A stretch of DNA of 64,000 nt from a virus. The stretch is from IMG/VR virus record IMGVR_UViG_3300046786_000502, positions 52,894 through 116,893 of that record. The stretch is one strand, 5' to 3'. Of the stretch, positions 1-64,000 are shown one piece after another. Position numbers and translations under genes: made by a program. Numbering within the stretch: the first letter of the stretch is position 1; every line of letters starts with the position of its first letter. The notes beneath the pieces are model-generated. The model was not told the origin of the DNA and did not search any database. It saw only the letters and a list, made by a program, of their open reading frames with translations.

Positions 1-771
1 GCCCTAACAGGCCTTGACACTGGAACTACTGTTTCTGCTGTCGCAACTAACGGTAAGATCGTTACTGCACTTGCTGCTTCTGGTTCTCCAGTAACTGCTG
101 CTGCAGGCACATCATCTGTATCTGTTCCAACTGGAACTGGTACATCTGTTGACCTTTATGTATTCACTACTACTACAGCAGTTGGTTCTGTTGCAGTAAC
201 TATTGGTGGAAACACAACTACTTACTACTTCCAGGGTACTGCTGGTGCATTGAACGCAATTGAACTTGCTGGCTCTGCAACTGGTGCTGCTGGTACTGTA
301 TACACTGCAACCGTTCGTGGTGTGGATGTATTCGGTAATGCTAAGGGTGGTGCAACCATTAACCTTCAGGTTACTACAGCAACTACAAACGAAACATTCG
401 CTCTAACTACAGACACTGCAACTGCAACTCTTGGCACAAAGACCAAGGACATTACACTTCCTGCTTCAGGAACTGTTCGTCTGCTTGCAACTGCAACTGT
501 AGCATCTGCTGTAACTGGACTAGCAACACCTGTTGCGGTTCGTATTGCTGATGTTACAGTTCGTGACCTTGCAACAGAGCTTGCTTCTGAGAAGGCTGCA
601 CACGATGTAACCAAGGCAGAGCTTGCCAAGATTAAGGCAGAACTTGCACTTGTAACTGCACGTGCAGAGGCTGCTGAGGCAGGCACCAAGTCTGCAAAGG
701 CAAAGTACAACTCACTTGCAACCAAGTGGAACAAGAAGTTCCCAAAGACTAAGGTTGCATTGCTTAAGTAA
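1..771 (+). CDS. 5'-truncated Thr/Ala-rich surface or secreted protein with C-terminal coiled coil
   Basis: Frame 1 is open from base 1 (ALTGLDTGTTVSAV...) to TAA at 771; beta-rich T/A/G/V composition followed by an A/K/E helix. Confidence 0.75.
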   Translation, partial: ALTGLDTGTTVSAVATNGKIVTALAASGSPVTAAAGTSSVSVPTGTGTSVDLYVFTTTTAVGSVAVTIGGNTTTYYFQGTAGALNAIELAGSATGAAGTVYTATVRGVDVFGNAKGGATINLQVTTATTNETFALTTDTATATLGTKTKDITLPASGTVRLLATATVASAVTGLATPVAVRIADVTVRDLATELASEKAAHDVTKAELAKIKAELALVTARAEAAEAGTKSAKAKYNSLATKWNKKFPKTKVALLK

Positions 772-785
772 TAATAGTCAAACTG

Positions 786-818
786 GTAGGGGGAGGGAGT
801 AAAATCTCTCCCCTTACT
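786..818 (+). terminator. Stem-loop, probable intrinsic terminator
   Basis: GTAGGGGAGGGA-gtaaaa-TCTCTCCCCTTAC imperfect inverted repeat just after the stop. Confidence 0.6.
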
Positions 819-843
819 TGTCTAATAATCAGGAGTAAAGTAG

Positions 844-1237
844 ATGTCTGTGGGTATTGTGTATTTCTCTAACCATTCTGGAAATACTAAAAAGTTTGTA
901 GAAAAGATAACAGATAACGCAACAAGGATTCCCATAATGTGGGATGATGACAACCCAATTATTATTGATTTTAAATATGTCTTATTTGTTCCAACATACG
1001 GTGGTGGAAGTGACAAGACAGCAATCCCTAAATCAGTTAGAAAATTTTTAAACATACCAGAGAACAGATCAAAATTAGTTGGTATAATAGGTCTTGGTAA
1101 CACAAATTTTGGAGAACATTTCTGTAAAGCAGCAGAAATGATATCTCAAAAGACTGGAGCACCAGTCATTGCAAAGGTAGAAATCTTTGGTACATCAGAA
1201 GATGTACAACGAGTAACGAATAGGTTGGATGAGATAA

Positions 1238-1245
<8 letters not shown>
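844..1245 (+). CDS. nrdI: Class Ib RNR flavodoxin NrdI
   Basis: [31 protein letters not shown] motifs; directly upstream of nrdE. Confidence 0.95.
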
Positions 1246-4326
<3,081 letters not shown>

Positions 4327-4339
4327 AGTTATCTGATTT

Positions 4340-4368
4340 GGCCCCTCTTTGGAGGGGCCTTTTCTTTT
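4340..4368 (+). terminator. Intrinsic terminator
   Basis: GGCCCCTC-tttg-GAGGGGCC followed by TTTTCTTTT. Confidence 0.85.
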
Positions 4369-4428
4369 GTCAAAATGGTGTATAATTAGATTGTTAAGCT
4401 TCTTAACCCTACAAAGGAGACCCCTACT

Positions 4429-6657
4429 TTGAAGAAGTCTTGGGCAATATTTGCCTTATTTGTGCTAACTGGAGTCATGACACTGTGGCCACTTGCTACT
4501 GCATCAGCTGATGAAGTAGTAAATTCTGCTACCGTAACTGTTGTTCAAGAGGGCGATCTGGCAACAGTGGTGGTTCAGGTGCAAACAGCCAATACTGATT
4601 TAGTGGTCGTTTCTCAAAATATGGAATCAGCGGCACAAAGCTCAGGATCAGTCTCAGTAACAGAGGCAATCTCTACAGCAATTACTACAGCGACACAAGC
4701 AATTGAGGTTGCTGCAAATGCGGTAGATTCTGCAGAGACGGCTGTAGAGCAGGCTAATGTTAAGATTTCTGTAGTAGATGGTGCCACAGCAACAGTAACT
4801 CAGGCAGAGTCCAATCTAAATAATGCTCAGGAGAATTTAGTTGATGCTACAGCAGATCTGGCAGAAGCATCTGCAAACGTTGATGCACAAGAGATTGTAG
4901 TTGCAACAGATATTCAGAATGTTCAATCAGTTCAGACTGCCATTAATCAAACAATAGGATTGTCTTCTGGCCTTAAGGCAGAAATTTATAACATGGGTGG
5001 ATATAATAATGCTCCACCACTTCCAGAGCAGATTGGTAGATCGCCAGTATACACAACCACTGTAACACAGATTAGTTTTGACTGGGGTAGTGGTGCAGCC
5101 TTTAATCTGATTGCAGAAGACTTTATTGTTAAGTTTAGTGGTAATATCACATCTCAATACACTGGAACAATTGCTTTGTCTGCCCCAGCAGATGACGGTG
5201 TTATCTTGAAGCTAAATGGAGAAACAGTTATCAATGACTGGTATGACAAGGGTGGTGGTGGATCAACTGTTACATATAATGTTCAGGCAGGTCAACCAAT
5301 ACCAATGACTCTTTACTACTATGAAAATGGTGGGGGAGCTAATGTTCACCTTCTGTGGACTCAGGGTAATAATTGGGCAATAGTTCCTACAACAGCTTTT
5401 TCTAGAACTACCTCAAGCCCAACACAGCAACAGGTACAAAGCTTGGCAGATGCAAATAATCAATTACAGTCTAGCAATACATTGTTGAATAGCCTAATTC
5501 AAATTGAAAATGAATCATTAGACCAAGTATCTTTAGCCACATCTGAAGTTGCTATTGCAGAAGAAGCAGTTATATCAGCACAGGCTGAACAAGAGGTTGC
5601 AATTCAAGATGCCAATCAGGCAATAACAACAGCCGTTAACTTGTCAGCAATTGCAGTTTCAGCAGTTCAAAGTGCAAGTGGATCAGTTAGTAATTTGTCT
5701 ACTGTTATTGCACAGCAGTCAGCAGCTGAAGAGGCTGCTAGACAGGCTGCTATAGCTGCAGAACAAGCTAGATTGGCAGCAGAGGCTGCAGCAAGGGCAG
5801 AAGCAGAAAGACTTAGGCTAGAAGCTGAAGCTAGAGCTGCTGCAGAAGCAGCTGCAAAAGCAGAAGCAGAAAGGTTAGCTGCAGAAGCAAAAGCTGCAGA
5901 AGAAGAGAGACTCAGACTTGAGGCAGAAGCTAAGGCAGCAGAAGAAGAACGGCTAAGGCTTGAAGAAGAGGCAAGGCTTGCTGCAGAAGCAGAGGCTAAA
6001 GCTAAAGCAGAAGCAGAAGCATTGGCTAAGGCTGAGGAAGAAGCAAGACTAGAAGCAGAAAGGTTGGCTGCAGAAGAGGCTGCAAAGCTTGAGGCAGAAA
6101 GACTAGAGGCAGAAAAACTTGCAGAAGCAGAGAGACTAGCTGAGGAAAAGGCAAGACTTGAGGCTGAACAAAAGGCTGCAGAAGAGGCAGCAAAAACTGA
6201 AAACATTGTAGATGATGCCAAGGCAGACGGGGTAGTTACAGAAGAAGAGAAGGAAGCAATTGTTTCATCTTTGGTAGAGGAGCTAAAGCCAGGAGAGGCA
6301 TTGTCTAGTGAACAAATACAGGCAGCAGGTATATCATATTCTGATCTACCACCAGAAACACCAGTGGATGTTAGAACTGATGAAAATGGAAACGCTGTTG
6401 TTATTACTGCTGAAGTAGCAGCAGATATTGAATTGATTTCTGACCCAGCAGCATTCGTAGGGGAATTGCTGTCTGATCCAGGAGCAGCCATTGCTGCCCT
6501 TGGCTCTATTGGTGCAGACATGAGCCCTGCTGAGAGAGAAGAGGCTCAACACATGGTAGTGGCAACAGTGGTCGCTGCAGGTGCAGCGATGAATGCAGTT
6601 TCTGTTGCTTCATCAGGTGGTACTACAGGTGGGTCTAACAATACAAGGAGACAATAA
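4429..6657 (+). CDS. Secreted or membrane-anchored protein with PA14 domain and long Ala/Glu/Arg coiled coil
   Basis: Signal peptide; PA14 motifs (FDWGSG, ADDGVIL, YYENGGGA); AEAERLAAE repeats; hydrophobic C-terminal segment. Confidence 0.8.
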   Translation: MKKSWAIFALFVLTGVMTLWPLATASADEVVNSATVTVVQEGDLATVVVQVQTANTDLVVVSQNMESAAQSSGSVSVTEAISTAITTATQAIEVAANAVDSAETAVEQANVKISVVDGATATVTQAESNLNNAQENLVDATADLAEASANVDAQEIVVATDIQNVQSVQTAINQTIGLSSGLKAEIYNMGGYNNAPPLPEQIGRSPVYTTTVTQISFDWGSGAAFNLIAEDFIVKFSGNITSQYTGTIALSAPADDGVILKLNGETVINDWYDKGGGGSTVTYNVQAGQPIPMTLYYYENGGGANVHLLWTQGNNWAIVPTTAFSRTTSSPTQQQVQSLADANNQLQSSNTLLNSLIQIENESLDQVSLATSEVAIAEEAVISAQAEQEVAIQDANQAITTAVNLSAIAVSAVQSASGSVSNLSTVIAQQSAAEEAARQAAIAAEQARLAAEAAARAEAERLRLEAEARAAAEAAAKAEAERLAAEAKAAEEERLRLEAEAKAAEEERLRLEEEARLAAEAEAKAKAEAEALAKAEEEARLEAERLAAEEAAKLEAERLEAEKLAEAERLAEEKARLEAEQKAAEEAAKTENIVDDAKADGVVTEEEKEAIVSSLVEELKPGEALSSEQIQAAGISYSDLPPETPVDVRTDENGNAVVITAEVAADIELISDPAAFVGELLSDPGAAIAALGSIGADMSPAEREEAQHMVVATVVAAGAAMNAVSVASSGGTTGGSNNTRRQ

Positions 6658-6659
6658 GA

Positions 6660-6830
6660 ATGGTTAAATTCTTTAAAGATATGGTAGACCAACTTTGGAC
6701 ACTTCTAGGCATGTTTATTGCTTGGGTTGTCCTTGACGGTAGTGCCAAAACAGTAGTTGGGTATGCGATATTAGGAACCATGTTTGCATGGATTGTTACC
6801 TATCCGATAAGAAACAGAGAGGAAGACTAA
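6660..6830 (+). CDS. Small two-TM membrane protein (not in ORF track)
   Basis: MVKFFKDMVDQLWTLLGMFIAWVVLDGSAKTVVGYAILGTMFAWIVTYPIRNREED; fills the gap with stop/start overlap. Confidence 0.7.
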   Translation: MVKFFKDMVDQLWTLLGMFIAWVVLDGSAKTVVGYAILGTMFAWIVTYPIRNREED

Positions 6831-7120
6831 TGGCAACTAAAAAAGAAGCAGGAACAGTGCCAGCAAAACCCCAGGGCCAAAAAGCTCTGTCTAATGTCCT
6901 CATGAGAATCGTTGCAGTATTTGCTGCAAATGGTCTTGGAGTCCTTGGTGCAGGAGCTGTTGTAGGTATTGATACCGCACAAGCAGTATTTCTTGCAGGT
7001 TTGCTAGGTGTAGCCACAGTCGTAGAAAAGCTTGCAAGAGCATTTCTTGACGATGGCAAGCTCACAATTGCTGAAATTAATGACGCATTCGCAACAGTCG
7101 ATAAGAAACAAGTTAAATAG
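6830..7120 (+). CDS. Membrane protein (holin-like)
   Basis: ATG overlaps previous TAA; two hydrophobic helices; DDGKLT motif. Confidence 0.6.
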   Translation: MATKKEAGTVPAKPQGQKALSNVLMRIVAVFAANGLGVLGAGAVVGIDTAQAVFLAGLLGVATVVEKLARAFLDDGKLTIAEINDAFATVDKKQVK

Positions 7121-7206
7121 TCATTTTCAGGGGTAATTGACGAAGTCCCCTAGTTCGTGTATAATAGGTATGTACCTAATACTACAGAGAGCTAGGGGAT
7201 TTTGCT

Positions 7207-7728
7207 ATGACTTGTATTGCCGTTGTCAGACAAGACGATAAAATTTTTATGGCAGGCGAACGTGCTGCCTCAACAGATGACGTTATCATGACTTTAACAT
7301 CCCCAAAAGTTTGGAAATCTGGAGAGTATCTATTTGGATATTGCGGTGCAATGGATGGCGACAGAATGAGACATAACTTCAAGCCACCTGCACCAAAAGG
7401 TGATCTAGATAAATTTATGTACACTGAATTCTTGATGGCTCTTAAAGTATTTTATGAAAATTGGTGGGTAGACACAGGCAAAGATTCAGACTTTGCACTT
7501 ATAATTGCTGTAAGAGGCAAGATATATGAGCATGATGCTGTTGATATGTCATTAAATCAATACACACAAGATTATATTGCAATGGGCTCTGGTGCATCAT
7601 ATGCATACGGATCTTTGTTCGCAACAGAACACCTTAAAGACCCAAAGAAGCGTGTAGAAAAAGCTGTTGAAGCAGCGGTAAGATTCTCACCAAGTTGCCG
7701 TGGTCAAGTTGACATTGTCAGTCTTTAG
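7207..7728 (+). CDS. Ntn-hydrolase, HslV/proteasome beta-subunit-like protein
   Basis: N-terminal M-T-C-I (Thr nucleophile), IAMGSGASYAYG, AAVRFSPSC. Confidence 0.8.
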   Translation: MTCIAVVRQDDKIFMAGERAASTDDVIMTLTSPKVWKSGEYLFGYCGAMDGDRMRHNFKPPAPKGDLDKFMYTEFLMALKVFYENWWVDTGKDSDFALIIAVRGKIYEHDAVDMSLNQYTQDYIAMGSGASYAYGSLFATEHLKDPKKRVEKAVEAAVRFSPSCRGQVDIVSL

Positions 7729-7737
7729 TGCTATTAT
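7709..7737 (+). promoter_or_regulatory. Promoter with TTGACA and PafBC-like TGTCAG-N10-TATTAT
   Basis: TTGACA-T-TGTCAG-tctttagtgc-TATTAT, 6 nt before ATG 7744. Confidence 0.55.
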
Positions 7738-7743
7738 ATTTAT

Positions 7744-7923
7744 ATGACAGATAAAAATTTTGATGAGCTATATGATTGGCTTATGCACGGCGTTGAAAAG
7801 GGATGGGTAACTGAACCATTCTGCTACACCCATGATGGTGATCCTTATATGACAGAAGAAGAAGAGCAAGAGTGGGAAGACGGTGGAGATCCGTGTTGCC
7901 CAGTAGTTAAACTTAAGCAGTAA
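7744..7923 (+). CDS. Small acidic hypothetical protein (not in ORF track)
   Basis: MTDKNFDELYDWLMHGVEKGWVTEPFCYTHDG...GGDPCCPVVKLKQ; near-leaderless start after promoter. Confidence 0.7.
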   Translation: MTDKNFDELYDWLMHGVEKGWVTEPFCYTHDGDPYMTEEEEQEWEDGGDPCCPVVKLKQ

Positions 7924-7934
7924 GGATATTCTGT

Positions 7935-8987
7935 ATGAAAAAGATTATGGTCTTTGGCCTAACTTTTGTATTTTTATTTACTGGTGTTGGTTGTGCAGAT
8001 GCAGCAACTGTAAAGTGTTCATCTTCAAAAAAGACAGTTGCTTGTAAGACTGTTACAGCACCAAAAAATCCTACTCCTACTCCTACACCAAAGGTATTAG
8101 GGTCAGACTTTTCTACGCTAGTTGCATCATTCAAAGATGTAGATAAGTATATTAATTATGGCGGATATGTTTTTCCAACTGAAAACCTAAAGATTGGGCC
8201 AAGCCTTGACCCAGCAATTAAGAAAAATATTCCAGAAGTCTATCAGCTTATAGGTAGTGTCTTTTCTCCATTCTATGCACCAACATACTATTACTCTATC
8301 GTTACATCTGAGCTTGACGTTGCTTGGGGAGCATCTCCAGAAATCAATCGTGTAGATGATAGATGGAAGGGCTACTCTACTGACATCAATGGCAAAACCT
8401 GCGAGAATGGCAATGGCGGTAATGAGTGGAGCTCAATCTCTTGCATGTGGTCAAACAAACCTGAGTGGTGGAGAAACCAACTATTAGCACATGAGTATGT
8501 TCACAGTGTGCTGTACACAACAGGTGGAACAAAGCTTGGCAAAGTAACTAACTACCAACGTGCTTTCGATATTCCATCTTGGCTCAATGAGGGTGCTGCA
8601 ACATACTATGGTTGGTGGCTAGCACAGGTTAAAGACAAGAATATTGAAAAAAATGTTGGAGGTCACCTGTCTGGATTTGGCTGCATGATTCCTGGATACA
8701 ATGACCTAAAGACACAGGATAAATTTGTTTCTGAAATGAAGTCAATTGAAACAGGCAAGGGTAGCTGGGCAAAGCAGTATGGATATGGTGCTGTCTCTGT
8801 AGCAGAACTGATCACATACTATGGTGGGCACAAAGCAATGTTGAACTTCTATGAACGCATGAGAACTACTAGTGACTGGAGACTTGCTTTCAAAGAATCA
8901 TTTGGAGTTACTCCAGAAGATTTTTATAAACAAGAATATAAAGATTTCATGAAAATTTCTCCAAGTTTGACTTGCAAACTACCGTAG
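7935..8987 (+). CDS. Secreted gluzincin-type zinc metallopeptidase
   Basis: Signal peptide, PT linker, AHEYVH ... WLNEGAA motif. Confidence 0.75.
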   Translation: MKKIMVFGLTFVFLFTGVGCADAATVKCSSSKKTVACKTVTAPKNPTPTPTPKVLGSDFSTLVASFKDVDKYINYGGYVFPTENLKIGPSLDPAIKKNIPEVYQLIGSVFSPFYAPTYYYSIVTSELDVAWGASPEINRVDDRWKGYSTDINGKTCENGNGGNEWSSISCMWSNKPEWWRNQLLAHEYVHSVLYTTGGTKLGKVTNYQRAFDIPSWLNEGAATYYGWWLAQVKDKNIEKNVGGHLSGFGCMIPGYNDLKTQDKFVSEMKSIETGKGSWAKQYGYGAVSVAELITYYGGHKAMLNFYERMRTTSDWRLAFKESFGVTPEDFYKQEYKDFMKISPSLTCKLP

Positions 8988-9041
8988 TACATGTTATAAT
9001 TAATTACAACAAAATAGGAAGTCCATCCTTAACGGACACAA

Positions 9042-9114
9042 TGCCCTATAGCTCAGCTGGCAGAGCGTCCGACTGTTAATCGGCAGGTCCCTGGTTCGAT
9101 CCCAGGTGGGGCAG
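9042..9114 (+). tRNA. tRNA-Asn(GTT)
   Basis: Cloverleaf; anticodon arm ccga-CTGTTAA-tcgg; GGTTCGATCC T-arm. Confidence 0.93.
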
Positions 9115-9118
9115 CAAA

Positions 9119-9299
9119 CACATTGACGACGGTTGATGTGGAGTATGACCGAATAATTCCCAAAGTCAAATGGGGGGAATAAGGTACTATCGGATCTTAG
9201 CGGATCGTCTTAGCGGACAAACGGTAGGTGTGCTCAAAGCGGTACTTGATGAACCGTATTGACTAGGCACTGGTGGTAAAAGGCAATCCACCTACTCAC
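9119..9299 (+). ncRNA. Candidate structured ncRNA between tRNA-Asn and tRNA-Asp
   Basis: Several helices (CACATTGAC/GTTGATGTG, ATTCCC/GGGAAT, two tandem hairpins with identical TTAGCG loops, GTGC/GCAC, GGTGG/CCACC); no ORF in the track. Confidence 0.55.
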
Positions 9300-9303
9300 T
9301 CTT

Positions 9304-9377
9304 GGTCCTGTAGCTCAGTTGGTTAGAGCACTACCCTGTCACGGTAGGGGTCGCCAGTTCAAGTCTGGTCAGGATCG
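9304..9377 (+). tRNA. tRNA-Asp(GTC)
   Basis: ctacc-CTGTCAC-ggtag anticodon arm; full cloverleaf. Confidence 0.93.
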
Positions 9378-9378
9378 C

Positions 9379-9543
9379 TCAGAAGCATGAGTCTGAACAA
9401 CTTATGTGGAGATTGTTATACTGAAACTACGCTGTGGACGCATCATACGAAGGGGTTCAGCCCGATGGAGATTGCTCTGCTAATCCACTAGGTATAACAG
9501 CCAATGGGAACAGTTCCTTAACCAAAAGGTGACCACGATTGGC
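9379..9543 (+). ncRNA. Candidate structured ncRNA between tRNA-Asp and tRNA-Leu
   Basis: Nested helices TCAGA/TCTGA, TGTTATAC/GTATAACA, GTGGA/TCCAC, CATC/GATG, GCCAAT/ATTGGC, GGAA/TTCC. Confidence 0.55.
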
Positions 9544-9547
9544 AAAT

Positions 9548-9621
9548 GCTTCTCTAGCCCAATTGGTAGAGGCACTAGATTTAGGATCTAGGTGTTACAG
9601 GTTCGACTCCTGTGAGGAGCA
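9548..9621 (+). tRNA. tRNA-Leu(TAG) with short variable loop
   Basis: ctaga-TTTAGGA-tctag arm; Leu-type D arm; only 5-nt variable region. Confidence 0.85.
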
Positions 9622-9622
9622 C

Positions 9623-9696
9623 TGGGATATAGTGTAATGGTAACACAACGGCTTCCAAACCCGTTGACGTGGGTTCGATTCCTACTATCCCTGCCA
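9623..9696 (+). tRNA. tRNA-Trp(CCA)
   Basis: acggc-TTCCAAA-cccgt arm (C31:C39 mismatch), G73, encoded CCA. Confidence 0.8.
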
Positions 9697-9697
9697 T

Positions 9698-9772
9698 GCC
9701 TTCTTAGCTCAGTGGTAGAGCAACGCACTTGTAATGCGTAGGTCGTCAGTTCAATCCTGACAGAAGGCTCCA
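9698..9772 (+). tRNA. tRNA-Thr(TGT)
   Basis: acgca-CTTGTAA-tgcgt; encoded CCA. Confidence 0.95.
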
Positions 9773-9773
9773 T

Positions 9774-9848
9774 GGTCCCATAGTTTATCGGTTAGAACGC
9801 TGCCCTTTCACGGCGGTGGGAGGGGTTCGACTCCCCTTGGGACTACCA
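9774..9848 (+). tRNA. tRNA-Glu(TTC)
   Basis: ctgcc-CTTTCAC-ggcgg; encoded CCA. Confidence 0.93.
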
Positions 9849-9852
9849 ATAT

Positions 9853-9923
9853 TCTCCCTTCGTCTAATGGCAAGACTCCAGGTTTTGGTCCTGGCTATCG
9901 AGGTTCGAGTCCTTGGGGGAGAG
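9853..9923 (+). tRNA. tRNA-Gln(TTG)
   Basis: ccagg-TTTTGGT-cctgg; full cloverleaf. Confidence 0.92.
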
Positions 9924-9963
9924 CAAGATTAATTCATTAGTGCTATAATAGTCTAAGAAAGGT

Positions 9964-10674
9964 TTGGATGTGGAAAAACCAGATATAATGACGATGGACG
10001 TACCCAATTTTAACGTGTGGTACGAAACTTTTGATCCTATTTTTTCTAAGATAAGTCAGCAGTCGAATATCCCATTAAAGTGGATAGAGTTTTGGCCAAT
10101 AAGATATGGGCAGAACAAGAACTCTCCAATCAAACCAATCAATAGATATGTAGAAAGGTTGTACCCAAAGCCAAAGCTTATAGATATTAGTAATAATATA
10201 GTTAGGCTTAGACAGGGCAACCATGCAGAAATCATTCTACTGGTAGATCCAGAAAATAGATTCCATAGTGGCGGTCAAGATACAGATGGATTCTACAATG
10301 TTGATAGGCCATGGATGAGACAATACTATCAGTCTAAGCTACAAATTCCAAAGCCAGACAATTGCTTTGACCCATTATATAAATTTTACGTTCCATGGTT
10401 TCCAGATGCTGATGTTACTGTTCATTTTGAGCCATCTCCAGTAGAGACCCCATTCCACACCTTTGAGTCAGTAGGATCGTACAAAAAAGTAGATGCATTC
10501 CTAAGATTTGCTGAGCCACACTTTGTTCCCTTCTATTTTAAAAAAGAAGGGGCACACATGGAAAGTCCAACACAAGGAAGAGTTCTAAGACAGTCTGCAA
10601 TGTACGATATGGTATTTCATGCAGATGATGCTTTGATAGAGAGAATAAGGAAACAATATGAAGAAAAAGAATAA
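9964..10674 (+). CDS. Hypothetical protein, possibly a distant paralog of the two following genes
   Basis: Long ORF after TGCTATAAT promoter; KFYVPWF and ETPF motifs. Confidence 0.65.
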   Translation: MDVEKPDIMTMDVPNFNVWYETFDPIFSKISQQSNIPLKWIEFWPIRYGQNKNSPIKPINRYVERLYPKPKLIDISNNIVRLRQGNHAEIILLVDPENRFHSGGQDTDGFYNVDRPWMRQYYQSKLQIPKPDNCFDPLYKFYVPWFPDADVTVHFEPSPVETPFHTFESVGSYKKVDAFLRFAEPHFVPFYFKKEGAHMESPTQGRVLRQSAMYDMVFHADDALIERIRKQYEEKE

Positions 10675-11398
10675 AGTAAACAAAGTACGTTTTTTCAACA
10701 TTAGCGAAAAGACACTAAACTTTGTCCCAGAACCTGGACCTGCAAGTAAGTTTATGCCAGCTTGGTATAAGAAGCAACCAGGTAACGTTGATGAAAACAT
10801 GTTGGCTGTAACTGGTCAGCCAGCAAATACTGTAAAGAAGTGCATGCCAATCTTTGATGCAATGACTGGTGGATACATTATTACACTTCCAATGGACATC
10901 TTTGTTGATGCCAGCCATCCAGATAAGCTAGATAAGCAGATACCTGCTGCAATGGGTGGATACAAAGCAGAAATTTTTGCAACTCATGATCGCAAGCAAT
11001 ACTCAGAATACCCAATTGATGAAGAGGTCTACCACAAAGATCTTCTTAGAATTTTCCCATTTTGGGTTGTAGGTACTAGCGAAGGCGTAAGCTCTTTGTT
11101 TATTCAGCCATTGCACAGAGACCAGACACCACTATTTGCATTGTCTGGAATTATTGATACAGATCAATACCCATCAGATGGTCATCTATCCTTTATGGTC
11201 AAGAAGGGCTTTAAGGGTATCATTCCACAGGGCACTCCACTAGTACAGGTCATTCCATTTAAGCGAGAACCGTTTGAGATGGAGTTTGTAGATCAGGCAG
11301 AAACAGAAGAGTACCTGATGAAAAAGCGTATGACACTAAGAAGTTCATTCTCAAACAGTTATAAAAACAAGTTTAGAACTAAGAAGGAATGGAACTAA
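10658..11398 (+). CDS. DUF6065-like (dUTPase-like fold) phage protein
   Basis: PAWYKK, KKCMPIFDAMTGGY, SGIIDTD, IPQGTPLVQVIPFKR. Confidence 0.65.
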   Translation: MKKKNKVNKVRFFNISEKTLNFVPEPGPASKFMPAWYKKQPGNVDENMLAVTGQPANTVKKCMPIFDAMTGGYIITLPMDIFVDASHPDKLDKQIPAAMGGYKAEIFATHDRKQYSEYPIDEEVYHKDLLRIFPFWVVGTSEGVSSLFIQPLHRDQTPLFALSGIIDTDQYPSDGHLSFMVKKGFKGIIPQGTPLVQVIPFKREPFEMEFVDQAETEEYLMKKRMTLRSSFSNSYKNKFRTKKEWN

Positions 11399-12187
11399 GT
11401 GTCAGACAAGCCACTAGAGATACGATATATCCCACCTTATCTATATGGTAAGCAGCCTGGGATGTCTGAGCATATCCCTCCTGAACCTGCCGTTAGGCAT
11501 ATCCCAGAGTGGTATCGATCTCTAGCTAGGCACAACAAATCTAATGATGATATAACTCTAGATCCACAGAATCATATTGGCAATGATGGTGCACAGGTAT
11601 CTACAAAGATGTGTATGCCATATTTTGATGCACTAACTGCAGGGTATGTTTATGTTCTAGAAGATGACTTGTATGTTGATTTAGATAAAGATGGTCATCC
11701 AATCCTATCTTGGAAGAATGATATCATGCTTGTAGATACAAGAATTATCTTCGATGTTCCACTAATCGATAACTGCCACCCAATTCATTATGGATGGAGA
11801 CAGAACTGGTATTATGAAACACCACCAGGATACTCAGTTTTAATTACCCACCCAATGAACAGATTTGACCTACCATTCTATACTCTATCTGGAATAGTAG
11901 AGTCAGATATCTGGGGTCTTCCAGTGTTTACAGCGTTTCAACTTAAAAGAAATTTTAGGGGGGTTATCCCAAAGGGCACACCACTCTTCCAGGTAATTCC
12001 ATTCAAGAGGGATAACTGGGAGCTGAAGGTAGACGATAGCCAAGAAGCAATTGATGAGCATTGGTTTAGGGCTGAGAACAGAAGATCTATGCTATACGGA
12101 TACTACAAGAAGACTGCATGGAGAAAAAAGCTATTTGGAATCTTTAATAAGAAAGATGACAAGGGGACAGATCACGATGACGTTTGA
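11399..12187 (+). CDS. DUF6065-like protein, paralog of 10658-11398
   Basis: PEWYR, KMCMPYFDALTAGY, HPMNRFDLPF, IPKGTPLFQVIPFKR; GTG start. Confidence 0.65.
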   Translation: MSDKPLEIRYIPPYLYGKQPGMSEHIPPEPAVRHIPEWYRSLARHNKSNDDITLDPQNHIGNDGAQVSTKMCMPYFDALTAGYVYVLEDDLYVDLDKDGHPILSWKNDIMLVDTRIIFDVPLIDNCHPIHYGWRQNWYYETPPGYSVLITHPMNRFDLPFYTLSGIVESDIWGLPVFTAFQLKRNFRGVIPKGTPLFQVIPFKRDNWELKVDDSQEAIDEHWFRAENRRSMLYGYYKKTAWRKKLFGIFNKKDDKGTDHDDV

Positions 12188-13079
12188 TAAAAAGATCGAA
12201 GACTATAAGATAATATTTGTTGTTACGTCCTATAAGGATAAGAACTTTATAGATTTTCTTAAGCACACATATGATGTAACACACCCACACTGTTATTTTG
12301 AGGTGTATGAATCTAACCCAATTATTCATGATTTGGAAATCAAAAAGCTAGATTTTAATGTGGCATATGATTATAATATCTGGGATTCAATAGAGAGCCC
12401 AGTTTCTAAAAAGACTAAACGCCTAGAATGGGTTGCTAGAGATAACAGGAATGATAATGATGTTGTATGCTTTATAACACCAGACACTATCCTTTCCAAA
12501 GATTGGTATGTCGATGTTATCAAGTTCTTAAAAGAAAATCCAAACTCAGTCATCTCTGGTAACGGTAAGGCAAAGATTGAGCAAAAGGATTATTTTTCAT
12601 ATCAGATTAACTTTGAAGAGTCTAGCCAGTGGGAAAAAAATCAGATTGTGACAAAGCACTTTATGGTTGGTTTTGCTAGAACGTTCAAGCCTATCAAGGG
12701 CCCAGGGTATTTAAAGTACAATGGAGAAGATGAAGCGTGGACACTAGAGCTATTATCAAATAATATAGATATATATGGTGCACCATCATCCTTGTATACA
12801 GACACTAAGAATAGATCTATGGAGACTACTTATAAAACTTGGTCACCTGACCATAATTACAACGTAGTTGTTGATTTGATTAAGGGGAATAACCTTGACA
12901 AGTATAACGTTACAGAACAGGGATTGGAAAAATTCTTGTCTGCTCATAGCTCCATAAATCCAGACGAGCTGTACCCACTACCATATCCTACAAATGATGT
13001 TGACTATGACCCATACAATCTCAAGATGCATGAGGTTGATGCTAGAAGATTTATCGCTGGAGTAAAGGCTATTTACTAA
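12177..13079 (+). CDS. Divergent GT60/Gnt1-like glycosyltransferase
   Basis: IIFVVTSYKD, LSKDW, YNGED...LELLSNNIDIY align with the paralogs below; start moved to ATG 12177. Confidence 0.5.
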   Translation: MTFDKKIEDYKIIFVVTSYKDKNFIDFLKHTYDVTHPHCYFEVYESNPIIHDLEIKKLDFNVAYDYNIWDSIESPVSKKTKRLEWVARDNRNDNDVVCFITPDTILSKDWYVDVIKFLKENPNSVISGNGKAKIEQKDYFSYQINFEESSQWEKNQIVTKHFMVGFARTFKPIKGPGYLKYNGEDEAWTLELLSNNIDIYGAPSSLYTDTKNRSMETTYKTWSPDHNYNVVVDLIKGNNLDKYNVTEQGLEKFLSAHSSINPDELYPLPYPTNDVDYDPYNLKMHEVDARRFIAGVKAIY

Positions 13080-13699
13080 TGACAAATTTAATTCATGTTA
13101 TACCTAATTTTGTAGATGCAGAAGATGCAGAACTTTGGATGAAAGAAGCAGATCATCCATCTGCTAGAGAAGACTATCCAGATTATTATAATGATAGATT
13201 TGGTGGTACAGCCTTACCATATAACGACAACACAAGATATTTAAATAAAAAGTATGGTCGTAAAGCTGCAGAATATGTTAAGCAATTGTATGGATTTAAA
13301 AGTCCAGTACATGTGTATAAGGTATTTATGAATCACACTACAGATGTTGGATATTCTGGTGGTGTACACACTGACTCAGTTGATCCAGAACCATGGATAG
13401 AGTGGTCAGCAGTTCTATATCTAGACGATAAGTTTACTGGGGCAAACCTACATTTTCCAAATCAGGACTATATCCATATACCAAAGCCACTAGAGGCTGT
13501 GATATTTCCATCTTCTGGAACATCGCACGTTCACGGCATATCAGAAATGAAGAGTGGTGAAAGATATTCTATAGTCGTTTGTCTGACAAGTCTTCCATGG
13601 AAAGCTGATCCAGATATGCTGGAATCAGATGATAATATGGATTATGTTGGTGGATCGTGGGACATGGAAAAAGAGGAGAAAAAGCGTGGAATGGCGTAA
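13079..13699 (+). CDS. 2OG-Fe(II) oxygenase (prolyl 4-hydroxylase-like)
   Basis: HTD, SAVLYLDDKFTGANLHFP, HGISEMKSGERY. Confidence 0.88.
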   Translation: MTNLIHVIPNFVDAEDAELWMKEADHPSAREDYPDYYNDRFGGTALPYNDNTRYLNKKYGRKAAEYVKQLYGFKSPVHVYKVFMNHTTDVGYSGGVHTDSVDPEPWIEWSAVLYLDDKFTGANLHFPNQDYIHIPKPLEAVIFPSSGTSHVHGISEMKSGERYSIVVCLTSLPWKADPDMLESDDNMDYVGGSWDMEKEEKKRGMA

Positions 13700-14348
13700 A
13701 GACTATTACAAGCCAAGAATTATCAAGAATGTTCTGACAGAAGAAGAGATTGATGAGCTAACTGCTGCTGTCCATTTTGCCAGAAACAATCAGGGATACT
13801 CTCCTGTTGTATTTAAGTGGTGGGGCAGACTATCTCATGATGTAACCGTTCCAGAAAGTGTTAAGAAAAAGTTTGACAGCATAGTCAAACAGATTGATCC
13901 AAGCTTTAATCAGGTAGATCAGAATTCATTTATATACTCTGGAATATATGGAAAGAAGACCCATCTACCGCCACACCAAGATGCTGGTGGAAAATTGGAA
14001 ATAACCCTTGACTATCAACTAGATGCAAATGTTAGTTGGCCAGTAGTTGTAGAGGGCGAAGAGTTTGTACTTGAAAACAATGATCTGTTAATTTTTGGTG
14101 GGGCATCATATGTGCACTGGAGAACAGAGAAATTTTTAACAGAAGATGAGCACGTTGACATGTTTAGTGTTAGCTATGCACGTCCAGAGTATGCTCAAGA
14201 ATTTAACAGTAACCGTGAAACCTACATGGCAGATGTTGACAAGAGAATGCTAGAGGCACACAGAATATATAATCCATCTTTTGATACAAGATCTTGCATA
14301 AGTAATGACCAGATAGACCACTCAAGATGCAGTCACGAAGAATTATAA
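13686..14348 (+). CDS. 2OG-Fe(II) oxygenase-like protein
   Basis: LPPHQD, LDYQLDANVSWP, HWR; probable GTG start at 13686. Confidence 0.75.
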   Translation: MEWRKDYYKPRIIKNVLTEEEIDELTAAVHFARNNQGYSPVVFKWWGRLSHDVTVPESVKKKFDSIVKQIDPSFNQVDQNSFIYSGIYGKKTHLPPHQDAGGKLEITLDYQLDANVSWPVVVEGEEFVLENNDLLIFGGASYVHWRTEKFLTEDEHVDMFSVSYARPEYAQEFNSNRETYMADVDKRMLEAHRIYNPSFDTRSCISNDQIDHSRCSHEEL

Positions 14349-14418
14349 ATAATATAAAGTTCTTTTTTTGGAAAATCAAGAATAGAAAAAAGCTTAAGAA
14401 GAAGGACTTTATTTATTA

Positions 14419-15228
14419 ATGGGCTTGTTGTTTGACTTTGGGGAAGGCTCAAAAGGCAGTGGAATGAAGTTCTCAAGGGGACTGCAGTACAGTGGATATA
14501 GCCAAGACTTTGGTCTCAGGGATTCCAGACTGAACCGTATTGAACAGCTAAATAGTTTAGGTTTCAGATGCGATGAGTTTACTAAAACCCACAATGGCAG
14601 ACATATATTATTTGCTGGATGCTCTTTTACATGGGGAGATGCATTGCCTAAAGAAGAGTCTTGGCCTTACCTTCTCTTAAAAGACCTAGAGAAAACTGAG
14701 CCAGTAAGTGGATTCTTTAGCGTTGCCTATCCTGGATCAAGCATTGCACATCAGATATCATTAATATTTAAATACATAAATGATTATGGAAACCCAGATG
14801 TAATATTTTTTATGATGCCAAATCTTGGAAGATTCTTTACTATTGTAGAAGATCATAACCAGATTACCTCATCAATTATAAAGCCAAACACCCACAAAGA
14901 ATGTCCACAGTCCTTTGAACTAGTGGCACACATATCTTTTGAGATGTACTCAATGCTAGATCAATATTGTAGGTCAAATAGTATCAAGCTGGTATCATCT
15001 TCTTGGCAACACTCAGAAGATAAAAATATAGTTGGAAACACTGCAGAATTATTTGATGGCAAGTTTGAAACCTTTTTCTCATACAGAGATATGGGCGAGG
15101 GTAAATGGATGTATGAATATATGCAAACAGATAAGGATGCCAAGATTTTAGCTAGTGATAATGCTCATCCTGGTAAAGCTAGACAGGCCTGGTTTGCACA
15201 CATTATGCTGAATAAGTATTTAAATTAA
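14419..15228 (+). CDS. SGNH/GDSL-like hydrolase or acyltransferase
   Basis: NSLGFRCDEF, FAGCSFTWG, C-terminal DNAHPG. Confidence 0.7.
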   Translation: MGLLFDFGEGSKGSGMKFSRGLQYSGYSQDFGLRDSRLNRIEQLNSLGFRCDEFTKTHNGRHILFAGCSFTWGDALPKEESWPYLLLKDLEKTEPVSGFFSVAYPGSSIAHQISLIFKYINDYGNPDVIFFMMPNLGRFFTIVEDHNQITSSIIKPNTHKECPQSFELVAHISFEMYSMLDQYCRSNSIKLVSSSWQHSEDKNIVGNTAELFDGKFETFFSYRDMGEGKWMYEYMQTDKDAKILASDNAHPGKARQAWFAHIMLNKYLN

Positions 15229-16134
15229 CTTGCATGTTACTGGATCATATCCAGCAAACTCAATATACTCTTCAATTGAGCGTTCTGTAAGTGCACCATT
15301 AATTGGATCATATATCTTATTAATAAAGATAGACTTAAAATATTCATGGTCCTCTTGCTCTTTTTGACCCCAGGCCTGTTGCCACTTTGGATCCTTGTAC
15401 CTTGAATACTTGATGTACGAGTCTGGATCCGCATGCTTGTAGTCATAGCCAATCAGGTAGCATCCAGCAGAGCCAATAATATTGTAACCACCTGTATACG
15501 CTCTAAGCATCATCATAGGCTGTTCATATTTGAATAGAATGTTGTTGGCCTGTGGTACATCATATAAGAATTGTGTTTTTCCAAATAGATGTCCTGCACA
15601 TACAAATCGCTCTATAGTCTGCACATTTTGTTTTGTAATCTGCTTGCCCATAATTGGTCCACCATAAATCTCAAACCACTCTTCATCTGGCTCAGCTGTC
15701 CATGTAGAGCCTCTAAACTCTCCATCCCAATCCGTAAAGGTTGTTGGGATATATCCACCAATAATGCTTTTGCCAAAATTAGCATTGGCTTCATCTAGCT
15801 CTCTTATGAAGTCAGCGTCCCAGTTGTCTGCAAATTTTGTGTGGGAGTCAACTTGCAAAAAATAATCCTCATCTTGTACCATAGTCATGGCAACTTCACC
15901 ACGTATTTTTGTGAGGGACAGTGGGGCAGTATTAGCATCTATCCAAGTAAGCCTTACCTCTGGACCAAGATTATATATATCATTAATCATCCACCTATCT
16001 TCTTCGTAGCCCTGGAAGACACAGCCAAACACAACCCTATCCTTTTCAGATGCTGTAGCATAAGCTGATTTGATAGTGTTGATTATGAATGGATCTCTCC
16101 AAGCAGATATCTGAACAATTATCTTATTTTCCAT
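15220..16134 (-). CDS. GT60/Gnt1-like (hydroxyproline GlcNAc-transferase-like) glycosyltransferase
   Basis: IIVQISAWRDP, YFLQVDSHTKFADNWD, YEQ..M.LRAYTGGY, C-terminal ERSIEEY..FAG. Confidence 0.8.
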   Translation of the reverse strand: MENKIIVQISAWRDPFIINTIKSAYATASEKDRVVFGCVFQGYEEDRWMINDIYNLGPEVRLTWIDANTAPLSLTKIRGEVAMTMVQDEDYFLQVDSHTKFADNWDADFIRELDEANANFGKSIIGGYIPTTFTDWDGEFRGSTWTAEPDEEWFEIYGGPIMGKQITKQNVQTIERFVCAGHLFGKTQFLYDVPQANNILFKYEQPMMMLRAYTGGYNIIGSAGCYLIGYDYKHADPDSYIKYSRYKDPKWQQAWGQKEQEDHEYFKSIFINKIYDPINGALTERSIEEYIEFAGYDPVTCKLI

Positions 16135-16188
16135 GATTTTCCTTACGTGATATAATTAAGTATACCAGAACGCCTAAAGGGAGGTAGT

Positions 16189-16779
16189 ATGGCAGAGAAA
16201 AATACAGCAGCTCTATTGGTAGAGATTGCTAAGCAAGAACTTGGAACTATCGAAGGTCCAAAAGATAACGAAACCAAATATGGTAAATTTACAAAAGCAA
16301 ACTTTCAAGCTTGGTGTGGAAGTTTTGTTATGTGGTGTGCTGATCAGGCAGGGGTAAAGGTGCCCAATACTGTTTACACACCAGCAGGTGCAGCAGCATT
16401 TGAAAAAGCTGGAACATGGATTAGTGCAAAAAGTGGAGAATCTCCACAGCCAGGAGATATCCTTTATTTCGATTTCCCAGAAGATGGGGTCAATAGGATT
16501 TCTCATGTTGGTATTTGTATTAAGGCTGGTAAAGACGGAGTGTGCACAGCCATTGAGGGAAACACATCAGGAACTGCAAAGGGTGACCAAAGAAATGGTG
16601 GCATGGTTGCAGAAAAGGTACGTGGGTATGCAAAAAATAAAAAGGGTATCCAGGTGTCTATTGTTGGCTGGGGTAGACCAAAGTTTACATCTTCATCTAA
16701 ATCAACAACAACTGAAAATACAACAGTGTTAGATACAGACTCTGTAGAAGAAATTTGTTGCGAATATCCATTAACATAA
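16189..16779 (+). CDS. CHAP-domain peptidoglycan amidase
   Basis: AWCGSFVMW, QPGDI, SHVGI, IEGNTS. Confidence 0.88.
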   Translation: MAEKNTAALLVEIAKQELGTIEGPKDNETKYGKFTKANFQAWCGSFVMWCADQAGVKVPNTVYTPAGAAAFEKAGTWISAKSGESPQPGDILYFDFPEDGVNRISHVGICIKAGKDGVCTAIEGNTSGTAKGDQRNGGMVAEKVRGYAKNKKGIQVSIVGWGRPKFTSSSKSTTTENTTVLDTDSVEEICCEYPLT

Positions 16780-16813
16780 TGTGTTAAAATAGATTGTACA
16801 GAAGGAGGGCCAA

Positions 16814-17572
16814 ATGGCCAACTATCAATATCCGATTGACGGAGGAAAGAACAAGGGCTGGAAAGTCAGCAGCCTAATGGGATGGAGAATCCACCCAGTT
16901 CAGAAAACTAAAAAGCACCACAACGGTACTGACATCTTTGGACTAGGCAAAGGTCCATGGTATGTAGAAGCATTTGCTGATGGAAAAGTTCTAAAGGCAC
17001 AAAAGTCAACTGCTCCTGGCGGTGGCTTTGGTAACTATGTAGTTCTTTTGCACAAGATTGACGGTGTTGCATATACCTCGTTATACGCACACATGGTAGA
17101 AGGATCTTTGCAGGTTAAGGTTGGGCAGACAGTAACAGCTGGAACAGTTCTTGGTAAGATGGGAACTACTGGTATGTCAACTGGTGTTCACCTACACTGG
17201 GAGATCTGGAAGGGTAAGGAACACGGCTGGTCTGCAGACGGTAAGGGATTCGTAGAACCAATTCGCTTTGTAGAAGCACTCATGGCAGCAGAAAAGGTAA
17301 AGGCAACTGCTGATGAGGTAACACCTGCTGACGCACCTGCACAGCCTCTACCAGCACACTCAGCTATGCCAGAGGAGAAGCCAAAGGCTGCTCCAAAGCC
17401 TGCTGCAAAACCTACTGCAACGGCACCAGCAAAGGTACATACTGTTAAATCAGGAGATACCCTTGCAGCAATTGCAGCTAAGAACAAAACAACAATTGAT
17501 AAGTTAGTTAAGCTTAATGGAATTAAGAATGCTAATAAAATTGCTGTTGGTCAAAAAATTAAGCTTGGCTAG
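16814..17572 (+). CDS. M23 peptidase with C-terminal LysM (endolysin-like)
   Basis: HNGTD, YAHM, STGVHLHWE; HTVKSGDTL...GQKIKL LysM. Confidence 0.92.
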   Translation: MANYQYPIDGGKNKGWKVSSLMGWRIHPVQKTKKHHNGTDIFGLGKGPWYVEAFADGKVLKAQKSTAPGGGFGNYVVLLHKIDGVAYTSLYAHMVEGSLQVKVGQTVTAGTVLGKMGTTGMSTGVHLHWEIWKGKEHGWSADGKGFVEPIRFVEALMAAEKVKATADEVTPADAPAQPLPAHSAMPEEKPKAAPKPAAKPTATAPAKVHTVKSGDTLAAIAAKNKTTIDKLVKLNGIKNANKIAVGQKIKLG

Positions 17573-17646
17573 TTGACAAGCATTCCCATTGGGTGGTATA
17601 CTTAATATAGTATGCCACCCTTTGTGGCTTTAATCTAGGAGGATAT

Positions 17647-17847
17647 ATGGAATCCAGGAAAAGAAGTCTTATTAAGACTATTAGCTGGCAACTTTTGCAC
17701 ATGTCTATGGTTGCTGGAACAATTTTGATCCTAACTGGCGAATGGGAAATTGCAGGCATTGCAGCCATCGCTGAACTATTTTGGGAGTCAGTACTTTATT
17801 TTGCACATGAACGTGTATGGGCTAAGTGGGGAAAGAAAGTCAAGTAA
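17647..17847 (+). CDS. DUF2061-like small membrane protein
   Basis: RSLIKTISWQ ... YFAHERVW. Confidence 0.8.
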   Translation: MESRKRSLIKTISWQLLHMSMVAGTILILTGEWEIAGIAAIAELFWESVLYFAHERVWAKWGKKVK

Positions 17848-18023
17848 TGCCAGTATATGAATATGCATGTACATCATGTGATAATACTTTTCAAGAAACC
17901 AGAAGCATTCATGACCCATCTCCAGATCACATCTGCGAGAAGTGTGGCTATAGAATGCGTCAGGTATTAGGTACACCAGCTGTTCATTTCAAGGGCAGCG
18001 GTTTTTATAACACAGACAAATAA
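17847..18023 (+). CDS. FmdB-family zinc-ribbon protein
   Basis: MPVYEYACTSC...CEKCG...FKGSGFYNTD. Confidence 0.88.
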   Translation: MPVYEYACTSCDNTFQETRSIHDPSPDHICEKCGYRMRQVLGTPAVHFKGSGFYNTDK

Positions 18024-18037
18024 TAGGAGAGACTGTT

Positions 18038-18277
18038 ATGGATGCAGTAGCAGAAGTAAAAGAGTGGGTATTGACAGCAAATGATCGCTGTGACTCTTGT
18101 GGGGCTCAGGCCTATGTTCAGGTAACTGGTGTTTCTGGTGACCTACTATTTTGTGCCCACCATTACAATTCCATTATGGATAACGCTGTTGGATATGACA
18201 AGATGATGAAGTTTGCATACTCATTTATTGATGAGCGTGAACGACTACAAGAGAACAGGACAAAGGGAGATGACTAA
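18038..18277 (+). CDS. Small actinobacterial-type zinc-binding protein
   Basis: LTANDRCDSCGAQAYV...LLFCAHH. Confidence 0.75.
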   Translation: MDAVAEVKEWVLTANDRCDSCGAQAYVQVTGVSGDLLFCAHHYNSIMDNAVGYDKMMKFAYSFIDERERLQENRTKGDD

Positions 18278-19277
18278 GAGAGTATTGCTGACTGGCTCAT
18301 CAGGCCTGCTTGGCTCTCATACCCTTAAGAGGATTTTGCAAACAACTGATTGGGATGTTGTGTGCCTATCAACATTTAACCATACTGGCATTCAGGATCG
18401 TGTTATCGAGGCTGCCAATCTAAACACTGACAAATATCGTGCAAGAGTTAAGGTGTTGATTTGTGACCTGTCTTCTCCAATTTCAGATGTCACTAAGTCA
18501 AAAATTGGAAAGATTGACTACGTTATTAACTTTGCTAGTGAAAGTCATGTGACAAGAAGTATAGAAAATCCTACACCATTTATTTTGAACAATGTTCAGC
18601 TCATCTGTAACCTTTTAGATTGGGCAAGAGAAAATCCAGTAGAAAAGTTTTTGCATATTTCTACAGATGAAGTTTTTGGTCCATATCAGAATAGAGTTTT
18701 TACAGAGTGGGATCCTCATCTTCCTAGCAATCCATACAGTGCTTCTAAGGCTGCTCAGGAAAATATTGCATTCTCTTACTGGAGAACCTATGGGGTTCCA
18801 GTAGGCATTGTAAATATTATGAATATCGTTGGTGAATATCAAAACGTAGAAAAGTATACGCCAATGATCATGAAGAAGGTTATGAACGATGAGGTTCTAG
18901 ACGTACATACCTATGACAATGGAAGCAAGATTGGTAGACGAAGCTGGCTTTATGTTGGCAATATGGCATCAGCTGTTTTGCATATTCTTGGACAAAGCTT
19001 TGATTCAGTTAATGAGTCAAATAAACTAAGTAGATGGAACATTGCTGGAGATGGCGACTATTCTAATCTTGAATGGGCAGAAAAAATTGCAGGTATTATT
19101 GGAAAAGATCTAAAATATAGATTAGTAGATACAGCATCTTCTAGACCAGGCTATGATGCTAGTTATGCACTAAATAACCAGAAGCTACTCAATTCTGGAT
19201 GGAAGCCACCATACGATTTAGATGAGGCATTGGTAGATGTCGTTAAGTGGTATATGGAGCATCCAGAATGGTTGTAA
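18270..19277 (+). CDS. dTDP-glucose 4,6-dehydratase-like NAD-dependent dehydratase
   Basis: TGSSGLLGSH, ASESHVTRS, ISTDEVFG, PYSASKA. Confidence 0.88.
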   Translation: MTKRVLLTGSSGLLGSHTLKRILQTTDWDVVCLSTFNHTGIQDRVIEAANLNTDKYRARVKVLICDLSSPISDVTKSKIGKIDYVINFASESHVTRSIENPTPFILNNVQLICNLLDWARENPVEKFLHISTDEVFGPYQNRVFTEWDPHLPSNPYSASKAAQENIAFSYWRTYGVPVGIVNIMNIVGEYQNVEKYTPMIMKKVMNDEVLDVHTYDNGSKIGRRSWLYVGNMASAVLHILGQSFDSVNESNKLSRWNIAGDGDYSNLEWAEKIAGIIGKDLKYRLVDTASSRPGYDASYALNNQKLLNSGWKPPYDLDEALVDVVKWYMEHPEWL

Positions 19278-20464
19278 GAAATAAGTGTCGTGCATGCAAC
19301 AGTCCTAATCTATTTTTAGCGATTGACCTTGGGATTCAACCATTGGCTGGCGGATTCGTCAAAGCAAAAGAGCCATCCTATCTGTATCCGAACAAGATGA
19401 TGATTTGTAGTGATTGTGGTCTAGGCCAGCTATCTGTTGATATTAAGCCAAGTGAATTATATAAGAACTACAACTGGAGAACTTCAACAAGCAAATCTTA
19501 TCTAGATTATATCTATGAGTTTGCAGATAAAAACATTATACCTAGGGTAAATCCAGGGGAATGGGTTCTAGAGATTGCAAGTAATGATGGGTATCTGCTT
19601 AAGTATTTACAGTCAAATGATATTGATGTGCTTGGTGTAGACCCTGCAGAAAATATATCTAGATATGCTATTTGTGATGGGGTACCAGTCATTACAGACT
19701 TTTTTGGAACAGCGGTAGCAGAAGATATCGTTAGACTAAAGGGTAAGCCAAAGTGGATTATTGCTAATAATGTTATGGCACATACTCCAGATATTCAGGA
19801 CTTTATGGCAGGAATAGCATTGCTATGTGACAGAGATACAATTGTTACAGTAGAGAATCCAACCATTATGAATATCATTGATCACGATCACTTCGATGTG
19901 ATATTCCATGAGCATTACTCATATTTGTCTGCTCATGCTGTTGCAAAGCTTGCCAATAAGATGGGGCTATCGTTATTCAATGTTCAGTCAGTTCCACCAC
20001 AGGGTGGATCAAATAGATATTGGATAAAGCAAGGTGGAGAGCCAACAGAAGGTGTTAGAACCGCAATCAGGGAAGAGCTGCAGTATGGTCTTCTAGATAT
20101 AAATAAGTGGTCTGAAACTGAGGACAGGATTCGCAAATCAGCAAATGCATTCAATGGTAAAGTTGAGTCTATTTGGCAATCTGGTGGTGTTGTCTGTGGT
20201 GTTGGGGCATCTGCAAAGTCAACTGTAGTCCTTAATTTTGCTGGCGTACAATCAAAAAGAATTTCAGCAATTGCTGATGACGTAAAAGAAAAACAAGGTC
20301 GCTATGTTCCAGGACCCAATATACCAATTACAAGTATGGATGAAATGCTAAAACTTGATCCAACTGATATAATAGTTTTTGCATGGAACATCAGAGAGGA
20401 TCTTGAGAAAAAGCTCAGAGATCTTGGGTACACAGGCAATGTCTGGGTATGGAATGGAGAATAA
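19268..20464 (+). CDS. NDP-hexose C-methyltransferase family protein
   Basis: CRAC Zn site, CSDCGLGQL, EIASNDG, FHEHYSY, GASAKS, KQGRYVPG. Confidence 0.85.
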   Translation: MVVRNKCRACNSPNLFLAIDLGIQPLAGGFVKAKEPSYLYPNKMMICSDCGLGQLSVDIKPSELYKNYNWRTSTSKSYLDYIYEFADKNIIPRVNPGEWVLEIASNDGYLLKYLQSNDIDVLGVDPAENISRYAICDGVPVITDFFGTAVAEDIVRLKGKPKWIIANNVMAHTPDIQDFMAGIALLCDRDTIVTVENPTIMNIIDHDHFDVIFHEHYSYLSAHAVAKLANKMGLSLFNVQSVPPQGGSNRYWIKQGGEPTEGVRTAIREELQYGLLDINKWSETEDRIRKSANAFNGKVESIWQSGGVVCGVGASAKSTVVLNFAGVQSKRISAIADDVKEKQGRYVPGPNIPITSMDEMLKLDPTDIIVFAWNIREDLEKKLRDLGYTGNVWVWNGE

Positions 20465-20881
20465 ATGTACGAGTATTATGTAAATGAAGTAACCAACGTA
20501 GTAGATGGAGACACCATTGACGTTGTAATTGATCTAGGGTTTGACATCCTATTTAAGAGTCGTGTACGCTTGGCTGGTATCGATACCCCAGAATCACGCA
20601 CTACAGATAAAGCTGAGAAGGCCCTAGGTCTTGAGGCTAAGGAGTACCTTAAGAAGAGCATTAAGTCAGCTAAGAAGGTAGTTATCCGAACTGAGAAGAT
20701 GGATTCATCTGAGAAGTATGGACGTATCCTTGGCTGGGTTTATCTAGATGATAGCTCTGAGTCAATCAACAACAAGATGATTAATGATGGCTATGCTTGG
20801 GGTTACCTTGGGGAAACCAAGATTAAAGATTTTGATGCACTAGCAAAGGCAAGAGCAAAGGCTGCTACAAAAACCAATTAA
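20465..20881 (+). CDS. Thermonuclease (SNase-like)
   Basis: VVDGDTID, RLAGIDTPES, KYGRILG. Confidence 0.9.
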   Translation: MYEYYVNEVTNVVDGDTIDVVIDLGFDILFKSRVRLAGIDTPESRTTDKAEKALGLEAKEYLKKSIKSAKKVVIRTEKMDSSEKYGRILGWVYLDDSSESINNKMINDGYAWGYLGETKIKDFDALAKARAKAATKTN

Positions 20882-20904
20882 ACAAACAGGAGTATAATAC
20901 TGTT

Positions 20905-21357
20905 ATGGAAGTTCTTTTAGGCTCTTTGTTTACTCTCGCTGTCATTATGTTTGCATCTAAACGTTTCAGTGAGAGTACAAAGAATACAAAACTATCTTTG
21001 CGTGTAGATATGACACAGTCAAAGAAATTAGACTTGATGAAAACAACCAATATGTTTGCTGATATGGTTAAATATGTTGAAAAACTGAATAGTGGTCCGC
21101 AAACTCAGAGCCAGAAGCACTTCGACTCTATGCATATTAAGGTTATTATTGCACAAGACGAGGCCTATTGGATCGCAAATAATGTATTCTATGTAGCAGA
21201 CATTGATTCGGAAAGCAGAATGGTATTACAGGAAACTGCAAGAGCAGTTGACACAATGACCATGGATGATGTACAATTGAAAAAGATAGAAGAAATAGTT
21301 GAGCTACTTAGAAAGGGCGAAGATGATAGTCGTAGTACAGGGAACCAAGAGTTTTGA
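20905..21357 (+). CDS. Hypothetical protein with N-terminal TM
   Basis: ORF after TATAAT; hydrophobic N-terminus. Confidence 0.65.
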   Translation: MEVLLGSLFTLAVIMFASKRFSESTKNTKLSLRVDMTQSKKLDLMKTTNMFADMVKYVEKLNSGPQTQSQKHFDSMHIKVIIAQDEAYWIANNVFYVADIDSESRMVLQETARAVDTMTMDDVQLKKIEEIVELLRKGEDDSRSTGNQEF

Positions 21358-21676
21358 TGATTACTCTGTGTTCCTAACAGCTATGCGTTCAGCATTGATA
21401 CAAATCAATCCAGACGATAAAGAATTTACAGTTTTGTCTGCAGGTCCTTTAAAGATAAATGAAATGGTTATGGAGTTTGTCAACGTTTCGGAAAGATCGT
21501 TGAAGTTGAAGGGAATCAAGGCACGTCATGCTAAGATTCATCCAGAATGGGTAATACATAATTATGCTGAAATTGATTTTTACGCATACTTGTGCAAACC
21601 TAAAGAGGAACTTGGCACAATTGTCAAGGATGCTCAAAATAAAGATGTAAACGTACAGGTTTACAGACAATTCTAG
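21323..21676 (+). CDS. SLOG/DUF2493-like protein
   Basis: MIVVVQGTKSFDDY N-terminal motif. Confidence 0.5.
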   Translation: MIVVVQGTKSFDDYSVFLTAMRSALIQINPDDKEFTVLSAGPLKINEMVMEFVNVSERSLKLKGIKARHAKIHPEWVIHNYAEIDFYAYLCKPKEELGTIVKDAQNKDVNVQVYRQF

Positions 21677-21718
21677 ATCTGCAAAGTATGCAGACTATGG
21701 ATATAGAAAGATAATGAA

Positions 21719-21955
21719 ATGAAGAATATCAAGTCATTAGAGCAAATGGAAAAGATTGTGAAGTCAACACGCTCTCTTAGTTGGGATGGTTGGGATGTGC
21801 TCAAGTCATATCCAAATCCAACTGCATGGAGAAAGCCAAATGCACGTTATATCAAGGGCAGATGGTTCACTGTTGACCGCTACCCAGTAACAGAGAATGG
21901 GTGGATCATTCCTGAATCAGCACTAAAGGACAACTATGCAGGTAAAAGAAAATAG
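21719..21955 (+). CDS. Hypothetical protein
   Basis: ORF in operon; LSWDGWDV Trp-rich motif. Confidence 0.65.
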   Translation: MKNIKSLEQMEKIVKSTRSLSWDGWDVLKSYPNPTAWRKPNARYIKGRWFTVDRYPVTENGWIIPESALKDNYAGKRK

Positions 21956-22232
21956 AAATGCATGGAAGTCTAGAGCACAGTGCAAAGGGTTTGACACAGA
22001 ACTATTCTTTGACAAGTATGAAGAAGATGTTGAGTTAAGAGCTGACGTTGATGAGCTGTGTGCCATGTGCCCAGTAGCACGTCAATGCTTTGCTACTGGA
22101 GTATCCCAAAAAAGTTGGGGTGTCCATGGTGGAGTTTACCTAGTAGATGGTGAAATCTCTAGAGAGTTTAACAATCATAGAACAAAGGCAAAATGGTCAG
22201 AGACATGGAAGAACCTAACAATGGACAAATAA
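21936..22232 (+). CDS. whiB: WhiB-family Fe-S transcription factor
   Basis: W..RAQC, LFF, CAMCPVARQC, WGVHGG. Confidence 0.88.
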   Translation: MQVKENRNAWKSRAQCKGFDTELFFDKYEEDVELRADVDELCAMCPVARQCFATGVSQKSWGVHGGVYLVDGEISREFNNHRTKAKWSETWKNLTMDK

Positions 22233-22798
22233 ATGGCCATATAGACGGGCTATTTATTGAAAAAGATACAACGGTGTACTCTGAGGGAAACTTTGTTGGA
22301 TATGGTTTTGATAGGGTTAGTAGCATTAAGCAGGAATTGTTTGGTGTTATTAGAAATAAATACTCTAACTTTAATGTTTTCAGTGATGTTCTAGAGTCTG
22401 ATAAAACCATAACCGCAGTTGTATTTTTTGAAGATGCTGACGTTGAGTTATTGGGTGTAAAAATACACGTTGCACAAGGATCAGTCTTTGCATCTACAAA
22501 ACAGATTGATCTTGATGCAATCTCTAGTGTTCCTAACATTGCCTTTCATTTTGGGTATGGTCCAAGATCTGCAACAGTTTTTGGAAATGGTAGTAACGAG
22601 TATGAAGTGTCAGTATTGATTCGTGATACATACAAGGTCAGGATTTTTGCTAACTCAAAAGATGAAGCACTCAGTATAGCTGATGACATCCCACTTCATG
22701 ATTGGGAGCATCCAGATGTACTAGAGGATGCACACCTGGAAGATAGACGTATAATTCGTCACTGTAGATGGGGAAACCTGTCAGTTAAGGAACTATAA
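22205..22798 (+). CDS. Hypothetical protein
   Basis: Long ORF in operon; start uncertain. Confidence 0.6.
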   Translation: MEEPNNGQINGHIDGLFIEKDTTVYSEGNFVGYGFDRVSSIKQELFGVIRNKYSNFNVFSDVLESDKTITAVVFFEDADVELLGVKIHVAQGSVFASTKQIDLDAISSVPNIAFHFGYGPRSATVFGNGSNEYEVSVLIRDTYKVRIFANSKDEALSIADDIPLHDWEHPDVLEDAHLEDRRIIRHCRWGNLSVKEL

Positions 22799-23043
22799 TG
22801 TACACAGATGATATGCGAAGAGCATTTAGATCTTTAGATCACCATAAACCAGCAGGGTTTAAACTAAGCATTATAGACAATGAGCATTTCCTTACTGTCA
22901 GTGCTAGTGAGCCTGACTTTTTTAGGCTTGATATTGATGGAAAAATGCAAGCTGTTCAGTATATGATGATGGTCAAAAATGCACTAGAAATGAATGGTGC
23001 TATTGTAATGCTAGTTCGTGAGGGTGGAAAAGAAGACACATGA
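22798..23043 (+). CDS. Hypothetical protein
   Basis: Stop/start overlap; MYTDDMRRAF. Confidence 0.65.
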   Translation: MYTDDMRRAFRSLDHHKPAGFKLSIIDNEHFLTVSASEPDFFRLDIDGKMQAVQYMMMVKNALEMNGAIVMLVREGGKEDT

Positions 23044-23186
23044 GAAAAAAGATAAAGATTGTTGCGTATTCACTGCTATCTATTAGTGCTGTAGGTGCTT
23101 TATATGTTGCTGCACAGTTGACAAAGCTTAAGGATTCGGATATACTAGAGGTACACTTTGACGAAGATGAAGAGGACCTATTTTAA
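23040..23186 (+). CDS. Small membrane protein (not in ORF track)
   Basis: MRKKIKIVAYSLLSISAVGALYVAAQ...EEDLF; ATGA and TAATG overlaps at both ends. Confidence 0.6.
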   Translation: MRKKIKIVAYSLLSISAVGALYVAAQLTKLKDSDILEVHFDEDEEDLF

Positions 23187-23674
23187 TGCAAACTTTTTTG
23201 CCATCCAAAGATTTTGATGTAGCTGCTAACATGCTTGATTCTAAGCGTCTTAACAAGCAGATTCTTGAATGCTACCAAATCCTAAAAGTATTGTCTAACA
23301 AAGATCCAAAAGCAGCGTGGCGTAATCACCCTGCTGTAAAGATGTGGCGTGGGCATGAACATGGACTATTTACCTACACACTTGCAATGGTTAAAGAGGC
23401 AAACAAGCGTGGCATTAAAACAGATAAGAATATGGAAAACCTAATTGCACTTCGTGTTGTATTCATATCTGAGTGGGGCAGTGGATTTCCTTCTTGGTAC
23501 TACAATAAGAGTGAAATGAAGAGAATTACAACCACACACAGAGCACGTTTATATGTGAAAGATCCAGTATATTATTTTGACTTTGTTTCCTATCAGGACC
23601 ACGAAGCAAATAAGCCATGCTGCGATGGGTGTAACTACTATTGGCCAACTCATATGGAGAAGGTGCTATCTTGA
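23186..23674 (+). CDS. MSMEG_6728-family / pyrimidine-dimer DNA glycosylase-like protein
   Basis: MQTFLP, LDSKRLNKQILE, WRNHPAVKMWRG, HRARL, YYWP. Confidence 0.85.
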   Translation: MQTFLPSKDFDVAANMLDSKRLNKQILECYQILKVLSNKDPKAAWRNHPAVKMWRGHEHGLFTYTLAMVKEANKRGIKTDKNMENLIALRVVFISEWGSGFPSWYYNKSEMKRITTTHRARLYVKDPVYYFDFVSYQDHEANKPCCDGCNYYWPTHMEKVLS

Positions 23675-24096
23675 TACAGACAATTATCACAGACCTATTA
23701 CTTTTGGTTCCAGTTGCAACAACAATTTTGCTAGCGTACCAGAGTATCAAAATGCGTATTAGCAACATAGAGCTTGCCCAAAGACTAGCACAATCAAGCA
23801 TTGACAAAGACATGCTTACTATTGAGTTGGATAGGGCATATGAAGATAAAAAGCTTGTTGAGTCTCAGGAGTTTATGCTGTTTTTAAATAAAACTAGAGA
23901 TGATGCGTTTGAGTATATTGAGAATGTACAGCAAGAATTAGATAGGTTTGATAAAACCGTATCACCAATTCTTGAATATCATCAAACATATGGAACAGTC
24001 CTTGGTGAAACAGTTGACTGGAAAAATATGGAAGTTGTAAACAAAGCATACAAGAGGCTCAAGAAGATTATGCCAGAATCCGCCAAGAACAATTAA
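23671..24096 (+). CDS. Membrane-anchored coiled-coil protein
   Basis: GGAGAAGG RBS, TTG start, TM then FL..TRDDAFEYIENVQ. Confidence 0.6.
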   Translation: MIQTIITDLLLLVPVATTILLAYQSIKMRISNIELAQRLAQSSIDKDMLTIELDRAYEDKKLVESQEFMLFLNKTRDDAFEYIENVQQELDRFDKTVSPILEYHQTYGTVLGETVDWKNMEVVNKAYKRLKKIMPESAKNN

Positions 24097-24141
24097 TTGG
24101 TGACATGGTATAATAATAGAAACAATTCCTAGGAGGAAAAA

Positions 24142-24420
24142 ATGAATGAACAACTAAAGGCAATCCTTGCATCATATGGACGCTCAGTCCTTGCAGGTGC
24201 TGCAACACTATACATGGCTGGAGTTACAGATCCAAAGGATCTCGTATACTCTCTAGTCGCTGCTATTGCACCAGTTGCACTTCGCTACATCAATCCAAAC
24301 GACAAGGCTTTTGGTCGCTTGCCAAAGGTCGAAGAGGTTGAGGTTGCAGTAAAGAAGGCAACACCTAAGAAGGCTCCAGTCAAGAAGACTGCTGCAAAGA
24401 AGGCTCCAACAAAGAAGTAA
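24142..24420 (+). CDS. Holin-like membrane protein with Lys/Ala-rich tail
   Basis: SYGRSVLAG, APVALRYINPNDKAFG, KKAP repeats; AGGAGG RBS. Confidence 0.65.
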   Translation: MNEQLKAILASYGRSVLAGAATLYMAGVTDPKDLVYSLVAAIAPVALRYINPNDKAFGRLPKVEEVEVAVKKATPKKAPVKKTAAKKAPTKK

Positions 24421-24428
24421 TGGAGAAG

Positions 24429-24454
24429 GTGAGGGGGGCCAAAATCCCCCTCAC
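24429..24454 (+). terminator. Stem-loop
   Basis: GTGAGGGGG...CCCCCTCAC after stop; no U-tract on +. Confidence 0.5.
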
Positions 24455-24465
24455 TAAACAAAACT

Positions 24466-25416
24466 ATGAATAACTCAGTTTTTATTATTGTGCCTGCCTA
24501 CGAAGAGACTAGGCTTATAGATACACTACGTAGCTGTATCGATAATGCAGTGTACCCAGAGAGGTTGCGATTTGCAGTAGCACTACAGTATAAGGAGTTG
24601 CCAGAGCCAGATCTATCTGAATTTGCCGAATATATTGTAGGCATAGACAGATATGATGTTGATACACGTCCTGGACTAACAAGAATTAGATACAATCTTG
24701 TAAACAATTACTTTACTGATGAAGAATTCTTCATGTCAATTGATGCCCACAACCAGTTTGATAAGAGTTGGGACGAAACTTTGTATAATGATTATGCAGA
24801 GTTGGTCTCTAAATATGGAAACAAGGTTGTATATTCTAAGCAAGTGGCAGACTACTATGGCAAAATTGAAAGAGATATTCTAGAGGTAACTCGCTGGGAA
24901 TTCAACAAAGATTTTTCTAATCCAAAGGTAGCTAGTTCTTATGGCATTGATCAAAACCATACAATCATTGGAAATATTTTTGGTGCACCACAGTGGATAA
25001 ATTCTCCAGATAAGTTTGTAAAGACACAGTTTATTTCTATGCACCTTGCCTTTGCACCAAGAGACTGGGTTCTAGAGGTTGGTGTCAATCCTGATTTGCA
25101 GGTTTTTGGAGAAGAAACTTTTAGGTCGATAGTTTCATACATGGCTGGCTGGGACACATATGCAAGAACTGATTATAACCACCTTGGACATATGCCAAAG
25201 GTAGGGGATCCAAATAAAAAGCATATGTATGATATGTGGTGGGACCTGAAAGAGCTAAGAGATGACCCACTAGAGACAGTTCTAGAGCAAGATAAATGCA
25301 TCATACTTAATGATGGAAAATTCTCTGCCTATTTTGAACGCTCTCCATTTGATTTTTGGAATGAGATTGGGTACGGAAATCTATTCCCAAAGCTTGTTTC
25401 TTTAGTAAAAAAATGA
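24466..25416 (+). CDS. GT60/Gnt1-like glycosyltransferase
   Basis: VFIIVPAYEE, FFMSIDAHNQFDKSWD, FGEE..RS..SYMAGWD. Confidence 0.78.
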   Translation: MNNSVFIIVPAYEETRLIDTLRSCIDNAVYPERLRFAVALQYKELPEPDLSEFAEYIVGIDRYDVDTRPGLTRIRYNLVNNYFTDEEFFMSIDAHNQFDKSWDETLYNDYAELVSKYGNKVVYSKQVADYYGKIERDILEVTRWEFNKDFSNPKVASSYGIDQNHTIIGNIFGAPQWINSPDKFVKTQFISMHLAFAPRDWVLEVGVNPDLQVFGEETFRSIVSYMAGWDTYARTDYNHLGHMPKVGDPNKKHMYDMWWDLKELRDDPLETVLEQDKCIILNDGKFSAYFERSPFDFWNEIGYGNLFPKLVSLVKK

Positions 25417-25479
25417 TATAATAGATTGTCTGCCCAAACGGGGGACACAAAACTCGCTTAATAAAAGGAGATGATATCT

Positions 25480-25884
25480 ATGGTATATACATACGTAGAC
25501 CCATTTAAGACCTTTGCAGCACTTGGTCAGGAATTTGACAAGATGTTCAAGGCAACCGCAGTAGCAAGCAACTATCCACCACACAACCTTATCAAAGAGG
25601 ACGATGAAAATTTTGTCCTTCAGTTTGCTGTTGCTGGATTTAAAAAGGAGAATATCAGCATCTCTGTTGAGAATGGTATTCTAACAGTGTCTGGCGATAA
25701 GCCTGATGCAGATGAAACAAACTATGTGCACAAGGGTATTGCTACACGTAGATTTGCTCGATCATTCAACCTGCCTGAGTATTTTGAGGTAGGACTGGCT
25801 AACTATGAGGATGGCATTCTATCTATTGATCTATTCAAGGATGTGCCTGAAGAGAAGAAGCCAAAAACAATTGTAATTCAATAA
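25480..25884 (+). CDS. Small heat-shock protein Hsp20 (IbpA-like)
   Basis: NYPPHN, AVAGF, HKGIATRRFARSF, YEDGILSI, PEEKKP. Confidence 0.93.
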   Translation: MVYTYVDPFKTFAALGQEFDKMFKATAVASNYPPHNLIKEDDENFVLQFAVAGFKKENISISVENGILTVSGDKPDADETNYVHKGIATRRFARSFNLPEYFEVGLANYEDGILSIDLFKDVPEEKKPKTIVIQ

Positions 25885-25891
25885 GGCAGTT

Positions 25892-25919
25892 AACCCTGGG
25901 CATGGTTTAAAACTGCCCA
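25892..25919 (+). ncRNA. Repeated H-type pseudoknot, copy A
   Basis: AACC-C-TGGGCA-T-GGTT-TAAAAC-TGCCCA, 7 nt after the hsp20 stop. Confidence 0.7.
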
Positions 25920-25940
25920 CATTATGCTATAATTAAGCTT

Positions 25941-26390
25941 ATGGATAATTCAACTATTGTGAGCCAGCTACAAGCATTGCTGGCAGATAACATTGCTCTA
26001 AAATTTAAAGCACACGGATACCACTGGAATGTTGAAGGAGATGACTTCAAACAGTTCCACGATTTTTTCGGGGATATCTATGAAAATTATGATGCTGCAA
26101 CAGATACATATGCAGAGTGGATAAGAGTATTCCAAGCGTATGCCCCATACAGATTGGTAGATTTCTTTGATGCCTCATCTGTTGGCGAACCATCTATTGT
26201 AGGTGACCCACAGCCAATGCTAGCTGACTTATATACATCTATTGAAAAACATATTGCAGACTTAATAGTTGCAGGAAAGATGGCTACTGCAGCAAATGAA
26301 TTTGGGTTGGCAAACTTTTTTGCAGATCGTCAAACTATTTCACAAAAATTCTGCTGGCAAATTCGTGCAAGTATTGAAATAGAAGATTAA
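25941..26390 (+). CDS. dps: Dps/ferritin-like protein
   Basis: KAHGYHWNVEG..F..FH.FFGDIY, DTYAEWIR, final W. Confidence 0.88.
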   Translation: MDNSTIVSQLQALLADNIALKFKAHGYHWNVEGDDFKQFHDFFGDIYENYDAATDTYAEWIRVFQAYAPYRLVDFFDASSVGEPSIVGDPQPMLADLYTSIEKHIADLIVAGKMATAANEFGLANFFADRQTISQKFCWQIRASIEIED

Positions 26391-26410
26391 AAAACTGATA
26401 TAATAATATT

Positions 26411-26500
26411 GTCCCTCATACAGGCCTACGCTTAGGATGGATTAGTTACCTATTTTATGACCGTGGCCTTCGTGCTTGAATAGCCTGTATGGGGGCTTTT
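26411..26500 (+). ncRNA. Candidate ~88-nt small RNA
   Basis: TGATATAAT promoter at 26396; ends pair (CATACAGGC/GCCTGTATG extended by GTCCC/GGGGC); followed by TTTT; no ORF. Confidence 0.55.
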
Positions 26501-26533
26501 ATGTTATAATTGGTATGTAAAGAACGGATTATA

Positions 26534-27586
26534 ATGAAACTTGAGCTACAGAGTGTCTTGGAGCAAAGAAGACAAAACAACAAACTGAAGACTGATAACA
26601 TTTTGCCAGTACCATGGGTTGAATTCAAAGACACTTATGAAAAAGCTTTTGCAGAAATAGATCCATACAAGACAGATTATTTGGCTATTTCTGCTGGTAA
26701 TTCATTTTCATCAAAAGTAAAAGGTCAGAATGAATTGGATGATCAATCTGTAATTTATGACTTTGCTGGCCCAGGCAAGAAGGTAGTCCTTACCCTATAT
26801 CACCAGTGGTATCATTTTCTGTTAGACACCCTAGTCTATGTATATCAAGCTTGGAAATATGACAAAGACATAAAATTTATTTTTATTGAAGATCTGAAGC
26901 ATTCACAATATTTTGAAGAAAAGCTAATGCCATTTCTATTAAAGTTTTTAAACCATTTTAATATTACAAATTATTCTTTTATTAAAAGAGAAGCTTTTCA
27001 AAAAAATCCTGTTCTACTAATTAATAACTATTATTATGAAAAATTAGAGTTTGGATCAGATATTTATTGGATGTGTAATGAATTTATTAAAGATATGTAC
27101 CCAGATGATGATGCTGAGCCATTCAGGAAAGTATACATATCAAGAAGAAAAAATTATGTTAAACGATCTGATGACCAGGGCTTTGTTCAACAAGAAGGAT
27201 TTGATGTGTCACGTGTTGGCAATGAAGAGGCCGTAGAGGATTATTTTAAAAAATATAATTGGGAAATTATGTACCCTGAAGATTTTGATTCAATAGATGA
27301 TCAAGTTAAATATTTAAGAGAAACAAAATATTTGATGGGGGCATCTAGTGCTGGTTTGATAAATGCTTGCTTTATGAAGCCAGGGACCAACTTGGTTGAA
27401 CTACTAACCACAATACACATGTTAAAAGCAGGTGAGCATCAGACACAATTCCACGTGCTATATACGGTTATGTGTTGGAGCCTTTCTATTTTCCATGCCT
27501 CAATTCCAAATATTAAAAATGAGTTAGCCCTTTTTGAATTCATAGAAAGCAATAAGCATGCCAAAGAGCTTATACAGAACACGTAA
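26534..27586 (+). CDS. Glycosyltransferase family 61 (DUF563)-like protein
   Basis: WYHFLLD, KVYISRR, PEDF.SIDDQV, SSAGLINACFMKPG..LVEL. Confidence 0.82.
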   Translation: MKLELQSVLEQRRQNNKLKTDNILPVPWVEFKDTYEKAFAEIDPYKTDYLAISAGNSFSSKVKGQNELDDQSVIYDFAGPGKKVVLTLYHQWYHFLLDTLVYVYQAWKYDKDIKFIFIEDLKHSQYFEEKLMPFLLKFLNHFNITNYSFIKREAFQKNPVLLINNYYYEKLEFGSDIYWMCNEFIKDMYPDDDAEPFRKVYISRRKNYVKRSDDQGFVQQEGFDVSRVGNEEAVEDYFKKYNWEIMYPEDFDSIDDQVKYLRETKYLMGASSAGLINACFMKPGTNLVELLTTIHMLKAGEHQTQFHVLYTVMCWSLSIFHASIPNIKNELALFEFIESNKHAKELIQNT

Positions 27587-28403
27587 TTTTAATCAGATTG
27601 CTGAATTACTGAATGGGGCAGTCCTAGAAAAAAGATCTACCAATGTAGATAAGCTTAGGTCTGAGTATAGATACTATTATGCATGCAATACTGTTATGCA
27701 AAGATATATGGTAAAACCGTTTAGCTTTAAGGTTGAAAGCGGAGAGGCCTCATATCGTATGCATAATTTGAAGTCTCCAGACTTGGGATATCTTTATGCT
27801 AATGAAATGCTAACTGAAGATATGTTTAAGGCCTTCCTCAATAGCTTTGATATCTTTAGAAATTCTGAAGGTGCTAAGCCATTTCATCCTGCAGAATCCT
27901 ACAGTTTAGTGGTGCGAAAAGCTAAAACTAGAATTCTGGATATGTATGGCGGTACATTGCCACAAGATAAGAGAGAGTTGATTCGTAGACTTGATCTTGC
28001 ATACAATCACTACAATAACTTTAGACTTACATCGTTTGCCAGACCATCACATGGAGACCCATGCTTGTCAAATGTTGTCATCACAAAAAGTGGAAATGTA
28101 AAGATGTTTGATCCCAAGGGTATAGAGTTTTTCTATTTAGATGAATACTATGACATTGCAAAAATATCACAGAGTATTCATGGTGGCTATGAGCATATAG
28201 TTCATGACAAGACCAATTTTGTTCCACAATACCAATCAATTTTTGAAAAATATCTAGATGCTAATAAAATAAACATTGGGCTAGTGCGTGTGTATGAGGC
28301 ATCGCTGTTTATATCTATGTGTCCAATGCACCAGGATAGACCTGACCATATAGATAGATTTTTTAATACGGCAGATAAGATACTGAAAGAGGTTAACTTT
28401 TGA
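27558..28403 (+). CDS. APH/choline-kinase-like phosphotransferase
   Basis: HGDPCLSNV, FDPKG, YYDIAKISQS. Confidence 0.8.
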   Translation: MPKSLYRTRNFNQIAELLNGAVLEKRSTNVDKLRSEYRYYYACNTVMQRYMVKPFSFKVESGEASYRMHNLKSPDLGYLYANEMLTEDMFKAFLNSFDIFRNSEGAKPFHPAESYSLVVRKAKTRILDMYGGTLPQDKRELIRRLDLAYNHYNNFRLTSFARPSHGDPCLSNVVITKSGNVKMFDPKGIEFFYLDEYYDIAKISQSIHGGYEHIVHDKTNFVPQYQSIFEKYLDANKINIGLVRVYEASLFISMCPMHQDRPDHIDRFFNTADKILKEVNF

Positions 28404-29089
28404 TTAACGTTGTTGTTCTGATGTCTGGTCTTGGAACCAGATTCTATAATAGTGAATTTGAAAAGCCAAAGCCTTTTATAGAAGTAAATGGAAAAGAGAT
28501 GTATCTAAGGTCTGCTCACAACTGTCCTGGTGATCGTTTTGTGTTTGTTGTTCAAAAAGAAAATTCTATTCGTTTCAACATGCACACCAAGGTTTTTTCT
28601 GAGTTTGAGTCTTCTGTGATTATTGAGTTGGATGGCGTTACATCAGGTCCTGCTGTATCTGCACTAAAAGCTGCAGAATGGATTGATAACGACAATGAAC
28701 TGTTGATTATAAATTCTGATCAAGAATTATTGTGGAATTATGATGACTTTATTTCTAAGGCAAGGGAGTCTGATGGTTGCGTTGTGGTTGTTGAACGAGA
28801 GGGAGACCGCTGGTCTTTTGCAAAAGAAGTAGATGGTGTCGTTACACTGATAGCTGAAAAAAATCAAATAAGTAAAAATGCATTGTGTGGAATACATTAT
28901 TTCAAAAAGGGTAGTGATTTTATTAAGTATGCAAAACAAATGTTAGAAGACGATAATAAAGTTAATAATGAATTCTATGTATCTAACGTATATAACTATG
29001 CCATTGAAGATGGCAAAAGAGTAACAATCTATAAAGCAGACGATATGCTTGATTATGGAACACCAGAAAGCTTGAGGGCCTATATATAA
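28400..29089 (+). CDS. Sugar-phosphate nucleotidyltransferase-like protein
   Basis: MSGLGTRF, PKPFIEV, NSDQ, AEK, NNEFYVS, GTPE. Confidence 0.85.
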   Translation: MINVVVLMSGLGTRFYNSEFEKPKPFIEVNGKEMYLRSAHNCPGDRFVFVVQKENSIRFNMHTKVFSEFESSVIIELDGVTSGPAVSALKAAEWIDNDNELLIINSDQELLWNYDDFISKARESDGCVVVVEREGDRWSFAKEVDGVVTLIAEKNQISKNALCGIHYFKKGSDFIKYAKQMLEDDNKVNNEFYVSNVYNYAIEDGKRVTIYKADDMLDYGTPESLRAYI

Positions 29090-30600
29090 TGCTTAATCTA
29101 TTAGGAATCAACAGATATGATCCAAAAGACATTGCACCACGTGTGATTGAAACTTTGAAAAATAGTCAAATAATTTTTGGAGAGCATGAGGATGCAGCCA
29201 AAGAATTTATGAAGATGGTTGGTGTAGACTATTCAAACAAAGAAGTCTATGAGGTAAATGCCAGCAATGAATCTAAATATGCTAGATGGGCGGTAGAACA
29301 GGTTAGGCTTGGTAAAAGCATTTCATTCCTTACTGGGGATGGGTATCCAGTTATTACAGATCCAGGATATAAGCTAGTAAATACGTTTATTCAAAATGCT
29401 GAAGAGATTCGTGTATACCCTCAAGTATCTGCAATTGTTTCATCTGTTATCTTGTCTGGATATCTTGGTGCAAACAATGAGACATTCTTTTATGGTGGGA
29501 TGCTAGATTTCATGGACGAGAAGATGAAGCTAGAAGCAATGTCCTCAAGGGATACTATTGCGGTTTATCTGTTCCAGGGCACTTTTCCTGCAATAAGAAA
29601 TCTTGAAGAAATATATGGACCAGAACGTGATGTAGTTATTTGTGTAAACATGGGTCACGACACACAACAGGTTATCCACACTAAGGTTGGATTTTTGGCC
29701 AATGGGATTCCTGGAAAATCTATTTATGCTACTTTTGTAATTGCTCCAATAAATAGAGAGTCATTCTTTAATATGAACAAAATGCCAAACAACGTTCTTG
29801 AGTATGGCAACTTAAAAGAAATTGGAATACAGCAAAGAACTAATTATATTCATAATAGTTTTAATTTTAGGTGTGATGAGTTTACCCAAAACCATTCTGA
29901 AAAACTACACGTTCTTTTTAGTGGTTGCTCTAATACTTGGCCACAGGCAATTGATGAGGACAGGGGCTGGGCAAAACAAATGTACTACAGCCTAGATCAA
30001 TCATATAATTTAAGTGGATACTACAATCTTGGAATGCCTGGTTCTACCATATCTGAGATTTGTCAAAATGTAATGAGTTATTGTAAGATTTTTGGCAAGC
30101 CAAAAATAATATTTTTAAATCTCCCAGATGCTGGTAGAGAATCAAATATTCCAGAGAGTCCAAACAGTAAAGATGAGTATACATCTTTTGAAAAACAACA
30201 GTATGCAGACAAGGAATATGAAAAGCTTGAGGGATATTGTGCTGTAAACAACATATTGCTAATTACTTTTAGCTGGACAGACACTATGGTTAAATCTGGA
30301 GGCTACGTTCTTTCTAACCTTAAAGAGCTGCTTGGTAAAAATCACAAAAATGTATCTATATCAAATAAGTTTAATACGTATAAACATTTTGATAAAAATG
30401 ATTTTAAAGAATATGTAGTGAAATACTTCGAGGATAACCCAGAAGATCATGATGCTGATGTGGCAAGGGATGCTGATCACCCAGGTCACGCCATACATTG
30501 GGCATGGTACAATTGCTTATATGAAATGTTTACAAAAAATACTCAATACCTTAGCTTCATTGAAGGCTTCAAGAAGGTACAAGAAAGCAATCAAGCGTAA
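29089..30600 (+). CDS. Fusion of an RsmI-like tetrapyrrole-class methyltransferase and an SGNH-like domain
   Basis: N-half: GYPVITDPGYKLV, SAIVSSVILSG; C-half: NSFNFRCDEF, FSGCSNTW, DADHPG. Confidence 0.7.
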   Translation: MLNLLGINRYDPKDIAPRVIETLKNSQIIFGEHEDAAKEFMKMVGVDYSNKEVYEVNASNESKYARWAVEQVRLGKSISFLTGDGYPVITDPGYKLVNTFIQNAEEIRVYPQVSAIVSSVILSGYLGANNETFFYGGMLDFMDEKMKLEAMSSRDTIAVYLFQGTFPAIRNLEEIYGPERDVVICVNMGHDTQQVIHTKVGFLANGIPGKSIYATFVIAPINRESFFNMNKMPNNVLEYGNLKEIGIQQRTNYIHNSFNFRCDEFTQNHSEKLHVLFSGCSNTWPQAIDEDRGWAKQMYYSLDQSYNLSGYYNLGMPGSTISEICQNVMSYCKIFGKPKIIFLNLPDAGRESNIPESPNSKDEYTSFEKQQYADKEYEKLEGYCAVNNILLITFSWTDTMVKSGGYVLSNLKELLGKNHKNVSISNKFNTYKHFDKNDFKEYVVKYFEDNPEDHDADVARDADHPGHAIHWAWYNCLYEMFTKNTQYLSFIEGFKKVQESNQA

Positions 30601-30615
30601 GAAAGACTATATATA

Positions 30616-32034
30616 TTGAAAATCTTTGGCTTTAACGAAACCTCTCATGATGCTTCTGTGTCTGTAATTAAAAATGGAATGATTCTATTTGCTGGTCATG
30701 CTGAAAGATATAGCAAAGAAAAAAATGACTGGTATACGAACAAAGAATTGTGGAATGACGCATATATGTGGGGCAAGCCAGATGCCATTGCATACTATGA
30801 AAAGCCGTGGCTAAAGAAGATTAGGCTATCTTTGCGTGGTGGTGCTGCAGACTGGAAGCCATTACATAGATATGATGTTGCATTTAAACATCACTACTCT
30901 CATGCATGTGCAGGATACTATACTAGCCCATTCGACAAGGCAGTAATTGTTGTCCTTGATGCGATGGGAGAGTTTGCGACATCTACTGTTTGGTCTGGCG
31001 ATGGCGAAGATATAAAGTTAGTCAAAGAAGTTAAATATCCGCTAAGCTTTGGTCTATTTTATACTGCTTTTACCAAACTAATAGGACTAAAGCCAAATGA
31101 GCACGAGTACATTCTTATGGGAATGGCAGGGTATGGAGATCCAACAACCTACTATGAAGACGTATTATCATATTTTCCCAGCATAACTAGCCAGAAGTAT
31201 AACTACCACAAGGGGATAACAGACTGGCCATACAACATTCTTAAAGAACAGGACAAGTTTGACATTGCTGCTGCTGTTCAGTTTGTATATCAAGAAAGAC
31301 TAATGGAGTTTATGTCTAAAGTTAGACAGGACCTACCAGAATACAATAATCTTGTTTTTATGGGTGGGTGTGCCCTGAATGCCTCAGCTAATACAAAGCT
31401 TTGGGATCTGTTTGATGATATTTGGATAATGCCAAATCCAGGAGATGCTGGAAGCTCTTTAGGTGCAGCTCTTGCACTACGTGGACAGCATGTTAAGTGG
31501 GAAGGCCCATATCTTGGGCATGATCTTGGTAACGAATACCCAGTTGATGCAATCTTTAATGAGATAATGACAAATAAAATTTGTGCTGTTGCTGCAGGTA
31601 GAGCAGAGTTTGGACCACGTGCATTAGGAAACAGAAGTATCTTGGCAGATCCACGTGACCCAGATATTAAAGATAAAGTTAATCTAATTAAACAAAGAGA
31701 ACTCTTTAGGCCATTTGCCCCTGTAGTCATGGCAGAACATGCATCTGAATGGTTTGATATGGATTATGAATCTCCATACATGCAATACACACCCAAGTGC
31801 CTCAAGCCTGAGCTGATTCCATCAGTGGTCCATGTAGATGGTACATCTAGAGTTCAGACAGTCACAAAGGAGCAGCATCCAGGGCTGTACGAGGTTCTGA
31901 GACGTTTTTATGAGGCAACTGGAGTTCCAGTACTACTGAATACCAGTTTAAATGTAAAGGGCCAACCATTGCTTAATGACAAAGAAGACATTAAGCTTTG
32001 GGAGCAAACATACAATACCAAGATTGTGATATAA
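30616..32034 (+). CDS. NodU/CmcH-family carbamoyltransferase
   Basis: HDAS, ERYS, HHYSHA, GGCALN, GDAGSSLGAA, EFGPRALGNRS, FRPFAP, HVDGTSRVQTV, LNTSLN. Confidence 0.93.
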   Translation: MKIFGFNETSHDASVSVIKNGMILFAGHAERYSKEKNDWYTNKELWNDAYMWGKPDAIAYYEKPWLKKIRLSLRGGAADWKPLHRYDVAFKHHYSHACAGYYTSPFDKAVIVVLDAMGEFATSTVWSGDGEDIKLVKEVKYPLSFGLFYTAFTKLIGLKPNEHEYILMGMAGYGDPTTYYEDVLSYFPSITSQKYNYHKGITDWPYNILKEQDKFDIAAAVQFVYQERLMEFMSKVRQDLPEYNNLVFMGGCALNASANTKLWDLFDDIWIMPNPGDAGSSLGAALALRGQHVKWEGPYLGHDLGNEYPVDAIFNEIMTNKICAVAAGRAEFGPRALGNRSILADPRDPDIKDKVNLIKQRELFRPFAPVVMAEHASEWFDMDYESPYMQYTPKCLKPELIPSVVHVDGTSRVQTVTKEQHPGLYEVLRRFYEATGVPVLLNTSLNVKGQPLLNDKEDIKLWEQTYNTKIVI

Positions 32035-32041
32035 TTTTAGT

Positions 32042-32239
32042 ATGTCAGAAAGCATGTTTGAATCATTATTTGGCTTTAGTAAAAAGCCTGCAGAAGCTCC
32101 TGTGGCAGATAGTATGCCCCTAACAAATGGAGAGGTGTTTGGAGATCTTAATCCAATTCACCAACGTATCAGTGACGCTGAGTGGGGTTCTAATCAGAAT
32201 GGACTACCTGACTCATGGCAATTGACAACAGACCAGTAA
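32042..32239 (+). CDS. Small hypothetical protein
   Basis: ATG directly after TGATATAAT promoter. Confidence 0.55.
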   Translation: MSESMFESLFGFSKKPAEAPVADSMPLTNGEVFGDLNPIHQRISDAEWGSNQNGLPDSWQLTTDQ

Positions 32240-33195
32240 ATACAAAAACTATATTTGTAACCATTCCGTCTTACAATGACGTATCTCTTTTGCGTACCCT
32301 AGACAGGGCATTAGAAACAGCACGGTATCCAGAGAACATATACTTCTGTATTGGGCTACAGTATTCTGAAGAACTTATGCCAGATCTATCTAAGTATAAA
32401 GACAACCCAAATTTTATTTTCCTAACATACGATGTAGATAAACGTCCAGGAGTTTATTGGATTAGAAGAGAGATGGCAGAGAAACACTCTGACCAAGACT
32501 ACTTCCTAATGATAGACTCACATATGAATTTTGTTGAAAACTGGGATGTTAGATTAATCAATGACTACGAGTCATTAGTTAGACATCATGGTACAAGGAC
32601 AATTCTCTCTAAGCCAACAATGTCTGAGGTTGGACATACATTTGATAATGGGCATATACATGATATCTGTAGGTGGAAAGCAGACTTTTCTTTTGATCCA
32701 AACAGTATAGAAAGAACAATACTGCCATGGGTTGATATGGTTCCATGGGATGGAACAAGATTTATTAAGCACCTTTTATCATGCAGCCACTTCTTTTTTA
32801 CTAACAAGCTTTGGCTTGAAGAGGTTGGGTTTTTCAATACCATCAGATCATATAGTGAAGAAATGACAATCGCTGTTTCATCCTTTTTATCTGGATGGGA
32901 CTTCTATTCTATGCCAGAATTTATACACATAGGTCATGATGATGACGAAACATCAAAGAAAATCTACGGAGGAATGTATACTCTGGCACAGGGTAAAAGG
33001 TATCAGGCAATCTTTGAGAATGATGAACTAAAGAAAGAGATTGATAGTTTTTGCTTGCTGGACAACTCCAATATCTTTAAGGTAAGAAATCAGGCAAGAT
33101 CGATAGATGAGTTTTATATTGAAGCTGGAGATGAGATATCTGATGCAAGAAAACAGCTATTGATTAATTTAAATCTAAATCAATTCCAAGCTTAA
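32215..33195 (+). CDS. GT60/Gnt1-like glycosyltransferase
   Basis: IFVTIPSYND, YFLMIDSHMNFVENWD, YSEE...A..SFLSGWD, RSIDEF. Confidence 0.8.
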   Translation: MAIDNRPVNTKTIFVTIPSYNDVSLLRTLDRALETARYPENIYFCIGLQYSEELMPDLSKYKDNPNFIFLTYDVDKRPGVYWIRREMAEKHSDQDYFLMIDSHMNFVENWDVRLINDYESLVRHHGTRTILSKPTMSEVGHTFDNGHIHDICRWKADFSFDPNSIERTILPWVDMVPWDGTRFIKHLLSCSHFFFTNKLWLEEVGFFNTIRSYSEEMTIAVSSFLSGWDFYSMPEFIHIGHDDDETSKKIYGGMYTLAQGKRYQAIFENDELKKEIDSFCLLDNSNIFKVRNQARSIDEFYIEAGDEISDARKQLLINLNLNQFQA

Positions 33196-33952
33196 GCTGC
33201 CTATCTTTAATTAGCTCAAGGTTAAGTTTATATTCTTCATCCATTTGCTGAGCCCATTCGCTTTTACGAACCATGTCCTTAATCAAATGATATTCTTCTG
33301 GCTTTTCTGTTGGCAAACCATTTGCAGCACCACTCGAAAAGTTAATGTCATCAGAAAAGTGTTCGGTTAGATGTTTTACTCTATCTTCAACTTCTTCTTT
33401 TGACAACACTCTTACATTATCCGACACACCAACTAGTCTGTGTATGTGTGGCAAGATGTCTGCAACCATAGATGTTGTCTGCTCAAATGTAAATGGTATA
33501 ACTCTGTTAATTGCTTTTCGTAGTCCATAGCTATAGCCAAGCCACATCATAGACTCCTGATACATTGACTCACGAATGTATTCTTCTTTTTGTGTCTTGA
33601 AGAATTCCATATTACCCTCAACAATCTCTGGTCTTCCAGCAATTGTTGCGTTACCATAACCATAAGATGTTTTTAAAATTTGCGAGGCAACGGCATCAAA
33701 AGGATCTCTCATTGTAGTAATCATGCTAATAGAGTCATCAAAGGTAGCATGAAAAAGCAATGGGTCATGTGCTAGGGTAATCCAGGTATCCTTATGGCTC
33801 CATTCGCCAGCATACCTTGGCTTATGCAAGTCTCTCTGATTGTGTCCATAAGACTCACGTAGAGTGTCAAAAAAGAATGAACTTGCTGACCGTGGCATGA
33901 AATTTAAAATTATTTTATACAAGACTTCCCCTATATTCGCATCGTTGTGCAT
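33164..33952 (-). CDS. Sulfotransferase-like protein
   Basis: PRSASS (5'-PSB-like) and RDPFDAVAS (3'-PB-like) motifs; start uncertain. Confidence 0.6.
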   Translation of the reverse strand: MHNDANIGEVLYKIILNFMPRSASSFFFDTLRESYGHNQRDLHKPRYAGEWSHKDTWITLAHDPLLFHATFDDSISMITTMRDPFDAVASQILKTSYGYGNATIAGRPEIVEGNMEFFKTQKEEYIRESMYQESMMWLGYSYGLRKAINRVIPFTFEQTTSMVADILPHIHRLVGVSDNVRVLSKEEVEDRVKHLTEHFSDDINFSSGAANGLPTEKPEEYHLIKDMVRKSEWAQQMDEEYKLNLELIKDRQLKLGIDLDLN

Positions 33953-35048
33953 TAATTATATCACGATACACGTCTGAAGGAATTTCGATGCCTTCATTAA
34001 AAGCAATTTCCTTGATTGCATCCACAAATGTTTGGTCAGATATGTATGCTGAGTTTTTTAAACATACCCTATCATCATTTTTAATCTCTAATGTTATTGG
34101 GTCATAGCCTAGAAAGTTTATAAACTCAGATATAGATCTGGTCTTATATGCTCCCCACGGTAGGTCATACCCTATATGACCACTCTCAAACACTTCCTTG
34201 AATTTCCTATATGATTCTTTGACCACATCAAGGTAGATACCTTCTAGCTCTTCTGTTTCCCATCTCACATGGCGATGCAAGTCTTTGTTCTTTTTGTGAT
34301 CATCATCCCAATAGTCAAAGTTATTTGTATACATGTGAATTGGAGATACTACCTCATATCCTGCAGTCCAGGTTCTTAGAAGCATTATCTGTTGTTCAAA
34401 TGGCTGTGCCATCTCCATTGGGTGTTGCACTGTTTTAGCATAATAAGCATCAGTGAATACACAATTACCATTATAAAATTTTTCTTTTATCATTAGGTTG
34501 TTTGGCTTTACGTGCACCCTGCCATTAAGAGGTGTGACTGCAGGTGATCGAATTACATCTTTAATTGACTCCCACTCTTCAAGATTTGCATATGCGGTTA
34601 GTGGGTCTGCCCACAGTGGGTCTTCCCATCCCAAAAAGTATACTGTTTGAGAATTGATTATACTTTTTCCAAAAGTTCTATTTGCAATAAGGTGCTCAGC
34701 CTTAAGCATTATGTCCCAATTTTTTCTAAACTTTGTGTGTGCATCTACCTGCATCCAATATTTTTCATCAGTCATAAAAGAATCAACGATATCTCTTTTA
34801 ATTTCACACAGAAATGGAGAGGCATCTCTGCCGTGAACCACCTTTAGCTTAAGATTAACTATCTCAGATAAAGATGCAATCTTTTCAATCATCCACTCGT
34901 CACCATCCAGCACCTGTAGAAGTACTCCATAGGTTATGCTATCTGGATTTAATGCCTGACTATGTGCAGACATGATCGTTTCATATACCATTGGATCTCT
35001 CCATGCTGGTATGGATACAAAAATACTCAAATTCTTCCTCTCAGCCAC
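33915..35048 (-). CDS. GT60/Gnt1-like glycosyltransferase
   Basis: IFVSIPAWRDP, YWMQVDAHTKFRKNWD, FEQ..M.LRTWTAGY, RSISEF. Confidence 0.8.
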   Translation of the reverse strand: MAERKNLSIFVSIPAWRDPMVYETIMSAHSQALNPDSITYGVLLQVLDGDEWMIEKIASLSEIVNLKLKVVHGRDASPFLCEIKRDIVDSFMTDEKYWMQVDAHTKFRKNWDIMLKAEHLIANRTFGKSIINSQTVYFLGWEDPLWADPLTAYANLEEWESIKDVIRSPAVTPLNGRVHVKPNNLMIKEKFYNGNCVFTDAYYAKTVQHPMEMAQPFEQQIMLLRTWTAGYEVVSPIHMYTNNFDYWDDDHKKNKDLHRHVRWETEELEGIYLDVVKESYRKFKEVFESGHIGYDLPWGAYKTRSISEFINFLGYDPITLEIKNDDRVCLKNSAYISDQTFVDAIKEIAFNEGIEIPSDVYRDIINAQRCEYRGSLV

Positions 35049-35266
35049 TCACGCTGTTTGTGACAGTTTGAGCAAACAACATCACACTTTTTTACTTCAC
35101 GCCAAGCAGCATCTTTTCCATGTTTTCTGAGAACCCTATAGACAAGGTCTATCTTCTTTACACCAGGACGGTGATCAAATTCAAGTATATAGTGGGGGTA
35201 CTTGACCTTACAGTCTTTACACCCCATCCGTTCCTTGTAGGCCTGAAACTCAGAATACTGATTCAT
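35027..35266 (-). CDS. Small HNH-like zinc-binding protein
   Basis: CKDC, EFDH, KCDVVCSNCH. Confidence 0.7.
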   Translation of the reverse strand: MNQYSEFQAYKERMGCKDCKVKYPHYILEFDHRPGVKKIDLVYRVLRKHGKDAAWREVKKCDVVCSNCHKQREWLRGRI

Positions 35267-35304
35267 TACATATATTATATCAAATTTAGCGGTATAATGA
35301 ATGT

Positions 35305-35529
35305 ATGAATATTGAAGCTTATGACAATGAGATTGATGAAAGACATCAACTATTGCTACAAAGAATAGATGATATCACATCTGAGATATATAGTCTTGGT
35401 GCCATCGAAGAAAGACAAGCCATCATGGGCAAGCTAAGAACCTTGATACACCTAAAAGATTACGAAAATGATGAGATTGCATCTGCTGTCCTTGGTTGGG
35501 CATATGAGCAGTTAGCATCGGCTGACTAG
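35305..35529 (+). CDS. Hypothetical protein
   Basis: ORF after GGTATAAT. Confidence 0.6.
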   Translation: MNIEAYDNEIDERHQLLLQRIDDITSEIYSLGAIEERQAIMGKLRTLIHLKDYENDEIASAVLGWAYEQLASAD

Positions 35530-36359
35530 TGTCACCTGCTGCAAACCCACGTGATCCTAAATTTAGTTCTGCCTTATGGACTAGGACATCTGACAATACC
35601 AGACTATCTGATTTTAAATATATCCCTGCAGAAAAAATACTAGACAATCTAAATGCATCTGAACTGCTGCATGGCATGAATGGGTTCAGGATGTGTGAAC
35701 ATTTTTCAAATCTTGAAGACTTGCCAACAAAAGATGAACACCTTATTAAGCTAAACAATAATAAGAAGAATGTGCTATTTGCAGGCTGCTCAATGACATC
35801 TGGGACTGGCTTAGAGATTGGTGAAAGATGGGTAGACAAGGTATATCTAGATTTAAATAAAGATAAAGAATATTCTGGACTGTTTAATTTAGGTCAAGAG
35901 GGTGGGGGTATGCAAAGTCAGATTAGGTACATATTTAAATATTGCCAAGAATATGGGATACCAGACCTAATCATTTTTAATATTCCAGACTTCTGGAGAA
36001 TGACAATTGACGATAATACATACAAGGTATACTCAAGCAGCCCATCTACCTATTCTCAGGATGCTGTGGGTAAGCTTGTATGCTCTGCTGGCAAGCAACT
36101 ATATGAATCCCTAGAGATCTTTTGTGATTTAAATAAAATTGATTTACTTTCATTTTCTTGGGACAGGGTAACAAATAGTATATTAAAAGATTTTAAGACA
36201 TTCATGCTAATTGATGAAAAAGATATACAAAAAGAAATCTTCAATTATGATGATGGTGGCAAATATGCTATACTGGCAAGAGACGACATCCATCCAGGAA
36301 CTGCCACCCATATGGCATGGTCAAAAAGAATACTTGACAAATTAGCCCAAATGCTGTAA
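35529..36359 (+). CDS. SGNH-like hydrolase, paralog of 14419-15228
   Basis: NGFRMCEHF, FAGCSMTSG, DDIHPG. Confidence 0.7.
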   Translation: MSPAANPRDPKFSSALWTRTSDNTRLSDFKYIPAEKILDNLNASELLHGMNGFRMCEHFSNLEDLPTKDEHLIKLNNNKKNVLFAGCSMTSGTGLEIGERWVDKVYLDLNKDKEYSGLFNLGQEGGGMQSQIRYIFKYCQEYGIPDLIIFNIPDFWRMTIDDNTYKVYSSSPSTYSQDAVGKLVCSAGKQLYESLEIFCDLNKIDLLSFSWDRVTNSILKDFKTFMLIDEKDIQKEIFNYDDGGKYAILARDDIHPGTATHMAWSKRILDKLAQML

Positions 36360-36514
36360 ACTATTTTTATGGCAAAACACAGAGAAGAAACAATGTATTG
36401 GCTAGATCGTTTACGCATATACGTATTCTTTTTAAAGAATAGGTGGTACTTTTTCGTTAAGCCAAAGCTAAAAAAGAAACTAAATAATATAAAGAGTTAT
36501 ATTCAGCAACGCCT

Positions 36515-36588
36515 GGGGCAGTAGTTCAGGTGGTTAGAGCACCACTCTTATAAGGTGGCTGTCGTTGGTTCAAGTCCAACCTGCCCTA
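36515..36588 (+). tRNA. tRNA-Ile(TAT)
   Basis: ccact-CTTATAA-ggtgg arm; full cloverleaf; A73. Confidence 0.88.
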
Positions 36589-36619
36589 CAAACAAAACAA
36601 ATAATGATTGGAGAAACAA

Positions 36620-36910
36620 ATGATTAAACCTCTTGAAGATAAGGTTCTTGTAAAGCCTATTGAGGAAGAAGAAAAGACAAGTGCAAGCGGATTGATTATC
36701 TCAAAGCTTGAGAAAGAAAAGCCAACAGAAGCAATTGTTATTGCAGTTGGTCCTGGATTCACTGCAGCAAATGGAGACAAGGTCACTATTGACCTAAAGC
36801 CAGGTGACAAGGTTATCTATTCTAAGTACTCTGGTACTGAGGTTGAACACAACTTTGAGAATTTTATTATCCTGCCATACCGTGACATTTTTGCAGTAAT
36901 CGAGGAATAA
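36620..36910 (+). CDS. groES: Co-chaperonin GroES
   Basis: IKPLEDKVLV, TSASGLII, AVGPG, GDKVIYSKYSGTEV. Confidence 0.93.
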   Translation: MIKPLEDKVLVKPIEEEEKTSASGLIISKLEKEKPTEAIVIAVGPGFTAANGDKVTIDLKPGDKVIYSKYSGTEVEHNFENFIILPYRDIFAVIEE

Positions 36911-37077
36911 TGGAACACTTTCTAGATGTAGTATTTGGTGTAGATCACATCGTTGCAGAATTTTTTTGGAATGCAGTATTTGCTTTGGTTGTATTTTTAT
37001 TTTCTAAAGCAAATGCACTACGAAAAATTCATAAATATATTGATGATAGGCACGAGGTAAAGCATGACAAGTACTGA
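36910..37077 (+). CDS. Small membrane protein (not in ORF track)
   Basis: MEHFLDVVFGVDHIVAEFFWNAVFALVVFLF...; TAATG overlap. Confidence 0.6.
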   Translation: MEHFLDVVFGVDHIVAEFFWNAVFALVVFLFSKANALRKIHKYIDDRHEVKHDKY

Positions 37078-37279
37078 GCTGTCCTGTAATTGGCCAGAGT
37101 CATATCTACATGTTACACAAAATCTGCTCGATGATCAACGCAAGCATCAAAGGTTTGCGGTTTATAATGAAATCATCAAAGATCTTGAGTCAGAATTATA
37201 TGCAAATAAGGGTGAAGATTTGTACTATGCCACAGCGATTGAGTCTCTAATAGATAGGCTTAAGAGCAAGGTGGCATAG
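37064..37279 (+). CDS. Hypothetical protein
   Basis: GAGG RBS, ORF in operon. Confidence 0.55.
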   Translation: MTSTELSCNWPESYLHVTQNLLDDQRKHQRFAVYNEIIKDLESELYANKGEDLYYATAIESLIDRLKSKVA

Positions 37280-37287
37280 CCCATCAT

Positions 37288-37361
<74 letters not shown>

Positions 37362-37380
37362 CAACTGATATAATATTATT

Positions 37381-37929
37381 ATGGTTAAAGTAATTAAGAA
37401 TTTTGTAAGTCCTGCAGATGCAAAGACGGTAGTTGACTTTATAGAAGATAATCACAAGCAATCCTTCAAATACAACGATGATCGTAAACGCTTTATGTTG
37501 CGATTTGGTTATGATGAAGAGCTTCCAGACCAAGCAATACATAGCATGTATGTTGTATCTAGCATTAGAAATGTTCTTATAGATATTTTTAAAAAGACAA
37601 ATAAAGAAGTTGGATATGATGTATTTCTAACCTCATGGTTTATGTCTAAACAAATTCCTGGAGCCAAGCTTACACCACACAAGGATGGCTGTGATGGTCT
37701 TAATGAGCACCTAGACTACACCGCAATGCTTTACCTAAACTCATCTGCTGATGGTGGAGCAATTGGCTTTACAGAAAGCGGTATTGAGATAGTTCCTGAA
37801 CTGGGTGACCTAATCATATTTAAATCTCAAGAAGATGAGCACTATGTAACTGATGTATTAGAAGATAGATATTCATTGCCAATGTGGTTTTCAAAAGATC
37901 AGAGCAAGAAGTTTGACACAAATCGTTAA
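37381..37929 (+). CDS. 2OG-Fe(II) oxygenase (prolyl 4-hydroxylase-like)
   Basis: PHKD, TAMLYLN, GGAIGF, HYV, RYSLPMWF. Confidence 0.88.
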   Translation: MVKVIKNFVSPADAKTVVDFIEDNHKQSFKYNDDRKRFMLRFGYDEELPDQAIHSMYVVSSIRNVLIDIFKKTNKEVGYDVFLTSWFMSKQIPGAKLTPHKDGCDGLNEHLDYTAMLYLNSSADGGAIGFTESGIEIVPELGDLIIFKSQEDEHYVTDVLEDRYSLPMWFSKDQSKKFDTNR

Positions 37930-37947
37930 ACATGCTATACTTATATA

Positions 37948-38142
37948 ATGACAGAAAATGCCAAGTGTCCAGGATGTGGAAATCTAGAGGTGGTTCCAAT
38001 CCAGTATGGCTATCCCACACCTACACTAATTGAACGTGCAAAGAAGGAAGAGATTGCATTAGGTGGTCTTTATGATCACGGATATACGCACTATTGTTAC
38101 AAGTGCCACGAAACATATCCAGCAACAGAATATCCTACGTGA
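37948..38142 (+). CDS. Small zinc-finger protein
   Basis: CPGCG...VPIQYGYP...LGG...CYKC. Confidence 0.7.
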   Translation: MTENAKCPGCGNLEVVPIQYGYPTPTLIERAKKEEIALGGLYDHGYTHYCYKCHETYPATEYPT

Positions 38143-38153
38143 TTTACATCACA
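38138..38153. promoter_or_regulatory. CRP-like site upstream of the transglycosylase gene
   Basis: CGTGA-N6-TCACA upstream of a TTGCTT..TAAACT promoter. Confidence 0.4.
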
Positions 38154-38252
38154 TCGCAATTTGCTTTTAAACTTAATATATGGTAAACTAATACATAGTA
38201 TGAAGACACCCTTTAACAAGGTGTCTTTATGCATCTATAGGAGGTACTAAGT

Positions 38253-38858
38253 ATGATAAGACCAGAAGATAATCCGAAGGTCATCATGGCTGGACTCACA
38301 GTCATCGCAACTCTGGTGACGTTTAGTCAAGTTTCTGCTGCAAATGCAGAAATGATAAACAAACCTGGTGTTGCCACAGTAGGGGCTCCTACACCGTCTC
38401 TGTCTCCCACAGCAACGGTTGTAAAAGAACCCTCTATTAATAAGCTGGTTGCTGAAAATGCAAAAAAGCTAACTACAACTAAATATGATGGGAGCGATGC
38501 ATTAACTCCACGTGAGTTACAACTTTTGCTTTATAAAGTTGGTTTTCGTGGTCAGAACCTAAAAGAAGCCTGGTGTATAGCAATGAGAGAGTCTTCAGGC
38601 AGACCTATGGCTCACAACACAAATGCATCTACTGGTGATAATTCATATGGATTGTTTCAAATCAATATGATTGGTTCACTTGGTACGGATCGTCAGGACA
38701 AGTATGGGCTAAAAACCTATAATGACCTGTTTGACCCAGTCACTAATGCTGAGATTGCATTTCAAATGTCCAATGGTGGAGAGAATTGGTCAGCTTGGAA
38801 GGGCATGAATGCAGGTGCAAGACAATGGTTAGATAATTACCCAGGCAATGTTAACTAA
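38253..38858 (+). CDS. Secreted lysozyme-like lytic transglycosylase (SLT/Rpf-like)
   Basis: Signal peptide; AMRESSG, GLFQIN, DPVTNA, WSAW. Confidence 0.85.
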   Translation: MIRPEDNPKVIMAGLTVIATLVTFSQVSAANAEMINKPGVATVGAPTPSLSPTATVVKEPSINKLVAENAKKLTTTKYDGSDALTPRELQLLLYKVGFRGQNLKEAWCIAMRESSGRPMAHNTNASTGDNSYGLFQINMIGSLGTDRQDKYGLKTYNDLFDPVTNAEIAFQMSNGGENWSAWKGMNAGARQWLDNYPGNVN

Positions 38859-39324
38859 TCACGTTGGTAACGTCTATCCCTACCTAGAGAAGTTTTGGAT
38901 TACATTAGAAAACCAAGCTGCTCTAGGTGGGGTAGATTGGGTAGTAGATGAGGCTGGCAACAAGTCAGTAACAATTCCGTTTAATGGTTATGAGAGAGAC
39001 CCATATGCCATAAACGATGAGAAATATAAGTTTGAAGTTAAGATGATTAGATTCATCATGGACTCTGAGATATTAAAATATGTGCCAGACTTTAGAAACA
39101 TATTTGAGCTTCAAATTATTTTAACAAAAGATCATAAAGCAATCAATTTTCCAGAAAAAGATTATCTTTTATATTTTCCAACAACCAACTCTTTAGCTAC
39201 TCTATTCAGAGGCATACCAGTTGATGAAAGAGTGTGGGATGTAACGCAATCAGTTATGATTATTAAGTACGATACTAATTATTTTGCATCGCCACAGACA
39301 GAGCAAGATCCAACACAATCTTGA
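38848..39324 (+). CDS. Hypothetical protein
   Basis: ORF overlapping previous stop. Confidence 0.55.
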   Translation: MLTNHVGNVYPYLEKFWITLENQAALGGVDWVVDEAGNKSVTIPFNGYERDPYAINDEKYKFEVKMIRFIMDSEILKYVPDFRNIFELQIILTKDHKAINFPEKDYLLYFPTTNSLATLFRGIPVDERVWDVTQSVMIIKYDTNYFASPQTEQDPTQS

Positions 39325-39500
39325 CAAGCATCTGAATTAGCTATTTTCTGAATTACTTCTGGTTTTCTATAGTCAAAGTTAAAAGTAATACATGCTACAT
39401 GCTCACCACGCATACCAAGAATCCATGCCACACCATTAAGTATCTTAGATTTCCATTCTGGCATATCTAGAATTGAAAGTCCAGTAATCTCTTTATTCAT
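39279..39500 (-). CDS. Hypothetical Cys-containing protein
   Basis: AGGAAAG RBS then MNKEITG; C-terminal CxxC pairs. Confidence 0.5.
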   Translation of the reverse strand: MNKEITGLSILDMPEWKSKILNGVAWILGMRGEHVACITFNFDYRKPEVIQKIANSDACQDCVGSCSVCGDAK

Positions 39501-39951
39501 TGTCTTTCCTAACTGTTGCTGCTTTAATAACATTACACTGACCATGTGATGGCCTTACGTTATCTATTGTATCAGTGCCACCCTTTGATAATGGAAATAC
39601 GTGATCAATGTGCAGTGACTTTTCCCATCCAGGCTTGCCACACTGTCGAGGGGCATCAAGATCAATCGGTCCAAGACAAATATGACACCTAACACCGTAT
39701 ATCTGCAATACTTCTATATCTGAGTAAAACCCTACTTCACCCTTGTATCTTCTACCCCTACGATTACCACCAGGAGTACGCTGTCTCCAAGCCCTACGAA
39801 GCACGTTAATGTCTTCATTTCTCTCTACACGCTGCTTCTTCCAATGGGCTCTCATAGCCTCCCTACAGGGCGTACAGGGCTCTTCTCGCAGCTTTCTGGT
39901 ATGTTTGTTATACCCAGACATGGTTCCACAGTTTTCTAGCACGGTACTCAT
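39493..39951 (-). CDS. HNH endonuclease
   Basis: CGT..GY..H...EPCTPC N-terminal motif; CHIC, HIDHVFPLSKGG, NVRPSHGQCN. Confidence 0.88.
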   Translation of the reverse strand: MSTVLENCGTMSGYNKHTRKLREEPCTPCREAMRAHWKKQRVERNEDINVLRRAWRQRTPGGNRRGRRYKGEVGFYSDIEVLQIYGVRCHICLGPIDLDAPRQCGKPGWEKSLHIDHVFPLSKGGTDTIDNVRPSHGQCNVIKAATVRKDNE

Positions 39952-39999
39952 CTAACAATTATCTCATAAAACAGGATAATACGCAAGTATAATTGTCTT

Positions 40000-40194
40000 A
40001 TGGATCTTTATGATGAACTTGGAAATATACTTTTTAAGATAGGCACTGAGGTAAAAGTTCACAAATTACCAGATGGCAACCTTATATTAGATATTGATTA
40101 CGATAGGTACATAGAAGAAATCCTATGCCTATTTGATGATTTCTTAGATTACCAAGAATATCTTAAAGAATCTCAGCCCAAATGGGAAGAGTAA
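40000..40194 (+). CDS. Hypothetical protein
   Basis: ORF after TATAAT. Confidence 0.5.
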   Translation: MDLYDELGNILFKIGTEVKVHKLPDGNLILDIDYDRYIEEILCLFDDFLDYQEYLKESQPKWEE

Positions 40195-40750
40195 TTCTTG
40201 CCCCACTCGTAATCTCTTCTACCTCGTGAGCGTAATTTAGGTTTCCAGGGAAGAATATTAGCTCACCAGCCTCTGGACTGATTGATAGGTTGTGGGTAGG
40301 GAAGTTAATGTTTCCACCTTCGTAATCATCATTTAGATATATAACTGCAGATAGTTGGTTCTCACCACTGCCAAGATCGTCTACGTGAAGGTCCATCTTT
40401 TTAGACTGTTCCCACTGAACTAGGTATGAGCCACCAACAAACTTACAATCAACACCAAATGTAGACTTAAATAGATTAAGAACTCTCGTTGTATATGGCT
40501 GGATAATTGCATCTGACCTAGGTGTTCTCCAGATCATTCCAGACCACTGACCTGGGGTATCGTCTGCTGGGATGTTATTAACCAAGTCTATTAGTGATTG
40601 CCTGTCTTCGGCTGAAATAAAGTTTTTTACTCTATGTATGTGCTCTACACCAGATGCAGTTCGGGCGAAAAAATCTTCATAATTTTTACTACGCACAAAT
40701 GAGTCTGGGCTATGGCCAACCCCTTTGCCGTTAATACGATAATCATTCAT
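40163..40750 (-). CDS. 2OG-Fe(II) oxygenase (prolyl 4-hydroxylase-like)
   Basis: LHVD, SAVIYLNDDYEGG, FFPG, HEVEEITSGAR. Confidence 0.9.
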   Translation of the reverse strand: MNDYRINGKGVGHSPDSFVRSKNYEDFFARTASGVEHIHRVKNFISAEDRQSLIDLVNNIPADDTPGQWSGMIWRTPRSDAIIQPYTTRVLNLFKSTFGVDCKFVGGSYLVQWEQSKKMDLHVDDLGSGENQLSAVIYLNDDYEGGNINFPTHNLSISPEAGELIFFPGNLNYAHEVEEITSGARITLPIWAEIL

Positions 40751-40847
40751 ATTAAAAGTATATCACGCTTGAAAGCTCGGCGGTAAATAAGAAGGCAATC
40801 CAAGCCACAGGCTTGACAAATTCTACTATCTGCTCTATAATAGAAGC

Positions 40848-41555
40848 ATGAATAAAGAAGAATCTAAGATTAACGTACTTGACAAGGGATACATACGACT
40901 AGTAGATACTTTGGGTGATGATCTATCCATTGTAAATGCTGCACGTGTTAGCTACGATAAGGAGAGCACAGAGTTTGCTGAGAGAGATGGCAAACTAATC
41001 GACTTTCTTATTCGTGAGGGACACACCAGCCCACTAAGACATGCTGCCCTAACCTTTGAAATCTATGCACCACTAATGGTTGCTAGACAGTGGTGGAAGT
41101 ACGCAGTAGCATCCACACATGTAGATGACCAGAATGGCTGGAATGAATCGTCTAGACGATATATTACTGAGCGTGAAGAGTTCTATATTCCAAGTGCTTC
41201 TTCTTGGCGTAGCAAGCCAGAGAATAGCAAGCAGGGTAGTGGGGAGCCAATCAGTGCTAGTATTGGATTCTATTATACTAATAAGCTTAATGAAACTATT
41301 ATCAAGGCAGAAAGCCTATATCAGGAAGCAATGAACGATGGTATTGCACCTGAGTTAGCACGTCTGTTCCTACCTGCATACTCGATGTATGTACGCTGGC
41401 GATGGACTGTATCCCTACAGGGTGCTTTGACATTCCTAGACCAGCGTCTAGAGCATGATGCACAGGTAGAGATTCAGGAGTATGCTAAGGCAGTTAATGA
41501 TCTAACAGCACAGGCATTCCCAGAAGTAATGCAGTCGTGGAAAGATTTGAAGTAA
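40848..41555 (+). CDS. thyX: Flavin-dependent thymidylate synthase
   Basis: IVNAARVSY, GHTSPLRH, VARQW, NESSRRY, ELARLFLP, AQVEIQEYA. Confidence 0.93.
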   Translation: MNKEESKINVLDKGYIRLVDTLGDDLSIVNAARVSYDKESTEFAERDGKLIDFLIREGHTSPLRHAALTFEIYAPLMVARQWWKYAVASTHVDDQNGWNESSRRYITEREEFYIPSASSWRSKPENSKQGSGEPISASIGFYYTNKLNETIIKAESLYQEAMNDGIAPELARLFLPAYSMYVRWRWTVSLQGALTFLDQRLEHDAQVEIQEYAKAVNDLTAQAFPEVMQSWKDLK

Positions 41556-41670
41556 TGGCAATTGGAGACTATTTTATAATGCTAGAAGCTATTGCGTCTA
41601 GTGCTATTGAAGGAATTACTCTTACAGAAGAAGAACAAAATAAACTATTAATGGAAGCACTGATGAAATA

Positions 41671-42075
41671 ATGAATGATATTGAAAAACTACAAGACATT
41701 AGCCGTTTGCTGGATGAAGCATACCAGCACTATTTCTCCTATGAGGGACACTGTAAGTCCTCTGAAGGCTGGATTAGCGTAGAGTATGGAAACTACTGGG
41801 AACGCTCTGAGAATCCCTCTGAGGTCCCTATCAGGAACGTCTGCATCTACTCATACGTATTCTGTGAAGAAGGTCGTAGCCAGGACTTTGCCAGCCTAGA
41901 TGAAGCACTAGAGACGGTACGTGAATGGCATGCTAAAGAGATGGCATATGACTATAATGCACCTGAAGAGGTAGCAGCACGTGAAGAAATGGATCAATTT
42001 GCTGCTGAATGGTTGCAGGAAATGCAGGCTAGTGGTAAACTAGAGGTACACATAATTGGAAATGAAGATGATTAA
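41671..42075 (+). CDS. Hypothetical protein
   Basis: ORF in operon. Confidence 0.6.
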   Translation: MNDIEKLQDISRLLDEAYQHYFSYEGHCKSSEGWISVEYGNYWERSENPSEVPIRNVCIYSYVFCEEGRSQDFASLDEALETVREWHAKEMAYDYNAPEEVAAREEMDQFAAEWLQEMQASGKLEVHIIGNEDD

Positions 42076-42364
42076 ATATAGACATTATGGGCCAAACAGA
42101 TTTGATTCTAGCAAATTCTATGGATTCTGCATTGACCTACATCCAAAGTATAAGGGCATAGATATTTATTTTGGTAGACATGTATTTGTATTTTGGAAGG
42201 GGTACAGGAAGTAATGGATAGGGCAGAACTAATCCTGCAACACATAGAGCGTAATTTAGGGGCAGACCTAAAGAGAAGCACAAACCTACCACAACAGGTA
42301 GCATTTCAATTTGCTAAGAAGTACTCACAGTACTTGAGAGCATCATTCGATATAAAGGAAGAAA

Positions 42365-42589
42365 ATGGATCTAAATAACCTAGGTAACATCAGGCTCTCA
42401 GACTTTGAACAGCTGGGGGTAAAGGAATATAACAGAGGCTTCATAGTAGCCCTAGAGACAGTAATCAAGATTCTAGACAAGAAGCCTTGTGATGACTATA
42501 AGGCAGATAACCAGTGTGAACATGAAGCCTGTGGATATGCTGCAGAACTAGCAGAAGGACTGATGGGTGTCAAGAATAACGTTCAGTAA
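42365..42589 (+). CDS. Hypothetical protein
   Basis: AAGGA RBS; ORF in operon. Confidence 0.6.
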   Translation: MDLNNLGNIRLSDFEQLGVKEYNRGFIVALETVIKILDKKPCDDYKADNQCEHEACGYAAELAEGLMGVKNNVQ

Positions 42590-42818
42590 GACTTGGTATG
42601 GGTCTATCCATGTCAATGTATTTAATAAGCTAGCCATCTATCTAGGTACAAAGGGTGGATGGGGTCTTGGCTTTGAAATTGATTTCAACGATAAAGCCTT
42701 GACTCTTGATTTAATTAAGTTCTACATCATTTTTGAAAGGTACTATGACCTTTCGAAGCTTACTTATTTGATGGTAGATACTGATGAGACCCAAGACAAA
42801 GAAGAATCCGTAGAATAG
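42567..42818 (+). CDS. Hypothetical protein
   Basis: Overlapping GTG start. Confidence 0.5.
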   Translation: MSRITFSKTWYGSIHVNVFNKLAIYLGTKGGWGLGFEIDFNDKALTLDLIKFYIIFERYYDLSKLTYLMVDTDETQDKEESVE

Positions 42819-42966
42819 GATAATCTCCATTAGGAAGTTGCTTCCATATTTAGGTGGCATCTGCATACGTCAACATAAGCAAAGATATTCTTCTTAATCT
42901 CTGCTATGTCCCAGAACGCTGCTGGCTTATCACAGTATGCACATTTTTCCATGATTCAATTATAGC

Positions 42967-43314
42967 ATGGACTATACTTATACTATGGAAGAAACAATCT
43001 TGTACTTGCTCTATAACAAGGAGTATCATGCTGTCAAAATTGGGATAGCAGATATAGCCAATAGCAGGTTCAAAGCCCTCAAGACCAAAGGTTGGAAGCC
43101 TGTAGCCTATTGGCATTTTTCGGGACGGGATAAAGCAAGAGCCGTAGAATCCCTAGTACTAAATACACTAAGGATAAAGTATGGACATTATCTAAGTAAA
43201 GAACAAATGCCCTATGGTGGATACACTGAGACATTCGATGCAAATAAGATAAACAAGACTAGATTGATCCGTTTGGTCAATAAGGCTATAAAGCTGGTTA
43301 ACAAGAGATCGTAA
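42967..43314 (+). CDS. GIY-YIG/T5orf172-like nuclease-fold protein
   Basis: LYLL, VKIGIA, R, AVESL, GGYTETF. Confidence 0.6.
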   Translation: MDYTYTMEETILYLLYNKEYHAVKIGIADIANSRFKALKTKGWKPVAYWHFSGRDKARAVESLVLNTLRIKYGHYLSKEQMPYGGYTETFDANKINKTRLIRLVNKAIKLVNKRS

Positions 43315-43324
43315 TACCCCTGAG

Positions 43325-43453
43325 TTTTACACAGAGTTATCCACAGATTGTTAGGTTTTGGAGATATGTTTGTTAGGTTTATAATGTCTGATTTGTTAGG
43401 TTTTAAGATGGTTTGTTAGGTTTTAGAGATAGTTATCCACAGGTTTATCCACA
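43325..43453. repeat. DnaA boxes plus iteron-like repeats (candidate origin)
   Basis: TTATCCACA at 43337, 43433, 43445; TTGTTAGGTTT at 43348, 43370, 43393, 43413. Confidence 0.75.
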
Positions 43454-44196
43454 GATAGATCTTACTGTTTATTTAAACAGATAGGGTTAAAGTGGATGGA
43501 TGTGGATGATAGTGGAGTATTGAGCACCAAAGATCGTAGGGCCATCGTAATCCTACCACAAATTGATCCATTTGTCAAATCGGACATATCCAAATTGTTA
43601 CCAAATTGTGATATTAATCATAGTTATCAAATTGTTATATTTGACAAATCAGGGATATTGTGGTATGCATCGTAATAAAAAATTTGTCCAAATCGGAGAT
43701 AATGTTATACATAAATTAAATAATTTGATATAACAATATTCTAATTTGGACAAACTTCAAGAGATGTTCTCTTATTAGTACTATAGGGGATATAGATGGT
43801 TCTTCGTAATCCCCCCGTTAAATGGGGACCACCCCAGGTAGTAGTTCTACCATGATCATTGAGATCCTTTCTACTTTATTTTATCTTTGAAAGACTCTTC
43901 TGCGATCTTTGGCGGTAGCACGGTAAATGAGAAGAGCTTTTGAATCCCAGTATACTTAGTAAAAGCATGCCAGATAAATAGAGATAGCTCATTGTGATCA
44001 TCTCTTTGCTCTTGAGCAGCTTTAGGGTATGATACTTGAAAGAAATGGTTTCTAGGACTCATGTTTCTATTATACACTAATTTGACAATGTCCTAGGATT
44101 CTGGTAAAATTATATGCCCTTCGTAAAGTCCAGCGAATTTTTATGATCCTTCGTAAAGGAGCTAAAAAAATACCACGCCCACCTGGGTAAAAGAAA

Positions 44197-44214
44197 AGCC
44201 ACCCGAAGGTGGCT
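44197..44214 (-). terminator. Intrinsic terminator ending the minus-strand gene array
   Basis: AGCCACC-cgaa-GGTGGCT preceded on + by AAAAGAAA (U-tract on -). Confidence 0.75.
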
Positions 44215-44519
44215 ATTTCAAATTAGATTATTTGGGACAATCGGAATAGGGGAAGTATTCCTTTTCCTCGCAGGTGCAGAAGCCAAAGTCTTCTACCTGA
44301 GTAGTGTGTGTTAGTGATGCCAAATCAGACCAGTAATAAACCTTTTCCATTATTCTCCTACCTTCCATTCCATGATATCAGCAATAGTATTCATTGTCAA
44401 GTGCAAACTACAATCACAGTCTCCACCCATGTTTTCCATGAAGTCAAAGTGTGAATAGTTATCTTCATATATCTTAGTAACCAACTCATGTACTGCATAT
44501 GGGGTTGTCATAGTTTCTC

Positions 44520-44786
44520 CTAACTATTGGCCATTACGTAGTCTAGCATAGTTTCGTCTTCATAGCAACCACAGCATTCAACACAAATAATCTCATTATC
44601 CTTGCTGCAGTTTGGACACATGTATTCTGACATGTTCATCTCAGGGTCTTCACAGAACTCACAGATAGTCTGCTGCAGTTCTTCAAAGGTGTAGTCTCTT
44701 AGGTGCTTATCTACCTTGAACATATGTTTTACCCTTGCCTTCTGTCCATGCCGCAATTTCTTCGTCTTCTGAGTTAGCGATATCAA
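44520..44786 (-). CDS. Small Cys-rich hypothetical protein
   Basis: CEFC, CPNC, CVECCGC; true start probably internal. Confidence 0.55.
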   Translation of the reverse strand: MISLTQKTKKLRHGQKARVKHMFKVDKHLRDYTFEELQQTICEFCEDPEMNMSEYMCPNCSKDNEIICVECCGCYEDETMLDYVMANS

Positions 44787-45060
44787 TCATTAAATCATTA
44801 GAGAACATCCAGTCACGTACCCAGTCATAGAGGTGTTCAGTTCCATACTCAAGGGTAAATTCAGGGGTATTGGATATGAGTGCTTCCCATACAATATCCT
44901 GAGTACGAATATATAGTTCTTCATCTTGATAGAAGGTATCAATGATATCCCATACCCATAGCCATACAAGGCTAGGGAATAGAGTCTCATTTAGTTTGTT
45001 TAGTTTATCTAGAATGTCTCTTAGGACTTCTAGTTCTTCTAGTTTGGGGTTGTTCATCAT
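44707..45060 (-). CDS. Hypothetical protein
   Basis: AGGAA RBS; minus-strand operon. Confidence 0.65.
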   Translation of the reverse strand: MMNNPKLEELEVLRDILDKLNKLNETLFPSLVWLWVWDIIDTFYQDEELYIRTQDIVWEALISNTPEFTLEYGTEHLYDWVRDWMFSNDLMIDIANSEDEEIAAWTEGKGKTYVQGR

Positions 45061-45069
45061 ATTCCTATT

Positions 45070-45342
45070 CTACGCTTTATCTAGCATATTGTCAAGTGTC
45101 TCAAAGCCTGTGTCTTCGATACCCAGCCCTGCCAGCAGCAGATCCCAAGTCTCGTTAATAAGATTAGTTGACATCTCATTCTCCATCTTTACGACACCAT
45201 TATCGACCAGGTATGCCAAGGGCAGCCCAAGATCGTTATACTCAATGTAATCAGCAAAGTCTTCATCTGCTCTATAGTTAAGCCATAGTTCAGATAAGAT
45301 AGTTACTTTATTCTCTATAGTTGTGGATTGTGATTCCGACAT
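45070..45342 (-). CDS. Hypothetical protein
   Basis: GGAGGAG RBS; YNDLGLPLAY motif. Confidence 0.7.
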   Translation of the reverse strand: MSESQSTTIENKVTILSELWLNYRADEDFADYIEYNDLGLPLAYLVDNGVVKMENEMSTNLINETWDLLLAGLGIEDTGFETLDNMLDKA

Positions 45343-45511
45343 CGTTGCTCTCCTCCTGCATTGCTTCTGTCATTATTTCAACTCTACGAAATGTGGTGCT
45401 AGGTCTCATTCGTGCTAGATAAATACCAACACGCTCAATGTCTAGTCTTAGGTCACAAATCATATTTGAAATCTTGACTGCGACTTTCTCTTCGTCTGTC
45501 ATATATTTCAT
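45308..45511 (-). CDS. Hypothetical protein
   Basis: AGGAG RBS. Confidence 0.6.
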   Translation of the reverse strand: MKYMTDEEKVAVKISNMICDLRLDIERVGIYLARMRPSTTFRRVEIMTEAMQEESNDVGITIHNYRE

Positions 45512-45651
45512 TCATTTGTCTCCTGTCATCATTATAGCAAAAATAAGGGGAGAGGGCAAGTAGTGAAAGTAGGAAATTTCTACTCACCCCCTCCCTGGTG
45601 GTACAGCCGTCAACCCCTTAACAGCTGTACTATCCTAGGAGCTAAGCTCGA

Positions 45652-46005
45652 CTAGGAAGCTTCATATACTGGGAATGACTCCAGATAATCTTTAATTGTA
45701 TTAGGCATGATGCTAGCATAGTCCTGCAGGTACCCATACATGCCATACCATGCATCCCCACCATCAAAGTAAGGGTCATTGTTAAGGCCCAGAGCTCTAA
45801 TCTCTTCAGGTGTCATGGGACGTGCATCAGCTACCTCCTGGTGCCCAGCTCCATCTACCTTGTATACGTGCACATGCCATGACGTAGGGTCATAGTACCA
45901 CTCATCAGTCATAGGGTCCTGAATCTCCTGCATGAAGATGTTCAGGTCATAGTCAATCATGGTCTTAGCTTTCTTACGAAATAATGTCAGCATTGTCTTC
46001 TCCAT
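45652..46005 (-). CDS. Hypothetical protein
   Basis: ORF in operon; start uncertain. Confidence 0.6.
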   Translation of the reverse strand: MEKTMLTLFRKKAKTMIDYDLNIFMQEIQDPMTDEWYYDPTSWHVHVYKVDGAGHQEVADARPMTPEEIRALGLNNDPYFDGGDAWYGMYGYLQDYASIMPNTIKDYLESFPVYEAS

Positions 46006-46402
46006 AAATCTGCTTGAGTGCTTCTACGGTGTCACAGTCGATATCTACTAGGCCCTCATCACATTCAGGGCATTCAGGATTGTATTCGCCATCTTCAGTC
46101 TCATCACTGCAATCACAAATACGGTAGGTCCAAGTAGGAATCTCTGTATATTCATCTTCCCAAGGATTCTCAGTGATGTAGTAATGAATGCGATTGACGA
46201 AGTGCCAGCCTGCTACGATGTAAGTACCTTCATCACCATCTACTTCAGTCCAGATGTGCTTAGGGTCTTGTGTCTTGACGAAATCAACTTCTTCACCGTA
46301 TGTTTCAAAATGAATAAGGCTGTCGTCTTGATACTTACTGATATTATTTTTGATTGGCTTAAAGGTATCTACCCAAGAGCCATACGTGTAGAACTTAGAC
46401 AT
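45974..46402 (-). CDS. Hypothetical protein with C-terminal Zn ribbon
   Basis: FETYGEE, GWHFVNRIHYYITE.PW, CDC...CPEC. Confidence 0.7.
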   Translation of the reverse strand: MSKFYTYGSWVDTFKPIKNNISKYQDDSLIHFETYGEEVDFVKTQDPKHIWTEVDGDEGTYIVAGWHFVNRIHYYITENPWEDEYTEIPTWTYRICDCSDETEDGEYNPECPECDEGLVDIDCDTVEALKQIYGEDNADIIS

Positions 46403-46589
46403 TAAGTGGGGTCTCTCTTCCATACTCTCTGATTACGTCTTCGAACTTGTCATTGCCAAATCCGTCATGTTCATCAATGATAGCAGATAGTTGCTCTGCT
46501 GTCAAATCGTCAGTGTCTAGTACCCAAACTGGGTGGGTAGGGTCAAGCTCCCACCAATCACCATTAACATTAGTAATATACTTACTCAT
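46395..46589 (-). CDS. Hypothetical protein
   Basis: GAGGA RBS; operonic. Confidence 0.6.
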   Translation of the reverse strand: MSKYITNVNGDWWELDPTHPVWVLDTDDLTAEQLSAIIDEHDGFGNDKFEDVIREYGRETPLNV

Positions 46590-46761
46590 CTTCATCCTCT
46601 TCTTCGTTCTCAAACTCTTCAACTTCGATAGAATAAACACCATCATAAATCATATTATCAAAGTTCCAACCAAACTCCTCTGCCTCTTTTTCATTGGCAA
46701 ACTCATCGTCATCACTTTCATACCAATATGTAACAGTCGTTTTAATTGTGTGCCGTGCCAT
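46582..46761 (-). CDS. Small acidic protein (not in ORF track)
   Basis: MARHTIKTTVTYWYESDDDEF...EEEDEDE; fills the gap. Confidence 0.6.
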   Translation of the reverse strand: MARHTIKTTVTYWYESDDDEFANEKEAEEFGWNFDNMIYDGVYSIEVEEFENEEEDEDE

Positions 46762-47003
46762 TAACAGTTCTCCGATACAACAGGGATGTTCTCTACACCC
46801 AACATCATAAGTACGCTAGTATAAGCAGATATCATACCCTCGATGAAATCTCTCTCGTGGTCATTGATATCAAGAGGCTCAATCATGTCGCCTAGTTCAT
46901 GCAGTTCCTCAATAAGATTATTACACATTCCAATTGGGTCTGCATAGTGAATGGCTTTGGTGTTCCATTCGATTTCAGGGATTGTTCGTTCTACTTTCAT
47001 CAT
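46761..47003 (-). CDS. Hypothetical protein
   Basis: AGAAAGGA RBS before MMKVER. Confidence 0.6.
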   Translation of the reverse strand: MMKVERTIPEIEWNTKAIHYADPIGMCNNLIEELHELGDMIEPLDINDHERDFIEGMISAYTSVLMMLGVENIPVVSENC

Positions 47004-47016
47004 GCTGCTTCCTTTC

Positions 47017-47547
47017 TTAGAAGTGGAAATCCACAGGTACAAGATACCAGTTTTTGTTGCCTTTGTCAATACTCTCTAGCATATATTTCGGGGTAGTGGA
47101 ATAGTTATCCAAATCATAGAAATAACTATCAGAGTTCCAAGTACCATTGATAAGGTCTGCTGCCTTTTTGATGTAGTATGAGTTCATATCAAATCTGTCC
47201 TCATCTTCAAATGAACCAGATACAAACTTATCAATAAGATTAGTAAATGTATCTATTTTGATGTGTGCTTGTATGTATTCCATTTCTGAAGTACGACATG
47301 CAAGGCTTTTATCAATAAGTTCCAAGAAACTATTAGGGCTATTATCATATGAAAGAACGTCGTTGTGGCTATCTTTATACTGGTTACTAGAATCACTATT
47401 CCAACGACCACCACCAACAACATACCAATCAGACCAACCACCTAGTCCCTCACTTTCTGAATACATCTCATCAAACTTGTGCTTGACTGTGTCTGCTGCT
47501 GCCTCTGCTGATTCTGCAGTTATTGCGATTTGTTGAATTACGTGCAT
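47017..47547 (-). CDS. Hypothetical phage protein (WSDWYVVGGGRW ... VPVDFHF family)
   Basis: AGAAAGG RBS and promoter directly upstream. Confidence 0.75.
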   Translation of the reverse strand: MHVIQQIAITAESAEAAADTVKHKFDEMYSESEGLGGWSDWYVVGGGRWNSDSSNQYKDSHNDVLSYDNSPNSFLELIDKSLACRTSEMEYIQAHIKIDTFTNLIDKFVSGSFEDEDRFDMNSYYIKKAADLINGTWNSDSYFYDLDNYSTTPKYMLESIDKGNKNWYLVPVDFHF

Positions 47548-47800
47548 GGGGGTTTCCTTTCTACTTTCTAATACCTCAATTTTACACTGACCCACTGACA
47601 TTTGTCAAATACATTTGTGGGAAATCCTGGAAATTGATCTTAATCTCGTAATTGATTAAATAATCTTATTATAGATATGCACATGGATTTCTGGGAAATT
47701 TGTTATCATATCGTAACCTGAAATACTTGACAAATAATATAAGTTAGGGCTCGCCACATTTTTGCAGCTTTGTCAAGTGCAACACGATCACCAGAGGTGA

Positions 47801-47828
47801 GGGCAGTTTTACATGTTGCCCAGCATGT
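47801..47828 (-). ncRNA. Repeated pseudoknot, copy B
   Basis: ACATG-C-TGGGCA-A-CATGT-AAAAC-TGCCC on minus strand, 4 nt after stop. Confidence 0.7.
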
Positions 47829-47832
47829 TTTG

Positions 47833-48846
47833 TTATGCGTTAGCCATTACGCCTTGCACAACTTTTAGCAGACGATTCTTTTCTGCGTTTATCATTGGGT
47901 CAAATCCACTTGCACTTGCAAGAATAGATTCGTTAGAACCACCACGTGCAGAGCGATACCAGTCGAGACGTTCAGTTAGTGCATTGAAAGCACCCCAAGC
48001 GTTACCAGCAATCATGCCGTTGAATTGTCCAGTGTAAATGTCGTTGATGACATCCACCTTGTTTTCCCACTTCTTGACAGCACCCTTAGTGTCCTTGTCA
48101 GGCTTAGGGTATGCAGACAGAATGATGTCGTTGAATTGCTTAGCGGTGACTTCTTGCGAAATCATAGCGTGTGCCATCTTGTCGAACTCATCCATGTATT
48201 TGTTAGCAAGACCAAGAGTCTCACGTGCAACAGCAATCTTGCCTTCTGCGGTTTGCGTGTGACGAATCTTGAAAGACTGCTTAGGGCCTTTACCACGTGC
48301 CCCAAGAGCAAGATTCAAAGTGTTAGCACACACAACACGAACAGGTGTGATAGACGCTTGAATTGCAATCGAACCATCGTGAGAGGTGTTGATTAGAAGA
48401 TAAGTCTTTACCTTATCTGCAACGCCGTTAGGGTCAAGAACAGTCTCACGTTCTAGTGCCATGCTACCAAAGACAACACGTCCGCCCTTGATAGAGCCAG
48501 CAGTTTCCCAACGTCCGCCACCATCTAGGATGTTGTCACCGAATGAGAAGAGGTCTTCGTTCTGAAGAACCTTGTAACGCTCTCCAACAACGCCAAGAAC
48601 ATCGTTCTGAGAATTGTCGAATGGGTTAGTGCGAGTAACAAAGAAATAGTTCTTGTCACTTGAGAATGTGTCAGGAATTGAAACGTCTTCGAGACGAACA
48701 TTCCAGTCGTTTAGGTGTGCAAGCGAAAGCATTTCTGAAGTAGTAACTTCATCTTGAAATACAGTTCCAAGACCATGCCATGCAGGCTCTCGCAATGAAG
48801 CGAAAGCGGTGTTTCCGTTTGCATCTGATTCTAGCAAATGAGCCAT
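47833..48846 (-). CDS. DUF932 / TIGR03299 phage-plasmid protein
   Basis: MAHLLE, PAWHGLG, YKVLQNE, ETAGSIKGGR, SHDGS, TPVRVVCANTL, RHT, WGAFNALTE. Confidence 0.9.
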   Translation of the reverse strand: MAHLLESDANGNTAFASLREPAWHGLGTVFQDEVTTSEMLSLAHLNDWNVRLEDVSIPDTFSSDKNYFFVTRTNPFDNSQNDVLGVVGERYKVLQNEDLFSFGDNILDGGGRWETAGSIKGGRVVFGSMALERETVLDPNGVADKVKTYLLINTSHDGSIAIQASITPVRVVCANTLNLALGARGKGPKQSFKIRHTQTAEGKIAVARETLGLANKYMDEFDKMAHAMISQEVTAKQFNDIILSAYPKPDKDTKGAVKKWENKVDVINDIYTGQFNGMIAGNAWGAFNALTERLDWYRSARGGSNESILASASGFDPMINAEKNRLLKVVQGVMANA

Positions 48847-48966
48847 GAGAGGCTCCTTTCTGTTGTAGGGTTTATTTCTATTACTATAATTTTACATGAC
48901 CCCACCGACAATGTCAAGTTATACAGGCAAAAATCTTGGGCGTTTCATAACGTTCTCGTAACAAAG

Positions 48967-48987
48967 TTATCCACAAAGTTATCCACA
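48967..48987. promoter_or_regulatory. Tandem DnaA boxes
   Basis: TTATCCACA at 48967 and 48979 (12-bp period). Confidence 0.7.
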
Positions 48988-49021
48988 GGGGGCTCGCCCA
49001 AGATCCCCAGGGCATGGAGAA

Positions 49022-49051
49022 TGAGCAGTTTACATGGACGTGCTCAGGTCC
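49022..49051 (-). ncRNA. Repeated pseudoknot, copy C
   Basis: GGAC-C-TGAGCA-C-GTCC-ATGTAAAC-TGCTCA. Confidence 0.7.
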
Positions 49052-49096
49052 CTTAGCATGCAGGCAGAAAGAAAGGATGAACGCCTGCAGTACCTC

Positions 49097-49294
49097 TTAC
49101 TCTACGTTAACCCATTTCATTGCGGTACGTAGAAGATTGTCATAGTCTCCAGACATGCTTTCATTCATATACTGTTCAACCTCTTCAGGTGTTGCTCCAG
49201 CTTTTCGAATGGCCTTAGATACGGCTGCCATGATAGCGAATGCATTTCCGTCATTGCCAGTTAGTTTTACGGTTACCGTTTGATACTTGCTCAT
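49097..49294 (-). CDS. Conserved small phage protein (DGNAFAIM...SGDYDNLL)
   Basis: GGAGG RBS; recognisable motif. Confidence 0.75.
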   Translation of the reverse strand: MSKYQTVTVKLTGNDGNAFAIMAAVSKAIRKAGATPEEVEQYMNESMSGDYDNLLRTAMKWVNVE

Positions 49295-49482
49295 TACAAT
49301 ACCTCCGTTAGTGTCTCTGAATAAGTTACATCATTATCTAGATTGTCAAACTTGTAACCTAGATTTTCATAGTCTGATTCTTCCTCATAGCCTTGTGATA
49401 CAAAAAACTTTGCTAGGGCCTCATCAGGGCTGTCTGCCATTACTGACCAACTCTCACCTGTTAGGATTGTGAATTCTTCCAT
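49294..49482 (-). CDS. Hypothetical protein
   Basis: TAATG overlaps at both ends. Confidence 0.6.
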   Translation of the reverse strand: MEEFTILTGESWSVMADSPDEALAKFFVSQGYEEESDYENLGYKFDNLDNDVTYSETLTEVL

Positions 49483-50000
49483 TATGCCATTACCTCTTCC
49501 TTTGAGAACTCATTCAAGTATAGTTCAGGGGTAGGTAGTTTGTCAAGAGCAAACACAACCCTTCTTCCACCATACTGTGAGACAAATAGTCTAGTTTGGA
49601 AATCAATTGTGTAGATACCCTCACACATCAAATCATCTTCAATGAAGTCAATTTGGTTAGATAGGGGCACACGACCAGTTGAGTAGGTAACAACCTTGAG
49701 AATGTCTGAACCTGTATTTCTAGTTAGACTAGGATACATTACAGAAAACTTATCGCTGTTATCCATTGTCATCATACCATCTGGGGTAACATATGGCTTG
49801 TACATCTCTTCCAACTCTGATTCAGTAGCGAAGTAGCATTTGAATAGTGCCTTCTCCAACTGCTCTACAACATTGTAGCCAGAGATGAATGATAAAATAT
49901 TTAGACCTTGTCCATCTGGATAGTGGTCCCATTGGCCATACTGTGCAACAACAGTCTTACCAGTTGAATCGATTACCTGTGTGATACCTCTTGTACCCAT
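49482..50000 (-). CDS. Hypothetical phage protein (MGTRG...QWDHYP family)
   Basis: Strong RBS and promoter upstream. Confidence 0.75.
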   Translation of the reverse strand: MGTRGITQVIDSTGKTVVAQYGQWDHYPDGQGLNILSFISGYNVVEQLEKALFKCYFATESELEEMYKPYVTPDGMMTMDNSDKFSVMYPSLTRNTGSDILKVVTYSTGRVPLSNQIDFIEDDLMCEGIYTIDFQTRLFVSQYGGRRVVFALDKLPTPELYLNEFSKEEVMA

Positions 50001-50155
50001 TTCTTTCCTTCTTTCTCTTTATACCCTCAATTATAGCGATAGGGTCTGACATTTGTCAAGTTATTTCCTGGCGTGTCGTAAGCATTTTCTTAAATGTTAC
50101 CAAAACGTTATAAACGGGCTCGCCCTCAGCTGATCATTTGTCAAGCCCATTAGGG

Positions 50156-50182
50156 GAGCAGTTTTACAACTTGCTCAGGTTA
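50156..50182 (-). ncRNA. Repeated pseudoknot, copy D
   Basis: TAAC-C-TGAGCA-A-GTTG-TAAAAC-TGCTC, 5 nt after stop. Confidence 0.65.
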
Positions 50183-50187
50183 CCCTG

Positions 50188-50367
50188 TTACTTCCCAACA
50201 AGGAAGAGCGAGATTGGCGACTTACGCTTCTGCTTTACGGGAATGTTCTTGGTCTGGTTAGTAGCACCAATGAAGTGTCCATTAGCGTCACGAACTACTG
50301 CCTTGTAGATTTCACCATTCTTGGTGTTCCACTTTTCTGTTGCGATTACAATCTTCTTACGAGCCAT
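50188..50367 (-). CDS. Small basic protein (not in ORF track)
   Basis: MARKKIVIATEKWNTKNGEIYKAVVRDANGHFIGATNQT...; AGGA RBS. Confidence 0.65.
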   Translation of the reverse strand: MARKKIVIATEKWNTKNGEIYKAVVRDANGHFIGATNQTKNIPVKQKRKSPISLFLVGK

Positions 50368-50401
50368 TTTTATTTTCCTATTCTTGTTGGGGTTATTAGA
50401 G

Positions 50402-50432
50402 TGAGCAGTTTAGCATTGACTTGCTCAGGTCA
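50402..50432 (-). ncRNA. Repeated pseudoknot, copy E
   Basis: TGAC-C-TGAGCA-A-GTCA-ATGCTAAAC-TGCTCA, 10 nt after stop. Confidence 0.7.
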
Positions 50433-50442
50433 GTTTCTCAGT

Positions 50443-50889
50443 TTAGAGAAGTTCCATTACAGAGTTGTAGGTTGAAGCATTGACTTCTTCCTGCTGTGTC
50501 ATACGAAGCACCTTCAAGTTCTTCTTCAACAAGTCCAACTTGGTGGTGTAATCACGACCATAGTAAGTCTGCTGATTTGGTCGCTGTGGTTCTTCTGGCT
50601 TCTTTGGGAAACCTAGTGCCTCAGTATCAAACTCAACAGAGATACCATTGTAGCGGTATGACGAAGTGATACGGATTAGAGAGCCACTCTCAGTTCCAAT
50701 GTTGTCAGGGTTGCCTAGTGCCTTGATAGCGTGAGCAATAACATCTTTTTCATACTGCTTAGCGTCTGCTTCATACTGCTTACGCTTGCCAGCATACTCC
50801 TCAATGTCCTGCTCTACCTTGGCGATTTGGTTTTCTACCTCTGCGATTAGAGAAGCGGTTGGGATTTTTACTGATAGGCTACGAGCCAT
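50443..50889 (-). CDS. Hypothetical coiled-coil protein
   Basis: AGAAAGGA RBS before MARSLSVK. Confidence 0.75.
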   Translation of the reverse strand: MARSLSVKIPTASLIAEVENQIAKVEQDIEEYAGKRKQYEADAKQYEKDVIAHAIKALGNPDNIGTESGSLIRITSSYRYNGISVEFDTEALGFPKKPEEPQRPNQQTYYGRDYTTKLDLLKKNLKVLRMTQQEEVNASTYNSVMELL

Positions 50890-50959
50890 TTGTTTCTTCC
50901 TTTCTTTCTTTGTTAGTTCTATTTTACTTGATTTATTGGGGGTTGTCAAGTTAGTTGGG

Positions 50960-50988
50960 TGGGCAGTTTATTGTGATACCCAGCACAA
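50960..50988 (-). ncRNA. Repeated pseudoknot, copy F
   Basis: TTGTG-C-TGGGTA-T-CACAA-TAAAC-TGCCCA, 8 nt after stop. Confidence 0.7.
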
Positions 50989-50996
50989 CATACCCG

Positions 50997-51149
50997 TTAG
51001 CCCTTGTAGGTTGTCCAGCGTGGCTGTCCATTTACATTGAGGCGAACACGCACCGAGCCAGATGCGTTAGGAACAATCTCCTCGATAGTTCCAGTAACCT
51101 TGCTCTTTAGAGTAGTGAAAGTGTCACCAATCTTGTAAGTTGCGGTCAT
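50997..51149 (-). CDS. Small SH3-like beta protein
   Basis: GAAAGGA RBS; YKIGDTF..KSKVTGTI..VRVRL..RWTT. Confidence 0.65.
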   Translation of the reverse strand: MTATYKIGDTFTTLKSKVTGTIEEIVPNASGSVRVRLNVNGQPRWTTYKG

Positions 51150-51424
51150 TTTGCTTCCTTTCCATTTCTGTTGTTTTATACCAACTTTTGTTGATAATAC
51201 TATTGTAGTGGATACCTCTGACATTTGTCAAGTCTATTTGATAACATTTTGATAACAACTATTTACTTTTTTGTCTGCTGATTTCCAACTACTACTATTA
51301 TGGCATAGCCCACCGACAAAGTCAAATCCAAAAACTGTGAAAAATGTCACAATTTCATAACGCTATCATAACTTGACAAACGGATCAAATTGTGGCGAGC
51401 CCCTTTCGGGGGATTTGTCAAGTC

Positions 51425-52141
51425 CTATTTTTTAGTTGCACTAAACAGAATGTCATTGCGATTAAATACACATTGCGAACAGGTTACACATGCACTGCCA
51501 CTTTCACTAATAAGTTTAATTTTTTTAGCATTTTCGGGGCATGGTACTGCAGCCTTTTCTTGAATGTTAGCAAAATCTAATTTACCTTCTGCAAAAGTCT
51601 TAGCAAGGTATGCAAGCTTTACATCATGCTTCTTCTTTAGTTGAATGCCTAGTGAGCGGTTAGCACTATCAGTACTAAAATAAAGTGATAGGTTAGCAAT
51701 TCCCATTAGTGGTTCAATAGCGAATTCTGAACGGGTATAAGCCCAAAATTGTGTATCTGCATGCTTAAGAATTACATCCTTCCATGCCAATACATAAGTC
51801 TCATTAAAGAAATCGCCATCCCAGTGCAAGCGGAATAGTTTTTCTGCATTACGCTTATCACAGTCCTTCTTGAATGAAACGATCATCTCATCCAATAGGT
51901 TGTACATGGTTAGATAATCAGCGTCTTTAAGTTGCTCCCAATTGTTGAGCAATACATTCTTTACGCCTTTATAGACTTTTTCGAGCTTTCCTGCATAGCA
52001 GACACTTTCACATACAGTGGTTGCACCAGGGCACGAGTAAGCCTTTCCACTAGGTAATCCAAAAGTGTTGGCGATAGTTGGGGTTTTTCCATTTGGTGAG
52101 ACTGCATTAGTGACTTTCCTATCTTTCGAACGAATTAGCAT
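51425..52141 (-). CDS. GP88-like protein (actinophage Cys-rich family)
   Basis: FGLPSG..SCPGAT..C..VCYA, FRLHWDGDFF, FWAYTR, CPE, CVTCSQC. Confidence 0.8.
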   Translation of the reverse strand: MLIRSKDRKVTNAVSPNGKTPTIANTFGLPSGKAYSCPGATTVCESVCYAGKLEKVYKGVKNVLLNNWEQLKDADYLTMYNLLDEMIVSFKKDCDKRNAEKLFRLHWDGDFFNETYVLAWKDVILKHADTQFWAYTRSEFAIEPLMGIANLSLYFSTDSANRSLGIQLKKKHDVKLAYLAKTFAEGKLDFANIQEKAAVPCPENAKKIKLISESGSACVTCSQCVFNRNDILFSATKK

Positions 52142-52172
52142 TAGGGGTCCTTTCTTTCTTTAAACTATTTTA

Positions 52173-52460
52173 TCAGTAATCTTCATCCATGTCAAGCCAT
52201 GCGTCAAGGTGGTGAGCCTCAATAATTGCATAGGCAGGGGCTTCAATTGCTCCACGCCATGATACGCCATCGGGCAGGGTAATCATACGTGAGCCTTCAT
52301 CTTCATTGTAAGCGTTAATAGCCTCAATACATGGCTGCACCATAGATAGTGGCACAGGTGGATAGTGGTTGCCTCTCAAGTGCATACCAATTGCGTCTTC
52401 TAGTGTTAGATTAGGGAATAGGTCTGAATCAGCCAATTCCATTGCCATGTTGCTTCCCAT
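52173..52460 (-). CDS. Hypothetical protein
   Basis: AAGGA RBS; HLRGNHYPPVP, HHLDAWL. Confidence 0.7.
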   Translation of the reverse strand: MGSNMAMELADSDLFPNLTLEDAIGMHLRGNHYPPVPLSMVQPCIEAINAYNEDEGSRMITLPDGVSWRGAIEAPAYAIIEAHHLDAWLDMDEDY

Positions 52461-52762
52461 TTTATCCTTCTTTCTCTTGGTCAATAATAGCATTGTAGAT
52501 ACTACTTTGTCTAGTCCTTTGACGGCGTGTCCTTCTATCAAGGTGAGTGCCACTAGCGTTGCTACGCCTAATCTCTCTCATAGCCTCAGCCATAGCAGGG
52601 TTGGCAGTTGGCTTATACTTCTTAGGCTTATCTTTCTTCATACCCTAATGCTAGCAGAAACGGGTGACATTTGTCAAGTCCACTTAATTAGTTTTTCTTA
52701 AATGTTATCAAAATGTTATAAAGGCGAGCCCATCCTGGATCATTTGTCAAGCTGACACGCTG

Positions 52763-52894
52763 TTAGAATGGTGGGGCGTTATCATCTTCTGCGTCACGAT
52801 ATCCAGCGGAATAGCCAGAAGAAAACGCAAACTTATACACGATAAAAGCGATTACGATATCGACAAGTAGATTGAAGCCGTTATAAAAAATCAT
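52763..52894 (-). CDS. Small membrane protein (not in ORF track)
   Basis: AGAAAGGA RBS; MIFYNGFNLLVDIVIAFIVYKFAF...PPF. Confidence 0.6.
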   Translation of the reverse strand: MIFYNGFNLLVDIVIAFIVYKFAFSSGYSAGYRDAEDDNAPPF

Positions 52895-52923
52895 TAGTTA
52901 TCCTTTCTTTCTTTTAGTATAGA

Positions 52924-53067
52924 CTATGGCAGTAAATCTGTCAAGTCTTCGCCAAGGTATTCCTCAGCGTCTTTCATAGGCATAAGCCCCTTGTAGTCAT
53001 TACATTCGTGGCAGACATAGCCCTCCACGATTGTGTAGCAGAAGACACATACTGTTAGTTCGTTCAT
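52924..53067 (-). CDS. Small zinc-finger protein
   Basis: AAGGAG RBS; CVFC...CHECNDYKGLM. Confidence 0.65.
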   Translation of the reverse strand: MNELTVCVFCYTIVEGYVCHECNDYKGLMPMKDAEEYLGEDLTDLLP

Positions 53068-53307
53068 TTTGAACTCCTTTCTTTTAACTAAGATAATTAA
53101 ATCACAGAACTTCTGGAAAGTCAAGCGACACGCCGTATCTTAATTATAACAATTTGATAACGGGGCGAGCCCACGCAGTCGGGCGTGTCGCCCTCCTGGT
53201 GGATCCGTTTTATTGATTCTGTGCGATCTCAGCTTTTAGTTTAGCAATTGTTAAAGCTTGAGACATATTAAGAATGATTAAAAGAATTGTGAAAAGAGTT
53301 TGAGCCA

Positions 53308-53496
53308 TTACTCTTCTCCCTCTCCTAGTTCTGCGAACACAGCGTCAATAAACTTTTGGTAATTGAAGTTTGGGTTATCATTTTCAAACATCTCTGCGAA
53401 ACCATCTGCGATTTCTTGAAGAACAAGAAAGTCAATCTCATCAGTAAATTGGTTTAGAATGTTTGCGGTCTGAACATAGTCTTTACGAGTCATCAT
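53308..53496 (-). CDS. Small phage protein (MMTRKDY...DNPNF family)
   Basis: RBS, promoter, recognisable motif. Confidence 0.75.
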   Translation of the reverse strand: MMTRKDYVQTANILNQFTDEIDFLVLQEIADGFAEMFENDNPNFNYQKFIDAVFAELGEGEE

Positions 53497-53751
53497 TTTA
53501 TTTTCTATCCTTTTCTATTTGGTTTGTGTTATTAGTTTAGTGTATTGGTCTGACATTTACAAGCATTTACTGTTATCGTGTCGCCTGTTATTTTTACAGT
53601 GGCAAGGGTATCGCATGAGTCACAGATAAAGATTTCCATTTGTTAAGCCTCACAATCATGACCGAAATACCATTCGGCAGCCTCATCAGCATTCCATAGG
53701 TCAAAAGTACGATTACATTCTTTACATTTCATTGACATTAGTTGTCCTTTC

Positions 53752-53949
53752 TTAGTTAGTACGAACAGCGATTGTACGATACTTGTATCCAATTCCATAC
53801 TCTGGACGGATAGTTACAAGATACGCTTCTGCGTCTGAGTAAAATACATCATCACGCTTTTCTGCGTATTCGATTACACCTCTAAGAGTGTGTGAGCGAT
53901 AGTAAGTTCCCTTTAGGGCTTCTTCGATTGTATAGACATTTGCTGACAT
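53752..53949 (-). CDS. Hypothetical protein
   Basis: AGAAAGG RBS and promoter. Confidence 0.7.
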   Translation of the reverse strand: MSANVYTIEEALKGTYYRSHTLRGVIEYAEKRDDVFYSDAEAYLVTIRPEYGIGYKYRTIAVRTN

Positions 53950-53999
53950 TAGTTGTCACCTTTCTTTAGTAGTTTAATTGTATAACAGGGGTCTGACAT

Positions 54000-54296
54000 T
54001 TAGATAATTGAGTAATTATCTTGGTGAGCAACACACTCACCGATTTCACCATTTAGGTGGTAGTGAGTATCTAAACCCATTTCAATTTCTTTTCCGTTAT
54101 CAAGAGTGATACGGACAGCGTGGGCATTGTGCCCGTGAATCTTAGTTACAACACCAACAGCGTTAGCATTAGTGTAAAACATCTTACGGGCTAAGAAAGA
54201 GCCATTAGGCTTTTCTGAACCTTCGATTTTTTTACTACCTGCACGATTGTAGATAGCAACGGCTGAACCGATTTCAATAGTACGAAACTTTTTCAT
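54000..54296 (-). CDS. Hypothetical protein
   Basis: GAAAGGAG RBS and promoter. Confidence 0.7.
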   Translation of the reverse strand: MKKFRTIEIGSAVAIYNRAGSKKIEGSEKPNGSFLARKMFYTNANAVGVVTKIHGHNAHAVRITLDNGKEIEMGLDTHYHLNGEIGECVAHQDNYSII

Positions 54297-54646
54297 TTTT
54301 AGTTCTCCTTTCAAGAGACTTTCTTTAACTTTCTATGACTAAAGTCTATCATAGGGGTCTGACAAATTGGTAGTCACAAATCGGACATTTGCCACATTTG
54401 TGATTGTGATTTAGGTCTCATTTATTCGCTAGGCTCACCCGTTTTTCGGTTTATTTGCTAGGCTCATTTTGACCTAAATTCCTCTATTTATTTATAAGAT
54501 AAGACTAGCAGACATATCTCAAAAAGTCAAATCGACACGCCGTGTTTTTGGGAAATTTTTATAACGGTCTTATAACGACACGCCCGACCACGGGGGCGAG
54601 CCTACTTTGATCACTTTGTCAAGCTTTCATTTCGGCGTGTTGCGTT

Positions 54647-54829
54647 TTAGATTTTGGCTTTACCAACCAAAGTACCTGAAATAGAAAGTGCATCACACGC
54701 AACTTTCACTGCAATCCCAGCAGGTAATTTTGCAGGGTAGTCATTTATGAACTGAGCAACTGCACCCTTACTAGGGAGAGAGATTACGGACACATTACCA
54801 TTGAATGTTTCTAGTTTTACTTTATACAT
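54647..54829 (-). CDS. Hypothetical protein
   Basis: TAATG overlap. Confidence 0.65.
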   Translation of the reverse strand: MYKVKLETFNGNVSVISLPSKGAVAQFINDYPAKLPAGIAVKVACDALSISGTLVGKAKI

Positions 54830-55011
54830 TAGTTAGATACCTTCCAATCAGACCAACCAGATAGGCGGTCACTGTCATAGTCCATGTACCATGACTCAAT
54901 ATTATTTTCACACACTTCACAGAATGTGTAGCAAGTGTCATTGTGGAATGACTTAGCAGACTTATTAGGGACATGCTTTTCACATGTTATTGTTTTTTCT
55001 AGTGTTATCAT
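54829..55011 (-). CDS. Small Cys/His protein
   Basis: AGAAAGG RBS; CEKH, TFCEVCENNI. Confidence 0.65.
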   Translation of the reverse strand: MITLEKTITCEKHVPNKSAKSFHNDTCYTFCEVCENNIESWYMDYDSDRLSGWSDWKVSN

Positions 55012-55303
55012 TTTGACAACCTTTCTTTATTAACTGATAGGACTATCCTAGCATAGGGGTCTGACAAATAGGGGCTTTATTTGCTAAGGCTCACTGTGAT
55101 ACTAGTCACATTTATTTGCTTAGGCTCATTACCTTATTTATCTTTATTTAATTGTTTATAGTAGAATACTAGCAGATAAAACCCAAAAAGTCAAGTTTAG
55201 ACACGCACAAAACGGACATTTTCCAAGTGTTTTATGTCACATAACATAAGGGACAAAACGGACATTTGGGCGAGCCGATTTTTGATCTTTTGTCAAGTAG
55301 CTT

Positions 55304-55477
55304 TTACATTTTTCTTAGCATTTCGTTATAGTCTGCTAATGCTTGAGCGAATAATTCGGGGTACTGAAGAGCAATAGCCTCTATACGCTTATCGCTATCC
55401 TTCATCTCTTGAAAGGTACCACCCCAATGGGCAGAGTGGTTTTCTGCTATTTCTTGAATCATAGAGTCATAGTTCAT
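55304..55477 (-). CDS. Hypothetical protein
   Basis: TAATG overlap; start at MNYDS. Confidence 0.55.
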   Translation of the reverse strand: MNYDSMIQEIAENHSAHWGGTFQEMKDSDKRIEAIALQYPELFAQALADYNEMLRKM

Positions 55478-55824
55478 TAGGCTACTACCACCTTTACACC
55501 ATTTTCGGTGTAGTAGATTTCGCAAGGGGTAGTTTCACCCTTAGCAGTAGGGCAGTAAGTAACACTCTTACTGCTAGCGTGGTTAGTTATTCCCTTTAGG
55601 TAGTTATCCTTAGAGAAGTAACCCTTTACTAGGTAGATAGTGTGTTCCCAACCTCTACCTGATACAGCAGAGTTAGTTACTGACTCACCACATACAGAGC
55701 AAGTACCAAACCATAGGCGGTTATCTTTACGGAAACCATCAGCAGGGTTTTCTACTGAGAAGTTAGTACCAATTCCGTTGATACGGATTGAATCGAAGTT
55801 TTCTTTTGTTATTACTAGTGACAT
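55477..55824 (-). CDS. Hypothetical protein, first gene of the minus-strand array
   Basis: AGAAAGGA RBS; CSVCG. Confidence 0.7.
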   Translation of the reverse strand: MSLVITKENFDSIRINGIGTNFSVENPADGFRKDNRLWFGTCSVCGESVTNSAVSGRGWEHTIYLVKGYFSKDNYLKGITNHASSKSVTYCPTAKGETTPCEIYYTENGVKVVVA

Positions 55825-56069
55825 TTTATTGTCCTTTCTTTTTTATTACTATCTTTTCTTTATGTATAAAGACTAACACACACCACTGACAAATACAAGC
55901 CTATTTGGGGTGTTTTTGATAACGTTTTGGTAACATTTAGGTGGGGGTGGTATGTGCTCACTATAGATTTATCGACTTTTATTCTAAAACGTGTATCGTA
56001 CACTTATTAAAAATATTCAGATTTTTGCAATTTTGGATTCACGTGAAACAGCCAGGGTATAATAGAGTT

Positions 56070-56243
56070 ATGGAAGATCAATTTGATAAAGAATATCCCC
56101 AATACGATAACTGGGCTATAAAAATTTTTTCAGAAACATGCTGCAATGGATGTTTGTGTAAATCAGAGAATGAGCATAAAAAAAGACCAGATACAGTAGA
56201 AACTGAGTCTGGTCTAATTTTGAACGGTACGGTTAACGACTAG
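56070..56243 (+). CDS. Small Cys-containing protein
   Basis: GGTATAAT then ATG; CCNGCLC. Confidence 0.5.
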   Translation: MEDQFDKEYPQYDNWAIKIFSETCCNGCLCKSENEHKKRPDTVETESGLILNGTVND

Positions 56244-56430
56244 TATTAATGTAACCGTGTTCAACAAGCAAATCAAACAATAGACCATTCACATACATCA
56301 TCTGAGGACGTTGCTGTGATAGCTGCTGTTCAACTTGATCTTGTGGAACATTATGTTGCTGTGCCATAGCACGATTCATGTTATCAATATGATCACTCAT
56401 AAGCTGAACCACTTCGTCACGTAGTAACAT
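56233..56430 (-). CDS. Hypothetical protein
   Basis: AAGGAG RBS. Confidence 0.65.
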   Translation of the reverse strand: MLLRDEVVQLMSDHIDNMNRAMAQQHNVPQDQVEQQLSQQRPQMMYVNGLLFDLLVEHGYINTSR

Positions 56431-56533
56431 TTTGTCTCCTTTTCCCTATAGGTATTTATATGATATCACAATTTGGATATTGGTGTCAAATAATTTCGGG
56501 GGATATAAATAGCGTAGCTATTGCGTAGCAGGC

Positions 56534-56743
56534 TTACCACTTCTTAGCAGGACAACTCGCTTGAGTCAATGTAGCCTTTAATGACATAAAGCATCCACAT
56601 AGCCTACATCTCTGAGTCTTTTGACGAAAGAATTCACATTGATGGCATATATCTAATCTTGCCTGTATTAGGTCTTTGTCGCCTGTTCTAGCCCCTGGTT
56701 TTAATAGGTCTAAGGGAGTTACCTCTTTACCGCTGTTTTCCAT
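56534..56743 (-). CDS. DUF6171-like Cys-rich protein
   Basis: RLDICHQC...CRLCGCFM..K..L..ASCP..KW. Confidence 0.75.
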   Translation of the reverse strand: MENSGKEVTPLDLLKPGARTGDKDLIQARLDICHQCEFFRQKTQRCRLCGCFMSLKATLTQASCPAKKW

Positions 56744-56781
56744 TTAATCATTTTATCATAAATCTCCTGTATAATAGACAC

Positions 56782-57486
56782 ATGGCAATGGAACTTTTCA
56801 CACACTCAACACCAGAAGGCACAATTAGTCTATATGGTGGTCCAGATGTTTATCATCCGCTAGGAAGCACACTTTATGCAATCAAGATTTTAACAGATTT
56901 GGTTACAGAGCACAATCTAACTAATCAGACTGTTTTGGATCTTGGTGCTGGTGCTGGAGGTATTGGTACCTTGGTAAAGGTAACTCACCCAACATTCGAT
57001 GTTCACTTTGTAGAGAACGATTTGGCAGCACAGCCATATATCGAAAAGAACCTCAAGGAGAACGGTGTCAAGAAAGCTGATGTAACCATCAATATGCTCG
57101 ATGCAGATCTTGTTGGAACTACATACGATGCAGGTACTTTCGATGTTGTAATCTCTACACCTCCTACCCTGCCAGACATCATTAAGACTCTTGGTGTACA
57201 CAACACAAATGAAAATGATCCAGCTCACACAGTTTATGGTGGTGCACATGGTACAGAGCTTCACGCTAAGTTTATCAATGCTGCAAAGCAGGTACTTAAG
57301 TCAGAAGGATTTATCATCGTACACTGCACAAAGTCTCAGGTAGAAACTGCATATGAAGTTCCAAATATGCTTCTAGATGCAGGCTTCACAAATATCACAT
57401 ACATCCTGGACGATAACGATCTACCAGAAGATTCAGAGAACTTCCCAGCTATTCAATCTGGTTGGGTTGTAGCTCAAAAGATTTAA
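56782..57486 (+). CDS. HemK/PrmC-like class I SAM methyltransferase
   Basis: VLDLGAGAGGIG, FDVVISTPP, DPAHTVYGG..G. Confidence 0.8.
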   Translation: MAMELFTHSTPEGTISLYGGPDVYHPLGSTLYAIKILTDLVTEHNLTNQTVLDLGAGAGGIGTLVKVTHPTFDVHFVENDLAAQPYIEKNLKENGVKKADVTINMLDADLVGTTYDAGTFDVVISTPPTLPDIIKTLGVHNTNENDPAHTVYGGAHGTELHAKFINAAKQVLKSEGFIIVHCTKSQVETAYEVPNMLLDAGFTNITYILDDNDLPEDSENFPAIQSGWVVAQKI

Positions 57487-57508
57487 TATAATTCTTATAT
57501 TAGCAACT

Positions 57509-57534
57509 GCTCACTCTTTTAGAGTGGGCTTTTT
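57509..57534 (+). terminator. Intrinsic terminator
   Basis: GCTCACTCT-ttt-AGAGTGGGC-TTTTT. Confidence 0.75.
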
Positions 57535-57610
57535 GCTTATTGGAATTTGGGTATCTCTATATCACGCCGAACTTATCCGCTGGCTCAAAAGATACTTTGT
57601 CGCTTCGCTT

Positions 57611-57630
57611 TTATCCACAATTGTTGATAA
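57611..57630. promoter_or_regulatory. Inverted pair of DnaA boxes
   Basis: TTATCCACA-at-TGTTGATAA (second box has one mismatch). Confidence 0.5.
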
Positions 57631-57660
57631 CTTTAAAAAATAAAGTATAATTAGATCATC

Positions 57661-57924
57661 ATGAATTCTCTCAACTCCGCTCAGATGGTTCTTGGAATTT
57701 TCATTTCAATAGCTACTATTTTATCCCTCACAGCAGCAGGAGTTCGTTGGCTTGTAAAGCATTATCTCAGCGAACTTAAACCCAATGGTGGCGGAAGCTT
57801 AAAAGATAAAATTAATGTCCTAGAGGCAAGAATTAACGAGGCGGATCAGATGCGTAGAGACATGAATAAGAAAATTGATAAAATGTATGATATCTTGATT
57901 GATTACATTTCTAAAAAGGGTTAA
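57661..57924 (+). CDS. Membrane protein with ELKPNGGGSLKD motif (actinophage lysis-associated type)
   Basis: N-terminal TM, PNGGxS motif, coiled coil. Confidence 0.7.
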   Translation: MNSLNSAQMVLGIFISIATILSLTAAGVRWLVKHYLSELKPNGGGSLKDKINVLEARINEADQMRRDMNKKIDKMYDILIDYISKKG

Positions 57925-58108
57925 TATATATATAATATATATAATATATAAGATATATTCTACTTAAAGATATTATTTAATATTTAATATAATAATAATT
58001 ATAGCATAGAGTTCTGTTCTTTGAGGCCAGAAATGAAGAAATCTTTATAACGATTTGATAACTCTTTTAAAAATAGCAAAAAATATAGGTTTATGATATA
58101 ATTTAAAC

Positions 58109-58164
58109 GGCTAGTATCCAGGTTTGTCTCTCATACCCACCACGCTTGGATACTAGTCTTTTTT
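58109..58164 (+). ncRNA. Candidate ~56-nt hairpin sRNA
   Basis: TGATATAAT promoter at 58094; 14-bp stem, 22-nt pyrimidine-rich loop, TTTTTT. Confidence 0.55.
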
Positions 58165-58193
58165 ATCATTATTTGGTGTATAATGGAATCACT

Positions 58194-58579
58194 ATGACAA
58201 CAAACTGCAATAACCCAGCTATAGGTGCAGACCCAGTTATCCACAAGTGGACTGTGGTTCGTGGAGATACCTCCAACATCCTCGTAGAATTTCTTGAGGC
58301 TGATGAGAAGACATTTATAGACACCACAGGCTGGACTTACGTATCCAGTGCCTATGATCCAAAACTAGACACTGTCGATGAGCTAACGGTTGTTGCACAC
58401 CCTGGCTATGTAGAAGTAGTAGCCCCAGCTGATGTCACCAAGCTTTGGGGTACTGGGCATAATATGGTTGTTGCTGAGCTATCATACGATTTGCAAGTAA
58501 CTAAGGCAGATGGCACAATCTGGACACCAGTAATTGGAAATATCGTAGTTATCGGTGATGTTACATACGGAGGGTCTTT

Positions 58580-58583
<4 letters not shown>
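58194..58583 (+). CDS. Virion protein, BppU N-terminal-like
   Basis: WTVVRGDT, YDLQV, WTPVIG.I.VIGDVT. Confidence 0.65.
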
Positions 58584-59469
<886 letters not shown>

Positions 59470-59470
<1 letters not shown>

Positions 59471-59847
59471 TGGCATTTCCAGGAACATATAATATTTCTT
59501 ATTACAGCGGAGACACCTTCGAGTTTAGAATCTATCCAAAAGATTCATCTGGAGCAGCATACGATCTAAGCACATTCAACTCAGTAAGTTTTGTTATTGC
59601 TGAGTCAAGGGGTGCAGGTGCAATAAAGTATAACGGCTATGCAGAAATCGTATCTGACTCTGCAAACAATATCAGCTATATCAAGTGTGCAATTTTGCCA
59701 GGACAAGGACAAGCATTGGATGCATCAAAGACATACGTATACGATGTTGAGATCAATAAAGACGCTACCTTGACTGACTACGAGTACAACTACACTCTTC
59801 TTACTGGAACTATTACGATTACCGAAGATGTTGCAGGAGAAGTATAA
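59470..59847 (+). CDS. Virion protein, BppU N-terminal-like
   Basis: YYSGDTF, YVYDVEI, TLLTGTITITEDV. Confidence 0.65.
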
Positions 59848-60431
59848 TGGCAGACATTACCTCTACGATATCATCTGAAACATTGACAATTCTTGGTGGA
59901 CCTTCAACAGTTCAAGTATCCCTTGACGTTGGTCCAAAGGGTGATCGTGGAAACATGTTCTTTTACGGTCAGGGTAAGCCAACCGTTGTATCTTTGCCAC
60001 AAACAGCAAAAGTTTATGACATGTACGTAAATCTTCTACAGTCAGATAACGAATACAAAATGGTTTACCAATACATCTATGCTCCTGGTGGACCTAGATG
60101 GACTTCTGTATTTAAGCTAGAGCCAGATGTATTTAGAAAACAACTGATTGCTCAAGATTTTACAGATGGGCAGACTTGGGTATATATTCCAATTTCTCAA
60201 ATACTTGGAGATTCAGATGGAAGATCTATCTCTGCACAGAACTTTCACGTACAGTGTACTTTCAAGTCAACCAACCCAGTAGCATCTTCTGTAACGGTGT
60301 CTGAGGTTACTCTAGACGTAAACAACATGCTTGCCTTGCCAATTTCTATCAAGGCTGCTGAGTTCGATGGAGATTCTTGGTCACAGGTAGATGGCGAAAA
60401 AGATGTCTATCTAACCATATCTGTGATATAA
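59847..60431 (+). CDS. Virion structural protein
   Basis: GPKGDRG..FFYGQGKP; structural gene context. Confidence 0.6.
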   Translation: MADITSTISSETLTILGGPSTVQVSLDVGPKGDRGNMFFYGQGKPTVVSLPQTAKVYDMYVNLLQSDNEYKMVYQYIYAPGGPRWTSVFKLEPDVFRKQLIAQDFTDGQTWVYIPISQILGDSDGRSISAQNFHVQCTFKSTNPVASSVTVSEVTLDVNNMLALPISIKAAEFDGDSWSQVDGEKDVYLTISVI

Positions 60432-60454
60432 TTTAGTTTGAGTGAGGTAAATAA

Positions 60455-60904
60455 ATGGCACAAAATATTGATGGTACAGCAAACGGTACTGGTATCTTTA
60501 ACACTAAGATTCCTTCATACAGCGAGTCTGCTGATATTCAGGCTGCCCTAAGACTATTTCTTTATGGGTCTACAACTTTTGACCCAGCAGCTGAGGGTGC
60601 ACGTAACAATATCCCAAACCCATCTATTGCTAAATACTTGCAAGTAATGCAAGATGAAATTTCGACACTTCAAGATCTTGGAATTGGTGTTACATATGGT
60701 GATGAGCCTGCTACACCAATTGCTGGAGAGATTTGGATGCCAGATACCCCACAGGTCACTGCTGTACTTCCACAGGCAGTGATTTATCAAGCTTCGGCTC
60801 CTACAACAAATATTTCAAGCGGTATGCTATGGGTAGACTCAGACTCTTCTCCAGTTACGCTATATGTTTATAGTGGGACAGAGTGGAGAGAGGTTGGAGC
60901 ATAA
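60455..60904 (+). CDS. Virion structural protein
   Basis: ADIQAALRLF, AP...GMLWVDS, YSGTEW. Confidence 0.6.
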   Translation: MAQNIDGTANGTGIFNTKIPSYSESADIQAALRLFLYGSTTFDPAAEGARNNIPNPSIAKYLQVMQDEISTLQDLGIGVTYGDEPATPIAGEIWMPDTPQVTAVLPQAVIYQASAPTTNISSGMLWVDSDSSPVTLYVYSGTEWREVGA

Positions 60905-61560
60905 TGACACATAGCATATCTACAGAACCAAAGGTTGCTTATCTATTTGATGGCACATCATGGAGACCAATTGCTGGTATTGCCAACACAAGCTCTGATT
61001 ATCAGTGGACTGGTGATCATGACTTTGCAGGAACAGCTAACTTTAATGATCCAGTAACTTTTGAAGATGTTGTAAAAAATAAAGCAGGTATTAATAACTT
61101 TGCAACCACTATTGCACGTGATGCTGCACTTACATCTCCAGTAACTGGTCTAGTTGCCTTTGTTGCACAAGATGCATCTGGCAACACAATCAACGATATT
61201 CAATTTTATGACGGAACAAGATGGCGTTCATCAAATGACTCTGCAATCCTAGTTGCAGTTTCTACTACAGCAAATGCATATACGCTTGTAGCATCTGATG
61301 CAGGAAATAGCCTAAAGATTTCTGACTCATCAAGCACTACAGTCTATATTCCAGAAAATGCCTCTAACTCTTTCAAGATTGGCCAAAAGGTTGAAATAAT
61401 TAGATATGGTACTGGTGCCGTTTCTATTGCTCCAAACACTGTTAACGTTACTCTGAATAGTAAGAATAATAATAGAAAAATTGCAGCACAGTATTCTGGT
61501 GCAGTTCTTACTAAGATTGCGGATAACGAGTGGTTGCTTATTGGTGATTTGACGGCATAG
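60904..61560 (+). CDS. Tail fibre-like protein
   Basis: YTLVASDAG...F.IGQ.V..I..GTG...QYS.A.L.K...NEW.LIGDL. Confidence 0.7.
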   Translation: MTHSISTEPKVAYLFDGTSWRPIAGIANTSSDYQWTGDHDFAGTANFNDPVTFEDVVKNKAGINNFATTIARDAALTSPVTGLVAFVAQDASGNTINDIQFYDGTRWRSSNDSAILVAVSTTANAYTLVASDAGNSLKISDSSSTTVYIPENASNSFKIGQKVEIIRYGTGAVSIAPNTVNVTLNSKNNNRKIAAQYSGAVLTKIADNEWLLIGDLTA

Positions 61561-61568
61561 GGTTATAG

Positions 61569-62114
61569 ATGCTAGGTTCATTCGGGTTATGGGCATCTTC
61601 AAAGGGGATGAAATCGGTAGGAAACTACCTTACCCTAACCAAGGAAAATGCTGAACAACAAATTGTTTCTGATGGTTTGGTTGTTGGAACAGAAACAACA
61701 CAAACATTGACAGACCCTGCAGACCAGGCAAAAAACAATACAGTTATCGAACAAAATCCAGCTGCACAGACTCTAGCAGAGTATGAATCACCAGTCAACT
61801 TGACTATTGGACTTTTCTCTTTTACAGCATTTAACGTCTTTGGGTTCTTTAACGTATTCAACTTCTTTAACGTATTTGGCTTTTTTAACGTATTTGGTTT
61901 CTTTAACGTTTTTGACTTCTTTAACGTATTTAATTTCTTCAGCGTATTTGATTTTTTCAGTGTGTTTAGCTTCTTTGGTGTGTTTAACTTCTTTAACGTA
62001 TTTAACTTTGCACCTGCTTTTGGATTCTTTACTGTATTTAACTTTACCCCAACATTTGGCTTCTTTACAGTATTTAAATTTACTCCAGCCTTTACCGTGT
62101 TCAGTTTTAGATAA
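61569..62114 (+). CDS. PASTA-domain protein with Phe-rich hexapeptide-repeat tail
   Basis: PASTA-like (LT.ENAEQ.I...GL.VG...VIEQNPAA..L...SPVNLTI); then FNVF[G/N/D]F repeats. Confidence 0.7.
   Translation: MLGSFGLWASSKGMKSVGNYLTLTKENAEQQIVSDGLVVGTETTQTLTDPADQAKNNTVIEQNPAAQTLAEYESPVNLTIGLFSFTAFNVFGFFNVFNFFNVFGFFNVFGFFNVFDFFNVFNFFSVFDFFSVFSFFGVFNFFNVFNFAPAFGFFTVFNFTPTFGFFTVFKFTPAFTVFSFR
61829..62109 (+). repeat. Degenerate 18-bp coding tandem repeat
   Basis: (TTYTTTAACGTATTTRRC)n encoding FFNVFx. Confidence 0.85.
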
Positions 62115-62134
62115 ATACTGATATAATTTATAAT

Positions 62135-62650
62135 ATGGCAAGCGGTCAATCATCTAAATATCAGCTCCCATTTCCACAGCCAGTTGATGCTGTAAATGTT
62201 CATGGGGATATAAAAAGCCTAGTAGAGAGGCTAGAGACCGTCTTGCCCCAAGCTTCCTATGTTGACATACCAGTAAAGAATACTTCTGGTCAGTCACTAG
62301 ATGCAGGAACACCTCTATACATAACTGGTCATGATGGAACTAATGTCACAGTTTCATATGCCAATGGATCTACTACCAGCCCAGTAATTGGTTTGGCAAA
62401 GGCTACAATGGCAAATAATTCTGTTGGAATAGCTGTTGTTGCTGGAGTAGTCTCATCAGTTAATACAGCTTCATTCGATAATGGTAGTCCATTGTTTGTT
62501 GCATCATCTGGAGGACTTACAGATGAATGGAATGAGGATGCAGGCTCAGCAGTAGCAATGGTAATTTACAAACACGCAACCAATGGCATAATTGTTGTTG
62601 GTGCAAAGGGTGATGGCACCTGGGGATCAGTTAAGCTTGGTCTCTCATAA
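62135..62650 (+). CDS. Virion protein
   Basis: LPFP...DAVNVHGDI..L; KNTSG..L..GTP.YI..IGLA..G.L. Confidence 0.6.
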   Translation: MASGQSSKYQLPFPQPVDAVNVHGDIKSLVERLETVLPQASYVDIPVKNTSGQSLDAGTPLYITGHDGTNVTVSYANGSTTSPVIGLAKATMANNSVGIAVVAGVVSSVNTASFDNGSPLFVASSGGLTDEWNEDAGSAVAMVIYKHATNGIIVVGAKGDGTWGSVKLGLS

Positions 62651-62669
62651 TTAATGATATAATAAAACT

Positions 62670-63071
62670 ATGACAGTTCTACGTACAACCACCACTACCT
62701 CTACTCAAGCAGTAAATACTGCAGGTGAGATTGAGGTTGGAGCTACCCCACCAATTGTTAGGTGGACGGTAGTTAAGGGAGACTATGCTGCATTTAGATG
62801 CTATGTAGAAGATGATTCTGGAAACCCAATTGTTCCAAATGATTATGAAATCAAAGCAGATTTTAGACGTGGAACAGAAAGAATTTTTTCAGTTACACCA
62901 AGCCAGTCAGAGTTTGATAACGCTGGCGAGTTTACAGTTTCTATAACTCCAGCTCAGTGCAAACTTTTGCAATCAAACGATGTTTTCGATGTTCAGCTCT
63001 CTGATGCTGTTGTGGTTTGGACGGTATGCCGTGGAATCATGACTGTAATATCAGAGGTAACTGACCGCTAA
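62670..63071 (+). CDS. Virion protein, BppU N-terminal-like (paralog of 58194-58583)
   Basis: GATPP..RWTVVKGD, FDVQL, WTV.RG.M.VI.EVT. Confidence 0.65.
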   Translation: MTVLRTTTTTSTQAVNTAGEIEVGATPPIVRWTVVKGDYAAFRCYVEDDSGNPIVPNDYEIKADFRRGTERIFSVTPSQSEFDNAGEFTVSITPAQCKLLQSNDVFDVQLSDAVVVWTVCRGIMTVISEVTDR

Positions 63072-63337
63072 TGGCTTTTACATTAATCAAGAATGATCTA
63101 AAGACTCCCAATCTTTGGGGTATGTCAACATTAAATCCAATAGCTGAAGTACAAACACTATTCCCTCAAAAAAACTTTTTTAATGCTAATGCTGTTAACT
63201 TTATATCACGCATTGATATAGTAGAACAGCTTCCATTTAAGGTTAGAATAACTGCTATTGGAAATCAGGGATATGACAGGTCAAACCCTGCTTCTGTTGG
63301 TGTGGCTGTCATTGGCTACAGCAACTATATTCTTTAA
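63071..63337 (+). CDS. Hypothetical virion-module protein
   Basis: TAATG overlap; LPFKVRIT..IG..NYIL. Confidence 0.6.
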   Translation: MAFTLIKNDLKTPNLWGMSTLNPIAEVQTLFPQKNFFNANAVNFISRIDIVEQLPFKVRITAIGNQGYDRSNPASVGVAVIGYSNYIL

Positions 63338-63366
63338 AATGTGTAAATATCCTGTATAATATAAAC

Positions 63367-63813
63367 ATGGCTAGAACTACAATCCCTAATGTTAAGACAC
63401 TTTTTGAGACTGGAGATCGTCCTACTCAAAGTGACTACAACTCTCTTATTGACACTACCTCTGCTCAGGCAACTGATCTGGGTACATTTGGTAATAATGA
63501 AAACACGATTACAGGAATTGAAAGTTCAACCATTGTAGATAGCTTTGATGCTACACAATGGAGAATGATTAAGTACATTGTCTCAATTTCAAAAATTTCT
63601 GAAGGAGACAACAAGTTCTATGCAACAGAGTTGACCGTTCTTTGTGACGCAGATAACATTAGCGTAACAGAATACGGAACAATTGACAATGATGGGAATA
63701 TGGGCACCGTTAGCGTCTCTCGCACTGGAGATACAGTCAGTTTGATTGTTACCCCAGATGCAATAATTCGACCTGTCACCGTACGTTTTGCACGTATGGG
63801 ACTTAAGGCGTAA
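63367..63813 (+). CDS. Virion structural protein
   Basis: FETGDRPTQ.DY..LID; VDSF..KYIV..TEYG. Confidence 0.65.
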   Translation: MARTTIPNVKTLFETGDRPTQSDYNSLIDTTSAQATDLGTFGNNENTITGIESSTIVDSFDATQWRMIKYIVSISKISEGDNKFYATELTVLCDADNISVTEYGTIDNDGNMGTVSVSRTGDTVSLIVTPDAIIRPVTVRFARMGLKA

Positions 63814-63831
63814 TAACGAGGAGATAACAAC

Positions 63832-64000
63832 ATGGCAACAGTCACTAAAGACTTTAAGGTTAAGAGTGGTCTTGTTGTTGAAGGTGCTACAGCTACCGTC
63901 AATAACTATGACGTTCTAACTAAGAAGCAAGAAGACCAAGACTACATCGTTGATCTCATTGGTGGTACAGCAACCCCTGAGAACACACCAAATACTGTCG
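63832..64000 (+). CDS. 3'-truncated tail-fibre-like protein
   Basis: GAGGAG RBS; MATVTKDFKVKSGLVVEG; open to the window end. Confidence 0.65.
   Translation, partial: MATVTKDFKVKSGLVVEGATATVNNYDVLTKKQEDQDYIVDLIGGTATPENTPNTV

Follow-up and report, generated by a model that had tools for sequence, protein, structure and literature searches.

A predicted family of H-type pseudoknots behind phage stop codons: a possible cap for message 3' ends

Six pseudoknots at gene ends of a freshwater phage

The window analysed in the present study (64,000 nt) is part of the 116,893-bp (116.9-kb) genome of a freshwater phage. It carries an Hsp20 family gene on the plus strand and an early block with a DUF932 gene and several small genes on the minus strand, and six H-type pseudoknots of 27-30 nt each were found behind these genes (Table 1). 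The knots share the layout P1 - CU - GRGYA - N - P1' - NnAAAC - UGCYC. The six copies reported in the earlier note were all re-found, in sense orientation relative to the upstream ORF in 6/6 cases, and their spacing was confirmed, with five copies 4-10 nt after a UAA and one 45 nt after it. The spacer of this last copy (copy 3) contains a separate stable hairpin (-14.6 kcal/mol) between stop codon and knot. As the note had also stated, P1 differs in every copy and still pairs in each of the six: AACC/GGUU, ACAUG/CAUGU, GGAC/GUCC, (G)UAAC/GUUG(U) with wobbles, UGAC/GUCA and (G)UUGUG/CACAA(U). P2 is GGGCA/UGCCC in two copies, GGGUA/UGCCC with one G.U pair in one copy, and GAGCA/UGCUC in three. 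The dimensions are thus a P1 of 4-6 bp, a 2-nt loop (CU), a P2 of 5 bp, a junction of 0-1 nt and an A-rich loop ending in AAAC.

Table 1. Pseudoknots, genes and promoter-like sites in the window.
Feature	Positions	Strand	Details
Pseudoknot copy 1	25892..25918	+	AACC-CU-GGGCA-U-GGUU-UAAAAC-UGCCC; 7 nt past TAA of Hsp20 gene
Pseudoknot copy 2	47801..47828	-	ACAUG-CU-GGGCA-A-CAUGU-AAAAC-UGCCC; 4 nt past TAA of DUF932 gene
Pseudoknot copy 3	49023..49051	-	GGAC-CU-GAGCA-C-GUCC-AUGUAAAC-UGCUC; 45 nt past TAA of 65-aa gene
Pseudoknot copy 4	50156..50183	-	GUAAC-CU-GAGCA-A-GUUGU-AAAAC-UGCUC; 4 nt past TAA of 59-aa gene
Pseudoknot copy 5	50403..50432	-	UGAC-CU-GAGCA-A-GUCA-AUGCUAAAC-UGCUC; 10 nt past TAA of 168-aa gene
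Pseudoknot copy 6	50961..50989	-	GUUGUG-CU-GGGUA-U-CACAAU-AAAC-UGCCC; 7 nt past TAA of 75-aa gene
Hsp20 family gene, upstream of copy 1	25471..25884	+	PF00011, E 1.4e-19
DUF932 gene, upstream of copy 2	47833..48846	-	PF06067, E 5e-50
Three-gene unit ending before copy 3	49097..50000	-	172, 62 and 65 aa; last gene phrog_1933
59-aa gene between copies 5 and 4	50188..50367	-	ORF
168-aa gene ending before copy 5	50443..50949	-	ORF
75-aa gene ending before copy 6	50997..51224	-	ORF
Sigma-70-like promoter, ~193 nt past copy 2	47579..47608	-	11/12 matches
Sigma-70-like promoter, ~106 nt past copy 3	48889..48917	-	11/12 matches
Sigma-70-like promoter, ~97 nt past copy 4	50030..50059	-	12/12 matches
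Sigma-70-like promoter, starting 12 nt past copy 6	50921..50949	-	11/12 matches

The 9-mer AAACTGCYC occurs six times in the window, each time within one of the six copies, compared with an expectation of 1.22; none of 100 shuffles reached six. Exact-motif scans and a relaxed descriptor revealed no further credible copy in the whole genome. Copy 5 failed the A-content filter of the relaxed descriptor, whose three other matches lacked the conserved letters. Ordinary folding does not detect the element, with z-scores of -0.7 to -2.7. No U-tract follows any of the six copies, in agreement with the view that they are not classic terminators.

Twelve promoter-like sites in the minus-strand early block match at 11 or 12 of 12 positions; the block has knots at five gene ends and only one strong classic terminator (7 pairs, of which 5 are G-C). 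On the plus strand, an extended -10-like sequence, TGCTATAAT, begins 10 nt downstream of copy 1. Behind copy 5, the next ATG lies 35 nt downstream, with no strong promoter-like site (at least 10/12) in between.

Covariation, conservation and distribution

The earlier note had read the P2 differences as covariation and had proposed to look for covariation among homologs. Public phage contigs were selected irrespective of pairing, and both stems were found to covary in them. When P2 was left free, it was fully paired in 84/572 non-seeded descriptor hits, compared with 0, 4 and 2 of about 400 in three shuffles. When P1 was left free, at least 4 bp formed in 62 of 88 non-redundant pattern hits (permuted mean 12, maximum 22). 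With the invariant letters only as the query, all seven free pairs were Watson-Crick in 41/72 candidates, and a single exception was present in 28/72, of which 18 were G.U/U.G and 5 were A.C. Double-sided changes were observed at 8/9 pairs. The element was also present after the stop codon in 80/80 DUF932 orthologues from related contigs, picked by protein alone (67 strict knots and 13 with one imperfect pair). These orthologues carried many different P1 sequences, and their P2 was GGGCA, AGGCA, GAGCA, AAGCA, AGACA or GAGUA, with matching partners. Taken as comparative sequence evidence, these results strongly support a real H-type pseudoknot that would work as sense-strand RNA.

Conservation extends far beyond what pairing needs: it covers AAAC, the C-G pair that closes P1, loop L1 (CU) and P2, which is mostly GAGCA/UGCUC. 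The loop was CUGRGYA plus one base in 64/64 aligned copies.

To place the element among described RNA families, we compared it with Rfam 15, as the earlier note had not recognised the family. The whole window at gathering score yielded tRNAs and manA only, with no match to the knots. Positions 47700-51100 at E up to 10 yielded one chance hit (Atu_L1, 16.5 bits against a family threshold of 60 bits) overlapping copy 2 and the 3' end of its upstream gene, and a 61-nt segment spanning copy 4 yielded none at the same cut-off. No published description of the pseudoknot family was found in our literature search. Verified copies came from phages of Arthrobacter, Mycobacterium, Bacillus and Paracoccus, the last being a T7-like member of the Autographiviridae. 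With a narrow pattern, at least 59 matches were obtained in IMG/VR, in 58 of the 119 loci listed, and 596 Gb of prokaryote genomes gave 86 stretches, of which just 21 folded. Viral contigs therefore carry the element far more often than cellular genomes do, and its sequences point to a large phage RNA family that is absent from Rfam 15.

Placement relative to stop codons, start codons and tRNA genes

Among 293 copies, 123 start 4-10 nt past a stop codon and only 2 start 1-3 nt past it; nine apparent overlaps at -8/-9 represent the knot's own UGA in another frame. About a third of the copies stand 11-19 nt from the stop, with a tail out to 60 nt. In contrast, hairpin-plus-U terminators on the same contigs start at 3 nt or less from the stop in 34/235 cases. 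A new finding is the sharp 4-nt minimum from stop to P1; ordinary terminator hairpins have no such limit. The distance from the knot to the next start codon varies from about 15 to 400 nt, and the anchor is the upstream stop rather than the downstream gene. Many copies outside the window have an RBS and a start codon within 20-40 nt, leaving no room for a promoter.

Three further features of the downstream side are also new. A tRNA gene on the same strand follows at 3-9 nt in 63 of 375 non-redundant copies, from at least 6 independent contexts, and at 16-200 nt in only 2; in Arthrobacter phage Amigo, for example, the order is SSB stop, 6 nt, knot, 3 nt, tRNA-Gly. A T-run of at least 4 lies within 12 nt downstream in 41/173 copies, compared with 10/173 in a control window, and in this subset the knot stands at the position of a terminator hairpin. 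The tail from +1 to +9 is G-poor (9% G or less), and +1 is A in 70%. Among tagged stop codons, TGA is depleted (6/72, compared with 435/1804), which may reflect just highly expressed genes or point to the termination step.

Candidate roles

Several roles were rejected. A stop-codon readthrough stimulator of the MuLV type, one of the functions listed in the earlier note, is excluded, as the next in-frame stop precedes the 3' end of the knot in 191/252 cases and the median extension is 7 codons. A -1 frameshift stimulator did not fit the data, with a slippery heptamer X XXY YYZ in range (5-9 nt upstream) in 17/372 cases compared with 34/372 in the control window, and visual inspection showed no heptamer before any of the six copies in the window. 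A tRNA-like 3' end mimicking an acceptor, which calls for a discriminator base plus CCA after the stacked helices, was not supported: ACCA follows 19/359 copies, and AAC, ACC and ACT were about equally common. The preQ1-I riboswitch aptamer (RF00522) shares the small H-type fold and the A-rich 3' tail. The phage element gave no Rfam hit to it and follows unrelated genes rather than lying in the 5' leaders of queuosine-related genes, and its junction of just 0-1 nt would leave no room for a ligand-pairing base. An obligatory terminator, also on the earlier list, is contradicted by copies, one of them in the window, that stand directly before an RBS and start codon or before a tRNA gene. An intrinsic (Rho-independent) terminator was likewise rejected for the window; the U-tract-bearing minority elsewhere may qualify.

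The sharp spacing rule could equally well reflect a role directed at the ribosome. With the stop codon in the A site, the knot would lie at the mRNA entrance, where it could modulate termination or recycling, or block post-termination sliding and re-initiation and so insulate neighbouring cistrons. The 4-nt limit and the 4-10 nt mode, unlike the spacing of terminator hairpins, argue for such a role, as do the depletion of TGA and the fact that the ribosome is the sole machine common to all hosts found. The spacer of frameshift stimulators is 5-9 nt, which overlaps the spacing of the knot. Luteovirus-type H-type pseudoknots (e.g. BWYV) are frameshift stimulators of the same topology and proportions. 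They combine a short stem 1 with a C-initial 2-nt loop 1, a junction of one base, and a 6-7 nt A-rich loop 3 that might dock into the minor groove of stem 1. The phage knot is similar in size and likewise stands 4-10 nt from the A-site codon. However, it follows a stop codon rather than a slippery heptamer and extends no reading frame, its stem 2 is 5 bp with conserved letters of its own, and it belongs to phages rather than plant RNA viruses. Coremin-type knots are reported to halt scanning eukaryotic ribosomes and to promote frameshifting (PMC10520033, PMC10321173). Against a ribosome-directed role stand the copies at 11-19 nt and beyond, copy 3 behind its hairpin, and the many copies with promoters, tRNAs or long gaps behind them, a setting in which re-initiation does not matter. 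Together with the missing slippery site and useful readthrough frame, these observations make the role unlikely.

The strong primary-sequence conservation of L1, P2 and AAAC across unrelated phages and the enrichment in viral contigs would suit a tag recognised by a protein. This could be an RNA chaperone, an RNase or a regulator, from host or phage, and would process, localise or regulate the tagged messages. Carriers of the element span at least four host groups and genomes of very different types, so that no phage protein seems to be shared among them. In compact H-type knots, tertiary contacts fall at the positions of the conserved letters and would account for the conservation with no binder involved. 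We consider a protein tag quite improbable.

A barrier against 5'-to-3' decay is also conceivable. RNase J is present in Actinobacteria, Firmicutes and cyanobacteria, and the knot might act as a prokaryotic analogue of xrRNA against RNase J or against 5'-end-dependent scanning by RNase E, shielding a downstream cistron or tRNA. Xrn1, the enzyme blocked by the coremin motif, is not known from bacteria. The coremin motif (xrRNA-C) and its Watson-Crick variant (xrRNA-WCC) have been described in plant and fungal RNA viruses (PMC10520033, PMC10321173). The phage knot shares with coremin a 4-bp hairpin, a loop that pairs with the spacer just downstream, AAAC in an A-rich spacer, a 3' untranslated location and a proposed mechanical block. 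The coremin loop is YGAD or YGNNAD (PMC10520033), which differs from the CUGRGYA(N) of the aligned phage copies, and coremin P2 is 3 bp rather than 5 bp. The antiparallel Watson-Crick pairing between loop and spacer described for xrRNA-WCC is present here, with 5 bp instead of 3 and with other letters, and does not imply homology. The second hairpin (hp2) described there as required for Xrn1 resistance is not enriched behind the phage knot (at least 4 bp at 0-3 nt in 92/372, compared with 122/372 in control). Copies directly upstream of an RBS plus start codon or of tRNAs are consistent with a 5'-to-3' barrier. The placement of the knot, however, is fixed relative to the upstream stop and variable relative to the downstream start, which is unlike coremin. 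In addition, a fresh promoter follows 4/5 minus-strand copies in the window, and therefore nothing downstream on the transcript is left to protect. We regard this barrier as a poor candidate.

The knot could also act on RNA polymerase directly, pausing or releasing it with or without the help of a factor, as a terminator or attenuator where transcription units end. This would suit the terminator-like position just before strong promoters, the single strong classic terminator of the block and the U-tract right after P2 in a subset of other phages; it is very unlikely, given that about three quarters of copies elsewhere lack a U-tract, that copy 5 and many others leave no promoter room before the next start, that adjoining tRNA genes are necessarily co-transcribed, that the T7-like phage brings its own polymerase, and that RNA-library contigs, in which DNA carry-over is possible, span copies 3, 5 and 6.

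Of the functions named in the earlier note, a block to exonucleases or mark at the 3' end probably fits best. Bacterial messages are stabilised at the 3' end by terminator hairpins and REP elements, and those of T4-type phages by cassettes of a stem-loop plus an early promoter. The phage knot shares with these stabilisers the site after a stop and before the next promoter, presumed protection against 3' exonucleases and, with the T4-type cassettes, a similar order of gene, structure and promoter in the early region. The phage element is a pseudoknot rather than a hairpin, usually lacks a U-tract and escapes ordinary folding; it also keeps at least 4 nt from the stop, which hairpins often abut or overlap.

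Fold, placement and distribution together suggest, tentatively, that the knot caps the 3' end of the message of the upstream cistron without the help of a protein, a reading that we favour but hold at somewhat less than even confidence. The roadblock activity is a prediction, and its direction would follow from the placement. Several observations count against the cap. Its 9-11 base pairs make a small structure, and RNase R, where present, unwinds structure. The letters conserved beyond pairing could mean a specific binder, with tertiary contacts as the alternative, and the TGA depletion may point to the termination step. On the other side, occurrence in any host and with any polymerase (four host groups, one of them represented by a T7-like phage) fits a protein-independent physical effect, and the G-poor tail with mostly A at +1 fits an unstructured tail.

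According to the proposed cap mechanism, a compact, self-sufficient knot would form behind the preceding gene, in its 3' untranslated tail, and serve as a mechanical cap, placed as near to the stop codon as possible without entering the mRNA channel of the terminating ribosome. The 4-nt minimum agrees with the ribosomal mRNA helicase site, which we take to lie at +11 from the P-site codon; thus the terminating ribosome need not melt the knot. An RNA 3' end would arise a few bases downstream, by RNase P at an adjoining tRNA, termination at a U-tract or an endonuclease cut in the G-poor tail, and the remaining tail would be too short for 3'-to-5' exonucleases to engage. Because the knot usually lacks a U-tract, it would not stop RNA polymerase, and the downstream genes of the phage would still be transcribed.

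Six pseudoknots in the window and the evidence for their fold

The sequence studied here forms the latter half of one 116,893-bp contig with 39.8% G+C. The earlier note had described six H-type RNA pseudoknots free of a U-tract, and direct reading bore this out: all six sites matched the motif, and none of the six copies had a U-tract. From 5' to 3', the knot was built of P1 (4-6 bp), CU, GRGYA, one free base, the P1 return strand, a linker of 4-9 nt ending in AAAC, and UGCYC, the partner of GRGYA in the second stem, P2. The stop before every copy was TAA (6/6), and the upstream ORF lay on the knot's own strand; ORFs were taken crudely as open frames of at least 40 codons and are not gene predictions. 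The string AAACTGCYC occurred six times in the window, always within the knots, compared with 1.22 expected, and none of 100 shuffles reached six. Exact and relaxed scans of the 116,893-bp contig gave no further credible copy.

Knot copies and other features of the window
Feature	Position	Strand	Upstream gene or remark	Spacer (nt)
Copy 1	25892-25918	+	Hsp20	7
Copy 2	47801-47828	-	DUF932	4
Copy 3	49023-49051	-	65-aa phrog_1933 gene	45
Copy 4	50156-50183	-	59-aa gene	4
Copy 5	50403-50432	-	168-aa gene	10
Copy 6	50961-50989	-	75-aa gene	7
Hairpin in copy 3 spacer	49052-49096	-	-14.6 kcal/mol	
Alternative pairing, copy 1	25885-25918	+		
Alternative pairing, copy 6	50961-50996	-		
Strain variant of copy 5	50392-50413	-	X2 contig	
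GGCGAGCCC repeat	47747-47755	-	exact; arms complete	
GGCGAGCCC repeat	48990-48998	-	exact	
GGCGAGCCC repeat	50116-50124	-	exact	
GGCGAGCCC repeat	51394-51402	+	exact; arms complete	
GGCGAGCCC repeat	52723-52731	+	exact	
GGCGAGCCC repeat	53164-53172	+	exact	
TGTGGATAA	48967-48987	-	exact	
TGTGGATAA	43433-43453	-	exact	
TGTGGATAA	43337, 29672, 57611, 58237		exact	
Early promoter	48889-48917	-	TTGACA plus TGTCGGTG-N8-TAnnnT	
tRNA genes	9042-9923 and 36515-37361		nine genes	
manA RNA (RF01745)	9121-9302		64.7 bits; inside tRNA cluster	

Three further observations concern single copies. Copy 3 was the sole window copy with a second structure, a stable hairpin filling the gap between the 65-aa gene's stop and the knot. 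The post-stop spacer of copies 1 and 6 is able to take the loop's place as partner of the P2 3' strand (GGCAGUU with AACUGCC; GGGUA with UGCCC), giving a nested fold that might become accessible only while the spacer is free of ribosomes. Ordinary folding showed the spacer-P2 pairing for copy 1 and partly for copy 6, no similar complementarity was seen by eye in the flanks of other copies, and a switch between spacer and loop was dropped as a candidate. The strain variant of copy 5 altered AAAC-UGCUC, so that the C of AAAC and the terminal A-U pair were gone; its 3' strand recurred in the viral contig L232, after a DUF932 orthologue.

Nested folding of the six sites was unremarkable (z-scores -0.7 to -2.7), and the case for the knot therefore leans on cross-sequence comparison, in which redundant copies sharing the same flanks were merged into one ahead of each count. 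The pattern CCTGRGCA...AAACTGCYC, which leaves P1 unspecified, matched at least 119 contigs in IMG/VR. Among the 88 non-redundant matches listed, 62 had a P1 of at least 4 bp, with 24 different sequences, whereas with permuted partners the mean was 12 and the highest count 22. A P2-free descriptor, fixing only the P1 pairing, CU and AAAC, was run on the pattern-scan contigs and the genome (1.19 Mb). It gave 572 matches not seeded by the pattern, and among the contigs listed P2 was fully paired in 84; three shuffled controls had a paired P2 in 0, 4 and 2 of about 400. The P2 variants included GAGCA/UGCUC, GGGCA/UGCCC, AAGCA/UGCUU and GGACA/UGUCC, and also GGCCA/UGGCC, GAACA/UGUUC, GACCA/UGGUC and GAGUA/UACUC. 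Anchoring on the invariant letters yielded 72 unique candidates (contigs L120 and L121 excluded), in which the seven free pairs were all Watson-Crick in 41 and had one exception in 28. These exceptions included 18 wobble and 5 A.C pairs, the pattern expected of RNA from the sense strand. Given this excess of wobble over A.C, and all copies being sense to the upstream ORF, an element acting at the DNA level or in antisense is unlikely. In alignment A1, which holds 64 sequences, double-sided changes occurred at 8 of 9 pairs, and the covariation score was 0.647, compared with 0.193 for shuffles and at most 0.09 for slid partners; the 100% pairing in A1 is circular, because its sequences were selected for pairing.

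In IMG/VR there were 426 relatives of the DUF932 protein encoded ahead of copy 2, and the best 80 of these were taken on protein similarity alone. A strict knot lay within 90 nt 3' of the stop in 67 of these best 80, and in the remaining 13 this element was present but had one imperfect pair. P1 at this site read ACAUG, ACGUG, AAUUC, AAAUC, AUUC, ACUC, CCAC, AUAUC and others, and P2 read GGGCA, AGGCA, GAGCA, AAGCA, AGACA or GAGUA, each with its matching partner. Judged from these sequences, the DUF932 3' site is a case of compensatory change at a single conserved position. Taken together, the tests free of assumed pairing (the P1-free pattern, the P2-free descriptor, invariant-letter anchoring and the DUF932 orthologues) upheld the claim of an H-type pseudoknot with covariation in both stems.

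Distribution and novelty

Hsp20 homologues carried the knot in five contexts, the window's own included. Verified copies at annotated stops lay 3' of the SSB gene in Arthrobacter phage Amigo, 6 nt after gene 85 in Mycobacterium phage Labelle and 9 nt past the stop in Bacillus phage Edson. The knot also followed annotated stops in the T7-like Paracoccus phage ParMal1, with one P1 mismatch, and in Synechococcus phage S-EIVl, with one P2 mismatch. A narrow pattern searched in 596 Gb of prokaryote genomes hit 86 stretches, compared with an estimate of about 39 by chance, and only 21 of the 86 fold, whereas on the viral side it had at least 59 matches, spread over 58 of the 119 contigs listed. These counts indicated that the knot is chiefly a phage device. 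A tblastn search with a 742-aa phage protein gave one weak match, and blastn with the knot region recovered DUF932 genes of Streptomyces phages only.

A match to a characterised Rfam family would have removed the novelty proposed earlier, and Rfam 15 held none: the six sites had no match at the gathering score, a search with E up to 10 gave a single chance match overlapping copy 2 (Atu_L1, 16.5 versus 60 bits), and a 61-nt search around copy 4 gave zero matches. Neither a riboswitch nor any other Rfam family thus matched the knot. The motif was not described in any paper retrieved by full-text search. PMC10690425, which surveyed 10,006 candidate structured RNAs of viruses, is silent on it in the main text, and the supplementary tables of that survey might list it.

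Position relative to stop codons, downstream genes and transcripts

A sense open frame ended close to 293 non-redundant copies; 123 of these started 4-10 nt after the stop and only 2 at 1-3 nt. Apparent overlaps with the stop at -8/-9 (9 of 293) arose from a UGA inside the knot itself that falls in a different open frame. Of the hairpin-plus-U terminators on the same contigs (n = 235), 34 started at most 3 nt after the stop and 20 started 4-10 nt after it. The distance from the stop to the fixed CU showed an abrupt onset at 9-10 nt. The active site of the ribosomal mRNA helicase lies about +11 from the P-site codon, and given this site, a 4-nt spacer is the closest position at which a structure stays unmelted with the stop codon in the A site. 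A role directed at the ribosome itself is unlikely. Readthrough, an option in the earlier note, was rejected, as in 191 of 252 copies the next in-frame stop comes before the knot is complete, and frameshifting was rejected, as slippery heptamers were not enriched. The tagged stops (n = 72) comprised 51 TAA, 15 TAG and 6 TGA, compared with 1017, 352 and 435 for other ORFs of the same contigs; TGA was rarer at tagged stops (odds ratio 0.29, p = 0.001, for copies that are not mutually independent). High expression of the tagged genes may be all that lies behind this bias.

On the downstream side, the distance to the next start varied from about 15 to 400 nt, and many copies, window copy 5 among them, had an RBS and ATG 20-40 nt away. 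The first tail position was A in 70%, and G did not exceed 9% across +1 to +9. A same-strand tRNA gene started 3-9 nt past the knot in 63 of 375 copies and at 16-200 nt in only 2; DUF932-knot-tRNA-Asp formed one group, and independent junctions involved tRNA-Gly, Asn, Leu, Glu and Lys. A T-run of at least 4 lay within 12 nt of the knot in 41 of 173 copies (L120 and L121 again excluded), compared with 10 of 173 in a control window. In other phages, roughly one copy in four had A-C/U-UUUUUUAUU immediately after P2 (e.g., contigs L003, L004, L030, L056, L127 and L131), and in these the pseudoknot occupies the place of an intrinsic terminator's hairpin.

The minus-strand block of the window had 12 promoter-like sites at 11 or 12 of 12, and its sole strong classic terminator lay at the far end. 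A promoter-like site lay 12-193 nt downstream of 4 of the 5 minus-strand knots, and copy 5 had the next gene directly downstream. Between 60 and 79% of the sampled phage words were present in three freshwater metatranscriptome runs (X1-X3); a further run, X4, gave just 2 short matching pieces. RNA-library contigs from three studies spanned the region and bridged copies 3, 5 and 6, which fits read-through; DNA carry-over is possible, and neither RNA ends nor levels can be read from contigs. Summed contig depth was seemingly higher over tagged genes and stepped down the minus strand, a depth that cannot rank genes. Position 50431, where copy 5 has its 5' edge, was an end point for contigs of both X2 and X3. 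The variant letters of a second X2 contig at 50392-50413 suggest that the assembly branched here between strains and that this is no RNA end.

Other features of the window are listed in the table. Some early promoters shared the listed arrangement. A second intergenic repeat, GGCGAGCCC, occurred in 6 exact copies and 9 with at most one mismatch, compared with 2.3 expected; its orientation switches near 51 kb, inverted arms (CTTGACAAA ... TTTGTCAAG) often flank it, and its possible roles are those of a bidirectional promoter/operator or an iteron. TGTGGATAA, the DnaA-box consensus, had eight exact sites; some of these form two tandem pairs with 12-nt spacing, and one such pair lies a short way downstream of copy 3. 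With one mismatch counted, the total was not above chance (28 versus 24).

Candidate functions of the knot

The best fit is a 3'-end cap for the message of the upstream cistron, a reading that we hold at slightly less than even strength; we infer both the roadblock activity and its direction. The knot would be tied in position to the upstream stop, clear of the terminating ribosome, and an RNA 3' end would form close behind it, whether through RNase P acting on a tRNA 3-9 nt downstream, through termination at a U-tract or through cleavage of the unstructured tail. PNPase and RNase II/R require roughly 6-10 unpaired 3' bases for engagement, and a short tail past the knot would therefore shield the message. 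A knot without a U-tract would do so without ending transcription. A broader proposal, which we regard as doubtful, is that the knot is the prokaryotic counterpart of xrRNAs, the exonuclease-resistant RNAs of eukaryotic viruses: a protein-independent roadblock in phages of many bacterial phyla, placed exactly at the terminating ribosome's leading edge, that would seal each tagged cistron, from either side, against exonucleases and perhaps sliding ribosomes, uncouple message stability from transcription termination and, when joined to a U-tract, act as a pseudoknotted intrinsic terminator.

That the knot is a tag for a specific protein is improbable. A tRNA-like CCA end was absent, and this candidate was rejected. 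An xrRNA-like barrier to 5'-to-3' decay has a slightly slimmer chance than the protein tag. The architecture matches that of compact luteovirus-type H-type knots and resembles the Watson-Crick variant of the coremin fold (xrRNA-WCC; PMC10321173); the phage knot lacks the YGAD loop given for coremin in PMC10520033, and the second hairpin that coremin requires is not enriched after it. The knot likewise did not show the features defining frameshift, readthrough, riboswitch and classic terminator families, and the knot was therefore filed as a phage gene-end class of H-type pseudoknot. The least likely reading is that the knot itself terminates or pauses transcription; obligatory termination was set aside in view of the RBS-plus-start or tRNAs downstream, the T7-like carrier phage and the bridging RNA contigs.

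If the 3'-end cap is correct, the knot, at 27 nt and with hosts from Actinobacteria to Proteobacteria, would be among the commonest structured RNA elements of phages, widespread yet missing from Rfam 15 and the literature found by search. As a very small portable part, it could stabilise or insulate messages in engineered operons, and its stop-codon spacing rule would be a natural readout of the reach of the terminating ribosome's grip on mRNA. The cap would also explain the scarcity of classic terminators in early regions dense with strong promoters, and would offer a concrete, testable mechanism by which phages control the lifetime and yield of single genes within read-through transcripts.

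Follow-up and report, generated by a model that had tools for sequence, protein, structure and literature searches.

A promoter array of the PafBC type in the small-gene block of an uncultured freshwater actinophage

An uncultured 117-kb freshwater phage probably borrows the PafBC switch of its host for a block of small genes (we put the probability at about 0.6), because the promoters of this block share the sequence and spacing of host promoters activated by PafBC. The motif TGTCRG-N10-TAnnnT has 11 strict matches in the window (the whole 64-kb stretch analysed), compared with a mean of 1.10 and a maximum of 5 in 100 dinucleotide shuffles, none of which reaches 11. Ten of the matches cluster at 47579-55891 on the minus strand, and one is on the plus strand at 7716-7737; a pattern scan of the rest of the genome (52.9 kb out of 116,893 bases) gave zero further strict copies. 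Relaxing the motif by one letter adds two minus-strand variants, at 52648-52669 (TGTCAC...TAGCAT) and 51297-51318 (TGTCGG...CATAAT). The credible minus-strand promoters thus number 11 within 8.3 kb (nine strict and two variant copies, with 53927-53948 left out), and the array is a genuine enrichment, not chance. A first-pass annotation had counted 11 minus-strand promoters and the plus-strand copy, including one TGTCAC and one CATAAT form, and had called for the scan of the whole genome against shuffles; its counts are reproduced here, and the examples it quoted at 48889 and 47579 are exact to the letter. The block and its predicted promoters are as follows.

43462..56743, minus strand: the only long minus-strand gene block in the genome; small genes, almost all without a family match
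55870..55891, minus strand: PafBC-type promoter TGTCAGTGG..TAGTCT, no -35, before the 115-aa gene 55477-55824
55045..55066, minus strand: PafBC-type promoter TGTCAGACCCCTATGC-TAGGAT, no -35, before the 60-aa gene 54829-55011
54343..54364, minus strand: PafBC-type promoter TGTCAG..TAGACT, no -35, before the 98-aa gene 54000-54296
53977..53998, minus strand: PafBC-type promoter TGTCAG..TACAAT, no -35, before the 65-aa gene 53752-53949
53927..53948, minus strand: strict motif match covering the ATG and first codons (A-TGTCAG-CA...) of the gene 53752-53949
53534..53555, minus strand: PafBC-type promoter TGTCAG..TAAACT, no -35, before the 62-aa gene 53308-53496
52648..52669, minus strand: variant TGTCAC..TAGCAT; TTGACA present, 18-nt spacing; leaderless-type 59-aa ORF 52462-52641
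51297..51318, minus strand: variant TGTCGGTGG..CATAAT with TTGACT at 17-nt spacing; upstream half of a tandem pair
51202..51223, minus strand: hybrid promoter TTGACAaaTGTCAG..TACAAT before the 50-aa gene 50997-51149
50030..50051, minus strand: hybrid promoter TTGACAaaTGTCAG..TATAAT, 12/12 to the sigma-70 consensus with an 18-nt spacer, before the 172-aa gene 49482-50000
48889..48910, minus strand: hybrid promoter TTGACAtTGTCGGTGG..TAAAAT before the DUF932 gene 47833-48846
47579..47600, minus strand: hybrid promoter TTGACAaaTGTCAGTGG..TAAAAT before the 176-aa gene 47017-47547
7716..7737, plus strand: lone copy outside the block, TTGACAtTGTCAG..TATTAT, with ATG 6 nt after the -10; 59-aa ORF 7744-7923
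56489, 52944, 52195, 50949, 46505, 45095, 44400 and 43578 (first hexamer), within the block: sigma-70-like promoters without a TGTC box

The strict match at 53927-53948 is probably a chance occurrence rather than a promoter, because it overlaps the start codon of the gene 53752-53949. The -10 of the window copies is the canonical sigma-A TAnnnT, with the single exception of CATAAT at 51297-51318. As previously noted for most of the promoters, a ribosome-binding site and a small gene lie just downstream: an AAAGGA-type site and an ATG follow after 27-52 nt in nine of the 11 minus-strand promoters. The copy at 52669 and the plus-strand copy at 7716 are of the leaderless type (ATG 6 nt after the -10), the promoter at 51318 stands 95 nt upstream of the next one in a tandem arrangement, and a ATGTCCGATTTG element is found 24 nt upstream of the promoter at 54343..54364.

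TTGAC(A/T) is present in six of the 11 promoters, 1-2 nt before TGTC (47600, 48910, 50051, 51223, 51318 and 52669) and 17-18 nt from the -10, in agreement with the earlier estimate that about half have an overlapping -35; the plus-strand copy at 7716 has it too. These six score 10-12 of 12 against the sigma-70 hexamers (TTGACA/TATAAT, 16-18 nt apart). The other five, all at 53.5-55.9 kb, lack a -35 and fall outside the plain sigma-70/sigma-A class. The strong -35 in six of the 11 speaks against a pure PafBC reading, since the passages of PMC8635444 used here describe published PafBC promoters as lacking this element.

Proteins of the block gave little to any family search: 30 protein scans matched only DUF932 (47833-48846) and GP88 (51425-52141), with no DNA-binding family, and a PHROGs scan matched no family at all. 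The block is built of repeated gene cassettes whose intergenic regions resemble one another, and the 11 minus-strand elements are best explained as real promoters of this cassette-like block, whose small genes are probably early or host-takeover genes. The stretch is present in freshwater metagenomes and in three metatranscriptome runs. Contigs from the three RNA runs end at 47551, 47557 and 47556, and one DNA contig continues to 47995. The -10 of the promoter at 47579..47600 predicts a start at ~47572, which the RNA contigs miss by 15-21 nt. These ends are a weak hint in favour of the predicted start; most ends of RNA contigs fall where DNA contigs end as well and are therefore assembly breaks.

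The motif is conserved in related viruses. In 80 related IMG/VR loci (1.33 Mb), the gene strand carries 607 copies and the opposite strand 40, a 15-fold bias, and the 10-nt spacer, which had been called invariant in the window, is nearly so in these loci (607 copies with N10, 14 with N9, and 2 with N11). At 10 nt before TAnnnT no other hexamer is as frequent as TGTCAG (580 copies, against 68 for the runner-up), and 72% of all gene-strand TGTCAG fall inside the motif. Of its 18 one-letter variants, TGTCGG alone stands out as retained (27 of its 88 copies fall in the motif), which defines the box as TGTCRG with an almost invariant GTC core; TGTCTG follows with 9%, TGTCAC with 8%, TGTCAT with 6%, and the remainder with at most 4%. 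An ORF starts 20-59 nt after the -10 in 84% of 511 distinct copies, compared with 27% of random positions, and TGTCNN-N10-[TC]AnnnT lies upstream of the DUF932 orthologue in 78 of the 80 loci. Of 463 distinct family copies, 18% differ from TTGACA at no more than one position (1.5% in the background), and 63% at three or more. Copies lacking a -35 have a TGn extended -10 more often (62%) than copies with a good -35 (34%), so many promoters could fire without an activator. Further elements upstream of the same promoters are conserved (ATGTCCG, enriched 12-fold, and CGACAC, 8.7-fold), which points to additional regulators.

The phage is an actinophage, as judged from a WhiB-like gene (E 1.6e-12) and from its identity to Streptomyces phages (55% for DnaE and 42% for a capsid protein); IMG/VR classes it as linear, and no end repeats were found. 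The first-pass suggestion that it might encode a PafBC-like factor of its own found no counterpart in the genome. The search for WYL/PafBC homologs that it recommended returned no WYL domain in this phage or in four complete relatives, and the phage genome has neither an HTH_PafC domain nor a sigma-70 region 4; the best tblastn match of a host PafB/PafC pair had an E value of only 0.46. A PafBC-like phage factor is therefore removed from consideration as far as WYL/HTH_PafC-type proteins are concerned.

Rhodopsin-bearing actinobacteria with genomes of 1.3-1.5 Mb are candidate hosts, and all 25 genomes examined from this group contain two adjacent WYL genes; in the one genome examined for domains, the pair is WYL+WCX and HTH_PafC+WYL and adjoins tatC. 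Each of the 25 also has TGTC[A/G]G-N10-TAnnnT before recA (20 TGTCAG and five TGTCGG), directly followed in 21 by a LexA-type box, and recA is preceded by this box in every one of the 29 WYL-bearing genomes examined from the class. The longer form TGTCRGTG-N8-TAnnnT occurs five, seven, and two times in three candidate hosts (zero, zero, and one for the reversed control), before recA, carD, a small LysM protein with flanking LexA-type boxes, and two Dcm methylases. Since the recA and carD promoters of this type carry TGn as well, TGn is not evidence against activation. Across the phylum, WYL was found in 99 of 121 sampled genomes; it was not found in 22, and among the 20 of these listed, 16 are of 1.3-1.8 Mb. 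In a WhiB scan of the genomes, the sole matches were contigs of phage character that had been binned into MAGs carrying six unrelated labels. The candidate hosts keep a PafB/PafC-like pair together with the same recA box.

PafBC-dependent promoters (RecA-NDp, or recA P1-type) of Mycobacterium and other Actinobacteria are activated by "sigma adaptation" (PMC8635444; PMC11804915). The consensus given in the former is tGTCgg(N10)tA(N3)T, and the PafB helix-turn-helix contacts -23 to -28, reading the two guanines of GTC. The phage motif, with its R degeneracy and 10-nt spacing, matches this consensus as printed in that source, which supports its first-pass assignment to the actinobacterial PafBC type. 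In the proposed mechanism, the -10 hexamer would be read by the host housekeeping RNA polymerase (sigma-A), and the TGTCRG box (approximately -28 to -23) by the host PafB/PafC heterodimer, which, once bound to single-stranded DNA (ssDNA), would sit between sigma region 4 and the DNA. The block would thereby be coupled to the host ssDNA alarm. Phage DNA might set off this alarm on entry, during replication or under nuclease attack, and so might degradation of the host DNA. Copies bearing TTGACA would provide a PafBC-independent basal level. In this explanation we infer that PafBC binds and activates the promoters, and likewise the trigger, the timing, and the identity of the host.

The earlier claim that the phage is wired into host PafBC is thus partly supported, and probable: motif identity, the actinophage affiliation, the lack of an own factor in the searches above, and the presence of PafBC and the recA box in candidate hosts favour it, and the strong -35 in six of 11 window promoters, with TGn in 62% of the family copies lacking a -35, weakens it. 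Taken further, an abundant freshwater actinophage family may have handed control of host takeover to the ssDNA alarm PafBC by mimicking promoters of a host activator rather than by making a factor, with the -35-less copies as a sensor of damage or entry that possibly fires counter-defence genes upon nuclease cutting; we consider the odds of this larger picture to be even. If it is true, the phage programme is turned on by the very signal with which the cell first reacts to DNA that is foreign or damaged. Our literature search found no paper describing such a PafBC-type promoter array in a phage.

The promoters may instead be self-sufficient sigma-A promoters, through their -35 or extended -10, with TGTCAG serving as the operator of a repressor that later shuts the block off, or as a decoy that soaks up PafBC and blunts the host DNA-damage or defence response. 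TTGAC(A/T) in six of 11 window copies, one of which scores 12/12, and the frequent TGn of the -35-less family copies would fit such an arrangement, as would the link between PafBC and phage resistance in mycobacteria (a citing statement in PMC12848934). It is nevertheless unlikely: spacing to the -10 that is exact to the base (607 copies against 14 and 2) is predicted by joint recognition with polymerase and is less needed by an operator, 63% of the family copies are far from TTGACA, and the host recA and carD promoters carry TGn too.

Alternatively, the box could be read by a phage-encoded activator of an unrecognised family that redirects sigma-A polymerase much as T4 MotA/AsiA does, expressed from the block's own canonical promoters or delivered with the virion, so that the likeness to the PafBC box would be convergence. 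Box-less sigma-70-like promoters could drive an initial wave, nearly all block proteins lack a family and could include a regulator, the array is confined to this phage family and missing from the phage Jay2Jay, further conserved upstream elements are present, and the text of PMC8635444 itself, where cited here, compares sigma adaptation with T4 AsiA/MotA. We regard this as quite unlikely. The phage has no WYL, HTH_PafC, or sigma region 4, the candidate hosts use an identical box, and the match to the host hexamer, its R degeneracy, and the 10-nt spacing would have to arise by chance, which we infer to correspond to 2 of 4096 hexamers at one spacing. That the motif is a functionless by-product of cassette duplication, or chance, is highly improbable. 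The repeated cassettes and their similar intergenic regions would allow for it, but the spacer and flanks vary freely and the box and -10 are kept (479 distinct central 47-mers among the family copies, and 67 distinct sequences before the DUF932 orthologues alone, among which the 10-nt spacer differs); one-letter variants of the box are depleted, and the strand bias is 15-fold.

The recommended scan of related phages, which bore out the motif within the family (607 against 40 copies in the 80 loci), gave a different result in the cultured Streptomyces phage Jay2Jay (Stanwilliamsviridae). Its left arm likewise consists of minus-strand small-gene cassettes and includes a DUF932 homolog that is 55% identical, but there every gene comes with an intergenic hairpin of its own and a promoter resembling TTGTAt-N17-TAGACT, with a different conserved element, CCGGACA, farther upstream. 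TGTCRG-N10-TAnnnT is absent from the homologous 16-kb left arm and occurs twice in the 133.5 kb of Jay2Jay, which is the control level. The Streptomyces hosts of Jay2Jay have PafBC, and the control-level count in this phage is an observation that runs against the PafBC reading.

The host-takeover module of the Bacillus phage SPO1 is similar in having many small genes without a family, all or nearly all of them with a strong promoter of their own, on one strand and on one side of a genome of >100 kb. That module lies in the terminal redundancy and its early promoters are plain sigma-A, whereas the contig studied here is linear in IMG/VR, without detected end repeats. In T4 middle promoters, a MotA box at -30 plus a -10 is read through MotA/AsiA by "sigma appropriation". 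There, as proposed here, the -35 gives way to a box ~10-12 nt upstream of the -10, and the primary sigma factor of the host is re-aimed; the box described here differs in sequence from the MotA box, and its proposed reader is a protein of the host, no phage-encoded activator having been found.

Chromosomal PafBC promoters differ from the phage array in that the latter packs 11 copies into 8.3 kb, before genes of unknown function and not repair genes, and adds a TTGACA -35 in about half of the copies. The phage family also strongly prefers A at position 5 of the hexamer (95% of copies), where the mycobacterial consensus has g. Both share TGTCRG 10 nt upstream of TAnnnT (-28 to -23), the invariant GTC core, and a W just before the box.

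The virus record (IMG/VR IMGVR_UViG_3300046786_000502) is rated 100% complete, with 116,893 bases at 39.8% GC, of which the window covers bases 52894-116893. It encodes portal, protease, and capsid proteins, a 2288-residue tail protein, DnaB, a DnaE-type polymerase, a RecA/UvsX-like protein, and NrdE, as well as nine tRNAs and a large glycosylation set; the polymerase is 55% and the capsid protein 42% identical to those of cluster BE/BK Streptomyces phages (BillNye and Jay2Jay among them). A WhiB-like protein (21936-22232) is divergent and carries WGVHGG where the usual motif would stand. According to PMC6802176, WhiB proteins are confined to actinobacteria and their phages. The stretch is contained in freshwater-metagenome runs, and eight runs of eight studies besides the possible source share at least 57% of its words. 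The polymerase and capsid kinship, the WhiB-like protein, and the freshwater runs together identify an uncultured freshwater actinophage of unusually low GC.

The genome's only long minus-strand block (about 43.5-56.7 kb) consists of small genes and holds the promoter array. The only families recognised in it are DUF932 (47833-48846) and the mycobacteriophage GP88 family (51425-52141), and a megablast search of it over 50,697 phage records returned no hit. A first-pass annotation had counted 11 minus-strand promoters and one plus-strand copy, and a pattern scan of the window arrived at the same number. There are 11 strict matches to TGTCRG-N10-TAnnnT, 10 on the minus strand within 47579-55891 and a single plus-strand copy at 7716-7737, whereas 100 dinucleotide shuffles average 1.10 and never exceed 5; the remainder of the genome, outside the window, adds none. 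The strict match at 53927-53948 coincides with the start codon and opening codons of a gene, and was rejected as a promoter and counted as chance. Relaxation by one letter recovered both of the variant copies described in that annotation:

51297-51318, minus strand, variant promoter with TGTCGG and CATAAT
52648-52669, minus strand, variant promoter with TGTCAC and TAGCAT

With these two added and 53927-53948 dropped, 11 minus-strand promoters are credible. Nine of them have an AAAGGA-type ribosome site and an ATG 27-52 nt downstream; the copy at 51318 forms a tandem pair with the next promoter, which lies 95 nt downstream. The ATG lies 6 nt past the -10 in the copy at 52669 and in the plus-strand copy, a leaderless arrangement of the kind common in actinobacteria. 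As the first-pass annotation had it, about half of the copies also have a -35: TTGAC(A/T) stands 1-2 nt before the box in six of 11 (47600, 48910, 50051, 51223, 51318, and 52669), 17-18 nt from the -10, and is missing from the five promoters at 53.5-55.9 kb. Four window copies begin with TGTCRGTGG, the nonamer of recA promoters in the plausible hosts. The downstream third of the block (43500-47100, minus strand) has near-consensus TTGACA-N17-TAnnnT promoters without the TGTC box (position of first hexamer):

47069, minus strand, plain promoter
46505, minus strand, plain promoter
45095, minus strand, plain promoter
44400, minus strand, plain promoter
43578, minus strand, plain promoter

The block thus holds two promoter classes in zones. 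Along the direction of transcription, copies without a -35 (55.9-53.5 kb) are followed by hybrid copies (52.7-47.6 kb) and, below 47 kb, by plain sigma-A promoters, a layout that may reflect graded dependence on the ssDNA alarm.

The same region carries other elements. Another conserved element, ATGTCC(G/A)..T, usually in the form ATGTCCGATTTG, has TGTC in common with the box and lies 23-41 nt upstream of it; it is found in the related loci (L005-L084) and in the window:

55265, minus strand, ATGTCC(G/A)..T element
55219, minus strand, ATGTCC(G/A)..T element
54388, minus strand, ATGTCC(G/A)..T element
43587, minus strand, ATGTCC(G/A)..T element

ATGTCC occurs 148 times in the regions upstream of 527 distinct family promoters, where it is enriched 8.8-fold and TGTCCG 12-fold. 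CGACAC(GCC), 8.7-fold enriched upstream of family promoters and found on the window's minus strand at about 50085 and 53590, also precedes the box by 13-19 nt in most recA promoters of the plausible hosts (L140-L160); it is missing from their PafBC-type promoters other than recA and was dropped as a host-phage link. Directly past stop codons are CTG(A/G)GCA...AAACTGC(T/C)C elements:

47790-47830, minus strand, CTG(A/G)GCA...AAACTGC(T/C)C element
49020-49060, minus strand, CTG(A/G)GCA...AAACTGC(T/C)C element
50150-50190, minus strand, CTG(A/G)GCA...AAACTGC(T/C)C element
50400-50440, minus strand, CTG(A/G)GCA...AAACTGC(T/C)C element
50955-50995, minus strand, CTG(A/G)GCA...AAACTGC(T/C)C element

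Each is followed by a TTGACAaa...GCGAGCCC element, GTTA(T/C)(C/G)A repeats, and then the promoter; these and the adjoining elements may act as operators or stand in for terminators.

IMG/VR contains 426 relatives of the DUF932 protein, of which 80 loci were fetched (81-94% identity, 36-41% GC, 1.33 Mb). They contain 607 gene-strand copies of the motif against 40 on the opposite strand, with a spacing rigid to the base (N10 607, N9 14, N11 2); with no prior, the commonest hexamer 10 nt before TAnnnT is TGTCAG (580; the next, 68), and 72% of gene-strand TGTCAG stands in the motif arrangement. TGTCGG alone of the 18 single-letter variants is clearly kept (27 of 88 copies in the motif), followed by TGTCTG (9%), TGTCAC (8%), TGTCAT (6%), and the rest at 4% or less, so the box is TGTCRG with GTC nearly invariant. 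A weight matrix built from 530 distinct copies gives W-TGTCAG-(T/A/C)(C/G)(C/G)...TGn-TAnAAT; 99% of the copies have W ahead of the box and 95% carry A at position 5. The motif is upstream of DUF932 orthologues in 78 of 80 loci, where the ten-base spacer varies freely (67 distinct sequences); a kept box and -10 around a free spacer is a clean footprint. Of 511 distinct copies, 84% have an ORF starting 20-59 nt downstream, compared with 27% of random positions, and 8% have one at 5-9 nt. Four complete relatives (110.9-116.6 kb) have 7-10 copies each, on one strand and in one 5-9 kb block, against 0-2 per strand in the reversed control.

Three metatranscriptome runs share 57-70% of the block's words; the RNA evidence consists of contigs, whose per-bin depth cannot rank genes. 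Their contigs end at 47551, 47557, and 47556, one DNA contig extends to 47995, and no loose contig end lies at about 47551-47557 among the rows listed. The -10 at 47579-47584 predicts a start at about 47572; the RNA ends, 15-21 nt short of it, are a weak hint. Other RNA contig ends were rejected as transcript ends and taken for assembly breaks, those at 51069 and 49111/49822 being common to the DNA run. One RNA contig (49135-50057) passes through the promoter at 50030-50051, and the bin just upstream of the first box (55876-56192), uncovered in the three RNA runs and at 38.7 in the DNA run, carries no weight either way.

The first-pass annotation had allowed that the phage might encode a PafBC-like factor of its own, a suggestion that the searches do not bear out: no WYL domain, HTH_PafC, or sigma-70 region 4 was found in the phage genome at E up to 1, nor any WYL in the four complete relatives, and tblastn of a PafB/PafC pair from a plausible host against the phage gave nothing better than E 0.46. 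In a phylum sample of 121 genomes (which, like the 371-genome tally below, includes genomes flagged unpublished), WYL is present in 99, and 16 of the 20 listed without it are 1.3-1.8 Mb, which at first raised concern that PafBC might be missing from streamlined freshwater actinobacteria. Ten small low-GC genomes of this sample, not assigned as hosts, include nine without WYL, none of which has the box before recA (two have a LexA-type box in its stead), and one with WYL (G025), which has TGTCGC-N10-TATTAT there.

The class that contains large NrdE-bearing genomes was sampled at 371 genomes; 49 have rhodopsin and about 28 of these are 1.3-1.5 Mb, many of them single-contig (here labelled acI-like from size, rhodopsin, and GC). 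Two adjacent WYL genes are present in 25 of 25 acI-like genomes examined; in one (G774), WYL+WCX (316 aa) and HTH_PafC+WYL (302 aa) proteins are followed by tatC, as in the pafB-pafC-tat gene order of actinobacteria. All 25 have TGTC[A/G]G-N10-TAnnnT before recA (20 TGTCAG, 5 TGTCGG; typically TGTCAGTGGCGCCTGCTACCTT), with a LexA-type box directly after in 21 and a -35 in none; four large high-GC genomes also have the box there (three TGTCGG, one TGTCAG). The adjacent WYL genes and the TGTCAG at recA indicate that the likely host group keeps the PafBC system and prefers the same position-5 A as the phage. TGTCRGTG-N8-TAnnnT occurs five, seven, and two times in three acI-like genomes (reversed control 0, 0, and 1), preceding recA, carD, a small LysM protein, two Dcm methylases, and a few others. 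At the LysM-domain gene (L177 of G774 and L181 of G697) the PafBC-type promoter lies between two LexA-type boxes; in mycobacteria a damage-induced LysM protein adjoins lexA. In two of the three genomes (L174 of G913 and L180 of G697) a C-5 cytosine DNA methylase gene lies 18 nt behind a TGTCAGTG-N8-TATGCT promoter, which suggests a restriction-modification gene under a DNA-damage activator.

Attempts to name a host more closely gave candidates that were set aside. Phage NrdE (1238-3352) shares 75% identity with its counterpart in four actinobacterial genomes, all of 4.5-7.5 Mb, was not found in small genomes of the same sample at E 1e-50, and was rejected as a host pointer; an atlas search with it returned the family name only. 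At E 1e-6 the WhiB-like protein matched nothing in 401 genomes of one actinobacterial class, that of the bacterial genome G047; two of these genomes have rhodopsin. Six phage-like MAG contigs with WhiB relatives (L087-L092; 33-43% GC) carry six unrelated labels (Bifidobacterium, Polynucleobacter, Saccharibacteria, Acidimicrobiaceae, Arenimonas, and Chitinophaga), which suggests that public bins contain viral contamination. Loci of the Acidimicrobiaceae-labelled bin are at about 70% GC and its phage-like contig is at 34%, which indicates misbinning, and no host was taken from these labels.

Given the exact host box, degeneracy, and spacing, and no phage factor of this kind, the simplest account is that host PafBC reads the phage box, to which we give a probability of roughly 60%; the host activator would act at the phage promoters through the host-type box. 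Given the freely varying spacer, the depleted one-letter variants, and the strand bias, a chance motif is very improbable. A phage activator of a family not recognised might read the box instead; such a factor would need to have converged on two of 4096 hexamers at one spacing, and we consider it quite unlikely. The box might also serve as an operator or decoy at self-sufficient promoters. Among 463 distinct family copies, 18% have at most one mismatch to TTGACA at 17/18 nt (background 1.5%) and 63% have three or more (background 90%), and a TGn extended -10 is present in 58% of copies overall, in 62% of those without a -35, and in 34% of those with a good one. The excess of TGn in copies without a -35 looks like compensation, so some might fire unaided; we regard an operator or decoy role as doubtful all the same.

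The literature searched, largely at abstract level, contains no description of PafBC-type promoters in a phage genome; PMC12848934 refers to a 2025 study of PafBC and resistance to mycobacteriophages. Until now, PafBC and sigma adaptation have figured as a DNA-damage circuit of the actinobacterial chromosome. If a phage family does place this promoter ahead of its first genes, it would be the first example of a virus that exploits a WYL-type ssDNA sensor as its own switch, would supply natural promoter variants, some with a -35 and some without, on which sigma adaptation could be dissected, and would connect DNA-damage signalling with phage infection and defence in the most abundant bacteria of fresh water.

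Jay2Jay (L004), a cultured Streptomyces phage, resembles the present phage in having a DUF932 homologue in a similar minus-strand block at its left end, but the motif has no copies in the homologous 16 kb and two in 133.5 kb, which is the control level. Its cassettes (1-11000) share instead an intergenic signature of a GC hairpin, CCGGACA, and then TTGTAt-N17-TAGACT, a different conserved promoter architecture in cultured relatives; the array is therefore a trait of the freshwater family and not of all relatives. The closer comparison is with the chromosomal PafBC promoters of actinobacteria, for which PMC8635444 gives an in vivo consensus of tGTCgg(N10)tA(N3)T, places the PafB HTH on -23 to -28, has two arginines read the guanines of GTC, and reports no -35 consensus. 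The first-pass assignment to the PafBC type stands in hexamer, degeneracy, and N10 spacing, and departs from that consensus in the six of 11 promoters that have a -35: the phage box is the same in sequence, degeneracy, and spacing, whereas part of the phage copies combine it with a -35.
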